Origin: Planctomycetota bacterium
GTDB lineage: Bacteria; Planctomycetota; Phycisphaerae; SM23-33; FEN-1343
Length of the DNA: 64,000 nucleotides
Assembly: GCA_012514895.1 (NCBI GenBank)
Contig: JAAYZK010000249.1
Coordinates: 24,217-88,216 of the forward strand
Direction: 5' to 3'
Positions 1 to 64,000 of the stretch are shown piece by piece. The notes beneath the pieces were generated by a model. That model searched no databases, was not told the origin of the DNA, and worked only from the letters and a program-made list of their open reading frames with translations. Both the position numbers and the translations under genes were made by a program. Numbering within the stretch: the first letter of the stretch is position 1; every line of letters begins with the position of its first letter.

Positions 1-1
1 C

Positions 2-2215
2 ACGGCCAAGATCGCCGATTTCGGCGTCGCGGCCCAGGCCGGTGCGGCCGACTCGCTGGCGCTGGGCACGACGAAGTACATGGCCCCGGAGGCGTTCTCC
101 AACGCCGTGGTCGACGCCCGCGCGGATATCTACTCGCTGGGGTTCCTCGCCTACGAGATGCTCACCGGGCGGGAGTTCTTCGATCGCGTCTTTGCCGACG
201 TCGTCCGCGACCGTCCCAGCGAGAACGTCCGCTGGATGAAATGGCACGCCGACCTGGACCGGACGGCCCCGCGCCTCGACACGATCAATCCGCGGGTCAG
301 CGCCCCGCTGGCCGACTGCATCGCGCGGATGATGGCCAAGGACCCCGACCGCCGCTACGCGACCATCGACGCGGTCATCGCCGACCTGAAGGCCGTGCGC
401 GACCGTCCCGCCCCGGCGCCCGCGCTGGACCCGGTGCCGGCCGACCTGGACCTGGTCGCCGGCGCCGCCGACGCCCTGGAGGAACTGCCCACCGAAACCG
501 TCCCCCGCCGGCCGCTGCCCGTGCGGGTGAAGGTGCTGGCGGCGACGGCGGTGCTGTCGGTGCTGCTGCTGATCGGCTCGATCCTGGCCGTCTCCCTCAC
601 CACCGGCCACCGCGACCGCCGCCAGGAGGCCGCCGGCGCGCTGGAGGCCGCCATGCGGCTGTACCGCGACGCCGCCGACGACTACCACCGCGCCGGCCAG
701 GTGGACCGGGCCCTGGCGGGCTTCCGCGACGCGCAGGCGAGCCTGCGGAAGTGGGCCGACCGCTACGGCGACCTGCCCGAGGGCACCGTCGGCGCCCGGG
801 CGTGGGAGCGGATGAGCCAGGCCTACGAGGCGATGCTCGTGGGCGACTGGGAGCAGGCCGACACCCACCTGGAAGAGGCGCGGAAGCTGGGGGCGCTCGA
901 CCGCGAGACCGTCGTCGACGCCTTCGCGGTGACGCTGAGCACGCGTCGGACGGCGGTGGGGGACCTGGACGATCTGACCTACGCCGTCGACGCCGAGGAC
1001 TTCGAGCGGGCCGACCTGATCGTCCAGAGGCTCGGGGATCTCCAGGTGCCGCGGGATCAGCAGGACCGCCTGGCGCGGCTCACCGCCGGCATGACGGAGC
1101 GGCGCAAGGCGTACGAGATCCGCCGCTCGCTGGAGGCCGGCGACGCCGCCCTGGCCAACGCGGAGACCGCGGCGGCGGTGGACCGGATCGACCGTCTCAA
1201 CGAGGCCCGCGCACACCTGGACCAGGCGGAGATGCACTACAAGCTGGCGCAGAGTCGCGGCGACACGCCGGAGGTGCGCCAGCGCCTGCTGTCGGTGCGC
1301 CTGGCCCGCGGGTACATCGACGCGCGTGCGAACTACATCGCCGCCGTCGTCGGCGGCGCGCCGCTGGCCGAGCAGGTCAAGGCCCTGCAGGCCGTCGTGG
1401 ACGCCCGTCCGCCGACCGAGGCGCTGCGGGACAGGCTGGCTTCGGCCCAGGCCGAGGAGGCCTGGCAGCGGGCGGCGCCGCTGCTGGAGTCGGATCGCCC
1501 CGGCGACCTGGAGGCCGCCCGCGACGCGCTGGCCGCGTCCGTCGGCTACAAACCTCTGCCCAAGGCCGTCGAGGCCCTGGCCCAGGTCAGCGCGGCCCTG
1601 GAGCACGGCAAGCTGGTGGCCGACGCCCGGGCGGCGATGGACGAGGGCCGGTGGGCCCAGGCGATCGAGTGGCTCCAGCAGGCCCAGACCCTGGAGCAGC
1701 GGGGGGCCGCCGAGTCGATCCGCCGCCTGGCTCCCGTCGCCGACGCGTTGTCCGACGCGCGCGTGGGGCTGCACCTGTCCACCGGCGACCAGGCCCGCCG
1801 CGCCCAGCGGTGGGCGGAGGCCTTGGCCGACTACGAGCGGGCCCGCAAGGTCCGCCCGCAGGATGCGCAGGTGGCCTCGCAGGTCGACCAGCGGGTCGGC
1901 CTGGTGGAGCGGGAGAAGCAGTTCTACGCCTGGGTGGACGAGGGGCGCAGGTGCCTTGAAGCCGAAGACTACCGGCAGGCCGTCACCCTGCTGAACAGGG
2001 CCTACCAGGCCGGCAGCGCCCTGGAGGTCCCGCTGGAGGCCGTCACGGAGGTCCGCCAACTGGCCCGCTACCGCTGGGAGGTCGCCAAGGGCCGGACCGC
2101 CGAGGCCGACGGGAGCTTGCGCGAGGCGCTGGGCTACTACCGCGTCGCCCGGGACCTGATGGATACCGACGAGGTCCGCAAGCTGATCGAAGGCGTGATC
2201 GAGCGAGTCGAATGA
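2..2215 (+). CDS. Hanks-type Ser/Thr protein kinase, 5' end outside the window; kinase C-lobe, one TM helix, ~530-aa Ala/Arg-rich helical (TPR-like) outer region
   Basis: The frame is open from nt 2. Translation reads TAKIADFGVAAQ...GTTKYMAPE (DFG and APE motifs), then ADIYSLGFLAYEMLTG. A hydrophobic helix VKVLAATAVLSVLLLIGSILAVSL follows, then a long helical A/R/E/L-rich tail. The stop TGA at 2213-2215 overlaps the next ATG. Confidence 0.85.
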   Translation, partial: TAKIADFGVAAQAGAADSLALGTTKYMAPEAFSNAVVDARADIYSLGFLAYEMLTGREFFDRVFADVVRDRPSENVRWMKWHADLDRTAPRLDTINPRVSAPLADCIARMMAKDPDRRYATIDAVIADLKAVRDRPAPAPALDPVPADLDLVAGAADALEELPTETVPRRPLPVRVKVLAATAVLSVLLLIGSILAVSLTTGHRDRRQEAAGALEAAMRLYRDAADDYHRAGQVDRALAGFRDAQASLRKWADRYGDLPEGTVGARAWERMSQAYEAMLVGDWEQADTHLEEARKLGALDRETVVDAFAVTLSTRRTAVGDLDDLTYAVDAEDFERADLIVQRLGDLQVPRDQQDRLARLTAGMTERRKAYEIRRSLEAGDAALANAETAAAVDRIDRLNEARAHLDQAEMHYKLAQSRGDTPEVRQRLLSVRLARGYIDARANYIAAVVGGAPLAEQVKALQAVVDARPPTEALRDRLASAQAEEAWQRAAPLLESDRPGDLEAARDALAASVGYKPLPKAVEALAQVSAALEHGKLVADARAAMDEGRWAQAIEWLQQAQTLEQRGAAESIRRLAPVADALSDARVGLHLSTGDQARRAQRWAEALADYERARKVRPQDAQVASQVDQRVGLVEREKQFYAWVDEGRRCLEAEDYRQAVTLLNRAYQAGSALEVPLEAVTEVRQLARYRWEVAKGRTAEADGSLREALGYYRVARDLMDTDEVRKLIEGVIERVE

Positions 2216-4464
2216 CCGAGCTTTCCCCGGCACAGCGGCCCGATCGCACACGGTGCCGCCCGCGACGGCGCGGGCAGGTGCTGGTGGTGACGCTGCTGGC
2301 GATCGTGCTGCTGGCGGGGCTGATCTTTTTCGTGCTGAACGCCGGGGAGCAGGTGAACCGCCGCGTGATCGCCCAGGACGCCGCCGACGCCGCCGTCGTC
2401 AGCGGCGCGACGCACCTGGCGCGGAGCTTCAACAGCATCGCCGCGGGCAACCTGGCCATGAGCCGCATGCTCGCGGCGATCGTGACGCTGGACGACCTGG
2501 AGCGCTTCGCCGAGGCGTCGCACCGCCAGAGCGATGCGTTCCTCGGCCGCATGACCGCCCAGGCGTCCGCGGTCCTGCCGGCCGACCGTCTGCGGCACGC
2601 CACGCGCCGGGCCCTCGACGGCATCCGCGACACGCTCGACGAGGAGCACACGCTGCTGGAGGCGTACCTGCCGGTCATCGGCGAACTGCCCCTGCGCGAC
2701 CAGACCACCTACGACCTGCCGGGCGCCGAGGGCCCGCCGCCCCACGGGGCGTTCTGGCGGGCGGCGCGGGACCTGGACCTGGTCAACCAGGCCACGCTCG
2801 CCGCCGCCGGCGCGCTGGCCCAGACCAGCGCCGCCCGCCACGCCCGCGCCGCCGGTGCCGATGGCGGACTGCTGCTGCCCGTGCTGGCCGACCCGCCGGC
2901 CTGGCGCGCCGACTGGCACGCATGGCACCAGGACCCCGAACGCCGCACCTCGCTGCTGGTGAACGGCTGGCCGCCGGAACTGGACTTCGCCCCCGACGAC
3001 CCCGCCGACGACGAACTGGTGGCCCACCGCGGGGGGTTCTTCGCGCTGCTGGGATGGCGGAGCCCCTGGGGCTACCGCGACATCCACGACCCGTTCTTCC
3101 TCGGCGGCGGCGGCGGTCATGGGTCGCGCCCGGGTCAGCCGGCCAGCACGGCCTGGCACCCGCTGGGCTGGCGGGGCTACGGACCGGTCCAGTGGATGAG
3201 GGGGAGGGTCTACGACTACTGGCTCGACCGCCTGCACTACTCCGTGCCCTACTACTCCGTGCCCTACTACTCCGGGAACCGCCGCGTGCGGCCGCTGCTG
3301 GAGGGGCTGCAGCAGATCAAGCTGGCGTACATGTTCGACCCCGATTTCAGCGGCGGCGACACCGCCCGGCCGCTGAGCCTGCACGACCCGGACTGGCAGA
3401 CCGACTACTGGACCGCCCGCAACCGGGCACGCGGGGACGCGCCCGAACTGACGGCTCATTTCCGCATCGAGATCATGAGCCCTTACGCCCCCGACGACCC
3501 GCGGATCGACGGGATCCTCGACGACCCCTACCACAGCAACGTCCACGACCCGCAGTGGATCGTCCAGTGGGGTTGGAACGACCGCCAGGTCGGCATCGCC
3601 CGCGTCGATCTCGGCGCGCGGGTGACCGTCCATCTCTCGCCCCCCGGCGACCTGGAACTGCCCGAGGGCGTGATCCTGCCCGACCAGGTCACGATCGTCG
3701 TGCGGCTGAACGTGCGGAAGAACTGGCGGAAGATCGCCGAGCACATCTGGCACGTCGAGGTCTCGCCCCAGGAGTGGCAGGCGGAACTGGAACGGCTGAA
3801 CGCCGGCGGCGCACTGTGGGCGCAGGTCCGCGGCCGTCTGGGGCTGGCGGACCTGCCCCCGTTCGACTACACGTACGATGTCCCGGACTTCCCCTGGCGG
3901 ATCCTCCGCGACGTCTTCGCCGGGGCGGATTTCGGCCGGGACGTCGAGGTGCACAACCCGGCGAACTTCACCCTGGCCGACTATCCCGAAGCCCTGCCCG
4001 CGCCGATCCTGCTGGACCTGGACGTCGGCGACTACGACGCCGGCGACGCGGCGGACCCCTGGGACGACGCCGGCCACGACGCGCCGGTGCGCCGGGACCG
4101 CTTCACGTTCCTCGGCGTCGCCCGCCGCGGTTCGCAGGCCGTGGTGTGGCCGAGCCGCTTCCGGACGGGCAATCCCGGCGGGGCGATCACGGCCGTCGCC
4201 CAGGCGGAGCTGTACAACCCCACGAGCTGGGACCTCTGGACGCAGGACTGGCGGGTGCAACTCGTGCCCGTGACCGACATGGCCGCCTGGGCGGACGGCC
4301 TCGACGAGCAGCGCGACGCCTACCGCGACGTCGCCGGCGCCTCCGACGCCGCGGCCCTGCTGGACATGGCCGACGTGGACGCGATCAACGAGTACCTCCA
4401 GGCCCTGACGCGGGACGGCCGCTTGACCGGGCAGGCCCCGATCGACGCCCTGATGGAGCACTGA
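2212..4464 (+). CDS. TadG-like pilus assembly protein (Tad_N-type N-terminus), 750 aa
   Basis: N-terminus RRGQVLVVTLLAIVLLAGLIFFVLNAGEQVNRRVIAQDAADAAVVSGA matches the TadE/G-like N-terminal helix. ATGA overlap with the kinase stop. No vWA motif seen. Strong GC3 in this frame. Confidence 0.6.
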   Translation: MTELSPAQRPDRTRCRPRRRGQVLVVTLLAIVLLAGLIFFVLNAGEQVNRRVIAQDAADAAVVSGATHLARSFNSIAAGNLAMSRMLAAIVTLDDLERFAEASHRQSDAFLGRMTAQASAVLPADRLRHATRRALDGIRDTLDEEHTLLEAYLPVIGELPLRDQTTYDLPGAEGPPPHGAFWRAARDLDLVNQATLAAAGALAQTSAARHARAAGADGGLLLPVLADPPAWRADWHAWHQDPERRTSLLVNGWPPELDFAPDDPADDELVAHRGGFFALLGWRSPWGYRDIHDPFFLGGGGGHGSRPGQPASTAWHPLGWRGYGPVQWMRGRVYDYWLDRLHYSVPYYSVPYYSGNRRVRPLLEGLQQIKLAYMFDPDFSGGDTARPLSLHDPDWQTDYWTARNRARGDAPELTAHFRIEIMSPYAPDDPRIDGILDDPYHSNVHDPQWIVQWGWNDRQVGIARVDLGARVTVHLSPPGDLELPEGVILPDQVTIVVRLNVRKNWRKIAEHIWHVEVSPQEWQAELERLNAGGALWAQVRGRLGLADLPPFDYTYDVPDFPWRILRDVFAGADFGRDVEVHNPANFTLADYPEALPAPILLDLDVGDYDAGDAADPWDDAGHDAPVRRDRFTFLGVARRGSQAVVWPSRFRTGNPGGAITAVAQAELYNPTSWDLWTQDWRVQLVPVTDMAAWADGLDEQRDAYRDVAGASDAAALLDMADVDAINEYLQALTRDGRLTGQAPIDALMEH

Positions 4465-4468
4465 CCCT

Positions 4469-5047
4469 ATGCGCAACCGGGGCACGGCGATGAGCGAGTT
4501 CATCCTGGCACTGCCGCTGCTGATGCTGATCCTGGCGCTGGTGTGGATGGTCGGCTGGGTGCACCTCCGCAAGCAGCGGGTCGCCGTCGCCGCCCGCCAC
4601 GCGGTGCAGATGGACGTGGAGGGCGCCGCCGTGACCGACGCCGATCTTCGCCGCGACGGCCTGGGGCGCGCGGCCCGGTCGATCGACGCCCGCTGGCAGG
4701 GCGGGGACACGGGCGAACTGGGCGACTGGGTCGACGCCGTCGGCCTGGCCGGCCCCTCGCCGGCGGCGCTGGCCGACGAAGCCTTCGCGCAGCGCTGGCC
4801 GGCCGACCGCGGGCTGACGCTGGAGGTGAGGTACGACCCGCCCGTGGCGATCGCCCGCACCTTCGACAACGACATCACCGTTTCGTACCGCCAGGCCGGG
4901 CCGCCGTGGGTGCGCGGGGAAGCGCCGCTGGAACCGATCCTCGTCGGGCGCTACTGCGCCGACTTCGACGCCGCCCTGGCCGGCGCCGGCGGGGACGGCG
5001 CCGACCTGGCCGCCCGCATCCGCGGGCTGATCCAGGGGGAATGGTGA
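4469..5047 (+). CDS. TadE-like pilus assembly protein
   Basis: N-terminus RNRGTAMSEFILALPLLMLILALVWMVGWV fits the TadE family pattern (G-x-x-x-x-E-F-a-l-x-l-P plus hydrophobic helix). Starts 4 nt after the TadG-like stop. Confidence 0.6.
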   Translation: MRNRGTAMSEFILALPLLMLILALVWMVGWVHLRKQRVAVAARHAVQMDVEGAAVTDADLRRDGLGRAARSIDARWQGGDTGELGDWVDAVGLAGPSPAALADEAFAQRWPADRGLTLEVRYDPPVAIARTFDNDITVSYRQAGPPWVRGEAPLEPILVGRYCADFDAALAGAGGDGADLAARIRGLIQGEW

Positions 5048-5109
5048 CCGGGCGCGTTGCTTGAACGGCGGGGCGGATTTCGTGATGATGGGGGGGATTG
5101 GAGAGAACG

Positions 5110-5916
5110 ATGGCCGAAGCCGCGGCGAGCGGGTTCCGCAATACGCGATTGGTGCTGGTGGCGATGGTGCTGGCGGTGGCGTTCGTCGTGCTGCTGAACG
5201 TTCAGCGGTTCGTCGAGGCCCGCCGGCGGCAGCGCGGCCAGGTGGCGGTCGTGCTGGTCAAGGCCGACCTGGCGGCCGGGCAGGTGCTCGACGAGACGAA
5301 CGTCGAGCCCATCGCCGTCCCGCGGGCGGTCGCCGAGCGGGCCCGGGGGCTCTACCCCTACGGCGACCTGGAACTGGGCGTGACGCGCGTCCACCGCACG
5401 GTGGCCCGCAACGACCTGCTCCGTGTGACCGACATGCAGCAGTCCCTGGCCGTCGAGCACGCCCTGGCGCGGCGGATGGGCCCCGGCCGGCGGGCGATCA
5501 GCTTTGAGGTGGACCGCAGCCCCGGCAGCGCACACGTGCGGCCGGGGGCGCGGGTGGACCTGTACGGGGCCGTCCTCATCCCCGGCCAGCAGCCGGCGAC
5601 GCAGTTGATCATCGAGAACCTCGACGTTCTCAGCGTCGACGGGCAGACCGACCCGGACCTGGTCCGCCCCACGTTCCGCTCCATCGAGGTGCACGTGCCG
5701 GCCGCCCTGGTCGCCCAGCTCAAGGAGGTCCAGCGCCGCGTGGACGGCAAGCTGACCGTGGCGGTCCGCGCCCCGGGCGACACGTGGATGGCCTACCCCC
5801 ACGACGCCGCCCACCCCGAGCAGGGCGGCACGATCGCCCAGCCGGTGCTGGAGAGCCTCGCCAGGCAACTGCCGCCCGCCTACCGCGGCGGCGCGCAGGC
5901 CCTGGACGACCGGTAG
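5110..5916 (+). CDS. cpaB: Flp pilus assembly protein CpaB/RcpC-like (SAF domain)
   Basis: TM helix RLVLVAMVLAVAFVVLLNV, then a SAF-like segment VAVVLVKADLAAGQVLDETNVEPIAVP. I prefer ATG 5110 (GGAGAG 4 nt upstream) to the track's TTG 5098. Confidence 0.65.
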   Translation: MAEAAASGFRNTRLVLVAMVLAVAFVVLLNVQRFVEARRRQRGQVAVVLVKADLAAGQVLDETNVEPIAVPRAVAERARGLYPYGDLELGVTRVHRTVARNDLLRVTDMQQSLAVEHALARRMGPGRRAISFEVDRSPGSAHVRPGARVDLYGAVLIPGQQPATQLIIENLDVLSVDGQTDPDLVRPTFRSIEVHVPAALVAQLKEVQRRVDGKLTVAVRAPGDTWMAYPHDAAHPEQGGTIAQPVLESLARQLPPAYRGGAQALDDR

Positions 5917-5936
5917 CCGCAGGAGGACACCCCCGC

Positions 5937-7814
5937 GTGGAGATCTGGGTCTACAACCAGTACACCGACAAGCGCGAGATCGTCCCGGCGCCCGAAGAGG
6001 AAATTCTCATCGGGCGCGACGAGTCGGCCCACGTGCCCCTGCGCAGCCCCTTCATCAGCCGCCGCCACGCCCGGATCTTCCGCGCCGACGGGCGGATGTT
6101 CATCGAGAGCCTCGGGCTGAACGGCATCTCGGTGCGCAACGAGGAGGTCCCGGCCCGCGCCACCGTCCGCCTGGAGTACGGCGACGAAATCCGCGTCGGC
6201 GAGTACAGCCTCTACATGATGGAAGCCGCCGGCCGCGCCGGCCGCGGGCACGCCGCGCGGACCTCGCCCCGCAAGCGCGTCGTGGCCTTCGAGCAGCGCC
6301 TCCACGCGGCCCTGCTGGAGCGCCTCAACGTCCGCGCCGCCGGCGGGCGGATCAGCCGCGACGACGCCGAGTACGTCCGCCAGATCAAGCAGCACCTCGA
6401 CGAGATCATCGCCGCCGGCCTGGACGACGTCGACGACGACATGGCGGCCCTGCTGGTCCGCGACTTCCTCTGGCGGCGCACGCTCATCGAGGTCACCCGC
6501 CGCTGCACGGGGCAGATGATCTACGCGTACGGCTTCGAGGATTCGGACGTCCTGGACAGCGCCCAGGAGGACCGCGTCGGCCGGATCGTCGGCGACCTGA
6601 TCAGCCGCTGCCGCCTGCGCGGCCGCCCCGACGGACTGACCGCCGACGTCGCGGCTGTCGAGGAGCGCCTGGACGAACTGCTGGCCGCCGAGGCCGCACG
6701 CATCGACGACGCCTTGCGCCGCTACATGATCCGCCGCATGCTCCACAAGGAGATCGAGGACGTCGTGCTGGGCTTCGGGCCCCTGCAGGACCTGCTGGAC
6801 ATGCCCAACGTCAACGAGATCATGGTGGTCGGCAAGGACCACATCTACCTGGAGAAGGACGGCGTTGTCCAGGACTCCGGGCGGAGCTTCTTCTCCGACG
6901 AGATCGTCCAGAACATCATCGAGCGGATCATCACCCCCGTCGGCCGCCGCATCGACCGCTCCACGCCGCTGGTCGACGCGCGCCTCCCCGACGGGTCGCG
7001 CGTCAACGCGATCGTCAACCCGCTGAGCCTCTCCGGGCCGGTCCTGACGATCCGCAAGTTCGCGCGGATCCCCTTCACGATCGACGACCTCATCGAGCGG
7101 GACACGCTGACCGAGCGGACGGCGGGGTTCCTCAAGGGCTGCGTCGCGGGGCGGCGGAACATCATCATCAGCGGCGGGACCGGCTCGGGCAAGACGACCA
7201 CGCTGAACGTCCTGGGCGGCTTCATCGCCCGCGGAGAGCGGATCGTCACCATCGACGACTCCGCCGAACTGCAGTTGCCCCACGAGCACCTGGTCCGCCT
7301 GGAGACCCGCCCGGCCAACATCGAGGGGCGCGGGGCGTACACGATCCGCGACCTGGTCCGCAACGCCCTGCGGATGCGTCCCAACCGGCTCATCGTCGGC
7401 GAGTGCCGCGGGGGCGAGGCCCTGGACATGCTCCAGGCGATGAACACCGGCCACGACGGGTCGCTCACCACGATCCACGCCAACACGCCCGCCGACACGA
7501 TGGCCCGCCTGGAGACCATGGTCCTCATGGCCGTCGACATGCCCGTGCGGGCCATCCGCGAGCAGATCCTCGCCGCCATCGACCTGGTCGTCCAGATCGC
7601 CCGCACCGCCGACGGCCGCCGCCGCGTCACGCACATCAGCGAGGTGACCGGCATCGACGCCGACACCGGGCGGATCCTCATCGAGGATATCTTCGTCCTG
7701 CGGCCCGTGCCCGGCCGGCCCGACCGCAACTGCCTGCGCCACACGGGCTACATCCCCCCGTTCGTCGAGCGGATGATCGCCGGCGGGCACCTGGCCCTGG
7801 AGGTCTTCCTGTAG
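5937..7814 (+). CDS. cpaF: CpaF/TadA-family secretion ATPase with an N-terminal FHA domain
   Basis: GTG 5937 is preceded by AGGAGGA. FHA signature ILIGRDESAHVPLRSPFISRRHARIF...LGLNGISVRNEEV...GDEIRVGEYSLYM. Walker A GGTGSGKTTTLN. CpaF box ECRGGEALDMLQAMNTGHDGSLTTIHAN. The upstream part of ORF 5784.. overlaps cpaB and is not needed. Confidence 0.9.
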   Translation: MEIWVYNQYTDKREIVPAPEEEILIGRDESAHVPLRSPFISRRHARIFRADGRMFIESLGLNGISVRNEEVPARATVRLEYGDEIRVGEYSLYMMEAAGRAGRGHAARTSPRKRVVAFEQRLHAALLERLNVRAAGGRISRDDAEYVRQIKQHLDEIIAAGLDDVDDDMAALLVRDFLWRRTLIEVTRRCTGQMIYAYGFEDSDVLDSAQEDRVGRIVGDLISRCRLRGRPDGLTADVAAVEERLDELLAAEAARIDDALRRYMIRRMLHKEIEDVVLGFGPLQDLLDMPNVNEIMVVGKDHIYLEKDGVVQDSGRSFFSDEIVQNIIERIITPVGRRIDRSTPLVDARLPDGSRVNAIVNPLSLSGPVLTIRKFARIPFTIDDLIERDTLTERTAGFLKGCVAGRRNIIISGGTGSGKTTTLNVLGGFIARGERIVTIDDSAELQLPHEHLVRLETRPANIEGRGAYTIRDLVRNALRMRPNRLIVGECRGGEALDMLQAMNTGHDGSLTTIHANTPADTMARLETMVLMAVDMPVRAIREQILAAIDLVVQIARTADGRRRVTHISEVTGIDADTGRILIEDIFVLRPVPGRPDRNCLRHTGYIPPFVERMIAGGHLALEVFL

Positions 7815-7815
7815 C

Positions 7816-8667
7816 ATGGATCCGGCCGCGCTGAACATCCTGGTCAACGTACTGGCCTTCGCCGCGGTCTTCGTCGGCGTGCTGGCCGGCGCCGAGCCGC
7901 TGCGCCGCTGGGTGCTGGGCCAGGAGCGTGTGTACGGGCACATTCTCCGCACGTCGCTGCTGCTGGATGTCCGCCCCCGCTCGGCCACGTGGTTCGGCGC
8001 CGGCTGCGTCGCCGCCGCGGCGGCGGCCGGCTACCTGTTCATGCCCGGCCTGGTCGCGCCGGCCGCCGGCGGGGCCCTGGGGGCCGCGGCGCCGATGATC
8101 ACGCTGCGGGTCCTGCGGGCGCGGCGGCGGGCGAAGCTCGACGAACAGCTCGTGGACGGCATCCAGTCGCTGGCCGGCGGGGTGCGGGCGGGGCTGAACC
8201 TGGTGGGGGCGATGGAGCTGGTCGCGCGGAACCTGCCGGCGCCCATCAGCCAGGAGTTCGGCCACCTGCTGCGCGAGTACGAGTACGGCACGCCCATCGA
8301 GACGGCCATGGCCAACGCCGCCGGGCGGATCGCGCTGCCCAACTACCGCCTGGTGTTCTCCGCCCTGCAGACCCACCGCGAGCGGGGCGGTGACCTCGGC
8401 TCGACCCTCGACCGCATCGCCGAGTCCGTCCGCGAGATCCAGCGGCTGGAGAACCGCATCGAGGCGCTGACCGCCCAGAACCGCGCCGCCGCGCGGTGGA
8501 TGGGGGCCATGCCCGCGGTGATCCTGGCCATCCTGTACCTGATCGACCCGGCCGGGGTCGGCATGCTCTTCACCGACACGGTGGGCAAGATCCTGCTGGT
8601 GGCGATCGTGGCGATGAACGCCGTCGGATTCGCGTGGATCCGGCAGATCGTCTCCATCGACGTGTGA
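7816..8667 (+). CDS. tadB: TadB-like (type II secretion system F family) inner-membrane platform protein
   Basis: Position directly after cpaF. N-terminal TM helix, T2SSF-like core (QLVDGIQSLAGGVRAGLNLVGAMELVARNLPAPISQEF) and C-terminal TM helices. Confidence 0.75.
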   Translation: MDPAALNILVNVLAFAAVFVGVLAGAEPLRRWVLGQERVYGHILRTSLLLDVRPRSATWFGAGCVAAAAAAGYLFMPGLVAPAAGGALGAAAPMITLRVLRARRRAKLDEQLVDGIQSLAGGVRAGLNLVGAMELVARNLPAPISQEFGHLLREYEYGTPIETAMANAAGRIALPNYRLVFSALQTHRERGGDLGSTLDRIAESVREIQRLENRIEALTAQNRAAARWMGAMPAVILAILYLIDPAGVGMLFTDTVGKILLVAIVAMNAVGFAWIRQIVSIDV

Positions 8668-8674
8668 GGCCGCC

Positions 8675-9616
8675 ATGACGACCGCAACCGACATCACGCT
8701 CCTGGCCGCCGCCGACGGGTGGCTGGCGGTCCTGACCAGCCTGGCGGGCTTCGCCACGGTGCTGGTGGGCGTGGTCGCCCTGTTCGGCCACGCCGGCCGG
8801 ACGGCCGTCAGCCCGCAGCGGCGGATCGCCATCGCCACCGGGGCGGCCGACCGAAGGACCGTGTTCGAGTCCCAACTGCTGGGGCCTCTGATGTGGCTGC
8901 TGCTGCACCTGGCCGAGAAACTCTCGCTGGGCGGCTTCAAGCAGCGGCTCCGCGCGACGCTCATCGCCGCCGGCAGCCCCAGCTTCTACACCGCCGAGGA
9001 ATACCTGGCGATCGCCCTGCTGTGGGGGCTGGCGGCGGCGGCCGTGCTGGGGGGCGTCCACCTGCTGGCGCTGGGGTCGTTCAGCCTGCTGGCGGCCGGC
9101 GCGGGGCTGGTCGCGGGCGTGGCGCTGCCCCTGTACGTCCTGCACGACGCCGCCCGGCGGCGGGTGCGGCGGATCGGCCGCCACGTGCCCTACAGCCTCG
9201 ACCTGATCGCCCTGGCCATGGGGGCCGGCAGCACCTTCACCGAGGCGATCCGCACCGTCGTCCGCGAGGCCCCCGACGACCCGCTGAACGTCGAACTGGC
9301 GACCGTCCTGGCCGAGATGGACCTGGGCACGACCCGCCGGGCGGCCCTTGGCAACCTCGCCGAGCGGGTGCCGCTGGAGAGCCTGCGGGGCATCGTCGCG
9401 TCGATCATCCAGGCCGAGGATCTCGGCACGCCGATGGGCGACGTGCTGGCCGGCCAGTCCGAGCTGCTCCGCCGCCACCGCAGCGCGCGGGCCGAGAAGC
9501 TCGCGGCCCTGGCCAGCGTGCGGATCCTGGTGCCCAGCGTGATCATCCTGCTGTCGGTGGTGGTGACGGTCTTCGCGCCGATCATCATCCGCGCGGTGCG
9601 GGGGGAACTGCTCTGA
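8675..9616 (+). CDS. tadC: TadC-like (type II secretion system F family) inner-membrane platform protein
   Basis: Second T2SSF-family paralogue: YSLDLIALAMGAGSTFTEAIRTVVRE...LAEMDLGTTRRAALGNLAERVP. Its stop overlaps the next start (TGATG). Confidence 0.75.
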   Translation: MTTATDITLLAAADGWLAVLTSLAGFATVLVGVVALFGHAGRTAVSPQRRIAIATGAADRRTVFESQLLGPLMWLLLHLAEKLSLGGFKQRLRATLIAAGSPSFYTAEEYLAIALLWGLAAAAVLGGVHLLALGSFSLLAAGAGLVAGVALPLYVLHDAARRRVRRIGRHVPYSLDLIALAMGAGSTFTEAIRTVVREAPDDPLNVELATVLAEMDLGTTRRAALGNLAERVPLESLRGIVASIIQAEDLGTPMGDVLAGQSELLRRHRSARAEKLAALASVRILVPSVIILLSVVVTVFAPIIIRAVRGELL

Positions 9617-10668
9617 TGGCCGCCGCGCCCCATCCGATGCTCCTGCTGCTGGCCGGCCCCGACGCCGGCGGCGAGATCCTCCTGGATGTCCTGCCCGCCA
9701 CGGTCGGGCGGGGGGCGGCCTGCGCGGTGCGGCTGACCGACCCGACGGTCTCCCGCCAGCACGTCCGCCTGGCCCGAAGCGCCGAGGGGGTCGTCCTGAC
9801 GGTCCTGTCGTCCGCCGGCGTGCGGTTCGGCGAGGGGCGCAGGCGGTTCGGCAAGGGCAGGCAGCTCATCCTGGGCGGGGGGGACGTGATCCGCCTGGGG
9901 GGCCAGACCGCCATCCTCTTCGTCGACGCCGGCGGCGACCCGGCCGCGGCCCTGGCGGCCGTGCGGACGGCCGAGGCCCAGCCCGCGCCGGCCGCGCCGC
10001 CCCCGGCCGAAACGCCCCCGGCCGAGCCCGAGCCGGCCCCCGCGCCGGCCAGGGGCGAGGCGGCCCGGGAGGCTGCGTCTCCGCCGCGTCCGGCGTCGCG
10101 GACCCGCAGGCTGCTGATCGGCCTGGGCGTCTACCTGGCGGTGCTGGCGGTCGCGGCCGTCGCCCTGGGGATCTGGTCGTCGAACCGGCGGCGCCAGACC
10201 GCCGCGGCGCCGCCGCCGGCGCTGGACCGCGACCAGATCGTGGAGTTGCTCAAGGCCGAGCCGGCGGACGTCCAGCCCGACAGCCTCGAAGCCGCGGCGG
10301 TCCTGGCCGAGGCCCGCCAGCGGTTCGCCGGCCGCCACCTCGTCGAGGGCGACGCCTACCGGTGCGTGCGGCTCTACCTGCGCTACAAGGTCCTCAGCGG
10401 CCGCGCCAGCTTCGAGACCCTCGACGATCAGCAGAAGTTCGACACCGCCCTGCAGGACCTGCTGGGCCGGCTCTGGCCCCGCTACGAGCGCGCCTGCCTC
10501 GACCTCCGCCAGGGCCGCTACCACCCCGCCCGCGAGGGCTTCGAGAAGGTCCGCCAGCTCATCCCCATCGAGAACGACCCCATCAACCGCAACGCCCAGC
10601 GCCACCTGCGGTACATCCTCGACCGCACCGCCAGGAAGGAGCGGACGTATCGGGGGTTCGGCGGATAG
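9616..10668 (+). CDS. FHA-domain membrane protein (cytoplasmic FHA, Pro/Ala-rich linker, TM helix, helical periplasmic domain)
   Basis: In-frame ATG at 9616 inside track ORF 8719..10668. FHA pattern ATVGRGAACAVRLTDPTVSRQHVRLARS...GDVIRLGGQTAILF. Linker PAPAAPPPAETPPAEPEPAPAPA. TM helix LLIGLGVYLAVLAVAAVALGIW. Confidence 0.7.
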   Translation: MAAAPHPMLLLLAGPDAGGEILLDVLPATVGRGAACAVRLTDPTVSRQHVRLARSAEGVVLTVLSSAGVRFGEGRRRFGKGRQLILGGGDVIRLGGQTAILFVDAGGDPAAALAAVRTAEAQPAPAAPPPAETPPAEPEPAPAPARGEAAREAASPPRPASRTRRLLIGLGVYLAVLAVAAVALGIWSSNRRRQTAAAPPPALDRDQIVELLKAEPADVQPDSLEAAAVLAEARQRFAGRHLVEGDAYRCVRLYLRYKVLSGRASFETLDDQQKFDTALQDLLGRLWPRYERACLDLRQGRYHPAREGFEKVRQLIPIENDPINRNAQRHLRYILDRTARKERTYRGFGG

Positions 10669-10849
10669 GCCGGCGCGGGTATGTCTCCGTCCAGGCGCCG
10701 TCGCGCCGTGCTTGACCGCCCGGGGGTGTTCGTCGTACGCTGGACTCCGTGCCGCTTGCCGCACGCCGTGTCGGAGGAGCCCCGCGCCGCGGGTGCGGAC
10801 CGGGTGAGGCGGCGGCCGGCGCAGGACCGTTCAGCGGAGGATCGACGCG

Positions 10850-12757
10850 ATGACACCGTCCCCTCATGCCGCCGCACCTGGCCGTCCGGCGGGTCTGGAG
10901 CCCCTCGAGCCTCGCCTGTTCCTGTCGGCGTCGGGCGCCGATCCGGCCGTCCCGGCCCCCCCCGGCGGCGCCGCGGCCGTCGCCGTCTTCGAACCGGCGG
11001 CGGCGCCGCTAGGGGAGGAGCCCGTCGGAGATGTCGCCTGGTCGCCGACGCCCTTCGAGCAGGAGATGCTCGAATGGCTCAATGACATGCGGATGGACCC
11101 GGCCGGGCACCTGGGACGGATGGTGGACAGCCTGGACCCGATCCACTCGCCCGACCCGAGGATCCATTCGGCCCTGACCTACTTCGGCGTCGACGGCGAC
11201 GCGCTGCTGGCCGAGTGGGGCACGCTGGCGCCGGCCGACCCGCTGATCTGGAACGGCGCCCTGATGCAGGCGGCCCGCGGCCACAGCCAGTTGATGATCG
11301 ACCACGACATGCAGTCGCATCAACTGCCCGGCGAACCGTCCCTCGGCGCCAGGGCCCTCGAAGCGGGGTACTCGTACTCCTATCTCGCGGAGAACATCTA
11401 CGCCTACGCCCAGACGGTTCCCTTCGGCCACGCCGGCTTCGCCATCGACTGGGGGTTCGGCAGCGACGGGGACGGCATGCAGGACCCGCCGGGCCACCGC
11501 AACAACATGATGAACGCCTCGCTGCGCGAGATCGGCATCGGCATCCTCCAGGAGCACGACGGCCAGACCGACGTCGGGCCCCTCGTCGTGACCCAGGACC
11601 TCGGCGACCGCTGGAACTTCGACACGCCGTACCTCACCGGCGTCGTGTACGCCGACGCCGACGGGGACGGCTTCTACGACGCCGGGGAGGGCCTCGGCGG
11701 CGCCACCGTCGCCGTCACCGGACCGGGGGGAACCGTCCAGGTGACGACGATGACCGCCGGCGGGTACCAGATCGCCGTCCAGCCGGGCGAGTACACCGTC
11801 CAGTTTTCCCTCCCCGGGTACGCGCCGGCTGCCCGCGGCGCCGTCGCCGCCCTCGGCCGCACGGTCAAGGCGGACGGCATCCTGACCGAGGCGGCGGCGA
11901 GCGTCGTCGGACGCCACGTCTTCTACAACCACTCGGTGCTGGACGGCGGCACGGCCGGCCCGTCGGCGCTGGATGACAACGCCATCGCCGCCGGCAAGCA
12001 GGCCCTGCTGCCCGGACAGCCCGCCGGCCCGGCCAACCGCATCGCCTACGCCAGGGGCCTCAACGGCATCATGGTCGACATCCAGGGCCTGCCGGACGGC
12101 GGCGGGCTGACCCTCGCGACGATCGACGACTGCTTCGACTTTCGGATCAGGACGGCCGGCGGGGCCTCCTGGACGGCGGCGCCGGCCCCGACGGCGCTGG
12201 ACGTGCGCGCCGGCGACGGCGTCGGCGGCAGCCACCGCGTCACGCTCCTCTGGGCCGACGGCGCCATCTCCGCCGCCTGGCTCGAGGTCACCGTCAAGGC
12301 CGTCGCCGCGACCGGCCTGGGCGCCCCCGACGTCTTCTCCTTCGCCGCCCTTGCCGGTGACGCCGACGCCGACGGCGCGGTCACCCTGGACGACTTCGTC
12401 CGCCTCAAGCAGGGCTTCGGCACCTCCGGCGGGGGCACCGCCTCCGGCGACTTCGACCTGGGCGGCACCGTCGACCTGGACGACTTCGTCACGCTCAAGG
12501 TGAACTTCGGCCTGGCCCTGGCTGATCCCGCCTCGGCCGCCGCCGCGGCCGCCGATCCCGCGGCCGCCGGCACGCCCCGCGCCGCGGGGGCGGTCGCCGA
12601 GACGCCGTCGCGACCCGCGGGGGAGGGCCCCGCCGGGGTCCTGCGGCATCGCCGCGCCCGCCGCGGGCGCAGCGCCGCCCTTCCGCAGTCCCCGGGCGGC
12701 CCGCCCGTCGTGGATCTCCTGGCCTGGCCGCGATCCTGGCCCCTCATCCGTGCGTGA
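10850..12757 (+). CDS. Secreted LEPR-XLL-motif protein with CAP/SCP-like domain, beta-sandwich region and two C-terminal dockerin-like repeats
   Basis: N-terminal LEPLEPRLFLSA motif. CAP-like block AARGHSQLMIDHDMQSHQL...YLAENIYAY...PPGHRNNMMNASLREIGIGI. Tail GDADADGAVTLDDFVRLKQGFG and GDFDLGGTVDLDDFVTLKVNFG. Confidence 0.6.
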   Translation: MTPSPHAAAPGRPAGLEPLEPRLFLSASGADPAVPAPPGGAAAVAVFEPAAAPLGEEPVGDVAWSPTPFEQEMLEWLNDMRMDPAGHLGRMVDSLDPIHSPDPRIHSALTYFGVDGDALLAEWGTLAPADPLIWNGALMQAARGHSQLMIDHDMQSHQLPGEPSLGARALEAGYSYSYLAENIYAYAQTVPFGHAGFAIDWGFGSDGDGMQDPPGHRNNMMNASLREIGIGILQEHDGQTDVGPLVVTQDLGDRWNFDTPYLTGVVYADADGDGFYDAGEGLGGATVAVTGPGGTVQVTTMTAGGYQIAVQPGEYTVQFSLPGYAPAARGAVAALGRTVKADGILTEAAASVVGRHVFYNHSVLDGGTAGPSALDDNAIAAGKQALLPGQPAGPANRIAYARGLNGIMVDIQGLPDGGGLTLATIDDCFDFRIRTAGGASWTAAPAPTALDVRAGDGVGGSHRVTLLWADGAISAAWLEVTVKAVAATGLGAPDVFSFAALAGDADADGAVTLDDFVRLKQGFGTSGGGTASGDFDLGGTVDLDDFVTLKVNFGLALADPASAAAAAADPAAAGTPRAAGAVAETPSRPAGEGPAGVLRHRRARRGRSAALPQSPGGPPVVDLLAWPRSWPLIRA

Positions 12758-12786
12758 CGCAGGCTCCGGGGGGTGTTCGGCCGCGC

Positions 12787-12827
12787 AAAAAAAGAGCGCC
12801 CCGGCCGGCGTTGGCCGGTCGGGGCGC
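12787..12827 (-). terminator. Putative rho-independent terminator of ppdK
   Basis: 14-bp GC-rich stem, 12796-12809 pairing with 12814-12827 (one G-U), with a 4-nt loop. Reading the minus strand it is followed by a 7-nt U-run (A-run 12787-12793 on +). Lies about 30 nt past the ppdK stop. Confidence 0.55.
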
Positions 12828-12856
12828 GGGGGTGCATCCGGGGGCGACGGACGGCC

Positions 12857-15562
<2,706 letters not shown>

Positions 15563-15733
15563 GGTCGTGTCGACCTCCATCCGTTCGGCGGTGCACGCTC
15601 CCTTGGCTGCCGTGTTGCCGTCCCCGATGGACGGCTGCGTCGGCGCCGAAGCGTGACGATCTGTGGTATGCCGGTCCGCGCGCCGTCCCGTGACGGGCGC
15701 ATTCTCATCCCCGGCGGGGAAAAACAGGCAGGG

Positions 15734-15762
15734 AGTGTAGTGGGGTCTCCGGCGGGTGTCAA
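15734..15762 (-). promoter_or_regulatory. Candidate sigma70-type promoter for ppdK (TTGACA-17-TACACT)
   Basis: On the minus strand, TTGACA (15762-15757), a 17-nt spacer, then TACACT (15739-15734). Implies a ~165-nt leader before ATG 15562. Confidence 0.4.
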
Positions 15763-15830
15763 CCGATTTCCGGCCGCCGCCGGGCCTCCTGCCGCCTGCG
15801 GCCTTTCGTACGAAGCCTCGGGCGGTTAGG

Positions 15831-16049
15831 ATGGCGCTCATGCAAGAAAGACCGCCCTGGCTCCACGTGGTCGTCCTGGTCGCGCTGCTGGTCCTGACGG
15901 CCGCCTCGGTCGGCGTGGCGCTGCTGATGCTCCACACCCCCGACCGGCACCCGGCCCGGCCGCCCGCGACGGCTCCCGCGACGGCCCCCGCGCCGGAGGC
16001 CGACGCCCGCGTCCCCGACCTGTGGCCGACGGCCCCCGGCCGGGCTTGA
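15831..16049 (+). CDS. Possible small membrane protein (72 aa, one TM helix, Pro/Ala-rich tail)
   Basis: [35 protein letters not shown]... Third codon positions are almost all G/C in this frame, which fits coding. No recognisable family. Confidence 0.35.
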
Positions 16050-16121
16050 CCTGCGGCGGGGGACCGACCGCGGAGGCCCGCCTGGGCAATCATCGCGATA
16101 CGCGAATCTGTGGAGGACGTG

Positions 16122-18971
16122 ATGCGCAACGGGATTCAGGCGAAGGACTGGGCGCTGGGGCTGTTGGTCATTGCGATGCTTTGCGCCGTCGCCGCGGCAC
16201 AGGGTCCGGCGGACGACTCGAACGCAGGCGCCGTGATCCTCGACACCACGGGCTTCTGGCGGATGCACGCGACGCTCAAGGCCCCGGTGCTCCAACTCGA
16301 TAGCGCCCTGCAGGACATGGACCTGCGGTGGTTCGCCGGCCAGCGGCTCTTGAGGACGTTCCGGTGGGCGAGCCGCCCGACGCCGCCGCCGCCGGACGGC
16401 TGGGCGGAGGTGGATTTCGACGACACCGCCTGGTTGCGCGGCCCGGCGCGGATGTCGTGCCTGACGCCGTTGCTGGCCAGGCTGTGCATGCGAGGGGCGT
16501 TCACGGTCACCGATCCATCCAAGGTCGCCGGCCTGGAACTGGACGTGAGTTACCACGGCGGCGCGATCGTGTACCTCAACGGCACGGAGGTGTCCCGCCA
16601 GGACATCGCCGGACACGATGCCGCCGGTGCGGCGCTGGCCCGCGGGTACGCCGGCGAGGCGTTCACGCCGACGGGCGGCTGGGACGGCAAGTGGCCGCGC
16701 CATCCGCAGAGCGAGACCGACGCGGAGATCGCGCTGCGCCGCCGATCGGCCCGGATCGCCATCCCGTCGAGCCTGTTGCGCGAGGGCGTGAACGTCCTGG
16801 CGGTGGAGATCGTTCGGGCGCCCTGCCACAAGGTGGTCGAGGAGATGAAGGGCAGGCGAGGATCGATGTACTTCCCCTACTGCCTGGCCTTCAACACGTG
16901 CCAGATCGAGCTTGTCCGGCTGCGGGCGGCCACGGGGGAGGGTCTCCTGTCCGGCGCGGCGCGGCCGAAGGGCTTCCAGGTCTGGAACAGCAGCGTGCTC
17001 TGCGCGGACTACGATCTGGACTACGGCGATGGCGGTCCGGTGCGGCCCATCAGGCTTGTCGGCGCCCGCAACGGGCGGTATTCGGGCAAGGTCGTCGCCG
17101 GCTCCACCGAACCCCTCCGCCGCCTCCGGGCCGCCGCCGGCGACCTGGCCGGCAGCGGCGCGATGATCCCCGCCTCCGCCGTCCGCATCCGCTACGGCAT
17201 CCCCTGGGGCCGCGAGGCCGGGGTGAACGGCCAGCGAACGATCTTCCATCCCTCGGTCCCGCAGTTCAACTGCTACGCCCGCGTGCCGACGATGCTCGGC
17301 GCGCTGGCCGAGCAGCCGCTGGAGGAGTTCCCGGTCCGCACGGTGGGCCCCCATGCGGCGGATCTCACGATCCCCGGTCAGGCCGATCCGGTCTTCGGTG
17401 CGGTGGTGCCCATCTGGGTCACCGTCGACGTGCCCGCCGATGCCCCGGCCGGGCTGTACAAGGGCCGGGTGACCCTTACCGCCGAAGGGCTGCCGCCGCA
17501 TGACGTGCCCGTCGAACTGGAGGTGGTCGACTACACCCTGCCGGACCCGCAGGACTACCGGACTGTGATGGAGCTGATCCAGTCGCCCGACACGCTGGTC
17601 CAGGAGTACGGCGTCGAGTGCTGGTCGGACGCGCACTTCGGACTCATCGCCCGGTCGATGAAGCTGATGCACGAGGTCGGCGTTCAGATCCTGTACGTGC
17701 CGCTGATCGCCCAGACCAACCACGGCAATGAACAGAGCATGGTGCGATGGGTCAAGACGGGCGAGACCTCCTACGAGTACGACTTCTCGGTGATGGACAG
17801 GTACCTCGACCTGGCCGCCGAGCACATGGGCACCCCCAAGGTCGTCTGCTTCATCGCCTGGGACATCTACCTGGGCGGGGCCGGCGGAGGCTACAAGGAC
17901 ACCTGGAGCCACAACCAGCGGTCGGTGGCGCTGCGGCAGGAGTACGTCGGCAAGGGCCCCGCCGTGACCGTCGTCGATCGCCGGACAGGCGAGATCCGGA
18001 CCGAGTTTCTCCCACCCTGCAGCGATCCGGCCGTCAAGGCGATGTGGCGGAGCCTGTTCACCCAACTGGGCGACCGTATGGCCGCACGCGGCTGGGCCGA
18101 CGCGATGATGATCGGCCTGCTGTCGGATGACTGGCCGACCGAGGATGAGCGCCTGTTCTACGAGGACGTCACCGGCGGCCTGCCCTGGGTGTCGCACTCG
18201 CACGTGCCGGTGACCCGCGACGGTGCGGTCGGGGACGACGGCATCGTCGTCACCGCCGCAACCAGCCAGGGCGACGCCAAGGTGGACCGTGTGGGATTCC
18301 GCGTCGGCTACCACAGTGCGGTGCTCAGTTGCACGTTCCCGATGAATGATCCGCCCCTGGGCAGCCTGCACGGGTGGAACCGCCCCGACATGGGCTGCTA
18401 CCAGCCCCGCTATGAGCCCGGCCAGCCGGCCAGCCGCTGGCGGCAACTGATGGAGATGAACATCACCGGCCTGCAGCGGGGCATATCCCGCGGGGGGGCC
18501 GATTTCTGGCCCGCGGTCCGCGATTCCCGCGGGCGCCGCGCCGGCACCGTGGCCGACCGCTACCCGCAGAGCGCCTGGCGGAACCTCGACATCCCCTGGT
18601 GCATGTTCGCGCCGGGCCCCACCGGGCCGGTGTCGACCCACCAGTTCGAGGCCCTTCGCGAGGGCATCCAGGAATGCCAGGCGCGCATCCTGATCGAGGA
18701 CGCCCTGCTCGACCCGGCGATGAAGGCCAAACTTGGCCCCGTCCTGGCCGCACGCTGCGAGGATCTGCTGGTCGAGCGGACCGACTTCATGCTCAAGGCG
18801 TTCGGCCACCTGCAGGTCAACAACGAGTGGGGGTTGTTCACCGGCCCCGAACCCATATGCCGGCAGATCGGCGTCAACGGCCATCGCTGGTTCGTCAGTT
18901 CCGGCTGGCAGGACCGCAGCGAGAGGCTGTACCGTCTTGCCGGGGAGGTGGCAGCCAGGCTGGCGGAGTGA
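16122..18971 (+). CDS. Secreted large protein, possibly glycoside-hydrolase-like (DUF4091-type architecture); function unknown
   Basis: Signal peptide [19 protein letters not shown]. An N-terminal module containing [12 protein letters not shown], which I read as a galactose-binding-like domain (weak). Central [38 protein letters not shown] block. ATG 16122 is preceded by GGAGGA. Family assignment is from memory only. Confidence 0.6.
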
Positions 18972-19263
18972 CGCCGGCCGTCCGCATCGGCTCGGGCGCT
19001 CGGGCCGACCCGGCACACCCGGGAAGCGCCAGGGCCGGAGGTCCCATGGGAAATCGGCTTGCCTGGCCGCCGAAGCGCGGTAGAATAACCGGCGAACACT
19101 GCCGTGGCGCCAGCACAGAACTGATCGGGGAGATCCTGGATCCCGGCCGCGCCTCCGCGGGATGGGGCGTGCCGACATGTTGCCGCGTGACCGAGGAAGC
19201 GACATGCCCGGACCGCTTCGAGACCGGCGGCCGGCGGATCGATCCCCGTGCAGAGGTGCGACC

Positions 19264-21714
19264 ATGCCCCGCCTGCCCGACCAACAACCCCTTCGAATGA
19301 ACCCTTCGTCCGCCTTGCTGGAAAGCCTCGAGCCCCGGCTGCTCCTGTCGGCCTGGGCCTTCAGCCCCCGGGGCGTGTGGACCCTCTACGGCGACCGGAC
19401 GCCGGGCCTGCGGGATGACGTGATCGTCGTCCGGCCCGACGCCGCCGACGGAGGGCTCTACCATGCCGTCGTCAACGGCGAGGTCGTCGATTCGCGGCGG
19501 GGCGAGGATGTCGCCAGGCTGCGGGTGCTGGGGGGGCGCGGCGACGACGAGATCGCCGTGGACGCCGCCGAGGCTGTGCCGTTCGCGGTGGTGCTCAGCG
19601 GCGGGAGGGGACACGATACCCTCCGCGGCGGGCCCGGCGGCGGCGCGAGGCTGATCGGCGGACCCGGCGGCGACCGTCTCCACGGCGGGGCGGGCGACGA
19701 CATCCTGTCGGGCGGGGCGGGCAACGACATCCTCCGCGGCGGCGCCGGGGCCGACGCCGTCGGCGGCGGGCCGGGCCGGGACCTGCTGTACGCCGACGGG
19801 CTGGACCGCGTAAGGCGCGGCCCCGGCGACGTGCGGGCCGGCGACACGGGCCTGAACGCCATCGGGACGGCCGGCGGGGCCGAACTGGGCCAGTGGCTCA
19901 TCGAGGCCGCCGTCGCCAGGTACAGCCGCTGGTTCGCCGGCCGGCCGCGGGAGATCTGGACCGGCGAGCCGGTCTGGTACGGCATCGACGGCGTCGGCAT
20001 CGTCCGGGCCTTCACCACCAACGATGCCGGCCAGCCGGTGGCATTGGCCTCCGATGGCCTGGGCGCGGGGGATTGGTCCGGGACCAACAACCAGGTCGAG
20101 GGCGTGGATGAGTCCGAGCTGGTGAAGACCGACGGGCAGTACATCTACTATCTCGACGGGCAGGAACTGGTGATCGTCAATGCCGCCGCGGCCGACGGCC
20201 TGGCCGTCGCCAGCCGCACTGCCATCGACGGGGCGGCCGCGGGGCTGCACCTGTGCGGCGACCGGCTCATCGTCCTGTCGCAGCAGTGGGGCGGACCCTG
20301 GCTGGATTTCCCGACCGGGCCGACCCTCCCGCCGATCCTCCTGGAAGAAGGCCTGGTCGCCGAGGACGGCCGCATCGTCACAAGCATCATGCCCGTGCGG
20401 CCGATCAGACCCCAGCCGACCTACGCCGTGACGGTCTACGACGTCTCCGACCCGGCCCGCCCGGTGATCGAGGAGCAGACCACCGGCGACGGGCGGATCC
20501 TCAGTTCGCGGAGCATCGGCGAGCGGCTGGTCGTGGTCACCCAGGACAGCCAGTGGGCCCCCGAGCCGCTGCTGGTGGCCGACGGGGCCGACGAGGCCGA
20601 CGACAGCCGTCGCTACGAGACGGAGGCGGAGTATCGCCTGCGGCTGGCGGAGGACTGGCAGTCGCTCATCGGCCGGTTCGCCGTCGCCGCGGGGTCCGAT
20701 GCGTCGGCCGGCACAGTGCTGGACGGCACGGTGTACGCGACGGGCGCGCGGGCCGGCGAGAGCATGATCTCGCTGCTGCTGTTCGACCTGCCGGACGGCC
20801 AGGCGGGCCCGGACGCCTCCACCACCACGCTGGGGCTGGGCGGAACCGTCTACGCCAGCCAGGAGAACCTCTACCTGGCCGCCGACACCTGGCAGGGCGG
20901 CGACGACTACACGCCCACCACGTTCCTCTACCAGTTCGGCCTGGGAACCGACGCGATGCCCCTGCTGGCCACCGGCTCGGTGGCCGGCAGCATCGTCAAT
21001 CAGTTCTCGATGGACGAGCACGACGGCGTGCTGCGCATCGCCACCACCAGCCTGGGGGGGGGCGCGTGGGGCAACAACCTCTTCACGCTGGCCGCCGCGA
21101 ACGGCGCGCTGGAGACCGTGGGCAGCCTGACGGGCCTGGCCGTCCACGAGCGGATCCAGTCGGTGCGGTTCATGGGCGACGAGGGCTACCTGGTGACGTT
21201 CCGGCAGATTGATCCGCTGTTCACGCTGGATCTGTCGGATGCCTCCCGCCCGCGCGTGATGGGCGAGCTGAAGATCCCGGGCTTCTCCTCGTACCTGCAC
21301 CCGATGGGCTCGGACCATCTCATCGGCGTCGGCGTGGGCGAGACGCTGAACAGCGTGGAGGTGTCGCTGTTCGACGTCTCGGACCTGACCGCCCCCAGCC
21401 GCGTGGATGCGTACGCGTTCGACGCGGACGGCTGGAGTTCGTCGGCCGCCCGGTGGGACCACCACGCCTTCTCGTTCTTCCCCGAGCAGGGCGTGCTGGC
21501 GATTCCCGTGTACCGATCCGGCGGGACGGGCGCCGCCGCCCTGGAGGTGCTGCACGTGACGCAGGAGGGCTTCAGCCGCCTGGGCTCGATCTCGCACGAC
21601 GACACGATCGTCCGCAGCCTGCGCCTCGGGGCGACCCTCTACACGATCAGCCCCGGGATGATCAAGGCCAGTTCGATCATCGACCTGTCCGCGGTGGGCT
21701 CGGTCGTGATCTGA
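19264..21714 (+). CDS. Secreted LEPR-XLL-motif protein with Gly/Asp-rich Ca-binding (RTX-like) repeats and a beta-propeller domain (PF09826-like)
   Basis: LESLEPRLLLSA near the N-terminus. GGRGHDTLRGGPGGGARLIGGPGGDRLHGGAGDDILSGGAGNDILRGGAGADAVGGGPGRDLLYADG. Propeller-family blocks NNQVEGVDESELVKTDGQYIYYL and IQSVRFMGDEGYLVTFRQIDPLFTLDLSDASRPRVMGELKIPGFSSYLHP. Confidence 0.65.
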   Translation: MPRLPDQQPLRMNPSSALLESLEPRLLLSAWAFSPRGVWTLYGDRTPGLRDDVIVVRPDAADGGLYHAVVNGEVVDSRRGEDVARLRVLGGRGDDEIAVDAAEAVPFAVVLSGGRGHDTLRGGPGGGARLIGGPGGDRLHGGAGDDILSGGAGNDILRGGAGADAVGGGPGRDLLYADGLDRVRRGPGDVRAGDTGLNAIGTAGGAELGQWLIEAAVARYSRWFAGRPREIWTGEPVWYGIDGVGIVRAFTTNDAGQPVALASDGLGAGDWSGTNNQVEGVDESELVKTDGQYIYYLDGQELVIVNAAAADGLAVASRTAIDGAAAGLHLCGDRLIVLSQQWGGPWLDFPTGPTLPPILLEEGLVAEDGRIVTSIMPVRPIRPQPTYAVTVYDVSDPARPVIEEQTTGDGRILSSRSIGERLVVVTQDSQWAPEPLLVADGADEADDSRRYETEAEYRLRLAEDWQSLIGRFAVAAGSDASAGTVLDGTVYATGARAGESMISLLLFDLPDGQAGPDASTTTLGLGGTVYASQENLYLAADTWQGGDDYTPTTFLYQFGLGTDAMPLLATGSVAGSIVNQFSMDEHDGVLRIATTSLGGGAWGNNLFTLAAANGALETVGSLTGLAVHERIQSVRFMGDEGYLVTFRQIDPLFTLDLSDASRPRVMGELKIPGFSSYLHPMGSDHLIGVGVGETLNSVEVSLFDVSDLTAPSRVDAYAFDADGWSSSAARWDHHAFSFFPEQGVLAIPVYRSGGTGAAALEVLHVTQEGFSRLGSISHDDTIVRSLRLGATLYTISPGMIKASSIIDLSAVGSVVI

Positions 21715-21756
21715 CGGGAAGAACGAGGCCTGTGGGAAGGGCCGAACCGGAGCTTC

Positions 21757-21785
21757 TTGAGACCGCCGGGCCGTCCCGCTACAAT
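21757..21785 (+). promoter_or_regulatory. Candidate sigma70-type promoter (TTGAGA-17-TACAAT)
   Basis: TTGAGA at 21757-21762, a 17-nt spacer, TACAAT at 21780-21785, about 58 nt upstream of ATG 21844. Confidence 0.35.
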
Positions 21786-21843
21786 CCCATCCCGACGCGC
21801 CGGCGCCCGGATCGCCGCGCGCGTGGACCACGGGAGTACATCC

Positions 21844-22938
21844 ATGAGTGAAACGCTGACCAGCAGGGAACGCGTTGCCCGCACCCTCCGCCGCGAGCCG
21901 GTCGACCGCGTCCCTGTCGGCGAGTCGTTCTGGGCCGACACGCAGGCGAGATGGACCGAGCAGGGCCACGTCCGGCCCGGTGCGAACCTGGCCGAGCACT
22001 TCGGCCACGATTACCGCCTCATGTGGGCCTTCAACACCGTCGCCGACCTCGACTTCGGCGAGCGGATCGTCGAGGAGACCGACGAAACCAAGCTCGTCCG
22101 CAACGGCAACGGCGCCCTGCTGCGGTGGTGGAAACACAAGAGCGGTACGCCCGAGCACGTGGACTTCCTCGTCACCGATCGCGCCGGCTGGGACGAACAC
22201 GCCCGCCCCTACCTGGTCAACGCCGACAACTACCGCCGCCGGATCAACTTCGAAGGCTATCGCAGGACCAAGGCCTACTGCGCCGAGCGGGAGCTGTTCT
22301 TCATGTGGTCCGGCGTCAACGTCTTCGAGATGATGCACCCGGTGTGCGGCCACGAGTACATGCTCATGGGCATGGCGCTGGACCCCGATTGGGTCAAGGA
22401 TATGTGCGACGTCTACGCGACGCTCACGATCGACCTGATGGAGATCCTCTTCGCCGAGGAGGGCCTGCCTGACGGGATCTGGTTCTACGAGGACATGGGC
22501 TTCAAGCAGCGCCCCTTCATGTCGCCGGCGATGTACCGCGACATCATCTTCCCCGCCCACAAGCGCACCTGCGACTACGCCCACGCCAGGGGCCTGCCCG
22601 TCGTGATGCACTCGTGCGGCTACGTCGAGCCGCTCCTGCCGGGCATGATCGAGGCGGGGATCGACTGCCTCCAGGCGATGGAGGTCAAGGCCGGCATGGA
22701 CCTGCTGAAGCTCAAGCAACACTACGGCGACCGCATCGCCTTCTGCGGGGGCCTGGACATCCGCGAACTGGAAAGCAACGACCTCGCCCGCGTCAGGGCC
22801 CTCATCGACGCCAAGCTCCCCGCCGCCATGGCCGGCGGCGGCTACATCCTCCACACCGATCACAGCGTATCCAGCCGCGTCGACTACGAGACGTATCGGA
22901 CGTTCGTCGAATACGGGCTGAAGGTGGGGACGTACTGA
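21844..22938 (+). CDS. Uroporphyrinogen decarboxylase (URO-D) family protein
   Basis: MSETLTSRERVARTLRREPVDRVPVGE..., then a TIM-barrel-like body ending GGGYILHTDHSVSSRVDYETYRTFVEY, typical of URO-D/MtaA-like enzymes. Confidence 0.6.
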   Translation: MSETLTSRERVARTLRREPVDRVPVGESFWADTQARWTEQGHVRPGANLAEHFGHDYRLMWAFNTVADLDFGERIVEETDETKLVRNGNGALLRWWKHKSGTPEHVDFLVTDRAGWDEHARPYLVNADNYRRRINFEGYRRTKAYCAERELFFMWSGVNVFEMMHPVCGHEYMLMGMALDPDWVKDMCDVYATLTIDLMEILFAEEGLPDGIWFYEDMGFKQRPFMSPAMYRDIIFPAHKRTCDYAHARGLPVVMHSCGYVEPLLPGMIEAGIDCLQAMEVKAGMDLLKLKQHYGDRIAFCGGLDIRELESNDLARVRALIDAKLPAAMAGGGYILHTDHSVSSRVDYETYRTFVEYGLKVGTY

Positions 22939-22971
22939 ACGGGGGATTCCCCGCCCGCCGCCGGCGGCCGC

Positions 22972-23604
22972 TCATTCGCCGAACACGGCCGTCTTGCCCG
23001 GCTGGAGGATCTTGACCGGGCAGCCGGCGTTGGCGAAGGCTTCGGCGTCGGCCAGTGTGCCGACGATGTCGCCGAAGTGGTAGGGGATGGCGACGGCGGG
23101 GGTGATCCGCCGGGCGGCCTGGGCGGCTTCGGCGGCGTTCATGGTGTAGGTTCCGCCGACCGGCAGGAGGGCGACGTCGATGTGCTCCAGCCGTCCCATT
23201 TCCTCGATGAGGTCGGTGTCGCCGGCGTAGTAGATCCTCAGGCCCCCCAGCGCGATCACCACGCCCAGCCCGCCGGCCGACAGCGGATGGAAGCGCTTGG
23301 CCGGGTTGTACGCCGGCAGCGTCCGGACCTCGATGCCCGCCAGCGTCACCGTCTGGTTGGGGGACGCCGCGTGACCGCGCCCCAGCCGCGCGACGGCCGC
23401 CGTCGACGCGAGGATCTCCGTGTCCGCCCTGGAGACCTTGGCGATGTCGTCGGGGCTGAGGTGGTCGTAATGCTCGTGCGAGACGATCACCAGGTCCGCG
23501 TCGTGCGGGGCGCCCTCGATCTTCCACGGATCGATGTAGACCACGCGCCCGCCGGCGGCCAGGCGGAAACTGGCGTGACTCAACCATGTCAGTTCGACAG
23601 CCAT
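22972..23604 (-). CDS. MBL-fold metal-dependent hydrolase
   Basis: LTWLSHASFRL...VVYIDPW...DLVIVSHEHYDHL (HxHxDH motif); about 210 aa, like the UPF0173 family. Confidence 0.75.
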   Translation of the reverse strand: MAVELTWLSHASFRLAAGGRVVYIDPWKIEGAPHDADLVIVSHEHYDHLSPDDIAKVSRADTEILASTAAVARLGRGHAASPNQTVTLAGIEVRTLPAYNPAKRFHPLSAGGLGVVIALGGLRIYYAGDTDLIEEMGRLEHIDVALLPVGGTYTMNAAEAAQAARRITPAVAIPYHFGDIVGTLADAEAFANAGCPVKILQPGKTAVFGE

Positions 23605-23975
23605 CGTACTGCCTTTCCGTAATACGCCCTCGCGGCCGGCCGAGACACAGAATCATAGAGGTGGACAGGCTGCCGTACAAGGCCGGGCGCGACGCGCGGG
23701 GGATCGGGACACTGGAATGGGACCGCCGTCCGGCGGGATTCCGCATCCTCAGCCCGCGCCGGCCATTGCCAAACCCCTCCTGGCCGGGTATGCTCGCGCC
23801 CCGAGCAGAGAGGAGCCGCCATGCCGCATGCATCGACGCAGGAATGGGTTGATCGCGCCCGCCGGGCCGGCAACGCGCCCGAACCGGGCGCCGTCTGCGA
23901 GACGCGGGTGGCGCTCATCGCCGGCGGTCTTCAACTGCAGGATGCCGCCAGACACCTTTATCCGGAGAACCGACC

Positions 23976-25385
23976 ATGGACACCCCGCTGACCTTCGCAC
24001 TGTACTTCGGCAACCGCGGCTTCTTTCCGGAGAAGCTGATCGCCGCCGCCCGGACGGAGCTCACCGGCGCGCTGGGGCGCCTGGGCTACGGCACGCTGCT
24101 GATGGATGAGTCGCTCACGCGGTACGGCGCCATCGAGGGCACCGAAGACGGCCGCAAGTACGCCAGGTTCCTGGCCGACCATCGGGGCGAGTACGACGGG
24201 GTCATCCTGTGCCTGCCGAACTTCGGCGACGAGACGGGCGCCATCGCCGCCCTGGCCGAGTGCGGGGCGCCGATCCTGATCCAGGCCTACCCCGACCAGT
24301 TCGGCAAGATGGGCTTCGCCGACCGCCGCGATGCCTTCTGCGGGAAGTTCTCGGTCATGGACGTCTTCTGGCAGTACGGCCTGCCGTTCACGACGCTGCA
24401 GCCGCACGTCGTCGCCCCGTCGGACCCGGCGTTCGAGGCGAACGTCCGCCAGTTCGCCGCCGTCTGCCGCGTGGCCGGCGGCATGAGGCGCCTGACGGTC
24501 GGGGCGATCGGCGCCCGCACCACGGCGTTCAAGACGGTCCGCTTCGACGAGCTGACGCTCCAGCGGTACGGCATCACCACCGAGACGCTGGACCTGTCGG
24601 AGGTCTTTCTCCGCGTCCGCGACGTGAAGACCACCGACGGAAAGTACCGCGCCAAGGCCGAGCGGCTGGGCAATTACGTCAGTTGGAAGGGCGTGCCGGC
24701 CGGGAAGCTCGAAACGCTGGCCAAGGTCGGCGTGGCGCTGGACGACATCGTCGCCGAGTGCGGGCTGGACTGCATCGCGGTCCACTGCTGGATCGAGATG
24801 GAGCGGGAACTGGGCGTGGCGCCGTGCGTCCTGCTGAGCGAGATGAACGACCGGGGCGTGGTCGCGGCGTGCGAACTGGACGTGTGCAACGCCGTGCCGA
24901 TGGTCGCCCTGCGCCTGGCGTCGGGGCGGGCGGCCACCTGCCTGGACTGGAACAACAACTACGGCGACGACCCGGACAAGTGCATCCTGTTCCACTGCGG
25001 CCCGGTCCCCCAGAGCCTGATGGCCGGCAAGGGGCGGATCGTCGAGCACCCGATGTTCGCCAAGTCCTTCGGCGCCGGCTGCGGGTGGGGCTGCAACGTC
25101 GGGCGGATCGCCCCGACGGCGATGACCTTCGCCAGCTCCAGGACCGCCGAGGGCAAGCTCTGCTGCTACCTCGGGCAGGGCGAGTTCACCGACGACCCCA
25201 TCGAGGAGGGCTTCTTCGGCTGCGCCGGCGTGGCGCGCATCGACCGGCTGCAGGACGCCCTGGAGTACATCGGGCGCAACGGCTACCGCCACCACGTCAG
25301 CGTCACCGCCGGCCACGTCGCCCCGGCGCTGCGCGAGGCCTTCACCACCTACCTGGGCTACACGCTGACCGACCTGGCCCGGTAG
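23976..25385 (+). CDS. L-fucose/L-arabinose isomerase-like protein
   Basis: N-terminus FALYFGNRGFFPEKLIAAARTEL...DGVILCLPNFGDETGAIAAL and length (~470 aa) resemble fucose-isomerase-family proteins. Assignment is from memory of family patterns. Confidence 0.5.
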   Translation: MDTPLTFALYFGNRGFFPEKLIAAARTELTGALGRLGYGTLLMDESLTRYGAIEGTEDGRKYARFLADHRGEYDGVILCLPNFGDETGAIAALAECGAPILIQAYPDQFGKMGFADRRDAFCGKFSVMDVFWQYGLPFTTLQPHVVAPSDPAFEANVRQFAAVCRVAGGMRRLTVGAIGARTTAFKTVRFDELTLQRYGITTETLDLSEVFLRVRDVKTTDGKYRAKAERLGNYVSWKGVPAGKLETLAKVGVALDDIVAECGLDCIAVHCWIEMERELGVAPCVLLSEMNDRGVVAACELDVCNAVPMVALRLASGRAATCLDWNNNYGDDPDKCILFHCGPVPQSLMAGKGRIVEHPMFAKSFGAGCGWGCNVGRIAPTAMTFASSRTAEGKLCCYLGQGEFTDDPIEEGFFGCAGVARIDRLQDALEYIGRNGYRHHVSVTAGHVAPALREAFTTYLGYTLTDLAR

Positions 25386-25477
25386 GCCACGAACCTTCCG
25401 GGCATCGATCCTGGGGCGATTCCAGGGCCCCGGTGAAGATGTTTGCGGCCCGCCGCCCGTTCGGCGACAATGCCCCC

Positions 25478-26680
25478 ATGGCACAGCCGTTGCGCACAAC
25501 CGTGATGTGGGGTCTTAAGATCGCCGTGGCCATCGGCTTACTGGCCTGGGTGCTCTGGGGCGTCAAGTGGCACGACGTCGTGGCGACCGCCGCCGGCCCC
25601 TCCCTGGCCGTGACGGGCGCCCGGGCGACCGACGCGGGGCTGGCGGTGACGACTCTCGACGGCGGGCAGGTCGTCCTGGACTGGGCGTCGATCGTCCCGG
25701 CCGAGGGGGCGGCGGCGGCGCCGTCGGCGGCGGCGTACGTGCGGCCGGGGTTCGCCTCGGCCCTGCGGGGGATCCGACCGTCCCTGCTGGCGGCGGCGGT
25801 GCTGTGCTCGTTGGCGACGGTGGTCGGCACGGCGGTGCGGTGGCGGCGCCTGGCGGCGGTGCAGGCCGTCGAGCTGTCGCGCTGGCAGGCGGTCCGCCTG
25901 ACGTGGATGGGGGCGTTCTTCAACTATGTCATCCCCGGCACGACCGGCGGCGACCTGATGAAGGCCTGGTATGCCGCCACGCACGCCCCGACCCGCAGGA
26001 TGGGCAGCCTCGTGTCGGTCCTCATGGACCGCGCGCTGGGCCTGGCGGGGCTGGCGCTGCTGTCGGCGGCGATGCTCGCCGGCGTCGCGGCGGCGGCGGC
26101 GTGGTTCGGTCTGGAGGCGGGCTACACCGGACGGCTGGGACCCATCGCCGTCGGCCTGGCGGTGCTGCTGGCGGCCCTGGCCGGCGGGGTGGTCCTCGTC
26201 TTCAGCCGCCGGGTGCGCGAGGCCCTCCATCTCCAGAAGCTCTACAGCCGCCTGCCGCTGGCGCAGTACCTTCGCTCGGCCGACGCGGCCCTCGCCCGCT
26301 ACCGCCGCGCCGTCGGCGCCGTCGCGGGGGCCATGGCGCTGACCATCGCGATCCACCTGCTGTTCGTCGCCTCGATCGGCCTGCTGGGCGCCAGCCTGGG
26401 CGCGGGCATCCCCTGGTACCAGTACGCCATCTGCGTTCCGCTGATCTACATCATCGCCGCGGTCCCCATCGTCCCGGGCGGGGTGGGGCTGGCCGAAGGC
26501 CTCTACGTCGCCGTCTTCGCCGCCTGGGCGCCCGAGAGCCGCATCCTGGCCATGGCCCTGCTGGCGCGGCTGGTGCCCATGCTGCTGGCCCTCCCGGGCG
26601 TCCTGGTCGCCGTCGGCGGCCCGGCGCACCCCTCGGCCGCCCGCATGAAGGCCGAACTGGGGGCCGACGAGGCGGCATAG
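25478..26680 (+). CDS. Flippase-like / lysylphosphatidylglycerol-synthase TM-region (UPF0104) family membrane protein
   Basis: Multi-pass membrane protein with NYVIPGTTGGDLMKAWYAA and VPIVPGGVGLAEG motifs. In-frame ATG inside track ORF 24209..26680; ATG 25439 is an alternative start. Confidence 0.55.
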   Translation: MAQPLRTTVMWGLKIAVAIGLLAWVLWGVKWHDVVATAAGPSLAVTGARATDAGLAVTTLDGGQVVLDWASIVPAEGAAAAPSAAAYVRPGFASALRGIRPSLLAAAVLCSLATVVGTAVRWRRLAAVQAVELSRWQAVRLTWMGAFFNYVIPGTTGGDLMKAWYAATHAPTRRMGSLVSVLMDRALGLAGLALLSAAMLAGVAAAAAWFGLEAGYTGRLGPIAVGLAVLLAALAGGVVLVFSRRVREALHLQKLYSRLPLAQYLRSADAALARYRRAVGAVAGAMALTIAIHLLFVASIGLLGASLGAGIPWYQYAICVPLIYIIAAVPIVPGGVGLAEGLYVAVFAAWAPESRILAMALLARLVPMLLALPGVLVAVGGPAHPSAARMKAELGADEAA

Positions 26681-26806
26681 CGACTTGGGGCTTCTGGTGC
26701 GGCCGCAGACGGGAGCGCCGATCCCGCCGTGGGTGGTTCGATGCTGGCGCGCCCCGCGCCTCAGGCCGCCCCGGACATCTGCTTAAGGTCTTCCCCCCGT
26801 CTGCCG

Positions 26807-27613
26807 ATGAAGAACGTGGATCTACTGCAGCGATTCCGTGCCCCAATGGACCGGGAAATGAGCGCAAAAGGCGGTGTCCAGGAACGGGTTGTGTCGATAC
26901 TCGCCGAAGGCGCGCTGCGGAATCTCCACCTGGACTGCTTCCTGGGCGACGCCGACGACGGGACGTTTGCCTCCCGGATGCTGCACTATGGCGACGAGCG
27001 GCTGTGGATCGCCGACCTGACGCACGTGGGGCGGGTGACCCGGGACGCCCAGGGCCGCACGCTGGTCTGTTCGTGCCGCCTGGGGCGGGACATCCTGCGG
27101 TTCAGCGGGGTGATCCTCGGGCGGCGGGGCTTTCAGTTGAACGCCGATCGCCGGATTCCGGCGCTGGTGCTGAAGGATCTGACCGAGCCGCGGGTCGTGC
27201 AGCGGCGGCGGTACTTCCGGGTCCCGCTGGCCGGCCACGACTCGGCCGACGTGACGTTGTGGGTGATCGACCCGTTCGACGAAGCGGGGAGCGTTCAGGG
27301 CGAGGTCCGCGGCAGGCTGGTGGATCTCTCGGGGGGCGGGGCCGGCGTGGTGCTGATCGACACGGCCGGCCTGGCGGACCTGGGGGACAAGCAGTTGTGG
27401 GCCCGTTTCGCACTGCCCGGCGAGAATGAGAGCCTTTTGTTTCGCGTGGGGCTGCGGCACCTGCGGCCGATGGCCGACAGCCGGGCCCAGCACGCCGGGA
27501 TCGAGTTCATCGAGTACGTCGATCCGGGCCGGCACCAGCGCGTCGTGGACGACCTGGTGCGCTTCGTCTCGCGACAGGAGCGCATCCAACTGCGGCGCCG
27601 CAAAGATCGATAA
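26807..27613 (+). CDS. PilZ-domain protein (putative c-di-GMP receptor)
   Basis: RxxxR motif (QRRRYFRVPL) and D-x-S-x-x-G motif (GRLVDLSGGGAGVVL) at PilZ spacing. ATG 26807 is in frame within track ORF 26729..27613. Confidence 0.7.
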   Translation: MKNVDLLQRFRAPMDREMSAKGGVQERVVSILAEGALRNLHLDCFLGDADDGTFASRMLHYGDERLWIADLTHVGRVTRDAQGRTLVCSCRLGRDILRFSGVILGRRGFQLNADRRIPALVLKDLTEPRVVQRRRYFRVPLAGHDSADVTLWVIDPFDEAGSVQGEVRGRLVDLSGGGAGVVLIDTAGLADLGDKQLWARFALPGENESLLFRVGLRHLRPMADSRAQHAGIEFIEYVDPGRHQRVVDDLVRFVSRQERIQLRRRKDR

Positions 27614-27625
27614 GGACGAGACGTC

Positions 27626-28420
27626 ATGGCGGTTCAGCAATCGGTTGCCTCTGAACGCATCCGCGACATCCTCGAGATCTCCGCGCTGCGCAACACCCCC
27701 CTGGCCCTGACCTGCCGCGTCGACCAGACCTGGCAGACCTTCCGCAGCCGGTTCCTGGGCATGCGAGAGGGGAAGATCTGGATCGAGTATCCCGCGGCCC
27801 CCGAAGGCGACGACCGCCCGCCGCCCCCCCTGGCGGTCGGCCAGAAGGTGGGCATCGCGTTCAAGCAGCGCCACCACAAGTACGTCTTCTCCACCGGCGC
27901 CGCCCAGACCGCCACGTTCCGCCTGGGGCCCGACACGGTCGTCCGGGGCGTCTGCCTGGCCTGGCCCGCCCGGATGCACCAGCTCCAGCGGCGCGCCTTC
28001 CAGCGCGTCGAGGTGCCCCAGGACCGGCGCGTGTTCGTCGAACTGTGGGAAGGCGGGTCCGACATGGAGCCCTCCTCGGCCCTGCGCGACCGGCTCGTGC
28101 TCCACGGGCAACTGGTCGACCTGTCGGTGGGGGGCTTCCAGCTCCGCCTGCTGGGCGACGGCGACCCGCGGTTCCAGACCGGCGCCCCCCTCGGCGCCTC
28201 CCTGCTCAACGCCGACGGGAACGACCCCATCAAGCTGGACTGCCAGTTCCGCCACACCAACGCCGACGAGTTCGGCACGACCCTGGGCGTCCAGATCGTC
28301 GGCCTCAACGAGACCGCCGGCGGCCGCAGGACCCTCGAACGTCTCGGCCGCATCCTTCACGGCTTCCAGCGCGACGCGACGATCGGGGCCGAGCCCGCCC
28401 GCGTCCGCGCCGGCTGCTGA
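27626..28420 (+). CDS. PilZ-domain protein with YcgR-like N-terminal domain
   Basis: QRRAFQRVEV (RxxxR) and GQLVDLSVGGFQLRL (DxSxxG). About 110 aa of N-terminal PilZN-like region. Starts 13 nt after the previous PilZ gene. Confidence 0.7.
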   Translation: MAVQQSVASERIRDILEISALRNTPLALTCRVDQTWQTFRSRFLGMREGKIWIEYPAAPEGDDRPPPPLAVGQKVGIAFKQRHHKYVFSTGAAQTATFRLGPDTVVRGVCLAWPARMHQLQRRAFQRVEVPQDRRVFVELWEGGSDMEPSSALRDRLVLHGQLVDLSVGGFQLRLLGDGDPRFQTGAPLGASLLNADGNDPIKLDCQFRHTNADEFGTTLGVQIVGLNETAGGRRTLERLGRILHGFQRDATIGAEPARVRAGC

Positions 28421-28441
28421 CGCCGCGGGCCGGTGCGAGCC

Positions 28442-29377
28442 ATGGCCAAGGCCGCCAAACCACTGAAACTCGCCCTGATCGGGTGCGGCCGCCGCGGCCT
28501 GGGGGTCTACGGCCCGGCCCTGGCGCACTGCGCCGCCGAGCAGCCCGGGCGCATCGGCCTGGCCGTCGCCGTCGACACCGACGCGGGGCGGGCCCGGGAG
28601 GCCTGCGGGCAGTTCGGCTTCGCGGCCGCCGCCGAAGACATCGCCGCCGCGCTCCGCGACCACAAGCCCGACCTGTGCCTGCTGGCCCTGCCGGCCGACC
28701 AGACGATGATGCAGGGCGCCCAACTGCTGGCCCAGTCGATGCCCTGCACGCTGGAACTGCCGCTGGGCGACTCGCTGGAGGCGATGATGGAGCTGTCCGA
28801 GGCCGCCGCCGAGGGCAAAACCCCCCACGCGGTGGTGCTCAACCGGCGGTTCCACCCCTGCCTCACCCGCGCCGGCCGCTGGGCCCGCCAGATCGGTCCG
28901 GTCCGGTCGATCGACTGCACGCTGGCGACCGGCGGCCCCCTCGACGCCGCCTGCGCCGCCGCCGTGACCCACGCCGTCGACGTCCTGGCCCACCTGGCCG
29001 GGCGGGCCGGCGGGTACACGCTGGCCGCCGGCCCCGTTGTCACGGTCCCGCTGGGCGAGGCCGTCGTCGGCACGCTCCGCCTGCAGGGCGAGGCGCCGGC
29101 CCCCCTGGAGCGCTACACGATCGCCGGCAGCGGCTTCCGCGCCGTCGCCACGGTCCAGGCCCCCGAGGGCCCGTCGCTGCGGTGCTTCCGCGGGGACCGC
29201 ATGGAAGTCGACATCGCCGTCCCCGACGCCCCGGACGGCACCGGCGACGCCCTCGCCGCCGTCCTGGGCGCCCTTGCCGCCGGCAAGCGCCCCGCGCCTG
29301 CCATCGACGACGCCATGCCCGCCGCCGACCTCGCCTGGCGGATCGCCGCCGAACTGGCCCGCGCGGCCGTGGCATGA
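28442..29377 (+). CDS. Gfo/Idh/MocA-family oxidoreductase
   Basis: N-terminal Rossmann motif KLALIGCGRRGLGVYGPAL plus PDLCLLALPAD. ATG 28442 preferred to the track's GTG 28433. Confidence 0.6.
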   Translation: MAKAAKPLKLALIGCGRRGLGVYGPALAHCAAEQPGRIGLAVAVDTDAGRAREACGQFGFAAAAEDIAAALRDHKPDLCLLALPADQTMMQGAQLLAQSMPCTLELPLGDSLEAMMELSEAAAEGKTPHAVVLNRRFHPCLTRAGRWARQIGPVRSIDCTLATGGPLDAACAAAVTHAVDVLAHLAGRAGGYTLAAGPVVTVPLGEAVVGTLRLQGEAPAPLERYTIAGSGFRAVATVQAPEGPSLRCFRGDRMEVDIAVPDAPDGTGDALAAVLGALAAGKRPAPAIDDAMPAADLAWRIAAELARAAVA

Positions 29378-29404
29378 GGGGGCCGGCCGTGGTACGATGC
29401 GCCC

Positions 29405-29947
29405 ATGAGTGCCACCAAACGTGCCGTACCGGAAACGATCGGCGTCTGGCCCACGGCCGCCGGGCCGATGGGCGGCGTCCGCGGACCTGACGGGCTGCGG
29501 CGGATCATCCTGCCGCACTACGCGATGGACGACCTGCGGGCTCTGCTGGCGTGGGAACACGCCGGCGCCGCGGCCGATGACGCGGCGTTCGAGGACGTCG
29601 CGGCCCTGTGCCGGGCGTACTTCAACCGCCAGGCCGTCGACTTCGCCGACGTCCCCTGCGACCTGTCCGCCGTCGGACCCTTCGCCCGCCGGATCCTCCA
29701 GACCTGCCGCACCATCCCCTACGGCCAGACCCGCACCTACACGCAACTGGCCCTCATGGCCAAGGAGGACGGCAAACAGCGGGCCGCGGCCCAGGCGCTG
29801 GGGGCCAACCCGGTCCCGCTGGTCATCCCCTGCCACCGCGTCGTCGCCGCCGGCGGGGGGCTGGGCGGGTTCACCGCCGAGGGGGGCGCGGACCTCAAGA
29901 AACGCCTGCTCGACCTCGAGCGCGCCGTCGCGGGAAGCGGGGGCTGA
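29405..29947 (+). CDS. ogt: Methylated-DNA--protein-cysteine methyltransferase
   Basis: IPYGQTRTYTQLA...ALGANPVPLVIPCHRVV (PCHR active-site motif). Confidence 0.85.
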   Translation: MSATKRAVPETIGVWPTAAGPMGGVRGPDGLRRIILPHYAMDDLRALLAWEHAGAAADDAAFEDVAALCRAYFNRQAVDFADVPCDLSAVGPFARRILQTCRTIPYGQTRTYTQLALMAKEDGKQRAAAQALGANPVPLVIPCHRVVAAGGGLGGFTAEGGADLKKRLLDLERAVAGSGG

Positions 29948-29949
29948 CC

Positions 29950-30519
29950 GTGGCGCTGATCACCATGTTCGGCATCGCCGTCGCCCTGGCCATGGACGCC
30001 CTGGCCGTGTCGATCGCCGCCGGCATCAAGATCCGCCGGGTCCGGCACGGCCACGTGCTGCGGGCGGGGGTCTGCTTCGGCCTGTTCCAGTTCGGCATGC
30101 CCGTGATCGGCTGGTTCGCCGGCAAAACGTTCGCCCGGTGCGTCTGCGCGATCGACCATTGGATCGCCTTCGCCCTGCTGGCGGCGCTGGGGGGCAAGAT
30201 GCTCTACGAGGCCCGCGGCCACGACCCCGCGCCGACCGGCCACGCCGCCGATCCCACGGTCGGCTGGTCGCTGCTGCTGCTCTCGGTCGCCACCAGCATC
30301 GACGCCCTGGCCGTCGGCCTGAGCCTGGCCCTGCTGGGCGTGTCCATCTGGCTGGTCGCCGTCATCATCGGCGTGGTCACCTGCACCCTCTCGGCCCTGG
30401 GCATCCTCTTCGGCGGCCGCCTCGGCCACCGCTTCGAGCACGCCGCCGAGGCCTTCGGCGGGATCATCCTCATCGCCATCGGGGTGAGGATCCTCATCAG
30501 CCACCTGATGGGGGGGTAG
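29950..30519 (+). CDS. mntP: Manganese efflux pump MntP
   Basis: VALITMFGIAVALAMDALAVSIAAG... and a second half SVATSIDALAVGLSLALLG (duplicated DUF204 motif). GTG 29950 lies 3 nt after the ogt stop; ATG 29965 is an alternative. Confidence 0.75.
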   Translation: MALITMFGIAVALAMDALAVSIAAGIKIRRVRHGHVLRAGVCFGLFQFGMPVIGWFAGKTFARCVCAIDHWIAFALLAALGGKMLYEARGHDPAPTGHAADPTVGWSLLLLSVATSIDALAVGLSLALLGVSIWLVAVIIGVVTCTLSALGILFGGRLGHRFEHAAEAFGGIILIAIGVRILISHLMGG

Positions 30520-30619
30520 GCGGTGTCTGAGAATGCCGGCGGGCGCTGCCGTGGGAACTGTCTGGCCGGCCGGGGCGAATCCCTGCGGGGACCGGCACGA
30601 GTTGCACGGAGGGCGATCC

Positions 30620-32236
30620 ATGATGCCTGACCTGATCCTCGTGAACGGCACCGTCTGGACGGCCAACGGCCAACCGGCGGCCGAGGCGGTCGCCGTGGCG
30701 GGGGGTGTCATCGTCGCCGTGGGGTCCAATGATGACGTCCGCGCCCTGGCCGGGAGGGAGACCCGCGTCATCGACGCCGCGGGACGGCTGGTCCTGCCGG
30801 GGTTCAACGACGCCCACGTTCACCTGATCGGCGGCGGAATGTCGCTGTCGCAACTCGACTTACGAACCGCAGCCGATGAACGCCAGTTCGTCGAGCGGAT
30901 CGCCCGGCACGTCGCCTGCCTGCCCGAGGGGCGGTGGATCACCGGCGGCAACTGGGACCACGAGTCCTGGCCCAGCCGCCGGCGGCCCACGCGGGAACTG
31001 ATCGATCCGGTCACGCCCCGCCACCCGGTCTTCCTGCGGCGGCTGGACGGCCACATCGCCGTCGCCAACAGCCTGGCGCTGAAGGCCGCCGGCGTCACGG
31101 GCGGCACCGCCGACCCGCCCGGCGGACGCATCGAGCGGGACGGCCGGGGCGAACCGACCGGTGTGCTGATCGACCAGGCCATGGCGCTGGTGACCGGCGT
31201 CTGCCCCGCACCCGACGCCGCCGACCTCTACGCCGCCGCCCGACGCGCCCTCCGCCACGCCGCGGCACACGGTGTGACGAGCGTGCAGACCCCCTGCGGC
31301 GCCGGCGATCTCCGCACGCTCCAGGAGGTCCGCCGGCGGGGCGAGCTGGACGTCCGCGTCTACGCCCCGCTGGAGACCGAAGCGATGGAGGGCCTCTGCG
31401 CCGCGGGCGTCGAGATGCCCTTCGGCGACCCGATGCTGCGGATCGGCGGGGTCAAGATCTTCGCCGACGGTTCGCTGGGGGCCGGGTCGGCGTGGCTTAT
31501 CGACCCCTACCCCGGCGGCGGCGACTTCGGCCAGCCCATCCACGACGAGCCGGCGCTGCGCGAAATCGTCCGCCGCGCCGACGCGGCGGGCCTCCAGGCG
31601 GTCATCCACGCCATCGGCGACCGGGCCGTGCGGGCGTGCCTGGACGCCCTCCAGCACGCCGCCGACGCCGGCCGGCGGCGGGGCGCCCGCCACCGCATCG
31701 AGCACGCCCAGCTCGTGGACCCGGCGGACCTGCCGCGCCTGGCGGCCCTGGGCGTCGTAGCGTCGATCCAGCCGTCCCACTGCATCGACGACCTGCGCTG
31801 GGTCGACCGGCGTCTGGGCCCGCGCCGGGCGCTGATGTACCCCTTCCGATCGCTCCTGGACGCCGGCGTCGCCGTCGCCCTGGGCACCGACTGGCCGGTC
31901 GAGCCCCTGGACCCGATGCTCACCCTCTACGCCGCCGTCACCCGCCGGACGGCCGGCGGCGACCCGGCGGGCGGCTGGCACCCGCAGGAGAAGGTCGCCC
32001 TCGCCGACGCCCTGGCCGCCTATACCCTCGGGGCGGCCTGGGCGGAGTTCGAGGACCACCGCAAGGGCTCCATCGAGCCGGGCAGACTGGCCGACATGGT
32101 CATTCTGTCCCGTAATATCCTCGCGGCCCCGCCCCAGGACCTCCTGGACACCCGCGCCGACCTCACCCTCGTCGGCGGCCGCGTTGTCTACGACCGCTTC
32201 GGCGAGGCGCCGTTGGGATGCACCGCTTCCCCTTGA
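30620..32236 (+). CDS. Amidohydrolase-family (YtcJ-like) metal-dependent hydrolase
   Basis: MMPDLILVNGTVWT...IDAAGRLVLPGFNDAHVHL...AVIHAIGDRA...HRIEHAQ motifs. Confidence 0.8.
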   Translation: MMPDLILVNGTVWTANGQPAAEAVAVAGGVIVAVGSNDDVRALAGRETRVIDAAGRLVLPGFNDAHVHLIGGGMSLSQLDLRTAADERQFVERIARHVACLPEGRWITGGNWDHESWPSRRRPTRELIDPVTPRHPVFLRRLDGHIAVANSLALKAAGVTGGTADPPGGRIERDGRGEPTGVLIDQAMALVTGVCPAPDAADLYAAARRALRHAAAHGVTSVQTPCGAGDLRTLQEVRRRGELDVRVYAPLETEAMEGLCAAGVEMPFGDPMLRIGGVKIFADGSLGAGSAWLIDPYPGGGDFGQPIHDEPALREIVRRADAAGLQAVIHAIGDRAVRACLDALQHAADAGRRRGARHRIEHAQLVDPADLPRLAALGVVASIQPSHCIDDLRWVDRRLGPRRALMYPFRSLLDAGVAVALGTDWPVEPLDPMLTLYAAVTRRTAGGDPAGGWHPQEKVALADALAAYTLGAAWAEFEDHRKGSIEPGRLADMVILSRNILAAPPQDLLDTRADLTLVGGRVVYDRFGEAPLGCTASP

Positions 32237-32479
32237 GCAGGAATGCGCTGGACGGGCGCAACTCCTGTCCCGGTGGCGGGGCACGGGGCGGAAAGCTGGA
32301 ACCGGATGCCCTGCCAGGCAGTCCGGTCGAGGGGGGGAATCGGGGTTGCCGGATGTCGGGCCGTGGTACAATGCATCCCGTCTGACCAGCGGGAGTTGCA
32401 GATCGGGGCGTAGGTGCATCCGCCGCGCCGGTTCACGTAGGACGGCACGCTGGGCGGGAGCGAACTGACGATCGCCGGC

Positions 32480-33949
32480 TTGCTGGAAGTGATCGGACCC
32501 GGCGCGGATGTGCTGACGATCGACGCCGCGGGCGCAAGCCGCGTCCTGCGCGTCGCCGCCGGCGCCGACGCCAGCCTGTCGGGCCTGACGATCACCGGCG
32601 GACAGGTCGATGGGCCGGGCGGCGGCGTCCTCAACGAAAGCGCGGCGCTGGCCCTTTGCGACGTCACCATCGTCGGCAACGCCGCCAGCAACCACGGCGG
32701 CGGCGTCTGCAACAGCGGCGGCGACCTGTCGCTGCTCAACGTCCGGATCGCGGGAAACCTCGTCGACGCGGACGCGGTCTCCTGGGGCGGCGGCCTCTAC
32801 AACGACGGCACCCTCACGATCACCGGCGGGACCGTCAGCGGGAACCACATCACCGGCGGCCGCGCCCTGGGGGGCGGAATCCTCAACGAGGGCCTCCTGA
32901 CCCTCACCGGCGCATCGGTCAGCGACAACAGCAGCGAGGGCTCCGCCGGCGGGATCGGCAACCATGGCACGATGACCCTCCTTGCCGCGACCGTCAGCGG
33001 CAACAGCGCCGCCTCCTACTGCGGCGGCGTCGCAAACCAGTTCGGCACGGCCGTCCTGATCAACACCGTCGTAACCGGCAATGCCGCCGCGTTTGACGGC
33101 GGCGGCGTCCGCGCCGTCCGCGGGACGCTCACGCTCACCCACGTGACCGTCGCCGGGAACGCCGCCGGCGGTTCCGGCGGCGGCATCGACACGAGCGATC
33201 AGTCGACCGTGGTGATCAACAACAGCATCGTGGCGATGAACAGCGCCGAGTTCGACCCCGACGTCCGCGGCGCGGTCGCAGGCAGCCACACCCTCATCGG
33301 CATCGACCCCGGGTTCGTCGATCCGGCCGCCGGCGATTATCGCCTGAAACCCGCGAGCATCGCGATCAACGTCGGCGACGGCGCCCTGGCCGTCGACGCC
33401 GGCGGCGCGCCGCTGACCACCGACGGGGATGGCCTGCCCCGTGTGGCGGACGCCGCCGTGGACGTGGGAGCGTTCGAGTATCAAGGCCCGCCCGACCCGG
33501 GCCGCGAGGACCCGTCGCTGAGGGTCACGACACTCCAGGACGCGGTGGATGCCGCCGACGGGCAGACGTCCCTGCGCGAGGCGCTCGCCTGGGCGATGTT
33601 CGACCCCGACCCCTCCACGGTGACCTTCCTGCCGCACCTGGCCGCAGGCACGATCGCGCTGACCGGCGGCCAACTGTGGCTGACCGGCGCGATCGCCATC
33701 GAGGGCCCCGCCGGCGGGTTGACTCTCGACGCGGACGGCGACGTCGACCTGGACGACTTCGCCCTGCTGAAGTGGAACTTCGGAGCGGGCGCCGCCGTCC
33801 CCGCGGCCGCCGGGGCCGTCGATCTGCTGACGGCGACAGCGGTGGAGCCCCTCCGCCCGCATCCGCTTCGCCGGGGGCCCCGCCGCGCTCGGGCCGACGC
33901 CGCCACTCCCTCCGTGTTCGACGTCCTGGCAGCGCGACCGCTGCTGTGA
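32480..33949 (+). CDS. Parallel beta-helix repeat protein with C-terminal dockerin-like repeat; no signal peptide, possibly N-terminally truncated
   Basis: Repeated N-x-A/G-x-x-G-G-G-h units (GGGVLNE, HGGGVCNSGG, WGGGLYNDG, LGGGILNEG, AGGIGNHG, YCGGVANQ, DGGGVRA, SGGGIDT). Tail DADGDVDLDDFALLKWNFG. An in-frame TAG at 32438 leaves only a TTG start at 32480. Confidence 0.55.
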   Translation: MLEVIGPGADVLTIDAAGASRVLRVAAGADASLSGLTITGGQVDGPGGGVLNESAALALCDVTIVGNAASNHGGGVCNSGGDLSLLNVRIAGNLVDADAVSWGGGLYNDGTLTITGGTVSGNHITGGRALGGGILNEGLLTLTGASVSDNSSEGSAGGIGNHGTMTLLAATVSGNSAASYCGGVANQFGTAVLINTVVTGNAAAFDGGGVRAVRGTLTLTHVTVAGNAAGGSGGGIDTSDQSTVVINNSIVAMNSAEFDPDVRGAVAGSHTLIGIDPGFVDPAAGDYRLKPASIAINVGDGALAVDAGGAPLTTDGDGLPRVADAAVDVGAFEYQGPPDPGREDPSLRVTTLQDAVDAADGQTSLREALAWAMFDPDPSTVTFLPHLAAGTIALTGGQLWLTGAIAIEGPAGGLTLDADGDVDLDDFALLKWNFGAGAAVPAAAGAVDLLTATAVEPLRPHPLRRGPRRARADAATPSVFDVLAARPLL

Positions 33950-34018
33950 GGACGTGATCCTGCGACCGTTTTGTCCTCCGTAGCCCGGGCGAAGGAAGGA
34001 GGCCGCGTGCCGGCGGCG

Positions 34019-34909
34019 TCAGTCGGCGAGGAGCGCCTGGAGCGACGGGGGCGGGGTGCGCCCCGAGGGGCTGGCCAGGACGTTCACCGCTCGGCGGTCG
34101 GTGGGGTCCAGGGGGTGGAGGCCGTCCGTGGCGATGTGGTGGAGCGCGTAGCCCCGGTCGGTGAGCCACCGGAGGATCTCCGTCGAGGAACTGCCCATCT
34201 GCCGCAGGTAGGCGTCGGTCAGCTCGAAGATGATCCAAGGCTGTCCGGCGTCGATGCAGCCCCGGGCGCCCTGGAGCACCTGCATCTCGGCCCCCTCCAC
34301 GTCGATCTTGAGCAGCGTGGGCGGGGGAAGGTCCCGCAGCGAATCCGGCCGCGCGCACCGGACGGTGTGCGTGGTCGTGGACGAGCCGTCCAGGGCCCGC
34401 AGCGAGGAGAGGCCGAGGTAGTCCCCGGCGGCGGTGTGGAACTGCGCGGTCCCGTCGTGGTCGCAGACGGCCAGGGGGTGAAGGGTCACGTTGTCGGCGT
34501 TGTTCAGCGCGAGGTTGCGGCGCAGGAGGTCCTGGATGGGCGGGGAGGCTTCGAAAGCGTGAACCTGTCCCGAGCCGGCGGCCGAGCGGATTCGCCGGGC
34601 GCTCAGCAGGCTGAAGAACCCGATGTTGGCGCCGACGTCGAAGACGACGTCGTCCGGCCGGACCAGCGCGTCGAAGACGCGGGCGACGGGCGGCTCGTAT
34701 TCGCCGGCGATGTAGAGATCGCGGCTGACGAAGTCCCGCGGGTCGAGCCACATGCGGATGCCGCGCCGAAGGCGGACGACGCCGGGGGCCAGCCGGCTGA
34801 CGGCCTCGTGCCGCGCGTCGATCCACCGCAGCAGGCGCCATCGGCCCGGAAGCCACGCCAGACGCCGTGCCGCCCAACACGCTGATCTGACGAGCGTGCG
34901 ATGTACCAT
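34019..34909 (-). CDS. FkbM-family methyltransferase
   Basis: VFDVGANIGFFS (SAM-binding motif I), VHAFEASP, LLKIDVEGAEMQVLQGA. ATG 34909 is in frame within track ORF 34019..35086. Confidence 0.8.
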   Translation of the reverse strand: MVHRTLVRSACWAARRLAWLPGRWRLLRWIDARHEAVSRLAPGVVRLRRGIRMWLDPRDFVSRDLYIAGEYEPPVARVFDALVRPDDVVFDVGANIGFFSLLSARRIRSAAGSGQVHAFEASPPIQDLLRRNLALNNADNVTLHPLAVCDHDGTAQFHTAAGDYLGLSSLRALDGSSTTTHTVRCARPDSLRDLPPPTLLKIDVEGAEMQVLQGARGCIDAGQPWIIFELTDAYLRQMGSSSTEILRWLTDRGYALHHIATDGLHPLDPTDRRAVNVLASPSGRTPPPSLQALLAD

Positions 34910-35103
34910 GGTTCCGACCCTGCCGCCAGCGGCGCGCCCGCGAACGCCGCCGCGCCCGCGCACGGCCGGCCGCTCACCGATCCTGGCGTACCATAGGGAC
35001 TCACCCGGCACGCGCCAACGGAATTCCCCTTGATGCGGTCCGCTCTTGACGCCGCCGCCGCCGCGCGGACCATGGGGGGCGGCCACCGCTTGAGGAGAAC
35101 ACG

Positions 35104-37083
35104 ATGCCCGAGTTGACCGCCGACCGTACCGCCGTTCAGTGGACCGCCGCCGGCGCCGAGGGAGACGTGCTGCACTTCCGCCTGACCCGTCTGCTGGGCG
35201 GCGCCTGGCGGCTCCAGGCGGCCGTCGAGGCGGCGCAGCTCGACGCCCCCGGGGCCGCCCAACAGCTCGCCGAGGCGCTGGACCGGCCCCTGGACGAGGC
35301 GCCCGCGTTTCTCGAATTGGGACCCGGCCCGTCCGTCCGCGCCGGCGGCGGGGCCGTCCGGATCGGCGGGCGGGACATCGCCTTCGAGCAGGCCGGCCGG
35401 CGCGTCGTCCTGGACGGCGTGGACCGGCGCGGCGGGGCGTGGCACGCCGGCGGGCCGCTGGAGCCCTCCGAGCGGCTGTGGGGGACCGGCGAGCGCTTCA
35501 ACGCCCTGGACCAGCGGGGCCGGGACGTGACGATCTGGGCGGAGGACCGCTGGCTGGCGACCGAGGGCAACAGCTACGTGCCCATCCCCTTCCTCCTGTC
35601 CAGCCGCGGGTACGGCCTGCTGGTCAACCGCTACGAGAAGATGCGCCTGGACCTGGGGGCCGGCGGCGCCGACCGCTGGGCGCTGCGGGACCTGCGGGCG
35701 CCGCTGGACCTGTACGTGTTCCTCGCGCCGACCCCGCGGGAGATCCTCGCCGACCTCACCGCCCTGTGCGGCCGTCCGCCCATGCCGCCGGACTGGGCCT
35801 TCGGCATGCTCGTCAGCCGCCACGGCAGGACGAAGGAGTTTGCGTCGGCCGAGGGCGTCCTGGCGATGGCGGACACGATGGACCGCCTCGACCTGCCCTG
35901 GTCGGGGGCGATCATCGAGGGCTGGCCCACCTACGCCCGCGACCGCTACGGCGAGCTGAAGCGCCTGGTCGACGCGCTGCACGCGCGCGGCAAGACCGTC
36001 CTGGTCTACGAGGCCTGCGGGCGGGTGCGGGACAAGCTCACCGACGAGCTGCCGGACATGGAGCGGTTCCTCGTGCGGGACCGCGCCGGCCGCACGGACC
36101 TGCGGGAGTCGGAGCACTACAACCCCGCCGACGCGCCCGACCGCAGGACCAGCCGCTTCATCGACATCACCTCCCCCCAGGCCCGGCGCGCCTGGGAGGA
36201 GAAGGTCTGGAGGCCGCTGCTGGCCGAGGTGGGCGTCGACGGGGCCAAGATCGACTTCTGCGAGCAGTTCCCCGAGGACGACGGCCTTCAGTTCGCCGAC
36301 GGGCGCTCGGCGGCGGGGATGCACCACCTGTTCCCGACGGTCTACAACGCCATGATGCACACGATGTTCCAGCGCTGCCGCCCGGCCGGCGGCCTGTGCT
36401 GGAGCCGCGGGGGCGGCATCGGGGCGGGGCGCTATCCCTTCCTGTGGTGCGGGGACCAGAGACGCGAGTTCGGCGGCCTGCGGGCCATGCTGCTGGCGGC
36501 CCTGACGGCCGGCGTGTCCGGCGTGCCCTTCATGGGCCACGACATGGCCGGCTATGTGCCGGCCCGCGAGGGGCAGGGCGATCCCGAGGCCGAGGTCTTT
36601 GTCCGCGGCACGCAGATGGCGGCGTTCTGGCCCATGATGAGCACGCACGGCACGGTGACGCGGCCGTACGATTTCGACGTGCCGATCGTGGAGCTTTACC
36701 GGCGGTGGACGAAGATCCATTACGCGCTGCTGCCCTACATCCGCGAGCAGGCGGCGGCGTGCTGCCGCACCGGCATGCCCTTCGTGCGGGCCTTGTGCCT
36801 GGCGTTCGCGGACGATCCGGCCGCCTGCGCCGTCGAGGACCAGTTCCTCATGGGCGACGACCTGCTGGTCGCCCCGGTCCTGGGGCGGGCGGAGAGCCGT
36901 CCGGTGGTCCTGCCCGCCGGCGCGTGGCGCGACGTCAACAGCGGCGCGGTGATCGAAGGGCCTGTTCGGCTGGAGGCCTGTCCGGCGCCGCTGGAGACGA
37001 TTCCGTTCTTCGCCGCCGAAAAGCCCTCCTCGCCTGTGCTGGAGGAGTGTCTGACGGAGGTGCGCCGGCTGCTGGGCGGATGA
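35104..37083 (+). CDS. Glycoside hydrolase family 31 (alpha-glucosidase/alpha-xylosidase-like)
   Basis: GTGERFNALDQRG...YVPIPFLLSSRGYGLLVN, VDGAKIDFCEQFPED (YicI-type KTDFGE nucleophile region), FLWCGDQ, PFMGHDMAGY. Confidence 0.7.
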   Translation: MPELTADRTAVQWTAAGAEGDVLHFRLTRLLGGAWRLQAAVEAAQLDAPGAAQQLAEALDRPLDEAPAFLELGPGPSVRAGGGAVRIGGRDIAFEQAGRRVVLDGVDRRGGAWHAGGPLEPSERLWGTGERFNALDQRGRDVTIWAEDRWLATEGNSYVPIPFLLSSRGYGLLVNRYEKMRLDLGAGGADRWALRDLRAPLDLYVFLAPTPREILADLTALCGRPPMPPDWAFGMLVSRHGRTKEFASAEGVLAMADTMDRLDLPWSGAIIEGWPTYARDRYGELKRLVDALHARGKTVLVYEACGRVRDKLTDELPDMERFLVRDRAGRTDLRESEHYNPADAPDRRTSRFIDITSPQARRAWEEKVWRPLLAEVGVDGAKIDFCEQFPEDDGLQFADGRSAAGMHHLFPTVYNAMMHTMFQRCRPAGGLCWSRGGGIGAGRYPFLWCGDQRREFGGLRAMLLAALTAGVSGVPFMGHDMAGYVPAREGQGDPEAEVFVRGTQMAAFWPMMSTHGTVTRPYDFDVPIVELYRRWTKIHYALLPYIREQAAACCRTGMPFVRALCLAFADDPAACAVEDQFLMGDDLLVAPVLGRAESRPVVLPAGAWRDVNSGAVIEGPVRLEACPAPLETIPFFAAEKPSSPVLEECLTEVRRLLGG

Positions 37084-37113
37084 TGGAACCGCCGGAAGGT
37101 CCGCGGCCTGCCG

Positions 37114-38319
37114 TCAAGTGTGGTAGTCCGCGTTGATCGCGACGTACTCGCGCGACAGGTCGCACGTCAGGGCGGTGAAGCGGCCCTTGCCCAGGGCGAG
37201 GTTCAGGTCGATCTCGACGGTGTCGCCGGCCATGTGGGCTTCGGCGGCGGCGGTGTCGTAGGGGCAACTCGTGCCGCGGCGCATGACGGTGACGGGGCCA
37301 ATCTTGCAGGTGGCGCGGTCCTGGTCGACGGCGGCGCCGCTTTTGCCGGCGGCCATGAGGACGCGGCCCCAGTTGGGGTCGCCGCCGTGGACGGCGCACT
37401 TCATCAGCGGGCTGTTGGCGATGGCCTTGGCGGCGGTGCGGGCGTCGGCGTCTGTCCGGGCGCCGCGGACGGTGACGCGGAGCAGCTTGGTGGCCCCCTC
37501 GCCGTCGCGGGCGATCATCTCGGCCAGGGCGGCGCAAACTTCGGTCAGCAGCCTGGCGAACTTCGCCAGGTCGGCCCCGCCGGCGATCGCGGCGTTGCCC
37601 GCGGCGCCGGAGGCCATCACGATGACGGTGTCGGAGGTGCTCGTGTCGCTGTCGATCGTGACGGCGTTGAACGTCGGCTCGACGGCGGCCTTGAGCGCCC
37701 CTCCGAGGGCGGCGGGGCGGAGGGCGGCGTCGGTCGTGATGAAGCTCAGCATCGTCGCCAGCGACGGGGCGATCATCCCGGCGCCCTTGGCGATGCCGGC
37801 GACGGTGACGAGCTTGCCGCCGATCCGCCCCTGGACAACGGCCGACTTGGGGCGGGTGTCGGTGGTCATGATCGCGGCGGCGACGGCGGCGTCATTGCCC
37901 GCCGAGAGCCCTCCGGCCGCGGCGGCGATGCCCTGGCGGACCTTGTCCATGGGCATCGGGTGGCCGATGATGCCCGTCGAGCAGACCAGCACCTCTTCGG
38001 CCGTCCCGCCGAGGAAGCCCGCGGTCATGGACGCCATGGCCGCCGCGTCGCGGTCCCCGCGCTTGCCGTTGCAGACGTTGGAGTTGCCGGCGTTGACCAC
38101 CACGCCGCGGATCCTGCCGTAGCCCCTGGGCAGGACGGAGCGGCACCAGCGGACCGGGGCGCCGACGACCTGGTTGCGGGTGGTGACGACCGCGGCGGGG
38201 ACGGGGCCGTCGCCGGCGGCGATGATGGCCAGGTCCTCCCGCTGGGTCGATTTGAGCCCGCAGCGGACGGCGCCGGCGACAAAACCGGCCGGAAGCGTGA
38301 TGTGGCGTGCGTGGGTCAT
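37114..38319 (-). CDS. argJ: Bifunctional glutamate N-acetyltransferase / amino-acid acetyltransferase ArgJ
   Basis: ITLPAGFVAGAVRCGLK...VVNAGNSNVCNG...MIAPSLATMLSFITTDA (autoprocessing ATML site)...ADYHT C-terminus. ATG 38319 has AGGAGA upstream. Confidence 0.9.
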   Translation of the reverse strand: MTHARHITLPAGFVAGAVRCGLKSTQREDLAIIAAGDGPVPAAVVTTRNQVVGAPVRWCRSVLPRGYGRIRGVVVNAGNSNVCNGKRGDRDAAAMASMTAGFLGGTAEEVLVCSTGIIGHPMPMDKVRQGIAAAAGGLSAGNDAAVAAAIMTTDTRPKSAVVQGRIGGKLVTVAGIAKGAGMIAPSLATMLSFITTDAALRPAALGGALKAAVEPTFNAVTIDSDTSTSDTVIVMASGAAGNAAIAGGADLAKFARLLTEVCAALAEMIARDGEGATKLLRVTVRGARTDADARTAAKAIANSPLMKCAVHGGDPNWGRVLMAAGKSGAAVDQDRATCKIGPVTVMRRGTSCPYDTAAAEAHMAGDTVEIDLNLALGKGRFTALTCDLSREYVAINADYHT

Positions 38320-38343
38320 GGTGTCTCCTGGACGCCGGTGCAT

Positions 38344-38380
38344 GAAAACGGCCCCGACGCCCGCGGCAGTCGGAGCCGTT
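38344..38380 (-). terminator. Putative rho-independent terminator or attenuator between rpsI and argJ
   Basis: On the minus strand, a 12-bp stem AACGGCUCCGAC / GUCGGGGCCGUU (38380-38369 pairing with 38358-38347) with a 10-nt loop, followed by UUUU. Confidence 0.5.
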
Positions 38381-38407
38381 CGTTCTGTACTGGAGGTATC
38401 CGACCGC

Positions 38408-38842
38408 TTAGCGCTTGGAGAACTGGAAGCTCCTGCGGGCGCCGCGGCGGCCGTATTTCTTCCGCTCGACCTTGCGGGCGTCTCGGGTGAGCAGCCCCTG
38501 GTCGCGCAGGGTGGACTCGGCCTCGGGCATGGCTTTGACCAGCGCCCGGGCGAGCCCCAGCTTGACGGCGCCGGCCTGGCCGGTGGTGCCGCCGCCGTTG
38601 AGGTTGACGAACACGTCCCAGCGGCCGGCGCTCTCGGTCACCGTCAGGGCCGCCCGGGCCGCCTCGCGGTCGGGGATCAGCTTGAAATACTCATCCAGCT
38701 CGCGCTTGTTGATGATGAACTTGCCGCTGCCGGGCCGGACGCGCACCCGGGCGACGGCGCTCTTGCGCCGGCCGACGCCCCAGATGAAGGGGTTGACCAG
38801 GGTCGTGGAGGGGGTCGCGGGGGCCGCTACCGTATCAGCCAT
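38408..38842 (-). CDS. rpsI: 30S ribosomal protein S9
   Basis: GVGRRKSAVARVRV...NGGGTTGQAGAVKLGLARAL...RKKYGRRGARRSFQFSKR. Confidence 0.97.
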   Translation of the reverse strand: MADTVAAPATPSTTLVNPFIWGVGRRKSAVARVRVRPGSGKFIINKRELDEYFKLIPDREAARAALTVTESAGRWDVFVNLNGGGTTGQAGAVKLGLARALVKAMPEAESTLRDQGLLTRDARKVERKKYGRRGARRSFQFSKR

Positions 38843-38873
38843 GAATTATTCCTTCTGCAAGTATCGCTTAGCG

Positions 38874-39320
38874 CTAGAGTTCCAGCTTTTCAGGCTGCTG
38901 GGCCTGGTGGGGATGCTCGCTCCCGGCGTAGATCTTGAGCTTCTTGATCATCTGGCGGGCCAGCCGGTTCTTCGGCAGCATCCGCTTGACGGCCAGCTCG
39001 ATGATCTGGTCGGGATGCTTTTCCTGCATCTCGTTGAACGGAAGGACCTTGCGCCCGCTGGGGTAGCGGGTGTACCAGTCGTATTCCATCTGGTCCCGCT
39101 TGGAGCCGGTGACGCGGACCTTCTCGGCGTTGATGACCACGACAAAATCGCCCGTGTCGACGTGGGGCGTGTACTCGGGCCGGTGCTTGCCCATCAGGAT
39201 CGTCGCGAGCCGCACGGCCAGCCGCCCGAGGACCTGGTCGGTCGCATCCACCACGTACCACGAGGGCGTTGTCTGGCCGGGCTTGGCCATGAATGTCTTG
39301 CTTGTTGTCGGCGTTGCCAT
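38874..39320 (-). CDS. rplM: 50S ribosomal protein L13
   Basis: WYVVDATDQVLGRLAVRLATILMGKHRPEYTPHVDTGDFVVVINAEKV...AVKRMLPKNRL...KLKIYAG. Confidence 0.97.
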   Translation of the reverse strand: MATPTTSKTFMAKPGQTTPSWYVVDATDQVLGRLAVRLATILMGKHRPEYTPHVDTGDFVVVINAEKVRVTGSKRDQMEYDWYTRYPSGRKVLPFNEMQEKHPDQIIELAVKRMLPKNRLARQMIKKLKIYAGSEHPHQAQQPEKLEL

Positions 39321-39377
39321 CCGTTACACTTTCTTGCCAGGGTTGTCCGGCGCCTACGATTCGATAAAGAGCCACGT

Positions 39378-39405
39378 ATTATGTCAGAGGCTTTGCTCCT
39401 GTCAA
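39378..39405 (-). promoter_or_regulatory. Candidate sigma70-type promoter of rplM-rpsI (TTGACA-16-CATAAT)
   Basis: On the minus strand, TTGACA (39405-39400), a 16-nt spacer, CATAAT (39383-39378), about 55 nt upstream of the rplM ATG. Confidence 0.5.
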
Positions 39406-39517
39406 GGGCATGGCCAATTTTCTCGACTGGGCATCTTGGGCCCCGGCGAAGGGGCCGTTGCACCGGGCACCCCGGTATTGTAGACAGGGTTCAGATCGCC
39501 ATGCAAGGAAAGACGCC

Positions 39518-40318
39518 ATGAACGACAGCGCCGAAGCCCATCTCAAAAACGCCCTGGTCATGGTCATGGTTGACGGGGAGGTCAGCAGCATCGAGAAGGC
39601 CTACATCCGCACCCTCCGCGACCGGCTCGGCATCGGCGAGGAGGAGTTCCGCGCGCTGTGCGCGGAGGTTCGAGCGGACCGCCGCAGGCTGGAGGTTCCG
39701 CGGGAGGGCGAGGCCGCCGAGCAGGCGCTGCGTCAGCTCGTGGAGGCCGCCGCGGCCGACGACGCGATCGGACAGGCCGAGAAGCGGGTGCTCCAGAAGG
39801 CCGCCCACCACATGGGGCGCAGTGCGGCCGACCTGGAGGCGATGATCATCGACGCCGCCCCGCACACCAACGCGACGGTGGTGGACGACCCGACCGCCGC
39901 GGCGATCGAGCAGGCCGTCGAGGCCATGTACGAAGAGTTCGGCGCCTGGTCCGACGGGCAGCGCCTCGATGCCTGCCGCGACATCGCCGCCCGCGGCGCT
40001 GCGGCGGTGATCCCGCTGCTGCGGGTGCTGGAGAGCTACCGCGCCCCCGAGAACGGCAACGGCCTGCGGATGAAGGAGTTGATCGTCGATCAACTGGTCG
40101 CCCTGGGCGATCCGCGGGTGGTGTACTACCTGGCCCAGCAGGTCTCCCTGGGCGACACCGACGACGAAGTTACCTGCGCCTCCCTCCGCGCCGCGGCGGC
40201 CGAGGCGATCGGCCGTCTGGTCGGCGAACCGTTCACCCGCGATGCCGCCGGCGTCAACGCCTGCCGTCTGTGGTGGCGGGGCAAGGGGATGACGGAGTAC
40301 CAGACGCTGGTGCTGTAG
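39518..40318 (+). CDS. TerB-like N-terminal domain protein with HEAT-like C-terminal repeats
   Basis: LKNALVMVMVDGEVSSIEKAYIRTLRDRLGI and a second AAADDAIGQAEKRVLQKAAHHMG half (TerB-type helical pair). C-terminus AVIPLLRVLES...LVALGDPRVVYYL (HEAT-like). Confidence 0.5.
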   Translation: MNDSAEAHLKNALVMVMVDGEVSSIEKAYIRTLRDRLGIGEEEFRALCAEVRADRRRLEVPREGEAAEQALRQLVEAAAADDAIGQAEKRVLQKAAHHMGRSAADLEAMIIDAAPHTNATVVDDPTAAAIEQAVEAMYEEFGAWSDGQRLDACRDIAARGAAAVIPLLRVLESYRAPENGNGLRMKELIVDQLVALGDPRVVYYLAQQVSLGDTDDEVTCASLRAAAAEAIGRLVGEPFTRDAAGVNACRLWWRGKGMTEYQTLVL

Positions 40319-41567
40319 GGGCGCTGTCCATCCGGTACAGGTGTACGTTGTCGAAGAGGTACACCCCCGGCGGCCAGGAGGCGTAGACCTCCAGGCGGAG
40401 GTAGCGCACGTTCGCGGGCAGTCCGCCGCGCGGGGGGAAAGGGCCGTCATGGCGGCGCCAGGCGGCCGGGTCGGCGCCGGCTTCGGGGCGGCAGGCGAGA
40501 TACCAGCGGTAGACCTCCCGCCGGTGCCGCTCCGGGTGAAGCCGGGCGTCGGCGGCGATCAGCTCTCGGCGGCGGGGCTCCTCCAGGGCCGCGAAGGTCT
40601 CGGCCGTGAGGCCCAGTTCGTGCAGGGCCGCGGCGCCGAGGGCATCGGCGGGCGTGTCGGCGTAGCCTTTGACGAAGATCCTGGGGAAATGGCCGGCGTC
40701 GGCGGGCCCCTGCGCGTCGGCCGTCAGCCAGTACCGACTGCCCGGCCGTGCCTCGATCCAGTCGCCGGCGACGTGGACGCCCTCCAGGCCGGCGACGTTT
40801 CGGTAGGGACTGGCGGCCGGGCCGATCGCCGGCGGGTCGGCCGCGTCTGCCTCCCCGCGGTCCAGGGCGTGCCGCCACGCCCGCCATGCATCGCGGTCGA
40901 GGTGGGTGTTGATCCTCAGGACCTGCCCGCGGCCGTCGCAGTCGATCAGGCGCGTCGCCGCGCCGTCCATGGGGTCCCACCCGTCGGGATGGGGCCGGCC
41001 GGCGTCGAAGGAGCCGTTGGGGTTAAGGGGTTTGCCCAGGGTCCGCGGATCGGGCCGGGCCTCGTCGCCGACCTGCGGCGGCACCCACGCGGGGCGGTCC
41101 AGAATCGCCTCGGCCGCCTGGCGGACGACGACGGGGCGGGCCCGCGCGGTGCTGTCGGTGAACGTCCGGCGCCAGAACGCCCCCGACGCATCCAGGACCA
41201 GCACTTCCAGGCGGATCGCCTCGCCGTCGGCGGCAACGTCGCCCCAGACGGCCGTCGTGGCGGCGATCGGCTCGTCCAGCCACGAGCGGATCCGGTCGGC
41301 GTCGGTGGCGGCGGTGACGGCGAGCCGCTGTGTAAGTGATTGCATGGTAAGGGAATCGATGACTTCCGTTCCCTCCGCCCTCTCGGTGAGTCGCCGGCGG
41401 AGCCGCCGGGCGAGGTCGGCGCCGAGGTCTCCGTCGGCGGGGCAGGCGAAGTCGAATACCGCCACGATCGCCCTTGGCGGCGCCGCACGTGTCGGGGCCG
41501 CCGTATCCGCCCCGCCGGCCAGGACGGCCGCCAGGTGCACTGTCACCAGGATGATCCGCAGTCGCAT
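40254..41567 (-). CDS. Secreted hypothetical protein (signal peptide, TolB-N/LpoB-like N-terminal module, jelly-roll-like C-terminus)
   Basis: MRLRIILVTVHLAAVLAGGADT signal. IVAVFDFACPADGDLGADLARRLRRRL. C-terminal YLRLEVYASWPPGVYLFDNVHLYR. This is the only coding-looking part of track ORF 40254..43298; the rest is antisense to gspE. Confidence 0.6.
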   Translation of the reverse strand: MRLRIILVTVHLAAVLAGGADTAAPTRAAPPRAIVAVFDFACPADGDLGADLARRLRRRLTERAEGTEVIDSLTMQSLTQRLAVTAATDADRIRSWLDEPIAATTAVWGDVAADGEAIRLEVLVLDASGAFWRRTFTDSTARARPVVVRQAAEAILDRPAWVPPQVGDEARPDPRTLGKPLNPNGSFDAGRPHPDGWDPMDGAATRLIDCDGRGQVLRINTHLDRDAWRAWRHALDRGEADAADPPAIGPAASPYRNVAGLEGVHVAGDWIEARPGSRYWLTADAQGPADAGHFPRIFVKGYADTPADALGAAALHELGLTAETFAALEEPRRRELIAADARLHPERHRREVYRWYLACRPEAGADPAAWRRHDGPFPPRGGLPANVRYLRLEVYASWPPGVYLFDNVHLYRMDSAPTAPASGTPSSPCPATTDGRR

Positions 41568-41837
41568 GGTCGCCCATCTCCCGAACGCGCCGGTCCTCCA
41601 GGTATACCGCCGCCGCCGGCCCCTGTCGCGGGGGAATTGTCCGACAAGGCGGTAAACCCCCGCAACCGCATGGGCGATATCCACTTGCACGGACCGTTGT
41701 CGCCCGGCCCTCGCCCGGCCGCCGGCGGGGGGAGGAAATCCGCCGTTTCGGGCGGAACCTGGGGCCGCCGGCGGTGTTTCAAGGTCATGGGGCGACGGGC
41801 GGGGGGCGCGGTATCTTCGGACCTGGAGTGGTGTTCC

Positions 41838-43508
41838 ATGGGCATGGGCGAGACATTGGTGGCCAAGGGCGTGATTACGGAAGCCCAGTTGGCCGAAGCG
41901 AATGCGCGTCGGGAGTCGACCGGCCAGCGGCTCGACCGCGCGCTGGTCGACGTCGGGGCCGTCACGTCCGACGCCCTGCTGGCGGCGATGGGGGAGATCC
42001 TCCACTTGCCGGTGATCGACCTGGACGCGGTGACCGTCGACGTCGACGTCCTCCGCGTCATCCCCTCCAAGATGGCCTACCGCAAGCGCCTCGTCCCCGT
42101 CGACCGCGCCAACGGCGTGCTCCGGGTGGCCACCTGCGACCCGTTCGACCTGTACGCCTTCGACGAATTGCGGCTGATCACCGGCCTGCAGGTCGAGCCG
42201 GTGCTCGCGGCGGCCGAGGAGATCGACAAGTTCCTCAAGGCCCATTACGGCCTGGGGGGCGAGACGATCGACGAGCTGATGGGGTCCAAGGATCTCGAGG
42301 TCGTCTCGGCCGAGTCGGGCGAGAATGAAGACCTGATGGAGATGGCCCAGGAGGCCTCGGTCATCAAGCTGGTCAACGAGGTCTTCCTGGAGGCTCTCAA
42401 CCAGCGGGCCAGCGACATCCACATCGAGCCCTACGAGCACGAACTGATCGTCCGCTTCCGCGTGGACGGGGTGCTGCACGAGGCGGCCATGCCCCCGCAG
42501 ATCCAGCGGTTCCAGGCCGCCATCATCAGCCGCATCAAGATCCTGGCGAACCTCAACATCGCCGAGAAGCGCCTGCCCCAGGACGGGCGGATCAAGATCA
42601 TGGCCGGCGGGCGGCAGATCGACATCCGCGTGTCGATCATCCCGATGCTCTTCGGCGAGGGCGTCGTCATGCGCCTGCTGGACAAGTCCACGGTGCTGTA
42701 CACCCTGCCCCAACTGGGCATGAGCGAGCGGGACTTCAACCTCTTCAACCACCTGATCACCCGCCCGCACGGGATCCTCCTGGTCACCGGCCCGACCGGC
42801 AGCGGCAAGACCACCACGCTGTACGCGGCCCTGTCGGCAATCGTCTCCAAGGAGATCAAGGTGCTGACGGTCGAGGACCCGGTGGAATACCACCTCGACG
42901 GGGTCAACCAGATCCAGGTGCAGCCGAAGATCGAGTTCACCTTCGCCCGCGGGCTGCGGGCGATCCTCCGCCACGACCCCGACGTGGCGATGATCGGCGA
43001 GATCCGCGACCTGGAGACCGCCGAGGCGGCCGTCCAGGCGGCCCTGACCGGCCACCTGGTGTTCTCCACCCTGCACACCAACGACGCCTGCTCGGCGCCC
43101 ACCCGCCTGCTGGACATGGGCATCGAGCCGTTCCTGATCACCAGCACGCTGGAGGCCGCCATGGCCCAGCGCCTGGTGCGGACGATCTGCCCCAGGTGCA
43201 AGGAGGTCTACCAGCCCGACATCGACCGCCTCCCGGCCGACTTCGCCATCGAGGCCGGCCAGACGCTCTGGCGCGGGGCCGGCTGCAAGCACTGCCACGG
43301 CACGGGCTACTACGGGCGGACGGGCATCTACGAACTGATGGTGATGAGCCAGAAGATCCGCGACCGGATCATGACCCGCGCCGCCGTCAACGACATCGTC
43401 TCGGCCGCCCGCGACAACGGCATGCGCCTGCTCCGCGAGGACGGCTGGAACAAGGTCCGCGCGGGGATCACCACCCCCGAGGAAGTCATGCGCGTCTCGA
43501 AAGGATAG
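41838..43508 (+). CDS. gspE: GspE/PilB-family type II secretion / type IV pilus assembly ATPase
   Basis: N-terminal T2SSE_N domain (GVITEAQLAEANARRESTGQRLDRALVDVGAV). Walker A GPTGSGKTTTLYA, GEIRDLETA, and a tetracysteine CPRCK...CKHCHGTGY. Confidence 0.92.
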   Translation: MGMGETLVAKGVITEAQLAEANARRESTGQRLDRALVDVGAVTSDALLAAMGEILHLPVIDLDAVTVDVDVLRVIPSKMAYRKRLVPVDRANGVLRVATCDPFDLYAFDELRLITGLQVEPVLAAAEEIDKFLKAHYGLGGETIDELMGSKDLEVVSAESGENEDLMEMAQEASVIKLVNEVFLEALNQRASDIHIEPYEHELIVRFRVDGVLHEAAMPPQIQRFQAAIISRIKILANLNIAEKRLPQDGRIKIMAGGRQIDIRVSIIPMLFGEGVVMRLLDKSTVLYTLPQLGMSERDFNLFNHLITRPHGILLVTGPTGSGKTTTLYAALSAIVSKEIKVLTVEDPVEYHLDGVNQIQVQPKIEFTFARGLRAILRHDPDVAMIGEIRDLETAEAAVQAALTGHLVFSTLHTNDACSAPTRLLDMGIEPFLITSTLEAAMAQRLVRTICPRCKEVYQPDIDRLPADFAIEAGQTLWRGAGCKHCHGTGYYGRTGIYELMVMSQKIRDRIMTRAAVNDIVSAARDNGMRLLREDGWNKVRAGITTPEEVMRVSKG

Positions 43509-43513
43509 GACGC

Positions 43514-44704
43514 TTGCCCACGTTCGTCTACACAGCCCGGAAGCGCAGCGGCGAGCAGGTCGAAGGCCTCATGCAGGCCGACAGCGAAGCCGCCGTCGTG
43601 CGCGCGCTGGACGAGCAGGCGATGGTCCCCGTGCGGATCGTCCCCCAGCAGGCCCCCGGGCGGCGGCGGGGCGGGAAGGTGAGGCTTCGCGAGGTCGGTG
43701 TGATCTACAGCCAGCTCGGGGACCTGCTGGGCGCCGGCGTGCCGATGATGCGGGCGCTGACGATCCTGGCTCGCGTGGGCCTGTCCGACCGGGCCGCCCG
43801 GATCATGGTGGAGGTGCGCGAGAACGTCGCCGCCGGCGAGACGCTGGCCGACGCCATGGACAGGCACCCGGAGGTCTTCAGCGGCCTGCACACCGCCGTC
43901 ATCCGCGCCGGCGAGCGGGCGGGGTTTCTCGAAGACGCCCTGCACAGCCTGGCCGGTTACATCGAACGCCAGGACGAACTGAGCGGCAAGGTCCGCGGCG
44001 CGATGATCTACCCGACGGTGCTGACCGTGGCCGGGGCCGCCATCGTCACGTTCCTGCTGGTCTGGCTGGTGCCCCGGTTCGAGGGAATGTTCGAGGGCAT
44101 GGAAGTGCCCCTGCCCACGAGGGTCCTGTTCGCCCTCAGCGGGCTGCTGCGCCACCACCTGCTGCTGGTGGTGGGGGGGTTGGTCCTGGCGGCCGTCAGC
44201 CTGCGGTCGCTGCTGGGCAGCCGGACCGGGCGGCTGCTGTGGGAGACCTGGCGCCTCAAGCTGCCGGTCCTGGGCAGGACGCTGCAGATGGTGGGCGTCA
44301 CGCGGTTCTGCCGCGTGCTGGGCACGATGCTGGCCAACGGCGTGCCGATCCTTCAGGCCCTGGCCATCGCCAAGGACGCCACCGGTTCGGCGATCATGGC
44401 CGCCAGCATCGAGCAGGCGGCCGAGAACGTCCGCGCCGGCGACGCGCTGGCCGAGCCGCTGGACCGCAGCGGGCTGTTCCCCCCGGAGATCGTCGAGATG
44501 ATCGCCGTCGGCGAGGAGTCCAACCAGTTGGAGACCGTGCTGGTGCGGACGGCCGACACGGTGGACCGGCGGACGGCGCGGCTGGTGGACCAGGCGGTGA
44601 GGCTCATGGAGCCGGTCATCCTGATCCTGCTGGCGGCCCTGGTGGGCTTCATCGCCATGGGCCTGCTGTACCCGGTGTTCATGATGAGTCAGACGCTGCA
44701 GTAG
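43514..44704 (+). CDS. gspF: GspF/PilC-family inner-membrane platform protein
   Basis: TTG start 6 nt after the gspE stop. (L)PTFVYTARKRSGEQVEGLMQADSEAAVVRALDEQAMVPVRI and two T2SSF repeats (LGDLLGAGVPMMRALTIL; LGTMLANGVPILQALAI). Confidence 0.88.
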   Translation: MPTFVYTARKRSGEQVEGLMQADSEAAVVRALDEQAMVPVRIVPQQAPGRRRGGKVRLREVGVIYSQLGDLLGAGVPMMRALTILARVGLSDRAARIMVEVRENVAAGETLADAMDRHPEVFSGLHTAVIRAGERAGFLEDALHSLAGYIERQDELSGKVRGAMIYPTVLTVAGAAIVTFLLVWLVPRFEGMFEGMEVPLPTRVLFALSGLLRHHLLLVVGGLVLAAVSLRSLLGSRTGRLLWETWRLKLPVLGRTLQMVGVTRFCRVLGTMLANGVPILQALAIAKDATGSAIMAASIEQAAENVRAGDALAEPLDRSGLFPPEIVEMIAVGEESNQLETVLVRTADTVDRRTARLVDQAVRLMEPVILILLAALVGFIAMGLLYPVFMMSQTLQ

Positions 44705-44781
44705 CGGCGAGTTCTTACAGGTCCGCCGGCGGTCGGATCCCCGGCGGGCGGGAGTGCCAGATGCTCATGCAGGAGATCGCA

Positions 44782-45252
44782 ATGAACAAGACGCGGAACC
44801 GACGCTCGGCGGGCTTCACGCTGCTGGAAATCATGCTCGTGCTGCTCATTCTGACCATGCTGGCCGGCGGCGCCGTCGTGGGCGTGGTGAAGTACCAGGC
44901 CAGGGCCGAGCGGGACACTACCCTGCTCACCGTCACCAGGATCGAGGAAGCCGTGAACCAGTACCGTCTGGCCGTCGGCGCCTTCCCCGACGAAGACGAG
45001 GGACTCCAGATGCTGATCGCGCCTCCCTCGGACGAGGTCCAGGCCGAGCGGTGGCAGAACGGCGGCCCGTTCGTCGTCGGCGGCAAGCTGCCCAAGGACG
45101 CATGGGGCCGCGATCTGCTCTACAAGGTGACGGATGAGGACGAGGCCAACACCACGGGCCTGTACTTCCGCGTCTATTCCCCCGGCCCCAACGGCGAGGA
45201 CGACAGTGGCACCGGCGATGACATCCCGGCCTGGGCCGAGGATGAGGACTAG
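44782..45252 (+). CDS. gspG: GspG-like major pseudopilin
   Basis: Prepilin N-terminus NRRSAGFTLLEIMLVLLILTMLAG. GspG core LPKDAWGRDLLY...YSPGPNGEDD. AGGAG lies 6 nt upstream of ATG 44782. Confidence 0.85.
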   Translation: MNKTRNRRSAGFTLLEIMLVLLILTMLAGGAVVGVVKYQARAERDTTLLTVTRIEEAVNQYRLAVGAFPDEDEGLQMLIAPPSDEVQAERWQNGGPFVVGGKLPKDAWGRDLLYKVTDEDEANTTGLYFRVYSPGPNGEDDSGTGDDIPAWAEDED

Positions 45253-45847
45253 GCACGGCACTTCCGGCGGCTTCACGCTGCTGGAGGTCCTGCTGGCGAT
45301 GATCCTGCTGGTCCTGCTGGCCGGGGCGGCCGTGTTCGCGTTCTCCGGCTGGCAGACCAGGGCGGCGCTCAACGAGGGCGCCGAACGCTTCGCCGTCGCT
45401 CTTCGGGCCGCGCGGCTTGATGCGGCGCGGCTGGGGCGGCGGCTGCGGATCGCCCCGGACCCCGCGGGCGATGCCAGCGGGACCGGTGCGCCGTTCGTGC
45501 TGACGTGGGAGCCCCGGCCGCTTGAAGCGCCGGGCGAATTCGTTCCCTACGAAGGGCTGTCGGCGGCCCTGCGGCGGGGCGACGATCTCGTCCGCGTTCG
45601 CCGCTGCCGTCTGACAGGCGACGCGGCGTACGGCATCGTCTGGCTGGGCGAGGGCACCGAGACGGACCTGGCGCCGGTGACGTTCTACCCGGACGGCTCG
45701 GGCGACTCGGCCCAGATCGTCCTGGTCAGCGCGGCCGGCGACGACGCCCGGGCGGCCGTGCTGGACGTCGACGGGCTGACCGGCGACGTGACGGTGGACG
45801 TGATGAGCGCCGAGCGGTTCGCCCGGTGGTGGGATGAGCATCCATGA
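45242..45847 (+). CDS. Minor pseudopilin (GspH-like)
   Basis: GGFTLLEVLLAMILLVLLAGAAV prepilin-type N-terminus. Overlaps the gspG 3' end by 11 nt. Confidence 0.6.
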   Translation: MRTRHGTSGGFTLLEVLLAMILLVLLAGAAVFAFSGWQTRAALNEGAERFAVALRAARLDAARLGRRLRIAPDPAGDASGTGAPFVLTWEPRPLEAPGEFVPYEGLSAALRRGDDLVRVRRCRLTGDAAYGIVWLGEGTETDLAPVTFYPDGSGDSAQIVLVSAAGDDARAAVLDVDGLTGDVTVDVMSAERFARWWDEHP

Positions 45848-46245
45848 CCCGATCGCCGCGGACAACCCGACGGACGGCCGGAGTGATCCTCCTGGAGGTC
45901 GTCCTGTCCCTGGCGCTGTTCGCGGCTACCGTGACGACGGTGGCGGCGGCGCTGGGCCGCTGCCATGCGTCGGCCGGCCGCGTGGAACTTCGCGGGCGGG
46001 CCGCCGATCTGGCGGTGACGCTGCGGAGCGAGATCCTGCTGGGGCTGATCGAGCCGGCGCCGACGGATCCGACGGCGTACGAAGATGAACGCCTGGAAGG
46101 CTGGACGTGGCAGTTGGGCGTCGAGACGCTGGAAGAGATCGAACAGACCCTGCGGGTCGTGGCGACCGTCCGTCACGAACCCACCGGCGTCATGAGCCGC
46201 CTGGCCTGGCTGATGGATGATCCCGCCGGCGAGGCGGAACCGTGA
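45844..46245 (+). CDS. Minor pseudopilin (GspI-like)
   Basis: TAGVILLEVVLSLALFAATV N-terminus; about 130 aa; ATGA overlap with the preceding gene. Confidence 0.55.
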   Translation: MTRSPRTTRRTAGVILLEVVLSLALFAATVTTVAAALGRCHASAGRVELRGRAADLAVTLRSEILLGLIEPAPTDPTAYEDERLEGWTWQLGVETLEEIEQTLRVVATVRHEPTGVMSRLAWLMDDPAGEAEP

Positions 46246-46330
46246 GAGCCGGGCGTTGGGACCGGGTGTGTGTGTTCGGCCGCGGCTTGACGCTCGAGCG
46301 GAGATGGCGGGTAGCGTTCCGGTGGAAGCG

Positions 46331-47032
46331 ATGAAGACGACCAACCGCAAGGCATTCACGCTGCTGGAGGTCATCCTGGCGATCAGCCTGGTGCTGGGCG
46401 TCATGGCGGCGGCCTTCCGGTTCTTCCAGTACGTGGCCGCGACGCGCGAGGCGATCGGCGAGCACATGCGGCTGCAGCGGACGGTCCGCGGGGTGATGGA
46501 TCGCCTGACGGTCGAACTGAATGCTGCGATCGGCCGCCCGATGATGGAGGACCGCGTGCTGTGGCTGTCGGACACGCTGGCCTTCCAGACCACCGTGGTG
46601 CCGGGTGCGGCGGCGTGGGCCGATCCGGGACTCGCCGGCGCGCCCGTCCCGCCGGTGCACGACGTCGTCCTGGTCAGCTATGCCCTCCGCACCGGCGAAG
46701 ACGACGCCGGCGGGCAGGTGATCGAGGGGCTGGAACGGACGGCCCTGACGGCGCCGCCGCTGGCGCCGGCCGACGAGACGCCGGCGTTCCAGTCGTCGGT
46801 GCTGCTGGCCGATTGCGTCCGGTTCGTCCGCTTCCGTTACTGGGCGGGCCGCGATGCCGGGGGCATCACCGACGACGGCTGGGTGACCGAATGGACGCAG
46901 ACGGCCGCACCGGCGGCCGTGGAGATCACCCTGGGCCGCGAAGCCCTGCCCGAGGGCATGGACGCCGAGGAGTACCTGGACCGCTACGAGACCTTCCGGC
47001 GGGTCGTGGATGTGCCCGCCGGGCGGGAGTGA
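46331..47032 (+). CDS. Minor pseudopilin (GspJ-like)
   Basis: NRKAFTLLEVILAISLVLGVMAAAF prepilin-type N-terminus; about 230 aa. ATG 46304 is an alternative start. Confidence 0.55.
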   Translation: MKTTNRKAFTLLEVILAISLVLGVMAAAFRFFQYVAATREAIGEHMRLQRTVRGVMDRLTVELNAAIGRPMMEDRVLWLSDTLAFQTTVVPGAAAWADPGLAGAPVPPVHDVVLVSYALRTGEDDAGGQVIEGLERTALTAPPLAPADETPAFQSSVLLADCVRFVRFRYWAGRDAGGITDDGWVTEWTQTAAPAAVEITLGREALPEGMDAEEYLDRYETFRRVVDVPAGRE

Positions 47033-47037
47033 CGCCC

Positions 47038-48540
47038 ATGCGCAAGCGCGGATCGGCACGGACGACGGGCTGTCGGCGGGGACGCGCCGCGGCCGCGCGC
47101 CGGTCGGGGCTGATCCTCTACGCCGTGCTGGTGATCCTGGCGATGGTCTCGCTGGTCGCCGTCAGCCTGATGTTCCGCGTCCAGGCCGACCTCCAGGCCG
47201 CCACCGCCGGCCAGGCCGCCGGCCAGGCCTACCTGGCGGCGCTGAGCGGCATCCAGCGGGCGGTCCTCGTGCTGCGGACCGGGCCGGACGACCCCGAGGC
47301 GCTGCGGGACAACGAGGCGATGTTCCGCGATCAACTCGTCTGCGACGACGGCGCCGAACAGTGGTACTTCACCGTCTACGCCTACAACGACCAGGACCCC
47401 GGCATCGTCCGCTACGGGATTACCGACGAGGCGACGCGGATCAACGTCAACAACCGGCCCCGCGAAAACCGCGCCACCCTGGCGGCTCTGCCGGGCATGA
47501 CCGACGAGCTGATCGACGCCCTGATCGACTATGTCGATCCCGACGACATGCCCGAAGCCCAGGGCGCCGAGGCCCAGTCCTACGCGCGGCTGGATCACCC
47601 GTACCTCATCGCCAACGCCGACCTGACGACGCTGGGCGAGCTGCTGCTGGTCCGCGGGTTCGACGCGCCGGTGGTGTACGGCGAGGACGCCAACCGCAAC
47701 GGCCTGCTGGACCCCAACGAGAACGACGGGGACATCACCTTCCCCCCCGACAACACCGACGGCGTCCTCGACCGCGGCCTGGCCGGATTCGTGACCACCG
47801 TGACGCGCGAGCCCGACGTCGACGGCGAGGGGAACCCGAGGATCAACCTCAACGGCGACCCCGAATCGCTGCAGAACGCCGGACTGCCTGATCAGGCACT
47901 GACCTTCATCGCCCGCTACCGGATGGAGGGCCACCAGTTCAACGACCCCAGCGAACTGCTGGGCGAGGAGGCGGGCATCGGTCCCGGGCAGATCGCCGAC
48001 ATCCTCGACCGGTTCACAGCGTTCCCCACCGGCGACCTGACGGCGATCCTCGGCCCCCCAGCCGGCGGGCGCGGCATGTCCGTCGAACGGTTCGACCCCT
48101 TCGAACTGGACGGCCTCGCCCCCGAGAGCCCGGCGCCGTCGTCGAGGCCCGCGCAGGCCAACCCCCCCCGCGCCGGGCGCGTCAACGTCAACACGGCGCC
48201 GGTCGAGGTGCTCGCGATGGTGGGCGACATGGGCGAACAGGCCGCCCGGCGGATCGTCGAGCACCGCACGCTGCTGGAGGCCGACCAGGCGCGGACGCCC
48301 GCGTGGCTGCTGACCGAGGAGCTGGTCGACGAGGAACTGTTCAAACGGATCGCCCCGATCCTCACCACGCGGAGCTACCAGTATCGCGTGCAGGCGGTCG
48401 GGTACGGGCTGCCCTCGGGGCGGTTCTGCGTGCTGGAGGCGGTGATCGACCTGGAGTCGGGCCGCCCGCGGGTGATGCATCTTCGTCAACTGACGCGGCT
48501 CGGCGCGCCGTTCGCGCTGACCGGGCCGCCGCAGCGGTAG
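47038..48540 (+). CDS. GspK-like minor pseudopilin
   Basis: TM helix GLILYAVLVILAMVSLVAVSL. ITDEATRINVNN..., then RVNVNTAPVEVLAMVGDMGEQAARRIVEHR (helix-hairpin-helix typical of GspK). Confidence 0.6.
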   Translation: MRKRGSARTTGCRRGRAAAARRSGLILYAVLVILAMVSLVAVSLMFRVQADLQAATAGQAAGQAYLAALSGIQRAVLVLRTGPDDPEALRDNEAMFRDQLVCDDGAEQWYFTVYAYNDQDPGIVRYGITDEATRINVNNRPRENRATLAALPGMTDELIDALIDYVDPDDMPEAQGAEAQSYARLDHPYLIANADLTTLGELLLVRGFDAPVVYGEDANRNGLLDPNENDGDITFPPDNTDGVLDRGLAGFVTTVTREPDVDGEGNPRINLNGDPESLQNAGLPDQALTFIARYRMEGHQFNDPSELLGEEAGIGPGQIADILDRFTAFPTGDLTAILGPPAGGRGMSVERFDPFELDGLAPESPAPSSRPAQANPPRAGRVNVNTAPVEVLAMVGDMGEQAARRIVEHRTLLEADQARTPAWLLTEELVDEELFKRIAPILTTRSYQYRVQAVGYGLPSGRFCVLEAVIDLESGRPRVMHLRQLTRLGAPFALTGPPQR

Positions 48541-48553
48541 TGAGAGCGCGACT

Positions 48554-50197
48554 ATGGGATGGAAAGCGACATTCGGTGCCCCGCGCCTCGTGGCGGCGGT
48601 GGAGTTCGACGCCAGACGGCTTCGACTGGTGGCGTTCCGGCGCGCCCGCGGCGGGCCGCGGGTCCTGGCGGTGACCTCGACGGCGCTGGGCGAGTCGGTC
48701 GATCCGACCGACGCCGCCGCGGTCGGCGGGGCGATCGCCGCCGAACTGAGGCGGCTGAAGCTCGACGGGGCCGCCCTCGTGATGAACCTGCCCCGCGGGC
48801 AGGTCATCCTCAAGCCCCTGGCCCTGCCGGCGGGAACCGCCGACGCCGAGATCCCCGGGATGGTCCAGTACATGGTGCCCCCGCAGTTGCCCTTCGCGGC
48901 CGACGAGGCGGTGATCGACCACGCGCGGACCGTCCACATGGCCGGCGACGGCCAGGTGCCCGACCCGGACGCCGTCAACGTGATGGCGGTCGCGGCCCGC
49001 GCGTCGGTGGTGGAGTTCCACCGCCAGGTCGCCGCCGCCGCCGGCGCGCCGCTGCTGCGGCTGGGGCTGCGTCCCGAGGCGATGGGCCGCTGCGTCCGCC
49101 GCTGCGTCGCCGCCGCCCCCGATGAGGCGATCGCGGTGGTGGACGTGACGGCCGGCGAGGTCGAGATCGACGTGTTCGTCGACGGGCGGATCGCCTTCAG
49201 CCGCTCGGCCCCCGTGACGCTGCCGGAGGAGGGGCCCGCGCAGGGCGACGGCGCCGTCACCGGGTTCGACGTGTTCGCCGACGAGGGCGGCGGCGAGCAT
49301 CGCGGCGCCGCCATCGCGGCGATCGTCCGCGAAGCGACGCTCAGCGTGCAGAGCTACCAGACCGCCCACGGCGGCGCCGCGACGCTCGGCGGGGTGCTCG
49401 TGGCCGGCGACAGCGGCTTGGAAGACGACCTGACGGCGGCCCTGGCCGAGGCGCTGACGCCCTGCGAACGGTTCGTCCCGGCGGGGGGGCTGGGGCTGGC
49501 GACGCGGTCGGACGCTTCGGCCCACGCGGCCCTGCTGGGGGCCGCGATGATCGACGCCGCCGACCGCGAGGCGTTCGACCTGCTGGACCCCAAGCGCCCC
49601 GTCGTCCAGCGCGACGGGCGGCGCGACAGGGTCGCCGCCGCGGCCATCGTCGCCATCCTGGTTCTGGCCGGCGCCGGCCTGGGGGGATGGTTCCACCTCG
49701 AAGGTCTCAGGAACCGCGACCAGGCCCTCGCGCGGAAGGTCGCCCAGGCCAGGAAGGCCGAGGACGGCATCAGGAAACTCATCGCCGGCGTGCAGGCGAT
49801 CAGCGACTGGCAAAGGACCTCGGCGGACTGGCTGGGCCACCTGGCCTACCTGTCGGCCGCCCTGCCCGACGCCAGGGCGGTCTACCTGGGCGACCTGGCC
49901 ACCGGCGACGAAGGGCAGGTCACCTTCACCGTCCGCGCCACCGGCCGCGAGGTGATCGAGGACCTGCGCACCCGCCTGATCGCCACCGCGGGCTACCAGG
50001 TCAGCCCCGCCCGCGTGGCGCCGACCCGGCGCGACCCGCTGCAGTTGGGCTTCGAGTACGAGTCCACCGTTGAACTCCGCGTGAAGCCCGAGGCCCCGCC
50101 CGCACCGCCGGGCGCATCGCCCGGACGGCCCGACAACGACGGATCGGCCACGCTGCTGCCCCAGCGGCTCAACGCCGGCCGCGGGAGGGTCCGCTGA
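48554..50197 (+). CDS. PilM/GspL-like actin-fold protein fused to a TM helix and PilN-like periplasmic domain
   Basis: N-terminus VAAVEFDARRLRLVAF..., MVQYMVPPQLPFAADEAVIDH (PilM-like). TM helix VAAAAIVAILVLAGAGLGGWF near residue 385, then about 140 aa periplasmic. Confidence 0.55.
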   Translation: MGWKATFGAPRLVAAVEFDARRLRLVAFRRARGGPRVLAVTSTALGESVDPTDAAAVGGAIAAELRRLKLDGAALVMNLPRGQVILKPLALPAGTADAEIPGMVQYMVPPQLPFAADEAVIDHARTVHMAGDGQVPDPDAVNVMAVAARASVVEFHRQVAAAAGAPLLRLGLRPEAMGRCVRRCVAAAPDEAIAVVDVTAGEVEIDVFVDGRIAFSRSAPVTLPEEGPAQGDGAVTGFDVFADEGGGEHRGAAIAAIVREATLSVQSYQTAHGGAATLGGVLVAGDSGLEDDLTAALAEALTPCERFVPAGGLGLATRSDASAHAALLGAAMIDAADREAFDLLDPKRPVVQRDGRRDRVAAAAIVAILVLAGAGLGGWFHLEGLRNRDQALARKVAQARKAEDGIRKLIAGVQAISDWQRTSADWLGHLAYLSAALPDARAVYLGDLATGDEGQVTFTVRATGREVIEDLRTRLIATAGYQVSPARVAPTRRDPLQLGFEYESTVELRVKPEAPPAPPGASPGRPDNDGSATLLPQRLNAGRGRVR

Positions 50198-51297
50198 TGA
50201 ACCGACGCGAGAAACTGCTCATGATCGCCATCGGCAGCGCCATCGGCCTGGCCGTCGTGTACGGCCTGGTGAACAGCCTGCTGCTCAAGCCCCGGGCCGC
50301 GCTGCACCGGAGCATCGCCGAACGCGGCAAGGAACTGACCGAACTCCAGGGCAAGGCCGGCCGCGAGATCCGCTTCCGGGAGCAGCACGAGGACTTCCTC
50401 AAGCGGACGTACCTGGGCGGTTACGACCCGGACGGCAAGGCCACCCAGGAAGCCGCCCAACGCCGCCTCAAGGCCCTGGCCCTGGCGGCGGGCCTCGAGG
50501 AGAAGACCCTCGACATCCGCCCGCAGTCGATCGGCCGCGAGGGCATCAAGCACGGCTTCCTCCACGTGGGGCTGACCGCGACGGTGAACGGCAGCCTCCA
50601 GGCGGTCACGGATTTCCTCTACCTGCTGCGGGCCGAGCCGGTGCCGCATCGCATCGAAAGCCTGCGGCTGCGTCCGGACCTGGCGGCGGGGCAGGTGGAG
50701 GTGTGGCTGCGGTACACGACGCTGGCGATGCTTCCGCCCTCCGGCGATCCGCCGTCGGCGGCGACGCGCCCGACCACGCAGCCGCGACCCGTCCCGCCGC
50801 TGGACGATCCGGCCCGCCGGGCCTTCGACGCGATCGCCTCGCGGGACCTGTTCCGCCCGTTCGTGGCCAGGCCCGCACCGACGCCGCCCCCGACGCCGGT
50901 GGGCAGGAACGACCCGCCCAGGCACCAGCCGCCGCCCTCGACGGACCAGTACTACCGGATCGTGGGCCTCTCGACGTGGTCGGGCGACGCGGCCGACGCG
51001 GTGATCGTGGTCACCGACAGCCGCACCCGTCACACCGCCGAGCATCTCGTCGGCGACAAGCTGGGCGACGGGACGATCGCCTGCGTGGACTATCGCCCCC
51101 TGCCGACGCCGGGGGACCCGGAGATCCTCAGTCCCAGCCGCGCGATCCTGAAGATCGGCGAGCGCTACTACGCGGTCGAACTGGGGCAAACCCTTGCCGA
51201 GAAACGCGTTCTGACGGAAAGCGACCTTCCCGACACCCTGCGGGACGGGGTGGGTGCGGCCGATTCGGCCGAAACTTCCCCCGCCCAGGCGGGTTAG
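50197..51297 (+). CDS. PilO/GspM-like bitopic protein with C-terminal PilP/GspC-HR-like domain
   Basis: N-terminal TM helix LLMIAIGSAIGLAVVYGLV plus a coiled region. Pro-rich linker. SRDLFRPF motif, then YRIVGLSTW...AVIVVTD...LVGDKLGDGTIACVDYR...ILKIGERYYAVELGQTL. TGATG overlap with the preceding gene. Confidence 0.5.
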   Translation: MNRREKLLMIAIGSAIGLAVVYGLVNSLLLKPRAALHRSIAERGKELTELQGKAGREIRFREQHEDFLKRTYLGGYDPDGKATQEAAQRRLKALALAAGLEEKTLDIRPQSIGREGIKHGFLHVGLTATVNGSLQAVTDFLYLLRAEPVPHRIESLRLRPDLAAGQVEVWLRYTTLAMLPPSGDPPSAATRPTTQPRPVPPLDDPARRAFDAIASRDLFRPFVARPAPTPPPTPVGRNDPPRHQPPPSTDQYYRIVGLSTWSGDAADAVIVVTDSRTRHTAEHLVGDKLGDGTIACVDYRPLPTPGDPEILSPSRAILKIGERYYAVELGQTLAEKRVLTESDLPDTLRDGVGAADSAETSPAQAG

Positions 51298-51380
51298 ACC
51301 GTATAAGCGCCCGGTGCGCCGGTGGTCTGTCCTGACCGGCCGCCGGTGATGGACGTTGCCGCACTGTGAGGAGAAGTTGC

Positions 51381-54300
51381 ATGTGGTTGAAGCGCACGAT
51401 CGTGAGCGTCCTGGTGGTCCTCATGCTGGCGGCCGCCTGGCAGGTCGTCACGGCGGTGGACGTCCAGGCGCAGGAAGCGCCCGCCGAGGCGTTGCCGGAC
51501 TGGGAGGCCGAGGCGCGGCAGTTGGAGGAGATCCGTCGTGCGCGTGCCAACCAGCGTGAGGAGGTCCAGGACGAAGGTCCGACCGAGCCGCCCGTGGAGG
51601 AGCCGGCCGGCGAGGAGCCCGGCGAGCCTGAGCAGCCCCAGGCGCCTCAGCCGCCGCAGGGCCGTCCGGCGGTGGTCCGGCCGGCGCTGACGCGGCCGTC
51701 TTCGCGGCCGTCCTCGCCGGCGCGTGCGGCGACGCCCGCCCCGCGGCCGATGCCCGCGTCGACCCCGCCGCCCGTCGAGGCCGCCGGGCCCGGCGGCGAC
51801 GACCGGCCCGTGATCTACCTGCAGTACCAGGACGTCCCGATCACCTCGGTCGTCCGCCGGTTCAGCCAGGCGGCCGGCAAGCCGCTCATCGGCGACTACA
51901 ACGTCGACGGGACGATCACGTTCTTCGACAGCCAGCCCTACACCCTCAAGGAGGCGATGGACGTCATCAACATCCTCCTGGGGATGCGCAACTACTACCT
52001 GGTCGAGGATGGGCGGTTCCTGCGGCTGGTCACCCTGGACGACAGCGTCGGCGCGCCCTGGCCCATCCAGGCGGGGCTGGACAGCACCGAGGGTCTTCGC
52101 GACGAGCAACTGGTGACGGTGCTGCTGCCGCTGAGGTACCTGGACGCCAAGGAAGCGGGCGACCTGGTCGTGCGGATGGTCAGCTCGTTCGGCTCGATCG
52201 CGCCGCTGGCCAAGAGCAAGGGGCTGCTGATCACCGACCGGCTGTCGAACATCCGCCGCGTCGCCGGGTTCCTCAAGCTGGTGGACACCGTCGAGACGAC
52301 CGAAGACGCGCAGATGGAGATCGTCGAGCTCACCACCGCCAAGGCCGGCGACGTCGCGGCGGTGATCGACAACCTCTGGGGTCCGGCCGCGGCGCCGCGG
52401 CGGACGGTGTACGACGAGCGGACCCGCCGCAACGTCGCCCAGCCCCCCGATCCCCGCGACATCATCCGCACCAGCCATGACGACCGGACGAACATCCTGG
52501 TCATCTCGGGCGACCCGGCCAAGCTGAAGCTGGCCAGGCAGATGATCGAACGGCTGGACACGCCCAACGGGGCCGCCGGGGGCGAGTTCCGCATCTACGA
52601 GCTGAAGCACGCCAACGCCGAGGAACTGGCCGCCACCATCAACCAGACGCTGGGGTCGCCGGTCGACCCCCGCCGCCGCCTGCCCGGCCTGCCCGGCGCC
52701 GGGGACGGACCGCGCGTCACCGCCGACGCCGCGACCAACCGGCTGATCGTCTCGGCGGCGGTCGACAAGATGGCGGAGATCCAGCGGCTGATCGAATCGC
52801 TGGACGAGGCCCGCGCCGAGGGCACGGGGTGGCGGGTGGTCAAACTCGCCCACGCCGACGCCCCGCAGATGGCCGCGATCGTCACGGAGGCCACGCGGAA
52901 GCGCGACGCCCGCGGGCGGGTGATCTCCACCGTCAGCGTGTCGGCCGATCCGGCCACCAACACGCTGATCATCGCCGGCTCGGCCGGCGATCTCGACGCC
53001 GCCGCGGTGCTCATCGGGCAACTGGACGTGAGCGGCGCCTCCGAGACGCTGGAGGTCCGGGTCGTCCGCATCGACAACGGCGACGTGCGGACGCTGGCGC
53101 GGAGCCTCTCGATGGTCCTGGCCGACAGCTCGCCCGGCGCCGCCGGGCCCGGCCGTCGCCTTCCCCCGCAGTTGACCGGCGGGCGGATCCGCATCGAGGC
53201 CGACCCGGTCAGTTCCACGCTGATCATCGCCGCGCCGGCCGGGGAGTGGCCCCGGATCGAGCAGGTGCTGGCGGGCCTGGAATCGGCGACCGCCTCGACG
53301 GAGATGTCGACGCAGTTGATTCCGCTGAAGCACGCGGCGGCCGACGAGATGGCCGCGACGCTCCGCCAGGTCTTCGGCCCGGCGATGCGGCGGGGCGGCG
53401 TGCCGGCGATGGCCTCGCCGGTGCAGATCGCCCCCAGCCGCCAGGCCAACGCGCTGCTGGTGTCCGGCTCGCCGGACGAGATCGCCCGGGTGGCCGAGCT
53501 GGTCGCCCAACTGGACGTGGCTGAAGCGGGGGCGGCCGATCCGGTCGCGATGATCCAGTTGACCGCCGCCGACGCCAACGAGGTGGCCGTCGCGCTGAAG
53601 TCGATGCTGCCCCCGCCGGCGCGCGGGCAGCAGCAGAGCGTCTTCATCGCCGCCGATCCCAAGTCGAACATGGTGATGCTGCGGGCCCCGGCCGCCGAGC
53701 GCGAGCAGCTCGAGGCGATGATCGCCCGGCTGGACCAGGCGACCAGCGGCACGGCCCGGGAGACGCGGATCCACCCGCTGAAGCACGTTTCAGCGTCGGA
53801 CCTGGCGCCGATGCTGACGGATCTGTACGCTTCTTCGCCGGCCGACCCGCGCTCCGGCGGGCGGATGCGCATGCCCTCCCTGGCCGGCGGGGACAACCGC
53901 GTCGTGATCACGCCGGCCCCGGGCGACCGGGCGCTGGTGATCGACGCGCCGGCCGGCCGGATCGAGCCGATCCTGCAGCTCGTCGCGTCGCTGGACGTCG
54001 AGTCGGGCGGGGCGGCGGCGCTGCTGCCCCGCAGCTACAGCCTCCAGGTCGCCGACGCGGCGGAGCTGGCCCGGTCGCTGGCGCGGCTGTTCGCCGAGCA
54101 GCAGCAGCGCCTCCCGCGCAGCCCGATGGCGCCGGTCGCCGGCGGGGGCGAACCCCAGCCCCGGTTCGAGGCCGAACGCCGCACCAACACGCTGCTGGTG
54201 GCGGCGACGGCCGAGCAGTACCCCGTGATCGAGCAGCTCATCGCCTCGCTGGACGCCGGCGCCGAGCCGATCGAGGTGACCAAGGTCTTCCCGCTGCAGC

Positions 54301-57300
54301 ACGCCGACGCCGAGGAACTGTCCGAGCTGCTCCGAACGATGCTCGACGCCGCCCCGGCGGCGATGGGCCCCGGCGGCCGCGGCGGACCGCAGTTGCGGCT
54401 GCCCGGCGACAGCTCGGTCCGCGTGGCGGCGCAGGCGTCGACCAACAGCGTGATCGTGCAGGGCCCGCCCGAGAAGCTGGCCCTGGCGGCCGAGCTGGTC
54501 GCGCAGTTCGACGTCGCCGAGGCCGGCCAGCGGACGGTGATCGAGATCGTCGCGTTGCAGAACGCCCAGGCCGCCAGCCTGGCCGAGGCGGTCACCGCGT
54601 CGCTGGCGGCCCAGCAGGGCCCCTCCGCGCCCGGCCGGCGCGGGCCGGCGCCGGCCGGCGACCGCAGGCTGGTCACCGTCACCGCCGAGCCGAACTCCAA
54701 CAGCGTGCTCATCCGCGGCCCGGCGGCCGAGGTGCCGGCGGTGGTGGAGATGATCCGCCGCCTGGACGGGTCGGGCAACTCGACGACCCCGCGGCTGAAG
54801 ACCTACCAGCTCCAGCACAACGACGCCGACGACGTGGCCGACCAGCTCGGCACGCTGTTCCGCGACATGATCAAGCAGATGCCCGCGGCCGCGACCCGCC
54901 GGGGCGGGCCGGCGCCGCAGGTGCCCTTCAGCATCAGCGCCGACGGGCGGACCAACTCGCTGATCGTCTCGACGACCGACGCGTACTTCGCCATGTTCGA
55001 GGAACTGCTCGGCCAGCTCGAACAGCCGATGACCAGCGACCGCGAGGTCCACTACATCCCGCTGGTCAACGCCGACGCGTACGACCTGGCCGACTACCTC
55101 CGCACGATGTTTCCCGAGAAGGGGCCCAGCGCGCCGATCATCGAGAGCGACCTGTTCAGCAACTCGCTGACGATCATCGCCAAGGAACTCGATTTCCGCC
55201 GGATGGAGCCGATCATCCAGGAGTTCGACCGCGTCGCGACGGTGACGGTCCGGGTGATCCCGGCGGCGGCGCTGAAGGCCGAGGAGCTGGCCGAGCAGTT
55301 GCGGCGGATCTACCCGCAGGTGTCCGACAGCCAGCTGGAAGTGGTCCAGGAGCTTCCGGCGCGGAACGGCCGGGAGGCCACGGCGACGCCGGTCGTGCCC
55401 GACGCGAACATCCGCCCGGCCGGCGACACGCACGGGCAGACGGTCCCGGCGGCCCCGAACGACCCGATGCACCCGCCGGTGCTCATCGCGATCGACAAGG
55501 TCACCAACTCGCTGATCGTCTCGGGCACCGCCAAGGAACTGGACACGATCGAGGACCTGATCAGCCAGTTGTCGCTGGGGGCGCAGAACGCCGAGGAGGA
55601 GTTCGGCTGGTTCGAGATCAAGCAGGCCGACCCCGAGTCGGTCGCCGCCACGCTCAACGCGCTGTTCAACCCCGCGGCGGCGGCGCGGGCCCAGGCCCGC
55701 CCGCAGCCCCAGCAGCGGCCGGGCGGCCAGGACGACGGGGACGACGATCGCCAGGCCTCCCGCCAGCGCCAGCCCCAGGCCCCGCCGGCGCCGCTGCCCC
55801 GCATCGCCGTCGTCGCCGACGCGCGGACCCGCCACGTGATCGTGCGGGCCAAGCAGGCCGAGCTGGACGACATCGCCCTGATCATCGAGAGGCTCGACCA
55901 GGTGACCACCGTCGTGACGGAGGTGCGGACCTTCCCGCTGAAGAACACCGACGCGACGGAAGTGGCCGAGAACCTCCAGGAGCTGTTTCGCATCTCCTCC
56001 CGCCGCCCCGCCGCCCCCGTGCGGCCGGGCCAGCCCACGCTGGCCCGCGCCGAGGCGGTCCGCCAGATGCTCGAGATGGAAGGCCCCGACGGCCCGATCC
56101 AGGTCGACGCCACCAGCATGGTCGCCATCGCGGCCAACCGGACGACCAACAGCATCGTCGTGTCCGCCCCGGCCGACGCGATGAAGGTGATCGCCGGGAT
56201 CGTCCAGGAGCTCGACCAGTCCGCCGGGGAGACGACGCGCCCCGTGGTGCGCCTGTACCCGGTGGGCGGGGGGGACCTGGACAGCCTCGCCCAGACGATC
56301 CAGACGATCTTCGCCGACGCCGCCGGCCGCACGCCCCGCGGCCCCGGCGGCCGCGCGGCCGCGGCGCCTCAGCAGGCGCCGGTCATCGTGACCGCCGACC
56401 AGGCCGGGCAGGTGCTCATCGTCTCGGCCTCGGCCGACCAGCATGAACTGATCGCCAAGGTCCTCGCCGACGTCCAGGCCGCCCAGGCGACCGCCGGGGC
56501 GGCCCTCGTGCGGGTCTACAAGATCCGCTACGCCGACGCCACCCAGATCGCCAATGCCGTCCAGGGAACCTTCGACCCCTCGTCGCCCGCCCGCCCCGGC
56601 CGCCGGGGTCCGGGCGCCCCCGCCGCCGGCGCGGCGCTGCGGGTGACGGCCGACACCAGCAGCAACTCGGTCGTCATCAGCGCCGTCGCCGAGGAGCACG
56701 AGCGGATCGCCGCGATCATCGCCGAGATGGACACCCCTCCCGGCGGCGAATCGCTGGTACGGGCCATCCCGCTGGCCAGCGCCGACGCCCAGGCGACCGC
56801 CCAGGTGCTCACCCGCGTGTTCGCACCCCAGCAGGGCGGCCGCCGCTCGGCCGCCGCTTCGGTGGTCATCGAGGGCAACCGCGACTCGCGGACGCTGCTG
56901 GTCCGCGCCGATGACGAGACCTTCCAGCGGATCCGCGCGATGGCCGAGCAGTTGGACACCACGACCGCCTCGGAGACGGTCGGCGTGTTCATTCTGCCGC
57001 TGACCCGCGCCAAGGCGGCGCAGATGGCCCAGCGCATCACGGACCTGCACGGCCAGCAGGTCGCCGCGGCCCGGCGGGGCAACACGACGGTCGAGCCGAT
57101 CGCGGTGACCGCCGACGAGCGGGCCAACGCCCTGGTCCTGGCCTGCACCGCCGAACAGTTCGAGCAGGTCAGCCAGTGGGTCAACCAGATCGAGGAGATG
57201 AATCCCCGCCGGGGCGAGCCGCGGATCCTCAAGCTGCAGTATGCCGACCCGGAAGAGGTGGAGCAGGCGATCCGCCAGCTCTTCGGCGGGTCAGCCCCGC

Positions 57301-60300
57301 CCCGCGGCGGCGCCGCCGGCGGCGACCTGCCGTTCGAGATGACCGTCCTGCCCAACCAGCGACAACTGCTCATCGAGGCGTCCGACGAGGACTGGGAGAT
57401 GATCCGCCAGTTGGTCGAGACGCTCGACACGGCCGCCGCGGCGGCCAAGCCGGAGATGCGGCTGTTCGTGCTCAAGCACGCCAACCCCTCCCGCATCGCC
57501 CAGTCGCTCAACCAGATGTTCCAGCGGCTCGCCCGCACCGGCCGCCCCGAGGACGCGGTGACGGTCACCGCCCTGGAGCAGACCAACTCGATCGTCGTCG
57601 CCGGCTCGACCGGGCGGATCGAGGACGCCGCCCGCCTGATCGAACAGCTCGACACCGAGACGGTCAGCCCGGAGGTGCAGTTCAGGATCTACCCTTTGGA
57701 GCACGCCCAGCCCTCCAAGGTGATCGGCCTGCTGGACACGATGCTCCGGGAGTACCGCCGGGCCAACCCCGACCAGCCGGTGGGGCTGGTGGCCGATGAG
57801 CCCACCCGGTCGATTGTCGTGACCGGGCGGCCCAAGGCGTTCGAGGAGATCGAGAAGATCCTCGCGGCCCTGGACGTCGAACCGGCCACGCCGGCGACCG
57901 AGGTGCGGATCCTCCCGCTGATGAAGGCCGAGGCCGGCCCGCTGGCCGAGGTGCTCAACGAGATGCTCCGCCCCAGCCGCGAAGGCCAGGTCACCCCCGA
58001 AGCCCGGGCCCTCCAGGAGCAGGTCCGGCGGCTGAAGGTCGTGGGGCCGGACGGCAAGGCGGTGCCCGAGCTGGACCTGACCCGCCCGATCAAGATCAGC
58101 GCCGACCCCGCCGGCGGCGGGGGGCGCGGCTCCAACGCGCTGATCCTCTCGTCGACGCCGGAGAACGTCGCGGCCCTGGCGGCGGTCGTGGCGATCATGG
58201 ACACGGTGCCCATCAGCGAGACGGTCGTGGTGAAGATCGAGCATCTCCGGCACGCCGACGCCGCCAGCGTCCTGGAGGTGCTGCGGGAGATCTTCACCGA
58301 GGGCGCCAAGCAGCTTGCCGGCACGCCCGGCGGGCCGGTGGCCGGACGCGCCCAGCCGGCGACCCAGCCGGGGCGCGGGCTGGTCAAGCCCCTGAACGTC
58401 TCGGCCGACCCCCGCACCAACACGCTGATCCTCAGCGGCGCGCCCGACACGCTCGAACTGGCCTCCCGCGTCATCGCCGACCTGGACCAGGAAGCCTCCG
58501 GCGTGGCCACGGAGGTCCGCCTGTTCCCGCTGCAGTACGCCGACGCCGTCCGCCTGGCCGACGTGCTGGAAGCGGTCTTCGCCGAGGAGGAAGGGCGCGG
58601 CGGGGACGCGGCGGCCGAGGGCGTGCGGACGCACGCGACCCGACTGGTCCGCACGATGCCCGGCGGGGAACAGTTGGCGACGCAGTTTCCCCGCACCCGC
58701 GCGGCGCTGACGATCGAGGCCGACGAGGCCACCAACACGCTGATCGTCGCCGCCCGGCGGGACATGATGCCCCTCATCGCCGACGTGATCGCCTCGATGG
58801 ACATCCCCGGGGCCGGGGCGATGAACGGGGTGCGGATCGTCCCGCTGACCCACGCCAACGCCGGCACGATGGCCGAGATGCTGCAGGACCTGTTCGACCG
58901 GCGCTACGAGGCGGCCAGGACCGAGGACCTCCAGCGGCAGAAGCCCATCATCCTGCCGGAGGTGCGGACCAACTGCCTGCTGGTGGTCGCCAACGCCAGC
59001 GACAGCCAGGTGCTGGCAGACCTGCTGGCGAAACTCGACGTCAAGCCCGTCAACCCCTCGGTGCACCTGGCGGTGCTGGCCCTGGCGCACAACGACGCCG
59101 GCGTCGTCGCACCCGTGATCGAGGACATCTTCGAAGCCCGCCGCGACGCCATGACCCCCCAGGGCACCCAGCCGGCCCCGCAGGACCAGGTGAGCGTCGA
59201 GATCGACGCGCTGAACAACGCCCTGATCGTCGCGGCCAGCGCCGAGAACCTCGAGCTGATCCGCGAGCTGCTGGCCAAGGTCGACATCGAGCCGACGGCC
59301 GTCGAGGGCATCGTGAGGCTCTACCCGCTGATCAACGCCGACGCCCAGCGGATCGCCGAACTGCTCGAGTCGCTCGTCAGCGACGGGCTGTACAAGCCCG
59401 GTATCGCCGTTGCCGGCGACAGCGACCTGATCGAGGCCCGCGAGAAGGTCTCTATCGTCGCCGACCTGCGGACCAACGTGCTGGTCGTCTCGGCGTCGCG
59501 GGAGAACTTCGCGGTGATCGAGAAGATCATCGCCCAGCTCGACGCCGCCGACGGGTACGGGCTGCTGGGCGGCGTGCGCCTCTACACGCTGAAGACCGCC
59601 GACGCCGAGACGCTGGCCCAGACGCTCAAGGACTTCTTCGACTCCAAGCGCAGCAGCGAAGAGGCCACCGGCGGCGTCGCCCGTTCGCTGGAGGTGACCA
59701 TCGTCCCCGATGCGCGGACCAACACGCTGCTGGTCGCCGGCGGGCGGGAGTGCTTCGCCGAGATCGAGGCGATGATCGCCCGGCTCGACGCTGACGGGAC
59801 GCCCCGCGGGACGGCGCCGACGGTCTTCCCGCTGCGCAAGGCCCGGGCGGCCCAGGTCGTCGACTCCATCACGCAGCTGTACGAGAGCCAGGGCGGGCTG
59901 GAGAAGATCGGGCTGTCGATCAGCGCCGACGAGCGGACCAACGCCGTCATCCTCAGCGGCGGGGCCGCCGACATCGAGCGGATCGGGCAGATCATCGAGA
60001 AGCTCGACGCCGGCAACGTGACCCACGTGATGGAGATCCGCGTGATCCCGCTGCGGCAGGCCGACGCGACGGAACTGGCCGATCTGCTGGACACGACACT
60101 GACGACGGCGCCCCGGTCGCCCAACGGCGATGACGCGGCCCTCCAGGCGATGATGCAGTTCATCCGCCATCTGCCCGGCGGCGAGCAGGTCGTCAGCCGC
60201 GCCCTGCAGGAGGGCGTCGTGATCGCCCCCGACGCGCGGGCCAACGCCCTGGTCGTCGTGGCGGCGGCCGACGCGATGAACCTTCTGACCCATCTCATCG

Positions 60301-61868
60301 AGGCCCTCGACTCGGTGGCCACCCCGGCCGCCCAGATCCGGATGTTCCGCCTGGCCAACGCCGACGCCGCCCAGATGGCCACGGTGCTCAGCGAGCTGTT
60401 CCGCCTGGAGAACGCCGCCGGCGACCCCAAGGCTGCCAGCTACACGCTGACGACGGCCGACGGCGGGGCGGGCGGCGCGAGCGTCACGATGGACACGGCG
60501 GCCAAGGCGTCGCTGACGGTGACGGTCGACACGCGGACCAACACGCTGCTGCTGGGCGGGTCCCAGCAGTACGTCCAGATGGCCGCCGAGGTGATCGCCG
60601 AACTGGACAACGACCCCGGGCTGGAGCGCGTGCCGGTGGTCTACCGGCTGCGCAACGCCAAGGCGACCGACATCGAGGATGCGGTCCGCCAGTGGCTCGA
60701 CGACGAGCGCCAGCGGATCATCGACGCGATGGGCGGGGACGCCGGGGCCGTCCCGCGCCTGATGGAGCAGGAGGTGTCGGTCGTGGCGGTCACCAGCACC
60801 ACCACCATCGGCGAGACGGAGATCGAAACGTCCAACACGCTGCTGATCGCCGCCAGCCAGCGGTACCTCAACACGATCCTGTCGATGATCGACCAGCTCG
60901 ATCAGCCCCAGCCCCAGGTGCACATCAGCGTCATCATGGCCGCCGTCAGGCTCGACGAGACGATGCAGTTGGGGTTCGATTGGGACCTGCAGATGGGGTT
61001 CGAGTGGGACACCGAGAACGTGCTGAACGCCGGAACGTTCCTCGGCACGGTCGGCCAGAACGGCTTCCTGAACGGCGGGCTGAACCTCGCCGTGACGGGC
61101 GGGGACGTGAAGTTCTTCCTCCAGGCGCTGCAGAGCAAGGGCAACCTGGAGGTGATCGCGCGGCCGACGATCACGGCGATGGACAACCACCTGGCGATGA
61201 TCAACATCGCCGAGCGGGTGCCTTACCTGACCAACACGCGGATCACCGACAGCGGGGCCGTCATCAACTCCATCGACTACGAAGAGGTCGGCGTGATCCT
61301 CGAGGTGACCCCGCGGATCAGCCCCGACGGGTTCATCCTGATGGACGTGAAGCCGGAACTCAGTTCGCAGTCCGGGACGTCGCTGGACCTGGGCGGGGGG
61401 GCCTCCTCGCCGATCTTCAGCCAGCGGACGGCCAGCACCACGGTGTCGGTGCGGGACGGGCAGTCCATCGTCATTGGCGGGCTGATCGACACCTCCAAGG
61501 ACAGGATCGAGACGAAGATTCCGCTGCTGGGCGACATCCCCGTGCTGGGACGGCTGTTCCGCCGGACCGTCGACGAGGACCGGCGGACGGAGTTCCTGAT
61601 GATCCTGACGCCGCGGATCATCCGCAACGACGTCGACGCGCAGGACCTGACCCGCCGGGAGATCGGCCAGACCCACCTGTGCCCCGAGTCGCTGGCGCCG
61701 TTCAACCAGGCGCTGCTGGGCGACCAGACCGGCGAGGGCGGGCCGAGCCTTCCGGCCAACACGCCGGCGACGCTGGATGGCGGCGTCGCGCCGCGATCGG
61801 TCCGCATCCCCATGGAGCGTGCCGAGCCGCTGGGCCCGCACGTGACCGTCATCGGAGGTGCACGGTGA
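51381..61868 (+). CDS. gspD: Giant secretin (GspD/PilQ family), ~3,495 aa: signal, Pro/Glu-rich spacer, N0-like domain, ~34 Secretin_N-like modules, secretin beta-barrel domain
   Basis: ATG 51381 is preceded by GAGGAG. The C-terminus carries canonical secretin blocks (NLEVIARPTITAMDNHLAMINIAERVPY...YEEVGVILEVTPRISPDG...VSVRDGQSIVIGGLI...IPLLGDIPVLGRLFR...FLMILTPRII). Upstream is a long series of modules ending in ...ADxRTNxLhVxA....LIxxLD. Uninterrupted strong GC3 frame. Confidence 0.9.
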   Translation: MWLKRTIVSVLVVLMLAAAWQVVTAVDVQAQEAPAEALPDWEAEARQLEEIRRARANQREEVQDEGPTEPPVEEPAGEEPGEPEQPQAPQPPQGRPAVVRPALTRPSSRPSSPARAATPAPRPMPASTPPPVEAAGPGGDDRPVIYLQYQDVPITSVVRRFSQAAGKPLIGDYNVDGTITFFDSQPYTLKEAMDVINILLGMRNYYLVEDGRFLRLVTLDDSVGAPWPIQAGLDSTEGLRDEQLVTVLLPLRYLDAKEAGDLVVRMVSSFGSIAPLAKSKGLLITDRLSNIRRVAGFLKLVDTVETTEDAQMEIVELTTAKAGDVAAVIDNLWGPAAAPRRTVYDERTRRNVAQPPDPRDIIRTSHDDRTNILVISGDPAKLKLARQMIERLDTPNGAAGGEFRIYELKHANAEELAATINQTLGSPVDPRRRLPGLPGAGDGPRVTADAATNRLIVSAAVDKMAEIQRLIESLDEARAEGTGWRVVKLAHADAPQMAAIVTEATRKRDARGRVISTVSVSADPATNTLIIAGSAGDLDAAAVLIGQLDVSGASETLEVRVVRIDNGDVRTLARSLSMVLADSSPGAAGPGRRLPPQLTGGRIRIEADPVSSTLIIAAPAGEWPRIEQVLAGLESATASTEMSTQLIPLKHAAADEMAATLRQVFGPAMRRGGVPAMASPVQIAPSRQANALLVSGSPDEIARVAELVAQLDVAEAGAADPVAMIQLTAADANEVAVALKSMLPPPARGQQQSVFIAADPKSNMVMLRAPAAEREQLEAMIARLDQATSGTARETRIHPLKHVSASDLAPMLTDLYASSPADPRSGGRMRMPSLAGGDNRVVITPAPGDRALVIDAPAGRIEPILQLVASLDVESGGAAALLPRSYSLQVADAAELARSLARLFAEQQQRLPRSPMAPVAGGGEPQPRFEAERRTNTLLVAATAEQYPVIEQLIASLDAGAEPIEVTKVFPLQHADAEELSELLRTMLDAAPAAMGPGGRGGPQLRLPGDSSVRVAAQASTNSVIVQGPPEKLALAAELVAQFDVAEAGQRTVIEIVALQNAQAASLAEAVTASLAAQQGPSAPGRRGPAPAGDRRLVTVTAEPNSNSVLIRGPAAEVPAVVEMIRRLDGSGNSTTPRLKTYQLQHNDADDVADQLGTLFRDMIKQMPAAATRRGGPAPQVPFSISADGRTNSLIVSTTDAYFAMFEELLGQLEQPMTSDREVHYIPLVNADAYDLADYLRTMFPEKGPSAPIIESDLFSNSLTIIAKELDFRRMEPIIQEFDRVATVTVRVIPAAALKAEELAEQLRRIYPQVSDSQLEVVQELPARNGREATATPVVPDANIRPAGDTHGQTVPAAPNDPMHPPVLIAIDKVTNSLIVSGTAKELDTIEDLISQLSLGAQNAEEEFGWFEIKQADPESVAATLNALFNPAAAARAQARPQPQQRPGGQDDGDDDRQASRQRQPQAPPAPLPRIAVVADARTRHVIVRAKQAELDDIALIIERLDQVTTVVTEVRTFPLKNTDATEVAENLQELFRISSRRPAAPVRPGQPTLARAEAVRQMLEMEGPDGPIQVDATSMVAIAANRTTNSIVVSAPADAMKVIAGIVQELDQSAGETTRPVVRLYPVGGGDLDSLAQTIQTIFADAAGRTPRGPGGRAAAAPQQAPVIVTADQAGQVLIVSASADQHELIAKVLADVQAAQATAGAALVRVYKIRYADATQIANAVQGTFDPSSPARPGRRGPGAPAAGAALRVTADTSSNSVVISAVAEEHERIAAIIAEMDTPPGGESLVRAIPLASADAQATAQVLTRVFAPQQGGRRSAAASVVIEGNRDSRTLLVRADDETFQRIRAMAEQLDTTTASETVGVFILPLTRAKAAQMAQRITDLHGQQVAAARRGNTTVEPIAVTADERANALVLACTAEQFEQVSQWVNQIEEMNPRRGEPRILKLQYADPEEVEQAIRQLFGGSAPPRGGAAGGDLPFEMTVLPNQRQLLIEASDEDWEMIRQLVETLDTAAAAAKPEMRLFVLKHANPSRIAQSLNQMFQRLARTGRPEDAVTVTALEQTNSIVVAGSTGRIEDAARLIEQLDTETVSPEVQFRIYPLEHAQPSKVIGLLDTMLREYRRANPDQPVGLVADEPTRSIVVTGRPKAFEEIEKILAALDVEPATPATEVRILPLMKAEAGPLAEVLNEMLRPSREGQVTPEARALQEQVRRLKVVGPDGKAVPELDLTRPIKISADPAGGGGRGSNALILSSTPENVAALAAVVAIMDTVPISETVVVKIEHLRHADAASVLEVLREIFTEGAKQLAGTPGGPVAGRAQPATQPGRGLVKPLNVSADPRTNTLILSGAPDTLELASRVIADLDQEASGVATEVRLFPLQYADAVRLADVLEAVFAEEEGRGGDAAAEGVRTHATRLVRTMPGGEQLATQFPRTRAALTIEADEATNTLIVAARRDMMPLIADVIASMDIPGAGAMNGVRIVPLTHANAGTMAEMLQDLFDRRYEAARTEDLQRQKPIILPEVRTNCLLVVANASDSQVLADLLAKLDVKPVNPSVHLAVLALAHNDAGVVAPVIEDIFEARRDAMTPQGTQPAPQDQVSVEIDALNNALIVAASAENLELIRELLAKVDIEPTAVEGIVRLYPLINADAQRIAELLESLVSDGLYKPGIAVAGDSDLIEAREKVSIVADLRTNVLVVSASRENFAVIEKIIAQLDAADGYGLLGGVRLYTLKTADAETLAQTLKDFFDSKRSSEEATGGVARSLEVTIVPDARTNTLLVAGGRECFAEIEAMIARLDADGTPRGTAPTVFPLRKARAAQVVDSITQLYESQGGLEKIGLSISADERTNAVILSGGAADIERIGQIIEKLDAGNVTHVMEIRVIPLRQADATELADLLDTTLTTAPRSPNGDDAALQAMMQFIRHLPGGEQVVSRALQEGVVIAPDARANALVVVAAADAMNLLTHLIEALDSVATPAAQIRMFRLANADAAQMATVLSELFRLENAAGDPKAASYTLTTADGGAGGASVTMDTAAKASLTVTVDTRTNTLLLGGSQQYVQMAAEVIAELDNDPGLERVPVVYRLRNAKATDIEDAVRQWLDDERQRIIDAMGGDAGAVPRLMEQEVSVVAVTSTTTIGETEIETSNTLLIAASQRYLNTILSMIDQLDQPQPQVHISVIMAAVRLDETMQLGFDWDLQMGFEWDTENVLNAGTFLGTVGQNGFLNGGLNLAVTGGDVKFFLQALQSKGNLEVIARPTITAMDNHLAMINIAERVPYLTNTRITDSGAVINSIDYEEVGVILEVTPRISPDGFILMDVKPELSSQSGTSLDLGGGASSPIFSQRTASTTVSVRDGQSIVIGGLIDTSKDRIETKIPLLGDIPVLGRLFRRTVDEDRRTEFLMILTPRIIRNDVDAQDLTRREIGQTHLCPESLAPFNQALLGDQTGEGGPSLPANTPATLDGGVAPRSVRIPMERAEPLGPHVTVIGGAR
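52110..60915 (+). repeat. Protein-level tandem array of about 34 diverged Secretin_N-type (N1-N3-like) modules inside the giant secretin
   Basis: By-eye segmentation of the translation gives modules of about 70-115 aa. Each has hRhhxLxxA(D/N)A...L...hF, a variable Pro/Gly/Arg-rich loop, hxhxADxxTNxLhhxA and hxxLhxxLD. Examples: ATNRLIVSA, RTNTLLVAA, STNSVIVQG, RTNSLIVST, TTNSIVVSA, RTNTLILSG, RTNVLVVSA, RTNAVILSG. The DNA copies are not near-identical. Confidence 0.8.
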
Positions 61869-62359
61869 GGCGAGGACTGATGCTCATCCTGGCCGCGCTG
61901 GCGGCGGTGCCGGCCGGCTGCGGAGGGCCGATCCTGCGCGGCGCCGGCGGCGCCGGCCCGGCCGCCGACCAGGTCACGCTGTGGGCGGCGCCCCTGGCGG
62001 AGGACGCCGACGGCCGCTCGGGCACGGACGGCGTCTCAGTGCGCCTGATCTTCTACGACGTCGCCCCTGGGGGAAAGACCGAGGCGGTGGTCGTCCGCCA
62101 GGGGGTGGATCTGGCGATGTACGAGGGCGACCTCCGCGGCCGCCGCCTGGACGACGCCGAGCCGTTCCACGTCTGGCAGGTGACCGGCGAGCAGCTTGCG
62201 GCCTTCCGCTCGGCCTACTATGGCCTGCGCTGCTACGCCCTGACGCTCTACTGGCCCGGCCATCGCCCCGCCAGCGGCACCGTCACCCTCGTCGCACGCT
62301 ACCAGAACGAAAACGGACGCCTCCTGCAGTCCCAGCCGGCCGTGATCAGGATCCGCTGA
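61865..62359 (+). CDS. Small lipoprotein downstream of the secretin (candidate pilotin or accessory)
   Basis: GTG 61865 overlaps the secretin stop (GTGA), with GGAGG 7 nt upstream. Lipobox LAALAAVPAGC. About 164 aa with no recognisable family. Confidence 0.6.
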   Translation: MRRGLMLILAALAAVPAGCGGPILRGAGGAGPAADQVTLWAAPLAEDADGRSGTDGVSVRLIFYDVAPGGKTEAVVVRQGVDLAMYEGDLRGRRLDDAEPFHVWQVTGEQLAAFRSAYYGLRCYALTLYWPGHRPASGTVTLVARYQNENGRLLQSQPAVIRIR

Positions 62360-62410
62360 CCGGGGCCGGATCGGGGGGGAGGGGGGGATTTCGCCTCCTT
62401 GCGGTTGCCT

Positions 62411-62439
62411 TTGAACACTGCGGGGCATTGTGCTATGCT
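62411..62439 (+). promoter_or_regulatory. Candidate sigma70-type promoter (TTGAAC-17-TATGCT) for the aconitase-family gene
   Basis: TTGAAC at 62411-62416, a 17-nt spacer, TATGCT at 62434-62439. AAGGAG at 62457-62462 lies 7 nt before ATG 62470. Confidence 0.4.
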
Positions 62440-62469
62440 TCCCGCTTTGGCGACCGAAGGAGTACCCCC

Positions 62470-64000
62470 ATGGCGCAGACGTTGGCACAGAAGATTCTCG
62501 CGGCCCACCTGGTGGAAGGGACGATGACCCCCGGCAGCGAGATCGGGCTGCGGATCGACCAGACGATCACCCAGGACGCGACCGGCACGACGGCGTTCCT
62601 GCTGTTCGAGGCGATGGACATCCCCCGTGTCCGCACCGAGGTGTCCGTCAGTTACGTCGACCACAACATGGCCCAGTTCGGGCCCGAGAACCACAACGAC
62701 CATCTCTACCTGGCGTCGATCGCCGCCAAGGTGGGCGCCTACCACAGCCGTCCGGGAAACGGCATCTGCCACCAGGTGCACCTGGAGCGGTTCGCCCGCC
62801 CCGGCGCGACGCAACTGGGCAGCGATTCGCACACGCCGACCGCCGGCGGGATCGGCGCGATCGCCATCGGCGCCGGCGGGCTGGACGTCGCCGTCGCGAT
62901 GGGGGGCGGGACGTTCTACACGCCCTGCCCGCGGATCATCGGCGTGGAACTGAAAGGGCGCCTGTCGCCCTGGGTGGCCTCCAAGGACATCATCCTGCGC
63001 CTGCTGAGCATCCTGACGACCAAGGGCAACGTCGGCTGCCTGGTGGAGTACTTCGGCGACGGCGTCGCGACGCTGAACGTCCCGGCCCGCAGCACGTGCA
63101 CGAACATGGGCGCCGAACTGGGCGTGACGACCAGCGTGTTCCCCTCCGACGACGTCACCCGCCAGTTCATGGTCGCCCAGGGCCGCCAGGACCAATGGAC
63201 CGCCCTGGCCGCCGACGCAGGGGCCGCTTACGACCGCATCGCCAAGCGCCTGCACCCCAAGACCGACGCGGCCGTGATCGAGAACATCCGGCGGTACTGC
63301 ACCGACGTGAAGGTCTCGGCGCCCGACGCCTCGGGCAAGGTCGAGGTGAGCTTCGGCCGCATCGTGATCGACCTGGGCGAGCTGGAGCCGCTGGCCGCGG
63401 CCCCCGGATCGCCCGACCACGTCGTGACCGTCGCGTCCCTGGCCGGCACGAAGGTCGACCAGGTGCTCCTGGGCTCCTGCACCAACAGCAGTTACCAGGA
63501 CCTGGTGACCTGCGCGGCCGTCATGAAGGGCAGGACCGTCCATCCGGACGTGGAACTGGGCATTCACCCCGGCAGCCGCCAGGTGCTGGCGATGCTCCAG
63601 CGCGGCGGGGCCCTGGGCGACCTGGTCGCCTGCGGGGCGCGGATCCTCGAAAGCGCCTGCGGCGCCTGCATCGGCCAGGGCTTCAGCCCCGGCGACGGGC
63701 GGGTGAGCCTGCGAACGTTCAACCGCAACTTCACCGGCCGCAGCGGCACGCCCGACGATCAGGTCTACCTTGTCAGCCCGCAGACCGCCATCGCCGCGGC
63801 GGTGACCGGGCGGATCACCGACCCCCGCACGCTGAGCGAGACGCTCGGCATCCCGTGCCCGACGGTCGCGGCGCCCGAGGCGTTCGTGATCGACGACCGG
63901 ATGATCAACCCCCCGGCCGACGATCCGGCCGCCGTCCAGGTCGTCCGCGGCTCGACCATCGTCAAGCCGCCGTCCGGTGAGCCGGTCCCCGCGTCGATCG
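62470..64000 (+). CDS. Aconitase-family hydratase (aconitate hydratase-like), 3' end outside the window
   Basis: My own translation from ATG 62470 is open to the window end. It reads MAQTLAQKILAAHLVEG...IDQTITQDATG...GNGICHQVHLE...LGSDSHTPTAGG...LLGSCTNSSYQD...CGACIGQG...RTFNRNFTGRSG, which covers the Fe-S cluster Cys motifs. It is absent from the ORF track because there is no stop in the window. Confidence 0.85.
   Translation, partial: MAQTLAQKILAAHLVEGTMTPGSEIGLRIDQTITQDATGTTAFLLFEAMDIPRVRTEVSVSYVDHNMAQFGPENHNDHLYLASIAAKVGAYHSRPGNGICHQVHLERFARPGATQLGSDSHTPTAGGIGAIAIGAGGLDVAVAMGGGTFYTPCPRIIGVELKGRLSPWVASKDIILRLLSILTTKGNVGCLVEYFGDGVATLNVPARSTCTNMGAELGVTTSVFPSDDVTRQFMVAQGRQDQWTALAADAGAAYDRIAKRLHPKTDAAVIENIRRYCTDVKVSAPDASGKVEVSFGRIVIDLGELEPLAAAPGSPDHVVTVASLAGTKVDQVLLGSCTNSSYQDLVTCAAVMKGRTVHPDVELGIHPGSRQVLAMLQRGGALGDLVACGARILESACGACIGQGFSPGDGRVSLRTFNRNFTGRSGTPDDQVYLVSPQTAIAAAVTGRITDPRTLSETLGIPCPTVAAPEAFVIDDRMINPPADDPAAVQVVRGSTIVKPPSGEPVPASI

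Follow-up and report, generated by a model that had tools for sequence, protein, structure and literature searches.

The DNA analysed here is a stretch of 64,000 nt from Planctomycetota bacterium GCA_012514895.1 (JAAYZK010000249.1:24217-88216), referred to below as the window. Positions 2-10668 carry eight tightly packed genes, all on the plus strand and each with Pfam support: a Hanks kinase, TadG-like, TadE-like, CpaB/RcpC, FHA-CpaF, TadB, TadC and an FHA protein with a transmembrane helix (FHA-TM). This is also the gene content that had been read in a first-pass annotation of the same DNA. The gaps between successive genes measure -4, 4, 50, 20, 1, 7 and -1 nt; the ATGA overlap at 2212 between the kinase stop and the TadG-like ATG, which the annotation had pointed out, is indeed found in the sequence, and TadC and FHA-TM overlap as TGATG. 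Scanning the eight-gene run for an internal terminator gave no convincing candidate. Given the packing and the conserved gene order, the eight genes are probably co-transcribed.

The kinase gene (2-2215; Pfam Pkinase, 3.4e-15) is incomplete. The window begins inside it, at DFG, and consequently the Pkinase profile is matched at positions 137-254 only. The membrane Ser/Thr kinase of the first-pass annotation is real, but what the window contains of its catalytic domain is the C-lobe, the N-terminus being cut off by the edge (737 C-terminal residues of 901 are present). It is followed by a large TadG-like pseudopilin of 750 aa (2212-4464; Pfam Tad PF13400 at residues 21-67, 3.8e-5, with syntenic orthologues), a TadE-like pseudopilin of 192 aa (4469-5047; Pfam TadE, 6.8e-6, and synteny) and a CpaB/RcpC-family protein (5098-5916; Pfam RcpC, 9.1e-8), which may start at TTG 5098 or at ATG 5110.

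The motor ATPase (5937-7814, 625 aa) starts with a GTG behind GGAGGA. Within this single ORF, an FHA domain (approximately residues 14-95, nt 5976-6221; Pfam FHA 24-88, 3.2e-14) is followed by a linker with a helical region and by the CpaF core (Pfam T2SSE 280-563, 5e-55), which is the architecture of class III CpaF. Walker A (GGTGSGKTT) lies at residue 413, and residues 251-593 match the solved CpaF structures 8rkd/9e24 (E 3e-99). The N-terminal extension had been put at about 110 residues; the FHA domain is there as described, but about 250 residues precede the part that aligns to the core (some 95 for FHA, then the linker and helical region), roughly 130 more than in Caulobacter CpaF. The phosphothreonine-binding set of this FHA domain is complete (G26-R27, S41, H44 and N62-G63), and in alignment it matches OdhI, GarA and Rv1747, whose FHA domains bind pThr ('GR...SRRH...LNG' in OdhI/GarA). 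Homologues number in the thousands. For the best 120, full-length identity is 64-78%, and every one of them combines FHA with T2SSE.

Downstream are the adjacent platform genes TadB (7816-8667; Pfam T2SSF, 5.9e-18) and TadC (8675-9616; T2SSF, 2.2e-16), and the FHA-TM gene (9616-10668, 350 aa; Pfam FHA 2.5e-8, Yop-YscD_cpl 2e-8), which is conserved directly 3' of TadC in relatives. The FHA-TM protein consists of a cytoplasmic FHA domain (nt 9646-9924), a Pro/Ala-rich linker, a transmembrane helix (nt 10111-10176; residues 166-187) and a helical periplasmic domain of approximately 160 aa. G31, R32, S46 and R47 do not vary among 12 orthologues. H49 is present in the window protein, though several orthologues have Gln there, and Ala67 stands where the canonical Asn would be, leaving a partial set of pThr-binding residues (Gly-Arg, Ser and His). 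Both FHA domains of the window had been taken for phosphothreonine readers, and both retain Arg, Ser and His in alignment.

The kinase and its juxtamembrane threonine

From DFG onwards the kinase comprises the C-lobe with the activation loop GTTKYMAPE, a juxtamembrane linker, one transmembrane helix (VKVLAATAVLSVLLLIGSILAVSL, nt 527-598) and a periplasmic TPR-like domain of 540 aa. The full-length protein (P0121, 901 aa) shows GVGGQALV at 33, VALK at 52, HRDIKPGN at 150, DFG at 170 and APE at 192. All elements expected of a competent Hanks kinase (Gly-rich loop, VAIK Lys, alphaC Glu, HRD, DFG and APE) are found in it, so that, judged by its motifs, the kinase is catalytically intact. Across 45 orthologues, conservation of the catalytic motifs and of the activation-loop threonines reaches at least 90%.

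The helical outer domain of the first-pass annotation can be specified as a TPR-like superhelix: the AF2 model (pLDDT 95.4) consists of helical hairpins throughout, and Foldseek returns TPR superhelices, with a flagellar periplasmic scaffold as the best match by TM-score. The ectodomain is best described as a generic TPR scaffold, and the sensor role given to it is putative. The two closest relatives of the kinase, P0122 (72-74% identical, locus L104) and P0123 (61% identical, locus L105), are solitary: their neighbours are unrelated genes, and no Tad gene comes within 10 kb of either. The L105 protein has entirely lost the kinase domain and the Thr motif described below, and has kept the transmembrane helix and ectodomain. 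Given these two relatives, the ectodomain is of value independently of Tad genes in cis.

Outside the folded domains, the most conserved feature of the kinase is a short juxtamembrane motif, T-A-x-[I/L]-P-[K/R], which is common to about 100 orthologues and is located 12-13 residues before the transmembrane helix (a spacing kept in 79/96 homologues). In the window it reads P-T-E-T-V-P-R-R (nt 488-511), with Thr328 (nt 491-493) 12 residues N-terminal of the helix; T-E-T-V deviates from the T-A-x-[I/L] consensus. Among homologues of 26-72% identity, 95/96 have the Thr and the remaining one has Ser, position +3 is I/L/V in 92/96, +4 is Pro in 96/100 and +5 is K/R in 78/96. The T and P columns are the only ones between kinase domain and ectodomain that reach at least 90% conservation, the linker being otherwise unalignable. 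There are exceptions: P0125 has Ala at +3 although its cluster is intact, and the kinases of L005 and L012 lack the motif. Many FHA domains prefer ligands of the form pTxx[I/L/V]. The juxtamembrane motif fits this pattern and is a candidate FHA docking site.

Gene order in relatives

The window cluster is the downstream part of a 14-gene cluster conserved in Phycisphaerae-type Planctomycetota, the upstream half of which falls before the window start. The full order, seen in twelve further loci, is CpaF2, small Flp-like, Flp, prepilin peptidase, TadE-like, kinase, TadG, TadE, (x), RcpC, FHA-CpaF, TadB, TadC and FHA-TM. Upstream of the kinase, relatives thus have two Flp-like pilin genes and a prepilin peptidase gene, which lie between a second CpaF, without an FHA domain, and a TadE-like gene. 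Flp1_like/Flp_Fap and Peptidase_A24 are found directly upstream in all orthologous loci for which enough DNA is covered (L081, L103, L106, L107 and L108).

Among the 14 close-clade loci with enough upstream DNA, window counted, the kinase slot (between TadE-like and TadG-like) is filled in 13, even though the kinases are only 26-48% identical to that of the window, against 55-75% for CpaF. Searches from the distant kinases P0131, P0183 and P0125 reach the same 14-gene cluster, and 15 further kinase matches are on contigs equal in size to those of FHA-CpaF matches. Another gene order is present in other Phycisphaerales (L005 and L012), namely FHA-CpaF, TadB, TadC, FHA-TM and kinase, of which the last two overlap by 4 nt (ATGA) in L012. 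The first-pass reading depended on the kinase being conserved next to FHA-CpaF in relatives, and both gene orders bear this out.

We also counted Hanks kinases within 10 kb of CpaF genes in species-representative genomes (genome loci of at least 15 kb). With loci not weighted by phylogeny, a kinase is found near 7/14 FHA-fused CpaF genes against 1/40 FHA-less ones (Fisher p = 1.3e-4), or 6/14 against 1/40 (p = 7e-4) when one pseudokinase is left out, corresponding to a roughly 30-40-fold enrichment. In three loci (L056, L075 and L080) the linkage is loose, with the kinase 7-9 kb from FHA-CpaF. No kinase was seen near the CpaB-to-FHA-TM block of L093, within 10 kb upstream of the Pirellulaceae-type FHA-CpaF clusters L003 and L050 (little downstream DNA is covered), or within 10 kb on either side of the Lentisphaerota-type clusters L009 and L049.

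The system contains a CpaF/TadA-family ATPase (on the basis of T2SSE, the match to solved CpaF and Walker A), paired GspF-fold platform genes (two adjacent T2SSF genes), and TadE/TadF/TadG-type pseudopilins with RcpC/CpaB (these three profile matches all above Pfam cut-offs). No secretin (RcpA/CpaC), TadZ/CpaE or TadD was found in the window cluster or in the +/-10 kb gene lists of six relatives (L081, L102, L103, L106, L107 and L108), and for this reason we call the system Tad-like. The 64-kb window has just one secretin, which is part of a different cluster at 51-62 kb.

A possible phosphorylation switch of the pilus motor

The gene content points to a phosphorylation switch of the pilus motor, undescribed for Tad systems. 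We lean, by a modest degree, towards the view that the kinase is a dedicated, built-in part of the Phycisphaerae-type Tad-like machine, controlling the FHA-bearing motor via phosphothreonine. The chain of phosphorylation, docking and functional outcome that we infer would run as follows. The periplasmic TPR superhelix would bind a machine or envelope partner, most obviously TadE/TadG, the minor pilins encoded next to it, or CpaB, and binding would alter the oligomeric state of the kinase. The Hanks domain would then autophosphorylate on the activation loop GTTKYMAPE and on the juxtamembrane T328, and pT328, or a pThr put by the kinase on another Tad subunit, would be bound by the FHA domain of CpaF and/or that of FHA-TM. 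This may recruit or activate the FHA-CpaF hexamer at the TadB/TadC platform. Since the full cluster of relatives contains a second, FHA-less CpaF, the switch probably determines which of the two motors acts at the platform; the two states could be extension and retraction, for example, or on and off.

A more specific version is offered tentatively, as a possibility that we consider less likely than not: the kinase, with its periplasm-spanning TPR arm, would be built in stoichiometric amounts into a Tad-like machine that has two motors and no secretin. Its self-phosphorylated juxtamembrane Thr would report the periplasmic or minor-pilin state to the cytoplasm and the FHA domain of one CpaF would dock there, so that phosphorylation picks the motor. 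If true, no kinase-gated motor of a type IV filament would have been known before it, and the FHA-rich Kil and class III CpaF systems would be given the kinase they lack. Such a switch would bear on how Tad motors are turned on and off, or from extension to retraction; in Caulobacter both of these jobs fall to a single CpaF.

Other explanations have to be weighed against a dedicated kinase that controls the motor. In analogy to the T6SS of Agrobacterium, the kinase might, rather than being the dock itself, mark a membrane Tad subunit (the FHA-TM linker, cytoplasmic parts of TadB/TadC or the CpaF linker) and the FHA domains might read that site, the juxtamembrane Thr being regulatory only or unrelated. 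There is precedent in the binding of Fha to phospho-TssL after PpkA action (PMC3953482). In line with it, the L005 and L012 kinases are without the juxtamembrane motif, yet paired with an FHA-TM gene and FHA-CpaF, and across PVC lineages no gene accompanies FHA-CpaF more constantly than FHA-TM does, including clusters without a cis kinase (L009 and L049). Nonetheless we judge such substrate marking unlikely: the FHA-TM linker evolves fast and yielded no conserved Thr, and the conservation of the juxtamembrane motif would be left unexplained.

It might also be argued that the role is structural, the TPR superhelix standing in for the missing TadD, TadZ or secretin-associated factors and the FHA domains being phospho-independent modules, as in T3SS YscD/PrgH, with kinase activity dispensable. 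The confident 540-aa TPR array and its likeness to a flagellar scaffold would agree with this, as would the match of FHA-TM to the YscD cytoplasmic-domain family, the L105 protein reduced to helix and ectodomain (with L104 keeping its kinase without Tad neighbours) and the absence of a PP2C phosphatase from the gene lists of relatives' loci. However, the conservation of catalytic motifs and activation-loop threonines argues against it, and a cytoplasmic Thr motif would be without a role in a purely periplasmic scaffold. Moreover, the CpaF FHA domain keeps every pThr-contacting residue, in contrast to the FHA folds of T3SS, which are degenerate. We therefore hold a scaffold with dispensable kinase activity to be quite improbable. 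That the kinase regulates an unrelated process and was merely trapped in the operon in this lineage seems most improbable of all. Planctomycetota encode many Ser/Thr kinases, and both the orphan copies (L104 and L105) and the FHA-CpaF clusters without a cis kinase (L003, L050 and L093) would be expected under such a history, but it sits badly with a slot retained across kinases down to 26-35% identity, with a second, independent gene order including a gene overlap, and with the enrichment of kinases beside FHA-fused over FHA-less CpaF.

Comparison with known systems

Canonical Tad/Flp pili (Aggregatibacter tad, Caulobacter cpa) share CpaF/TadA, TadB, TadC, TadE/TadG and RcpC/CpaB with the cluster, whose relatives have in addition Flp-like pilins with a G/xxxxE[WY] motif and a prepilin peptidase. 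The Phycisphaerae-type systems depart from this textbook set by having two CpaF paralogues, an inserted kinase and FHA-TM gene, and no cis RcpA/CpaC, TadZ/CpaE or TadD. The first-pass annotation knew of no characterised kinase-gated Tad system, and our literature searches likewise found none.

A likeness in logic is seen with threonine phosphorylation in T6SS (PpkA-Fha1-PppA in P. aeruginosa and PpkA-TssL-Fha in Agrobacterium; PMC3953482, PMC5995506), where the gene cluster of the machine includes a membrane-bound Hanks kinase that has a periplasmic domain, together with a pThr-reading FHA protein that promotes assembly. T6SS, however, is a contractile machine with FHA on a separate scaffold, whereas here FHA is fused to the motor ATPase of a type IV filament; the cluster has no T6SS core genes, and the cognate PP2C PppA carried by T6SS clusters has no counterpart in it or in the gene lists of relatives. 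In Sulfolobus, too, a type IV filament system, the archaellum, is regulated by Ser/Thr kinases and an FHA protein (ArnA, with ArnB; PMC4858521), but there the control acts on expression, unlike the control proposed here.

FHA-fused CpaF itself is already known. Class III CpaF (FHA-IDR-3HB-NTD-CTD, e.g. Achromobacter xylosoxidans E3HIW0) has the same N-terminal FHA linked to a CpaF core and was reported mostly in betaproteobacteria, with no kinase discussed (PMC12019362); here it forms a very large planctomycete family with linkage to a kinase in cis. The Kil system of Myxococcus xanthus is a Tad-like apparatus for contact-dependent killing, with KilF, a CpaF with N-terminal FHA, as its central ATPase (PMC8460266). 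It has further FHA proteins (the PrgH-like MXAN_4649 beside a platform gene, and KilD and MXAN_4648 with FHA and TPR) and is without TadZ, TadD and other canonical parts, and its authors proposed a T6SS-like phospho-cascade; the main text lists no kinase in the Kil clusters, only an FHA+TPR protein that HHpred finds similar to 'protein kinase G' (PMC8460266). In a Myxococcota locus (L008) we find FHA-CpaF, TadB, TadC, an FHA protein and a second CpaF, as in the cluster. Kil is, however, split over two clusters with one ATPase and its own short, N0-less secretin KilC, and serves predation; the present system forms one contiguous cluster with two CpaF and no cis secretin, and has a catalytically intact membrane kinase mid-cluster. 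Because FHA-CpaF and additional FHA proteins are shared, while a single cluster without cis secretin is not what Kil has, we regard the cluster as Kil-like, not as a member.

FHA-fused CpaF is thus common, with thousands in Planctomycetota, KilF in Myxococcus and class III in betaproteobacteria, and its presumed kinase was never named. The cluster offers a candidate kinase in cis, a Thr that hardly varies and is a candidate dock, and a second FHA protein as partner, giving the idea of phospho-signalling defined residues (T328 of the kinase; R27, S41 and H44 of CpaF). Taken as a whole, it would represent a kinase-gated variant of class III CpaF and Kil-like systems.

Gene content and conservation of the cluster

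The first 10.7 kb of the window hold eight genes in the same direction (+ strand), and Pfam supports the Tad module, kinase and two FHA proteins described in the first-pass annotation. The stop of a Hanks kinase gene (2-2215; Pkinase 3.4e-15, profile positions 137-254 only) overlaps as ATGA with the start of a TadG-like gene of 750 aa (2212-4464; Tad PF13400, 3.8e-5). Further downstream are TadE-like (4469-5047; 6.8e-6), CpaB/RcpC (5098-5916; 9.1e-8), FHA-CpaF, the motor ATPase with an N-terminal FHA domain (5937-7814; FHA 3.2e-14, T2SSE 5e-55), TadB (7816-8667; T2SSF 5.9e-18), TadC (8675-9616; T2SSF 2.2e-16) and FHA-TM, an FHA protein of 350 aa with a TM helix (9616-10668; FHA 2.5e-8, Yop-YscD_cpl 2e-8). 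Since the kinase frame is open from base 2, the window starts within this gene, at the DFG motif. FHA-CpaF begins with GTG, preceded by GGAGGA, and the TadC stop and FHA-TM start overlap as TGATG. The intergenic gaps measure -4, 4, 50, 20, 1, 7 and -1 nt, a packing from which co-transcription of the eight genes can reasonably be inferred. No convincing terminator was found within the run, but sigma-70 promoter and intrinsic terminator scans are uninformative in this planctomycete DNA of 73% G+C.

Gene lists around FHA-CpaF homologues, together with tblastn maps, indicate that the window contains only half of a conserved cluster. Its 14-gene order runs from an FHA-less CpaF (~370 aa) through a small Flp-like protein, Flp pilin, A24 prepilin peptidase and TadE-like protein (~310 aa) to the kinase, and continues with TadG-like, TadE, (a small protein), RcpC, FHA-CpaF, TadB, TadC and FHA-TM. 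The order recurs in twelve loci of relatives (L081, L001, L084, L085, L091, L092, L097, L102, L103, L106, L107 and L108), where the block is flanked by unrelated genes; the window's own upstream set is predicted from these relatives. FHA-CpaF has thousands of homologues; the best 120 share 64-78% identity along the full length, all combine FHA with T2SSE, and their source names, where given, are Planctomycetes or Phycisphaerae. The gene lists of the 14-gene-order loci contain no secretin, TadZ/CpaE, TadD or PP2C phosphatase; lacking the first three in cis, the system is therefore named Tad-like.

Several neighbouring genes deserve mention. Directly 3' of the cluster, the window encodes a probable secreted protein of 635 aa (10850-12757, +) with CAP, CarboxypepD_reg and SdrD_B-like domains (Pfam), whose position is not kept in relatives. 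The wider neighbourhood shows residual synteny, in that the window (16110-18971, 21757-22938) and L108 (16528-21870) share GH123 glycoside hydrolase and URO-D-like genes close to the cluster. L081, whose FHA-CpaF is 75% identical, has one more phospho-signalling gene after the cluster, which the window lacks; it encodes an FHA-GAF-HATPase_c protein of 543 aa (15381-17012).

Elsewhere in the window, a cluster at ~41.3-61.9 kb includes a secretin ORF of 3,500 aa (51366-61868, +) with GspD N0, ~30 Secretin_N (PF03958) repeats (1154 bits, 30 stretches) and a C-terminal Secretin domain. Upstream of it are genes for an MshEN+T2SSE ATPase (41340-43508), a T2SSK-like protein (46561-48540) and a PilM-like protein (48554-50197). 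TRF gave zero matches on the repeats, which have diverged at the DNA level and hence are not an assembly artefact. A literature search found no paper tying Planctomycetes to such giant secretins.

Linkage of the kinase to FHA-CpaF

The first-pass annotation made its reading depend on a kinase conserved next to FHA-CpaF in relatives, and such conservation is indeed observed. Counting the window, 14 close-clade loci have enough upstream DNA, and in 13 of them the kinase occupies the same slot; the exception (L093) has the CpaB-to-FHA-TM block only. The slot kinases are merely 26-48% identical to that of the window against 55-75% for CpaF, so that the slot has outlasted a long divergence. In the reverse direction, the distant kinase homologues P0131 (34%), P0183 (29%) and P0125 (48%) each lead to the same cluster, and 15 further kinase matches lie on contigs equal in size to those of FHA-CpaF matches. 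A second order (FHA-CpaF, TadB, TadC, FHA-TM, kinase) is found in the more distant Phycisphaerales loci L005 and L012, where CpaF is 41-42% identical to the window's; in L012 the FHA-TM and kinase genes overlap as ATGA.

A genome-contig scan with full-length FHA-CpaF returned mostly generic CpaF, with at least ~9 full-length FHA-CpaF loci among the matches listed; the FHA-less CpaF loci among them served as controls, and profile HMMs were built for the kinase and FHA domains. For the matches listed on loci of 15 kb or more, 7/14 FHA-fused CpaF genes have a Hanks kinase within 10 kb, against 1/40 FHA-less ones (p = 1.3e-4 by a Fisher test that ignores kinship between loci). We rejected the kinase-like gene of L008 as a third independent arrangement, because HRD and DFG are missing from its product, which makes it a pseudokinase; dropping it leaves 6/14 (p = 7e-4). 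In this Myxococcota MAG, an Flp pilin (GQGMTEYI), a 145-aa ORF and the pseudokinase (1-2764, -) flank the FHA-CpaF cluster.

Outside the close clade, not every FHA-CpaF locus has a kinase nearby. No kinase is present in the 10 kb upstream of FHA-CpaF in the Pirellulaceae loci L003 and L050, nor within 10 kb on either side in the Lentisphaerota-type loci L009 and L049. As the kinase is 7-9 kb away in L056, L075 and L080, tight embedding is a Phycisphaerae feature. The pairing of FHA-CpaF with a downstream FHA protein spans the PVC group, since it is kept in L009 and L049; in these Lentisphaeria/Victivallales MAGs, the stretch at ~9.4-15.3 kb of each locus encodes FHA-fused CpaF, TadB, TadC and, after them, one to three additional FHA proteins.

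The FHA domains and the kinase protein

Over residues 251-593, the ATPase core of FHA-CpaF matches the solved structures of Caulobacter CpaF at E 3e-99. All canonical residues are present in its FHA domain (G26-R27, S41-x-x-H44, N62-G63), which aligns position by position with those of OdhI, GarA and Rv1747, all pThr binders. For FHA-TM, a word-index search with the protein gave zero true orthologues, and 12 were drawn from syntenic loci instead: Gly31-Arg32 and Ser46-Arg47 are invariant, His49 of the window protein is replaced by Gln in several, and Ala67 occupies the canonical Asn position. The Arg/Ser/His residues on which the earlier reading depended are thus kept in both window domains (R27/S41/H44 in CpaF, R32/S46/H49 in FHA-TM); FHA-TM may likewise bind pThr, though less certainly than the CpaF domain. 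We make no claim on the fold of its periplasmic domain, for which the single-sequence model was unusable (pLDDT 44.6).

The recovered full-length window kinase (P0121, 901 aa) has its motifs intact: Gly-rich loop, VALK, HRDIKPGN, DFG, APE and the activation loop GTTKYMAPE. A single TM helix (residues 340-363) precedes a 540-residue ectodomain, which AlphaFold2 (45 orthologues) models as an unbroken array of helical hairpins (pLDDT 95.4), in agreement with the helical outer domain proposed earlier. Foldseek returned generic TPR superhelices only, at low TM-scores (the best being a periplasmic flagellar scaffold), and no specific sensor family. Given this confident model and the generic matches, the ectodomain, whose sensor role is putative, is read as a protein-binding scaffold.

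Between kinase domain and TM helix the linker is unalignable across ~100 homologues save for one motif, [A/P]-T-A-x-[I/L]-P-[K/R]. Thr is present in 95/96 homologues (Ser in one), followed by Ala at +1 (83/96), I/L/V at +3 (92/96), Pro at +4 (96/100) and K/R at +5 (78/96). The motif lies 12-13 residues ahead of the TM helix in 79/96, and of all columns between kinase domain and ectodomain only its T and P reach 90% conservation. A Thr followed by an aliphatic residue at +3 is what many FHA domains classically bind, and in other bacterial Hanks kinases a juxtamembrane pThr serves to recruit FHA proteins. The motif, P-T328-E-T-V-P-R-R in the window, is a candidate FHA docking site and our most specific testable lead. 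Its apparent decay in the solitary homologue P0122, which has Ser in place of Thr and Ala at +3, was dropped as evidence, as P0125 likewise has Ala at +3 with its cluster intact.

Proposed control of the motor and relation to known systems

As far as sequence analysis goes, the conserved kinase slot and the retained FHA residues support the proposed kinase/FHA control of the Tad motor, and on balance we lean towards a dedicated phospho-switch that would act on FHA-CpaF. The specific docking route through T328 is conceivable but rather doubtful. Counted against the switch is that a cognate phosphatase was not seen in cis. Moreover, the two closest kinase relatives are solitary: P0122 in L104 (10001-12730; 72-74% identical) and P0123 in L105 (10001-11974; 61%) each have a DUF308 gene on one side and a tRNA synthetase gene (tRNA-synt_1c) on the other, and Tad genes are absent within 10 kb. 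The L105 protein has lost the whole kinase domain and Thr motif and retains the TM helix and TPR ectodomain. Either the Tad genes have moved elsewhere in these genomes or the ectodomain has a Tad-independent use; either account leaves a structural, scaffolding role of the kinase protein as a less probable alternative to the phospho-switch.

CpaF fused to FHA already has a name in the literature, 'class III' CpaF (PMC12019362), and also occurs as KilF of the Myxococcus Kil apparatus, which has many FHA proteins in its clusters and for which a T6SS-like phospho-cascade was proposed with the kinase unnamed (PMC8460266); in a 2025 review (PMC12428579) the FHA proteins are still 'promising candidates'. 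A phospho-switch is a natural idea given the FHA fusion, and one already voiced as speculation for Kil; what makes it directly testable is that the cis kinase is conserved and the candidate docking motif is defined. Consistent with the first-pass annotation, our literature search found no paper that places a Ser/Thr kinase within a Tad locus or describes a Tad motor gated by a kinase. We rate the system as Kil-like and class III-CpaF Tad-like, with a kinase in cis, two CpaF paralogues and no secretin/TadZ in cis. The closest parallel in mechanism is offered by threonine phosphorylation in the T6SS (PpkA/Fha/TssL; PMC3953482), a pathway that serves a different machine and has its FHA domain on a separate protein, whereas here it is carried by the motor itself.

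What the first reader, a model, noticed from the sequence alone, without database searches (positions are those of the whole stretch)
41838..62359. Hybrid T2SS/T4P-like operon in which the alignment complex is condensed into two fusion proteins
Seen: the gene order is gspE, gspF, gspG, four minor pseudopilins, a 547-aa PilM-like/TM/PilN-like protein, a 366-aa PilO/GspM-like protein, the giant secretin and a lipoprotein. The 366-aa protein has a C-terminus (SRDLFRPF ... YRIVGLSTW...LVGDKLGDGTIACVDYR...ILKIGERYYAVELG) that resembles PilP / the GspC HR domain. Several junctions are translationally coupled (ATGA, TGATG, GTGA, an 11-nt overlap). No separate GspC, GspL, GspM or prepilin peptidase (GspO/PilD) gene is in the window. 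Inference: the cytoplasm-to-secretin connection is provided by PilMN and PilOP fusions, which is T4aP logic under a T2SS-like pseudopilin set. To traverse a ~34-ring secretin the (pseudo)pilus would need to be much longer than a classical T2SS piston.
Basis: partly seen in the sequence, partly recalled or inferred. Interest (0 to 1): 0.65.

Follow-up and report, generated by a model that had tools for sequence, protein, structure and literature searches.

The report
Planctomycete T2SS with fused GspM–GspC
This is a type II secretion operon from an uncultured planctomycete in which two proteins instead of three link the inner membrane to a huge 34-ring outer-membrane channel. One of them is a fusion of GspM with a GspC-like domain that I found described nowhere.

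Summary
Bases 41838-62359 (+ strand) hold one co-directional gene set: gspE, gspF, gspG, four minor pseudopilins (H/I/J/K-like), a 547-aa protein, a 366-aa protein, a 3495-aa secretin and a lipoprotein.

- **547-aa protein:** a full PilM-type actin-like domain, a TM helix with coiled coil, and a small alpha/beta periplasmic domain. That architecture is what defines GspL, so it is T2SS logic. The unusual point is that its cytoplasmic domain is PilM-like rather than GspL-like.
- **366-aa protein:** a GspM-like module, then an RDLFRPF motif, a Pro-rich tether and a confidently folded beta domain. Three weak but concordant tests link that beta domain to the GspC HR / PilP domain. It is best called a GspM-GspC(HR) fusion without a PDZ domain.
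- **Conservation:** 163 of 182 family proteins examined carry both halves, and the other 19 look like fragments. A giant secretin gene (2476-4967 aa where fully read) follows directly in every related locus examined.

No paper describing this was found. It is a new variant of a known kind. Docking of the beta domain on N0, the missing prepilin peptidase and the substrates remain untested.

The parts
41838..43508 (+). gspE, the assembly ATPase. It has an N-terminal MshEN-type domain with a c-di-GMP-binding motif.
   Evidence: Pfam T2SSE 1.7e-140 and MshEN 4e-22. TIGR02533 GspE 642.8 bits, cut-off 630.25. NF053729 c-di-GMP motif 41.7 bits, cut-off 38.
43514..44704 (+). gspF, the polytopic inner-membrane platform protein. 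It has a TTG start 5 nt after the gspE stop.
   Evidence: Pfam T2SSF 2.2e-50 in two stretches. TIGR02120 GspF 2.5e-97, below its cut-off. Junction read.
44782..45252 (+). gspG, the major pseudopilin.
   Evidence: Pfam T2SSG 7e-18 and N_methyl. TIGR01710 95.7 bits, cut-off 88.85.
45242..45847 (+). GspH-like minor pseudopilin. It overlaps gspG by 11 nt.
   Evidence: Pfam GspH 2.4e-5 and N_methyl. TIGR01708 3.5e-9. Junction read.
45844..46245 (+). GspI-like minor pseudopilin. It shares an ATGA overlap with the H-like gene.
   Evidence: TIGR01707 gspI 2.3e-4, below cut-off. I read its N-terminal hydrophobic segment (GVILLEVVLSLALFA) as prepilin-like.
46331..47032 (+). GspJ-like minor pseudopilin.
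   Evidence: Pfam T2SSJ 8.6e-4 and N_methyl. NF006453 3.6e-6.
47038..48540 (+). GspK-like minor pseudopilin, the tip subunit.
   Evidence: Pfam T2SSK_1st 2.7e-13, T2SSK 8e-6 and HHH_3. NF037980 GspK 1.7e-28.
48554..50197 (+). 547-aa GspL-equivalent. It has a PilM-type cytoplasmic domain (aa ~12-335) and an FDLLDPKRP motif (aa ~341-349). A TM helix plus coiled coil (aa ~355-421) and an alpha/beta periplasmic domain (aa ~426-509) follow.
   Evidence: PDB profile search: PilM 4e-21 over aa 14-332, GspL periplasmic domain 0.15, PilN 0.35. AF2 model pLDDT 75.6 with secondary structure. Foldseek: PilM 3e-19 with TMt 0.65-0.73, GspL cytoplasmic domain 1e-8 with TMt 0.54. PilM_2 in 11 of 11 relatives.
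50197..50736 (+). GspM-like module of the 366-aa protein (aa 1-180). It holds an N-terminal TM helix (aa ~7-30) and the periplasmic domain.
   Evidence: NF040576 GspM_XpsM in 32 of 34 family members, best 3.4e-11. Pfam T2SSM and T2SSM_b in 18-19 of 34.
50737..50949 (+). Tether of the 366-aa protein (aa ~181-251). It contains the conserved RDLFRPF motif (aa 216-222, nt 50842-50862) and a Pro-rich linker.
   Evidence: R216 invariant, L218, R220 and P221 nearly invariant in 34 sequences. pLDDT is 60-80 in the model.
50950..51297 (+). C-terminal beta domain of the 366-aa protein (aa ~252-345) plus a short tail. It is a probable GspC-HR/PilP-like domain that would bind the secretin.
   Evidence: AF2 mean pLDDT 86, about 95 over the domain, nine strands. 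Foldseek 7oio LspC: prob 0.84, rmsd 2.5 A over 73 columns. GspC_delta 1.1e-4, in 13 of 34 members, best 2e-7. hhalign against GspC HR: P = 0.0058 over 68 collinear columns.
51381..61868 (+). 3495-aa secretin. In order: signal peptide, a ~110-aa Pro/Glu-rich segment, and N0 (aa 148-214). Then come 33 tandem N-domains (aa 312-3176, nt 52314-60908) and the secretin core (aa 3249-3415).
   Evidence: Pfam Secretin_N 1154 bits in 32 stretches, Secretin 6e-49, type_II_gspD_N0 1.8e-7. My own iterated HMM finds 33 units with regular 5-11-aa spacers.
61880..62359 (+). 159-aa protein, a predicted lipoprotein (N-terminus ...VPAGC), directly after the secretin. It is a candidate pilotin or accessory protein.
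   Evidence: Sequence; the lipobox is my reading. No Pfam or NCBIfam match. A 30%-identical homologue (E = 1e-12) sits in the same position after the secretin in L006.

Best explanation
This is a type II secretion-type machine of a lineage of Planctomycetota. The few hits that carry names are Phycisphaerae or unclassified planctomycete metagenome bins.

GspE and GspF would power assembly of a GspG pseudopilus capped by the H/I/J/K-like minor pseudopilins.

The envelope-spanning scaffold consists of two polypeptides rather than three.
1. **A GspL-equivalent.** Its cytoplasmic domain is a complete PilM-type actin-like domain joined covalently to a PilN/GspL-like TM helix, coiled coil and alpha/beta periplasmic domain. 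By analogy it anchors the ATPase to the membrane.
2. **A GspM-GspC(HR) fusion.** The GspM-like TM and periplasmic module would pair with the periplasmic part of the first protein. A tether of about 70 residues, Pro-rich and carrying a conserved RDLFRPF motif, presents a C-terminal beta domain. That domain would dock on the N0 ring at the membrane-proximal end of the secretin.

The secretin carries N0 plus 33 ring-building domains. If they stack as in known secretins, the conduit is of the order of 100 nm or more. The pseudopilus, or whatever travels inside, would have to act over that distance.

**Shown:** the domain identities, the fusion architecture, its conservation, and its linkage to giant secretin genes.

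**Inferred:** all protein-protein contacts, the stacking and length of the conduit, and secretion as the function.
For: - **T2SS-type core.** GspE and GspG exceed NCBIfam equivalog cut-offs. GspK-type domains and a GspD-type N0 domain are present.
- **547-aa protein.**
  - PilM gives E = 4e-21 by sequence profile.
  - PilM gives E = 3e-19 and TMt up to 0.73 by fold. The best matches by TM-score include the PilM:PilN(1-12) chimera 5eou.
  - A long helix spans aa 355-421. Helices and strands alternate over aa 426-509.
  - Weak GspL_C, T2SSM and PilN signals appear in that region.
- **366-aa protein.**
  - GspM_XpsM matches 32 of 34 members.
  - The C-terminal half matches GspC_delta collinearly across motif, linker and beta domain.
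  - The only Foldseek hit with probability above 0.3 among the 50 listed is the GspC HR domain of Legionella LspC.
  - hhalign against a GspC-HR alignment gives P = 0.0058 over 68 collinear columns. The lineage-specific 'RPxPxPxxPxxLS' hairpin falls in a gap.
  - A disordered arm followed by a beta sandwich is how the review describes PilP and GspC HR (PMC4471445).
- **Conservation.**
  - The beta domain finds 263 cluster representatives at 50% identity, 245 of them below 1e-10.
  - Of 182 beta-domain proteins examined, 163 also carry the GspM-like half. The other 19 are fragments shorter than 230 aa.
  - The two genes are adjacent in every related locus, with 1-4-nt overlaps in most. An N0-encoding secretin gene starts 300-700 nt downstream in all of them.
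Against: - **Weak links for the beta domain.**
  - The Foldseek E-value is 1.5, at rank 20.
  - The hhalign probability is 6%.
  - GspC_delta scores 22 bits against a cut-off of 150.
  - That hit disappears when the beta domain, or the motif plus linker, is scanned alone.
  - No PDB or Pfam sequence hit was obtained for this domain.
- **Periplasmic domain of the 547-aa protein.** It is identified only by secondary structure and hits at E around 0.1.
- **Limited reach.** Only 64 kb of the genome is visible. A separate GspC with a PDZ domain, a GspN or a prepilin peptidase may lie elsewhere.
- **Function.** No substrate or expression data were examined.
Confidence: 0.7

Rival explanations
1. The operon builds a surface filament, that is a type IV pilus-like fibre, rather than a secretion piston. 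The long secretin would then be a sheath for a fibre that leaves the cell. It could be one of the fibres seen on planctomycete surfaces.
For: - The cytoplasmic scaffold domain is PilM-type, not GspL-type.
- The ATPase also scores highly for PilB (585.9 bits) and carries an MshE-type c-di-GMP motif.
- A short piston could not span a conduit of about 34 rings.
Against: - GspE and GspG pass the T2SS equivalog cut-offs, while PilB does not (585.9 bits against 675.65).
- A GspK-type tip subunit is present. To my knowledge this is typical of T2SS.
- The secretin has a GspD-type N0 domain and no AMIN domain.
- No PilT-type retraction ATPase lies in the operon. The only other T2SSE-family ATPase I identified in the window is the FHA-CpaF of the Tad locus.
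Confidence: 0.2
2. The C-terminal beta domain of the 366-aa protein is a lineage-specific domain unrelated to GspC HR or PilP. It might bind peptidoglycan, pseudopilins or substrate. The link to the secretin would then be made by another protein encoded elsewhere.
For: - No Pfam or PDB sequence match was found.
- An exhaustive HMMER search listed only proteins with this same architecture among its best 150 hits.
- Foldseek E-values are all above 0.4.
- The beta domain scanned alone gives no GspC hit.
Against: - Three independent weak signals all point to GspC HR.
- The layout of a disordered arm followed by a beta domain matches PilP and GspC HR.
- The gene lies directly upstream of an N0-bearing secretin gene in every locus examined.
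Confidence: 0.2
3. The two 'fusion proteins' are artefacts of assembly, frameshift or gene calling, and are really separate pilM/pilN and gspM/gspC genes.
For: High-GC sequence produces many long spurious ORFs. Metagenome assemblies can also carry frameshifts.
Against: - Continuous reading frames of the same length and architecture recur in the 34 homologues and in 163 of the family proteins examined, drawn from many independent assemblies.
- Third-position GC is 0.89-0.94 across both ORFs.
- The linker regions are conserved in position.
Confidence: 0.02

Closest known systems
Classical type II secretion system (Gsp/Pul/Eps/Xcp, GspC-O)
   Same: - GspE, GspF and GspG are present, with GspE and GspG above the equivalog cut-offs.
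- An H/I/J/K-like minor pseudopilin set and a GspD-type secretin with N0 are present.
- The gene order E-F-G-H-I-J-K-L-M matches that of E. coli gspE-M.
- The L-equivalent has the cytoplasmic actin-like, TM and periplasmic layout.
   Different: - The secretin gene is last, not second.
- The L-equivalent has a PilM-type cytoplasmic domain. Pfam T2SSL and GspL_C, which hit E. coli GspL at 2e-84 and 6e-42, barely register here.
- GspC is not a separate TM-HR-PDZ protein. It appears only as an HR-like domain fused to the C-terminus of GspM.
- No gspO, gspN, gspA/B or gspS lies in the locus.
- The secretin has 33 N-domains, where classical GspD has N1-N3 to my knowledge.
Type IVa pilus alignment subcomplex PilMNOP-PilQ
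   Same: - A complete PilM-type domain is present. Pfam PilM_2 is above its gathering cut-off, and Foldseek gives TM up to 0.73.
- The motif FDLLDPKRP resembles the PilN N-terminal peptide that binds PilM. That resemblance rests on my own knowledge of the INLLP-type motif.
- A disordered arm followed by a beta domain is the way PilP reaches PilQ N0.
   Different: - PilM and PilN are covalently joined.
- The second protein matches GspM models, not PilO models.
- The PilP-like domain has no lipobox of its own.
- The secretin has no AMIN domains.
- No PilT, no PilA-type major pilin and no PilY1 are present.
GspC of delta-proteobacterial/myxobacterial T2SS (NCBIfam NF041515 GspC_delta)
   Same: It is the only GspC or PilP model that matches the 366-aa family. 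Residues 187-330 align collinearly with profile positions 37-164. It matches 13 of 34 members, best 2e-7.
   Different: - The scores (around 22 bits) are far below the equivalog cut-off of 150.
- The N-terminal TM region and the C-terminal half (positions 165-311) of the GspC_delta model have no counterpart here.
- The hit needs motif, linker and beta domain together.
Thermus thermophilus PilQ, a long secretin spanning a wide periplasm
   Same: Extra N-domain rings lengthen the periplasmic conduit. In Thermus, six rings give a complex 350 A long, described as one of the largest characterised and as spanning most of a wide periplasm (PMC5745081).
   Different: - This secretin has 34 rings, against six in Thermus.
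- It belongs to a T2SS-type operon, not to a pilus and DNA-uptake system.
- It has not been studied experimentally.

Membership tests
Type II secretion system | GspD-family secretin with an N0 domain | tested here: met
   Pfam Secretin 6e-49 and type_II_gspD_N0 31.3 bits against a cut-off of 27.
Type II secretion system | GspE ATPase and GspF platform protein | tested here: met
   TIGR02533 GspE scores 642.8, above its cut-off of 630.25. GspF matches Pfam T2SSF at 2e-50, while TIGR02120 scores 326.6, below its cut-off of 424.
Type II secretion system | GspG major pseudopilin plus a GspH/I/J/K minor pseudopilin set | tested here: met
   TIGR01710 GspG is above its cut-off. The H, I, J and K models match in the expected gene order, but all below their equivalog cut-offs.
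Type II secretion system | GspL: cytoplasmic actin-like domain, TM helix and periplasmic ferredoxin-like domain in one chain | tested here: inconclusive
   The architecture is met. Sequence membership is not: Pfam T2SSL matches 1 of 11 relatives at 9e-4 and GspL_C 2 of 11 at 0.07. The domain is closer to PilM.
Type II secretion system | GspM | tested here: inconclusive
   NF040576 matches 32 of 34 members (best 3.4e-11), and Pfam T2SSM and T2SSM_b match 18-19 of 34. The window protein itself scores 22 bits, below the cut-off of 60.
Type II secretion system | Prepilin peptidase GspO/PilD | tested here: not met
   None lies in the 64-kb window. The gene is often unlinked, and the rest of the genome cannot be tested with these tools.
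GspC | Own N-terminal TM helix | tested here: not met
   The HR-like domain is C-terminal to the GspM-like module and shares that module's TM helix.
GspC | HR domain, a small beta sandwich that binds the secretin N0 | tested here: inconclusive
   Foldseek against LspC gives prob 0.84 and rmsd 2.5 A, but E = 1.5. GspC_delta gives 1e-4 to 2e-7. hhalign gives P = 0.0058. Pfam T2SSC gives no hit. Binding was not tested.
GspC | C-terminal PDZ or coiled-coil domain | tested here: not met
   The protein ends about 20 residues after the beta domain, and no PDZ hit was found.
Type IVa pilus machine | PilM actin-like protein | tested here: met
   Pfam PilM_2 scores 53.2 bits against a cut-off of 27. PDB PilM gives 4e-21. 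Foldseek gives 3e-19.
Type IVa pilus machine | Separate PilN, PilO and PilP, with PilP a lipoprotein | tested here: not met
   The PilN-like part is fused to PilM. No PilO or PilP Pfam hit was found, and the beta domain has no lipobox.
Type IVa pilus machine | PilQ with AMIN domains, PilT retraction ATPase and PilA-type pilin | tested here: not met
   No AMIN domain was found. No PilT-type gene was identified in the window. The major subunit is GspG-type.

The most novel reading that the evidence does not exclude
In this planctomycete lineage the T2SS has been rebuilt to work across an unusually wide periplasm. A secretin tube of 25-50 stacked rings, roughly 100-150 nm, would run from the outer membrane down to the inner membrane. 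There a fixed 1:1 GspM-GspC fusion would clamp its N0 ring to a PilM-type platform. A pseudopilus many times longer than any known T2SS piston, or a true fibre, would travel inside. Such a structure could underlie one of the unexplained envelope complexes of planctomycetes. It would also give a natural covalent constraint on the debated GspC:GspM stoichiometry.
Probability: 0.3. Interest if true: 0.8.

Novelty: new variant of a known kind. Interest (0 to 1): 0.6.

Why it matters
- **Stoichiometry.** How the inner-membrane platform (GspC/L/M, or PilM/N/O/P) is arranged and how it couples to the 12-15-fold secretin is, to my knowledge, still debated. A lineage in which GspM and the secretin-binding domain of GspC are one polypeptide fixes their ratio at 1:1. 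It also shows that the PDZ domain and the separate GspC anchor can be dispensed with.
- **Evolution.** A GspL-equivalent that is still recognisably PilM plus PilN looks like a link between the pilus and secretion branches of the type IV filament superfamily.
- **Mechanics.** With secretins six to eight times longer than the Thermus PilQ, called one of the largest characterised, the locus asks how a piston model can work over about 100 nm.
- **Annotation.** The 366-aa family has at least 245 clusters at 50% identity. In the databases searched it is either unnamed or called 'hypothetical protein'.

Tried and rejected
- **Exact-sequence look-up** of the 366-aa protein: not on record.
- **PDB sequence-profile searches** with the full family alignment and with the beta domain alone: no relevant hit.
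- **Pfam on all 34 family members:** only T2SSM and T2SSM_b, nothing for the C-terminal domain.
- **hhalign against the narrow E. coli K-12 GspC family alone:** no signal, probability below 1%. Adding the ETEC GspC and OutC HR sequences and a 182-sequence query alignment gave P = 0.0058.
- **NCBIfam on dissected constructs** (beta domain alone, motif plus linker, linker deleted): no GspC hit. The GspC_delta match therefore needs the whole C-terminal half and is only moderate evidence.
- **Exhaustive HMMER with the beta domain.** I hoped it would bridge to stand-alone PilP or GspC proteins. Among the best 150 hits it returned only the same fused architecture. Weaker hits were not listed.
- **The search for related loci** with alignments failed because no stretch was conserved enough. 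With the single protein it found one related MAG locus. The taxonomic range therefore rests on the few source names (Planctomycetota, Phycisphaerae).
- **Homologue search with E. coli GspC:** only 16 close relatives, a poor template.
- **Literature searches** for giant secretins, planctomycete T2SS and PilMN or GspM-GspC fusions found no description.
- **Gene-calling artefact as an explanation for the fusions:** rejected on conservation.
Full report
**Observation**

The window has about 72% G+C. Between 41838 and 62359 the + strand carries eleven co-directional genes.

| Gene | Coordinates | Main evidence |
|---|---|---|
| gspE | 41838-43508 | T2SSE 1.7e-140; TIGR02533 642.8 bits, cut-off 630.25 |
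| gspF | 43514-44704 | T2SSF 2e-50 |
| gspG | 44782-45252 | TIGR01710 95.7 bits, cut-off 88.85 |
| H-like | 45242-45847 | weaker but ordered matches to GspH |
| I-like | 45844-46245 | weaker match to GspI |
| J-like | 46331-47032 | weaker match to GspJ |
| K-like | 47038-48540 | T2SSK_1st 2.7e-13 |
| 547-aa protein | 48554-50197 | PilM_2 2.8e-14 |
| 366-aa protein | 50197-51297 | weak GspM hits |
| secretin | 51381-61868 | N0, 32 Secretin_N stretches, secretin core |
| lipoprotein | 61880-62359 | no family match |

An iterated HMM built from the secretin's own repeats finds 33 tandem N-domains at residues 312-3176, with regular 5-11-residue spacers. With N0 that makes 34.

There is an 11-nt gspG/H overlap, ATGA at H/I, and TGATG between the 547-aa and 366-aa genes. 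GTGA is optional at J/K and at secretin/lipoprotein.

No prepilin peptidase and no separate gspC, gspL or gspM was found in the window.

**The 547-aa protein**

- A profile of 11 homologues matches solved PilM structures over residues 14-332 at E = 4e-21. It touches the periplasmic domain of GspL (E = 0.15) and PilN (E = 0.35) only weakly.
- The AlphaFold model has mean pLDDT 75.6. It shows an actin-like domain, a long helix at residues 355-421 that includes the TM segment, and alternating helices and strands at residues 426-509.
- Foldseek ranks PilM first, at 3e-19 with TM normalised to target of 0.65-0.73. The best matches by TM-score include the PilM:PilN(1-12) chimera 5eou. FtsA comes next, and the cytoplasmic domain of GspL follows only at 1e-8 with TM 0.54.
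- All 11 relatives hit Pfam PilM_2. One or two also hit T2SSL, GspL_C or T2SSM weakly.
- Just after the PilM-type domain lies a conserved F-D-[FL]-L-x-P-K-R-P motif, modelled with pLDDT of about 85. From my own knowledge it resembles the N-terminal PilN peptide that binds PilM.

The review literature, however, treats the PilMN complex as the orthologue of GspL. It treats PilN and PilO as the counterparts of the GspL periplasmic domain and of GspM (PMC4471445). A PilM-TM-PilN chain is therefore the GspL architecture. The unusual point is that its cytoplasmic domain has stayed PilM-like.

**The 366-aa protein**

Thirty-eight homologues were found. Those that carry names come from Planctomycetota or Phycisphaerae metagenome bins, and most cover 94-100% of the query. 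The alignment of 34 of them shows four parts:

- an N-terminal TM helix;
- a module of about 170 residues;
- a nearly invariant RDLFRP[YF] motif;
- a Pro-rich linker followed by a well conserved C-terminal domain of about 95 residues.

The N-terminal module matches NCBIfam GspM_XpsM in 32 of 34 members (best 3.4e-11). It matches Pfam T2SSM and T2SSM_b in 18-19 of 34. No PilO model matched.

The C-terminal domain folds confidently, with mean pLDDT 86 and about 95 over the domain, into an all-beta domain of nine strands. Evidence on its identity is as follows.

- *Negative:* it has no Pfam or PDB sequence match.
- *NCBIfam:* GspC_delta aligns collinearly with residues 187-330 at E = 1.1e-4. It matches 13 of 34 members, best 2e-7. 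The hit needs motif, linker and beta domain together.
- *Foldseek:* among the 50 matches listed, the only one with probability above 0.3 is the NMR structure of Legionella LspC, a GspC HR domain. It has prob 0.84 and rmsd 2.5 A over 73 columns, although E = 1.5 and rank 20.
- *hhalign:* a 182-sequence alignment of the domain against nine GspC-HR sequences gives P = 0.0058. The 68 aligned columns are collinear, and the lineage-specific Pro-rich hairpin falls in a gap. The program's calibrated probability is only 6%.

Each line is weak. They are independent, though, and they point to the same small domain. A disordered arm followed by a beta sandwich is also how PilP and GspC HR are described. 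I put the GspC-HR/PilP assignment at about 75%. The protein lacks GspC's own TM helix and its PDZ or coiled-coil domain.

**Conservation and linkage**

- An exhaustive HMMER search with the beta domain found 263 cluster representatives at 50% identity, 245 of them below 1e-10. Nearly all are 330-400 aa long with the domain at about residues 245-340.
- Of 182 proteins with the domain, 163 also carry the GspM-like half. The remaining 19 are shorter than 230 aa and start inside the linker or the domain, so they look like fragments.
- In related loci the PilM-type gene, the fusion gene and a secretin gene are always adjacent.
- Where the secretin gene was read in full it encodes 2476, 4138 or 4967 aa.
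- An N0-coding segment starts 300-700 nt after the fusion gene in every locus, including one where gene calling had missed the secretin.
- In one locus the E-K genes are divergently oriented, but the three-gene module stays intact.
- The lipoprotein after the secretin recurs at 30% identity in L006.

**Mechanism (inferred)**

1. GspE and GspF assemble GspG under an H/I/J/K tip.
2. The PilM-type domain of the GspL-equivalent holds the ATPase at the membrane.
3. Its periplasmic domain pairs with the GspM-like module of the fusion.
4. The Pro-rich tether of about 70 residues could reach roughly 20 nm if extended, by my own estimate.
5. The tether presents the HR-like domain to the N0 ring.

Thermus PilQ, with six rings, is 350 A long. 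It is described as one of the largest characterised and as spanning most of a wide periplasm (PMC5745081). By simple extrapolation, 34 rings would give a conduit of the order of 100-140 nm. Planctomycetes are reported to have an enlarged periplasm (PMC11131199). Whether the rings stack in this way, and what moves inside, is unknown.

**Comparison and novelty**

By composition this is a T2SS, not a T4aP. The GspE and GspG equivalogs pass their cut-offs. A GspK-type subunit and a GspD-type N0 domain are present. There is no AMIN domain, no PilT and no PilA. It departs from the classical system in four ways:

- the PilM-type L-equivalent;
- the GspM-GspC(HR) fusion without a PDZ domain;
- the position of the secretin gene at the end of the operon;
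- the number of secretin rings.

Six literature searches of the held library found no description of any of these features in planctomycetes. I file it as a new variant of a known kind.

**Limits**

- No interaction was modelled or measured.
- The beta-domain assignment rests on weak statistics.
- Only 64 kb of the genome is visible.
- The taxonomic range rests on a few source names.

Noticed in passing
window 2212-9616 (+): A second type IV filament locus of the Tad/Flp type lies here. It comprises a TadG-like protein (Pfam Tad), a TadE-like protein, RcpC/CpaB, a CpaF-type ATPase with an N-terminal FHA domain, and two T2SSF-family genes that I read as TadB and TadC. I saw no secretin, Flp pilin or prepilin peptidase beside it.
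   Followed up: partly
window 41838-42000 (GspE residues 3-51): The GspE ATPase carries an MshE-type c-di-GMP-binding motif. NF053729 scores 41.7 bits against a cut-off of 38, and Pfam MshEN gives 4e-22. This suggests that the machine is regulated by c-di-GMP.
   Followed up: no
window 51381-61868; L001 11087-end; L006 11403-18833; L007 11105-end: Secretin length varies widely among relatives: 2476, 3495, 4138 and 4967 aa. The number of N-domain rings is therefore evolving quickly in this lineage.
   Followed up: partly
window 51480-51820 (secretin residues ~35-145): Between the signal peptide and N0 the secretin has a Pro/Glu/Ala-rich, apparently disordered segment of about 110 residues. It would sit at the inner-membrane end of the conduit.
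   Followed up: no
window 61880-62359; L006 18859-19476: A predicted lipoprotein with no family match follows the secretin, and it recurs at 30% identity (E = 1e-12) in the same position in L006. It is a candidate pilotin or secretin accessory protein.
   Followed up: partly
L005 11189-20723: In this NCBI MAG the region after the fusion gene is annotated as many small ORFs, most of them on the reverse strand. tblastn nevertheless finds N0 and N-domain repeats on the + strand. The giant secretin seems to have been missed or broken by gene calling.
   Followed up: partly
L005 1-963; L007 7077-8348: Genes with EF-hand Pfam matches, all weak or faint, lie next to the operon in two relatives. The PilM-type protein of L005 also has faint EF-hand hits. 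A calcium link is possible.
   Followed up: no
protein P0136 (185 aa): One beta-domain protein begins with a segment that looks to me like an ExbD/TolR-type N-terminus (…EINMVPLIDVMLVLLVIFIITAP…) rather than the GspM-like module. It could be a different fusion partner or an assembly chimera.
   Followed up: no
window 45242-45847 and 47038-48540: The H-like and K-like pseudopilins give weak hits to the 'Verru_Chthon cassette' proteins D and A of Verrucomicrobia (TIGR02596 at 7e-4, TIGR02600 at 5e-3). This hints at a pseudopilin set shared across the PVC superphylum.
   Followed up: no

What the first reader, a model, noticed from the sequence alone, without database searches (positions are those of the whole stretch)
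51381..61868. Giant ~3,500-aa secretin with about 34 tandem N-domain ring modules
Seen: a single uninterrupted ORF of about 3,495 codons closes the T2SS/T4P-like operon. Its last ~320 residues are a canonical secretin barrel. After a signal peptide and a Pro/Glu-rich spacer comes one N0-like domain (VIYLQYQDVPITSVVRRFSQAAGKPLIG...). I then count about 34 consecutive modules with the Secretin_N pattern (...L.hA.A..hA..L...F, loop, h.h.AD..TN.LhV.A......I..LI..LD). Established: characterised GspD/PilQ/InvG secretins are roughly 550-750 aa with 2-4 such ring-forming N domains, each adding a few nm of periplasmic vestibule. Inference: a stack of about 34 rings would give a conduit on the order of 100 nm. 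That is far longer than an ordinary periplasm. It could span an enlarged planctomycetal periplasm or project beyond the outer membrane. The modules are strongly diverged at DNA and protein level, so this looks like an old, maintained architecture rather than recent amplification or repeat misassembly. I know of no characterised secretin of this design.
Basis: partly seen in the sequence, partly recalled or inferred. Interest (0 to 1): 0.92.

Follow-up and report, generated by a model that had tools for sequence, protein, structure and literature searches.

The report
Giant 34-ring type II secretin
This is a real 3,495-residue outer-membrane pore protein of a type II secretion system with 34 copies of the ring-forming domain instead of the usual three; it belongs to a large family in Planctomycetota and Verrucomicrobiota that I found described in no paper, and it probably builds a tube about 100 nm long across an unusually wide periplasm.

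Summary
Window 51381..61868 (+) is one uninterrupted gene. It encodes a signal peptide, a Pro/Glu-rich spacer, a GspD-type N0 domain, 34 Secretin_N modules (33 strong, one diverged N1) and a C-terminal secretin barrel. It follows a complete T2SS operon (GspE-F-G-H-I-J-K-L-M').

It is not a misassembly. An independently assembled Planctomycetales MAG has a collinear 3,498-aa orthologue (80% identity, same module count). The modules are only about 27% identical to each other.

An exhaustive search shows a large family. The best 150 hits include 127 complete proteins (each representing one 50%-identity cluster) with 14-57 modules (median 36). Those checked sit in the same operon, in Phycisphaerae, other Planctomycetota and Limisphaerales (Verrucomicrobiota).

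Three new facts emerged:
- Inter-module linkers are 9-11 residues in 82% of 5,255 cases, the same spacing as in ordinary GspDs.
- Modules keep positional identity and a loop-length "barcode" across distant members.
- A PilO-like GspM with an extra beta domain, and a small downstream lipoprotein, accompany the gene in every other locus where I looked for each.

The roughly 100-150 nm stacked-ring conduit remains an inference. I found no paper describing such secretins. The verdict is a new variant of a known kind, of high interest.

The parts
51381..61868 (+). giant GspD-type secretin gene, 3,495 aa (mature about 369 kDa, pI 4.8)
   Evidence: single ORF; uniform GC3 frame; ATG with GGAGA upstream; Pfam and NCBIfam hits; molecular weight
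51381..51473 (+). Sec-type signal peptide (MWLKRTIVSVLVVLMLAAAWQVVTAVDVQAQ)
   Evidence: read directly from the sequence; conserved in the L001 orthologue; no signal-peptide predictor was available
51474..51806 (+). Pro/Glu/Ala-rich low-complexity spacer, the least conserved part (60% identity to L001, 28 gap columns in the first 200 alignment columns)
51807..52055 (+). GspD-type N0 domain
   Evidence: PF21305 E 1.8e-7 (whole protein) and 1.1e-8 (N-terminal fragment)
52146..52316 (+). diverged first Secretin_N module (N1-like)
   Evidence: PF03958 E 1.2e-5, 25.8 bits when scanned alone; missed by the self-built profile
52317..60902 (+). 33 tandem Secretin_N modules of 60-108 aa, separated by linkers of 7-12 aa; long-loop triplets at modules 13-15, 23-25 and 31-33
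60933..61640 (+). secretin beta-barrel and gate domain
   Evidence: PF00263 E 6e-49; AF2 model pLDDT mostly 80-97 in the barrel; Foldseek top hits are T2SS GspD cryo-EM structures; PDB sequence hits
61641..61865 (+). C-terminal tail of about 75 aa, low confidence, no family match
61880..62359 (+). conserved 159-aa lipoprotein (lipobox PAGC) immediately downstream; candidate pilotin or accessory protein
   Evidence: 32% identity and E 9e-19 to the gene in the same position in L005; no Pfam family
50197..51297 (+). GspM'/PilO-like protein, 366 aa: TM helix and PilO fold, Pro-rich linker, conserved C-terminal beta domain of unknown family
   Evidence: weak T2SSM hits; AF2 pLDDT 83.5; Foldseek to PilO 3jc8_O/2rjz and to Amuc_1100; the C-terminal domain has no match; precedes the giant GspD in L005-L007, directly in L005 and L007 and with one called minus-strand gene between in L006
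48554..50197 (+). GspL-like protein (PilM_2 cytoplasmic domain, TM helix, periplasmic domain), 547 aa
   Evidence: sequence
47038..48540 (+). GspK minor pseudopilin, about 500 aa
   Evidence: T2SSK_1st E 6.6e-13; start re-called
45242..47032 (+). minor pseudopilins GspH (about 45242-45847), GspI (45844-46245) and GspJ (about 46331-47032)
   Evidence: GspH, N_methyl and T2SSJ hits; prepilin motifs in the sequences; starts
44761..45252 (+). GspG major pseudopilin, 163 aa (the mechanical ORF 44754..45137 is in the wrong frame)
   Evidence: T2SSG E 8e-18, N_methyl E 4e-7; frame analysis
43514..44704 (+). GspF platform protein, about 396 aa (tentative TTG start)
   Evidence: T2SSF E 5e-50; start
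41838..43508 (+). GspE ATPase with MshEN N-domain, 556 aa; first gene of the operon
   Evidence: T2SSE E 3.5e-140, MshEN E 3e-22; start; a divergent minus-strand gene lies upstream

Best explanation
The gene encodes the outer-membrane secretin (GspD) of a complete type II secretion system in a bacterium of the PVC group. The closest genome is an uncultured Planctomycetales MAG, and the closest named relatives are Phycisphaerae.

Shown: it is one full-length gene under purifying selection. It has a signal peptide, N0, 34 ring-type (beta-alpha-beta-beta-alpha) Secretin_N modules and a canonical GspD-like barrel. It is an ordinary member of a large family with 14-57 modules, and in all four other loci examined the gene sits in the same operon.

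Inferred: like every solved secretin, it assembles as a ring of about 12-16 protomers. Each module layer forms one periplasmic ring. The rings stack through 10-residue linkers, exactly as N1-N2-N3 do in ordinary GspD. That would give a closed tube of roughly 100-150 nm and about 5.5 MDa (for a 15-mer) hanging from the outer membrane. N0 at the far end would dock on the inner-membrane platform (GspL and the PilO-like GspM', whose extra C-terminal beta domain may play the part of GspC/PilP). The GspG pseudopilus, tipped by GspH-I-J-K, would polymerise inside the tube and push substrates out. The tube would let the machine bridge the unusually wide, variable periplasm of PVC cells, with module number set per lineage by block insertions and deletions.
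For: Gene reality:
- A uniform GC3 frame across the gene.
- Pfam and NCBIfam hits.
- An independent orthologue of 3,498 aa, 80% identical, collinear, with 33+1 modules and dN/dS about 0.35 throughout.
- No near-identical DNA repeats.

T2SS identity:
- The operon GspE/F/G/H/I/J/K/L/M'.
- TIGR02517 is the best NCBIfam model.
- The AF2 model of the last 609 aa matches GspD cryo-EM structures 5zdh, 5wq7 and 5wq8 at E 1e-31 to 1e-29. The PDB sequence search also ranks GspDs first.

Family:
- 3,245 representatives at E<=1e-30; nearly all of the best 150 are 3,000-5,500 aa.
- 127 complete proteins with 14-57 modules.
- The same operon with GspDs of 5,277, 5,812 and 4,967 aa in L005, L006 and L007.

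Regular stacking:
- 82% of 5,255 inter-module gaps are 9-11 aa, with the mode at 10.
- Ordinary GspDs of about 510-860 aa show the same 9-10 aa spacing. The N rings of characterised GspDs are known to stack.

Defined architecture:
- Positional orthology of modules and a conserved loop-length barcode hold across members only about 35% identical.

The secretin alone takes up the variable distance:
- GspM' stays at 360-371 aa while GspD varies from 3,495 to 5,812 aa.

Precedent:
- T. thermophilus PilQ has six stacked rings and is 350 A long. Its authors say the rings let it span a wide periplasm (PMC5745081).
- Planctomycetes have an enlarged periplasm (PMC5394234).
Against: - No multimer prediction or experiment was possible, so ring formation by modules 1-31 is unproven.
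- The AF2 monomer gives no reliable inter-module geometry (TM 0.4 and rmsd about 13 A to GspD chains).
- No GspC was recognised. The proposed N0-binding role of the GspM' C-terminal domain has no sequence or structural support.
- A 100-nm piston stroke is far beyond what is described for T2SS pseudopili.
- The periplasm width of the source organism is unknown.
- The family also occurs in Verrucomicrobiota, where an enlarged periplasm is less well established.
- dN/dS of 0.35 is only moderate constraint.
Confidence: 0.6

Rival explanations
1. Flexible tether rather than a closed tube. Only the last few modules next to the barrel form rings. The rest is a beads-on-a-string leash, or a partly ordered, accordion-like assembly, that keeps the outer-membrane pore connected to an inner-membrane platform at a variable distance.
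For: In T. thermophilus PilQ the rings are loosely coupled, with gaps of about 20 A, unresolved linkers and rocking motions (PMC5745081). The N-terminal half of the array is less conserved (72-80% identity) than the C-terminal half (83-90%). The planctomycete inner membrane is dynamic and invaginated.
Against: The very tight 9-11 aa linker distribution matches that of ordinary GspDs. The position-specific module identity and loop-length barcode fit a defined rigid architecture better than an interchangeable leash. Every module keeps the full Secretin_N signature.
Confidence: 0.2
2. Same stacked-ring secretin, but the machine's main product is not secreted proteins. It is a sheath or nozzle for a long fibre or an exopolymer, for example the pili-like fibres that emerge from planctomycetal crateriform structures, or slime.
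For: Secretins of the GspD/PilQ family form slime nozzles in cyanobacteria and myxobacteria (PMC12475490). In Planctomycetes, 12-nm fibres arise from crateriform structures that connect the outer and inner membranes and whose composition is unknown (PMC5394234). GspG can in principle polymerise to any length.
Against: The operon is a textbook T2SS with GspH-I-J-K tip pseudopilins and has no retraction ATPase. No polysaccharide-export genes are in the operon. The source organism was never imaged. Crateriform structures were described where the inner membrane is held close to the wall, not 100 nm away.
Confidence: 0.13
3. The N-module array is mainly a periplasmic scaffold or binding platform, for example for peptidoglycan, periplasmic enzymes or substrates, or internal gates. 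It may fold back on itself or form a wider cage, so the complex is much shorter than 100 nm.
For: Conserved long-loop triplets at fixed positions (modules 13-15, 23-25, 31-33) suggest position-specific functions. Weak KH-domain hits reflect the generic fold of the module.
Against: A 10-aa linker leaves little room for anything but adjacent packing. No other domain types are present. No solved secretin has folded-back N domains.
Confidence: 0.05
4. Assembly artefact, pseudogene or fused ORF that is not made as one protein.
For: Long chance ORFs do occur in this 72% GC DNA, for example antisense ORFs of 1,516 and 1,086 aa. Close relatives are often broken at contig ends.
Against: Coding signal is uniform across the gene. 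An independent collinear orthologue exists. There are 127 complete family members with signal peptide, N0 and barrel. The DNA repeats are diverged. The gene is under purifying selection.
Confidence: 0.02

Closest known systems
Canonical T2SS secretin GspD (E. coli K12 5WQ7, ETEC 5ZDH, V. cholerae 5WQ8, K. pneumoniae PulD 6HCG)
   Same: N0 domain, Secretin_N ring modules with 9-10 aa spacing, and a double beta-barrel secretin domain. Encoded with GspE-M. These are the best sequence, profile and structure matches.
   Different: 35 periplasmic domains instead of 4, and 3,495 aa instead of about 650. No recognisable S-domain and no separate GspC. The partner GspM carries an extra C-terminal domain, and a conserved unrelated lipoprotein lies downstream.
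Thermus thermophilus PilQ (757 aa; six stacked rings N0-N5; 350 A long)
   Same: Extra beta-alpha-beta-beta-alpha N rings lengthen the periplasmic tube. Its authors say this spans a wide periplasm, and they call it one of the largest secretin systems characterised (PMC5745081).
   Different: It is a T4P/DNA-uptake secretin with 5 such rings, against 34 here and up to 57 in the family. It has 17-residue linkers in places. There is no T2SS operon.
Akkermansia Amuc_1098-1102 type IV pilus-like cluster (PVC)
   Same: A PVC-lineage secretin (NF042912 hit at E 4e-27, far below its cut-off). The PilO-like Amuc_1100 structure matches the N-terminal half of GspM'.
   Different: Its secretin model is of ordinary length (805 positions). 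It is a different system, T4P-like rather than T2SS with GspH-K.
Mid-sized multi-module GspDs of 1,070-1,210 aa with 5-8 modules in metagenomes
   Same: The same N0 + Secretin_N array + Secretin architecture. This suggests a continuum of ring numbers.
   Different: Four to seven times fewer modules, and only 25-28% identity to the window protein.

Membership tests
Secretin superfamily | C-terminal secretin domain (PF00263) forming the gated beta-barrel | tested here: met
   PF00263 E 6e-49 over the full model 1-169; AF2 barrel with pLDDT 80-97; Foldseek E about 1e-31 to GspD structures
Secretin superfamily | periplasmic N-terminal ring-building (Secretin_N, beta-alpha-beta-beta-alpha) domains | tested here: met
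   32 Pfam stretches; 33 modules with the self-built profile plus one diverged N1; beta-alpha-beta-beta-alpha secondary structure in the AF2 model
Secretin superfamily | Sec signal peptide for export to the periplasm | tested here: met
   n-h-c region read directly from the sequence and conserved in L001; no dedicated predictor was available
Secretin superfamily | homo-oligomer of 12-16 subunits forming an outer-membrane channel | not testable with these tools
   no multimer prediction or experiment was available
T2SS GspD (TIGR02517) | score above the equivalog cut-off, and the best among secretin subfamily models | tested here: met
   1474 bits against a cut-off of 351; PilQ 431, SctC 371. 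The total is inflated by the repeats, but the best stretch covers model positions 124-600.
T2SS GspD (TIGR02517) | GspD-type N0 domain | tested here: met
   PF21305, 31.3 bits against a cut-off of 27; 35.3 bits on the N-terminal fragment
T2SS GspD (TIGR02517) | encoded with T2SS core genes (GspE, F, G, H, I, J, K, L, M) | tested here: met
   the same order in L005, L006 and L007
T2SS GspD (TIGR02517) | N0-N1-N2-N3 periplasmic architecture (four domains) | tested here: not met
   N0 plus 34 modules. This is the point of departure from the family.
T2SS GspD (TIGR02517) | GspC (HR domain) partner binding N0 | tested here: inconclusive
   No GspC gene or Pfam hit in the operon. The GspM' C-terminal beta domain is a candidate but has no match to PilP or GspC.
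T2SS GspD (TIGR02517) | pilotin or S-domain targeting | tested here: inconclusive
   The C-terminal tail has no family hit. A conserved downstream lipoprotein has no known family.
T4aP PilQ | AMIN domain(s) at the N-terminus and a pilMNOPQ context | tested here: not met
   No AMIN (PF11741) hit. The context is GspE-M with GspH/I/J/K. The PilQ model scores lower than GspD.

The most novel reading that the evidence does not exclude
The giant secretins are the periplasm-spanning core of a so far unassigned PVC envelope structure. One candidate is the "press-stud" connections between outer and cytoplasmic membrane at crateriform structures, from which fibres emerge. In this reading the module number acts as a genetically encoded ruler that sets local periplasm width (about 45 to 170 nm for 14-57 modules, at my recalled value of about 3 nm per ring). 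The conserved long-loop triplets would form internal gates or side-entry stations along the tube.
Probability: 0.15. Interest if true: 0.93.

Novelty: new variant of a known kind. Interest (0 to 1): 0.82.

Why it matters
Secretins are textbook channels with two to four periplasmic rings. The record among characterised ones is six rings and 35 nm.

A conserved family with 30-57 rings implies secretion tubes of 100 nm or more and over 5 MDa. That challenges the piston model of type II secretion: how does a pseudopilus work over 100 nm, and where do substrates enter?

It also gives a concrete molecular handle on two open questions. One is how PVC bacteria connect their two membranes across an enlarged periplasm. 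The other is what the unexplained envelope complexes of Planctomycetes are made of.

The family also offers a natural series of ring numbers, with position-specific modules, for structural and evolutionary study of repeat-built nanotubes.

Tried and rejected
- A whole-protein search in the 5.8-billion-protein index timed out. Shorter queries listed no protein longer than about 1,220 aa, so the giant relatives did not appear there. The exhaustive representative search was needed to see the family.
- The closest C-terminal hits looked like normal-sized secretins, but the two I checked are fragments cut at contig ends.
- Three mechanical ORFs are wrong-frame artefacts of high GC: 40341..41339 (a possible GspC position), 44754..45137 ("GspG") and 62430..63980 (downstream). 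The real genes were found by frame-specific GC3.
- I tested whether the GspM' C-terminal domain is PilP/GspC-HR-like. Pfam on the fragment, a PDB profile search and Foldseek of the whole model gave nothing for that domain. The question is unresolved, not refuted.
- Recent tandem amplification or repeat misassembly is rejected.
- Ten literature searches found no description of multi-module or giant secretins. The library lacks most subscription journals, so prior description cannot be excluded.
- The terminator and promoter scan after the operon found nothing. Rfam found nothing in the window.
Full report
**1. The observation**

The window is about 72% G+C, so long chance ORFs are common. The antisense strand of this very gene carries ORFs of 1,516 and 1,086 codons. 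ORF length alone is therefore not evidence of a gene.

The + strand ORF 51366..61868 is nevertheless coding throughout. In every 300-nt window across it, G+C at the third codon position is 0.88-1.00 in one and the same frame. The real start is ATG 51381, preceded by GGAGA about 7 nt upstream.

Pfam finds three families:
- Secretin_N (PF03958) at E = 0, 1154 bits, in 32 stretches.
- Secretin (PF00263) over the whole model at residues 3254-3420.
- GspD N0 (PF21305) at residues 153-219.

A profile built iteratively from the protein itself finds 33 back-to-back modules from residue 318 to 3179. The stretch 261-317 is a diverged N1-type module (PF03958 E 1.2e-5 when scanned alone). The count of 34 is therefore confirmed. 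Residue numbers here count from the GTG at 51366; subtract 5 for the ATG start.

**2. Not an artefact**

- At the DNA level the modules share only short motifs of 60-80% identity. There is no long repeat that could mislead an assembler.
- At the protein level the modules are 27% identical on average and 41% at most. Neighbouring modules are no more alike than distant ones.
- A GTDB genome (uncultured Planctomycetales MAG, contig CAZHRW010000075.1, locus L001) carries a 3,498-aa ORF. It aligns end to end with 80% identity and only 58 gap columns.
- That orthologue has the same 33 strong modules, and every module is the reciprocal best match of the module at the same position.
- Nei-Gojobori dN/dS is about 0.35 in every tenth of the gene.
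- Flanking genes match the window where I looked: a 365-aa ORF sits just upstream of the L001 secretin, in the position of the window's GspM' (I did not compare the two sequences), and a lipoprotein and then an aconitase-family gene lie downstream.

**3. Context**

Frame-specific GC3 showed that several mechanical ORFs are in the wrong frame. The corrected operon is as follows:

| Gene | Coordinates | Note |
|---|---|---|
| GspE | 41838-43508 | MshEN + T2SSE |
| GspF | 43514-44704 | tentative TTG start |
| GspG | 44761-45252 | T2SSG E 8e-18 |
| GspH | about 45242-45847 | |
| GspI | 45844-46245 | |
| GspJ | about 46331-47032 | |
| GspK | 47038-48540 | |
| GspL-like | 48554-50197 | PilM_2 domain |
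| GspM-like (GspM') | 50197-51297 | 366 aa |
| giant GspD | 51381-61868 | 3,495 aa |
| lipoprotein | 61880-62359 | 159 aa |

Upstream of GspE lies a divergent minus-strand gene, so the operon starts at GspE. No separate GspC gene is present.

NCBIfam ranks the GspD equivalog first (1474 bits), ahead of PilQ and SctC. There is no AMIN domain.

An AF2 model of the last 609 residues has mean pLDDT 76, with the barrel mostly above 85. It shows three beta-alpha-beta-beta-alpha modules and a secretin barrel. Its best Foldseek matches are the cryo-EM structures of T2SS GspD: 5zdh, 5wq7, 5wq8, 6i1y and 6hcg, at E 1e-31 to 5e-29. A sequence search of the PDB gives the same ranking.

**4. A family, not a one-off**

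An exhaustive HMMER search used the last 1,199 residues against 1.84 billion representatives. It returned 3,245 proteins at E <= 1e-30, and nearly all of the best 150 are 3,000-5,500 aa long.

I counted modules with the same profile. Among these hits, 127 proteins are complete, each with an N-terminal signal-like sequence, N0 spacing and a barrel. They have 14-57 modules, with a median of 36. The window protein is thus an average member of the family.

Where I looked at context, the operon is the same E-F-G-H-I-J-K-L-M'-D:
- L005: GspD of 5,277 aa.
- L006: 5,812 aa, in a Phycisphaerae MAG.
- L007: 4,967 aa.

Source names are only automatic: "secretin N-terminal domain-containing protein" or "type II secretion system protein D". 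The named taxa are Planctomycetota, Phycisphaerae and, for a 3,212-aa member seen on a 2.7-Mb contig, Limisphaerales/Verrucomicrobiota.

The two closest short hits I checked are fragments cut at contig ends. Complete secretins with 5-8 modules also exist, so ring number looks like a continuum with a heavy mode around 35.

**5. New structural regularities**

(a) Linker length. Of 5,255 gaps between consecutive modules in the family, 2,819 are exactly 10 residues and 82% are 9-11. Ordinary GspDs of about 510-860 aa, measured the same way, give 9-10. The giant's modules are therefore spaced like N1-N2-N3, whose stacking as rings is established by the cryo-EM structures cited above.

(b) Positional identity. 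The modules within one protein are as diverged as 27%. Even so, each has a recognisable orthologue at the corresponding position in proteins only about 35% identical overall. The differences in number are block insertions or deletions. For example, window modules 6-17 match modules 14-25 of a 57-module protein, 19-25 match 40-46, 26-29 match 49-52, and 30-33 match 54-57.

(c) Loop-length "barcode". Long-loop triplets (85-108 aa, and up to 159 aa elsewhere in the family) sit at window modules 13-15, 23-25 and 31-33. The exact run of lengths ...65 64 99 85 95 69 72 76 71 63 91 90 89 recurs in distant members.

Together these facts argue for an ancient, defined, non-interchangeable architecture.

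**6. Partners**

The GspM-like protein is twice the usual length. AF2 gives mean pLDDT 83.5. The model has three parts:
- an N-terminal TM helix, coiled coil and ferredoxin-like domain, which matches PilO (3jc8_O, 2rjz) and Akkermansia Amuc_1100;
- a Pro-rich linker;
- a confident C-terminal beta domain that is highly conserved in 37 homologues.

The beta domain has no Pfam or PDB match. I suspect it is the functional counterpart of the GspC-HR/PilP domain that binds N0, but this is untested.

The length of this protein stays at 360-371 aa while the secretin varies from 3,495 to 5,812 aa. This suggests that the secretin alone absorbs the variable distance.

The downstream lipoprotein is conserved in the distant locus L005 (32% identity, E 9e-19) and has no known family. 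It is a candidate pilotin.

**7. Mechanism**

Shown: a full-length, selected, GspD-type secretin with 35 periplasmic domains sits in a complete T2SS operon.

Inferred: it oligomerises like other secretins, and each module layer forms a ring.

The tube length depends on the rise per ring:
- The T. thermophilus PilQ complex (six rings plus secretin) is 350 A long (PMC5745081). If I allow about 100 A for the secretin and cap (my own assumption), that is roughly 40 A per ring including gaps, and 35 rings give about 150 nm.
- At the tighter value of about 30 A per ring that I recall for GspD (my recollection, not checked here), they give about 110 nm.

A 15-mer would weigh 5.5 MDa. The T. thermophilus authors state that the six rings let PilQ span a wide periplasm. 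Planctomycetes have an enlarged periplasm and unexplained outer-to-inner-membrane connections (PMC5394234).

The most economical reading is a periplasm-spanning tube. The GspG pseudopilus would grow inside it. I put this at about 0.6.

The rivals are:
- a flexible tether in which only the last few modules form rings (0.2);
- the same tube used for a fibre or exopolymer rather than for proteins (0.13; secretin slime nozzles are a precedent, PMC12475490);
- a folded-back scaffold (0.05);
- an artefact (0.02).

**8. Novelty**

Ten full-text searches found nothing on giant or multi-module secretins. The proteins sit in public databases under generic automatic names.

It passes all the testable defining features of a secretin and of GspD, except the four-domain periplasmic architecture. 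I therefore file it as a new variant of a known kind, not as categorically new. The library lacks most subscription journals, so prior description cannot be excluded.

Noticed in passing
window 61880-62359 (+); L005 25834-26349; L001 about 12175-12660: A small lipoprotein (159-171 aa, lipobox) is encoded directly after the giant secretin in the window and in both distant relatives examined. It is 32% identical at E 9e-19 between the window and L005, and has no Pfam family. It is a possible new pilotin or accessory family.
   Followed up: partly
window 50197-51297 (+), residues about 250-330: The PilO/GspM-like protein carries a conserved, confidently predicted C-terminal beta domain behind a Pro-rich linker. 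The domain has no Pfam or PDB sequence match. The protein precedes a giant GspD in every other locus examined (L005, L006, L007).
   Followed up: partly
window 52317-60902 (modules 13-15, 23-25, 31-33): Module lengths form a barcode conserved across members about 35% identical. Triplets of long-loop modules sit at fixed positions. Several loops share a motif like h-R-x-h-P-G-G-E-Q. They may be internal gates or docking sites.
   Followed up: partly
window 2-2215, 5508-7814, 7777-9616 (+): There is a second secretion-ATPase locus. It has a T2SSE-family ATPase with an N-terminal FHA domain (5508-7814), downstream of a Ser/Thr protein kinase fragment (2-2215), followed by two ORFs of about 300 aa that I did not analyse. 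It may be a phospho-regulated Tad/T4P-like system.
   Followed up: no
window 40341-41339, 44754-45137, 62430-63980 (+): These mechanical ORFs are wrong-frame products of the high G+C. The real genes are a minus-strand secreted protein (40254 to about 41567, 437 aa, no family), GspG (44761-45252) and an aconitase-family gene (about 62470 to beyond 64000).
   Followed up: yes
window 19084-21714 (+): An 876-aa protein has an RTX calcium-binding repeat and a Beta_propel (PF09826) domain (E 2e-121). Nearby are GH123-like, GH31, fucose-isomerase-like and amidohydrolase genes. These are possible secreted or glycan-degrading cargo, but I did not test any link.
   Followed up: no
P0355 (cluster of P0195), 3,212 aa: A giant secretin with 21 profile-detected modules is annotated from Limisphaerales/Verrucomicrobiota MAGs. 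It was seen on dozens of contigs, one of them 2.74 Mb. The family is therefore PVC-wide rather than confined to Planctomycetota.
   Followed up: partly
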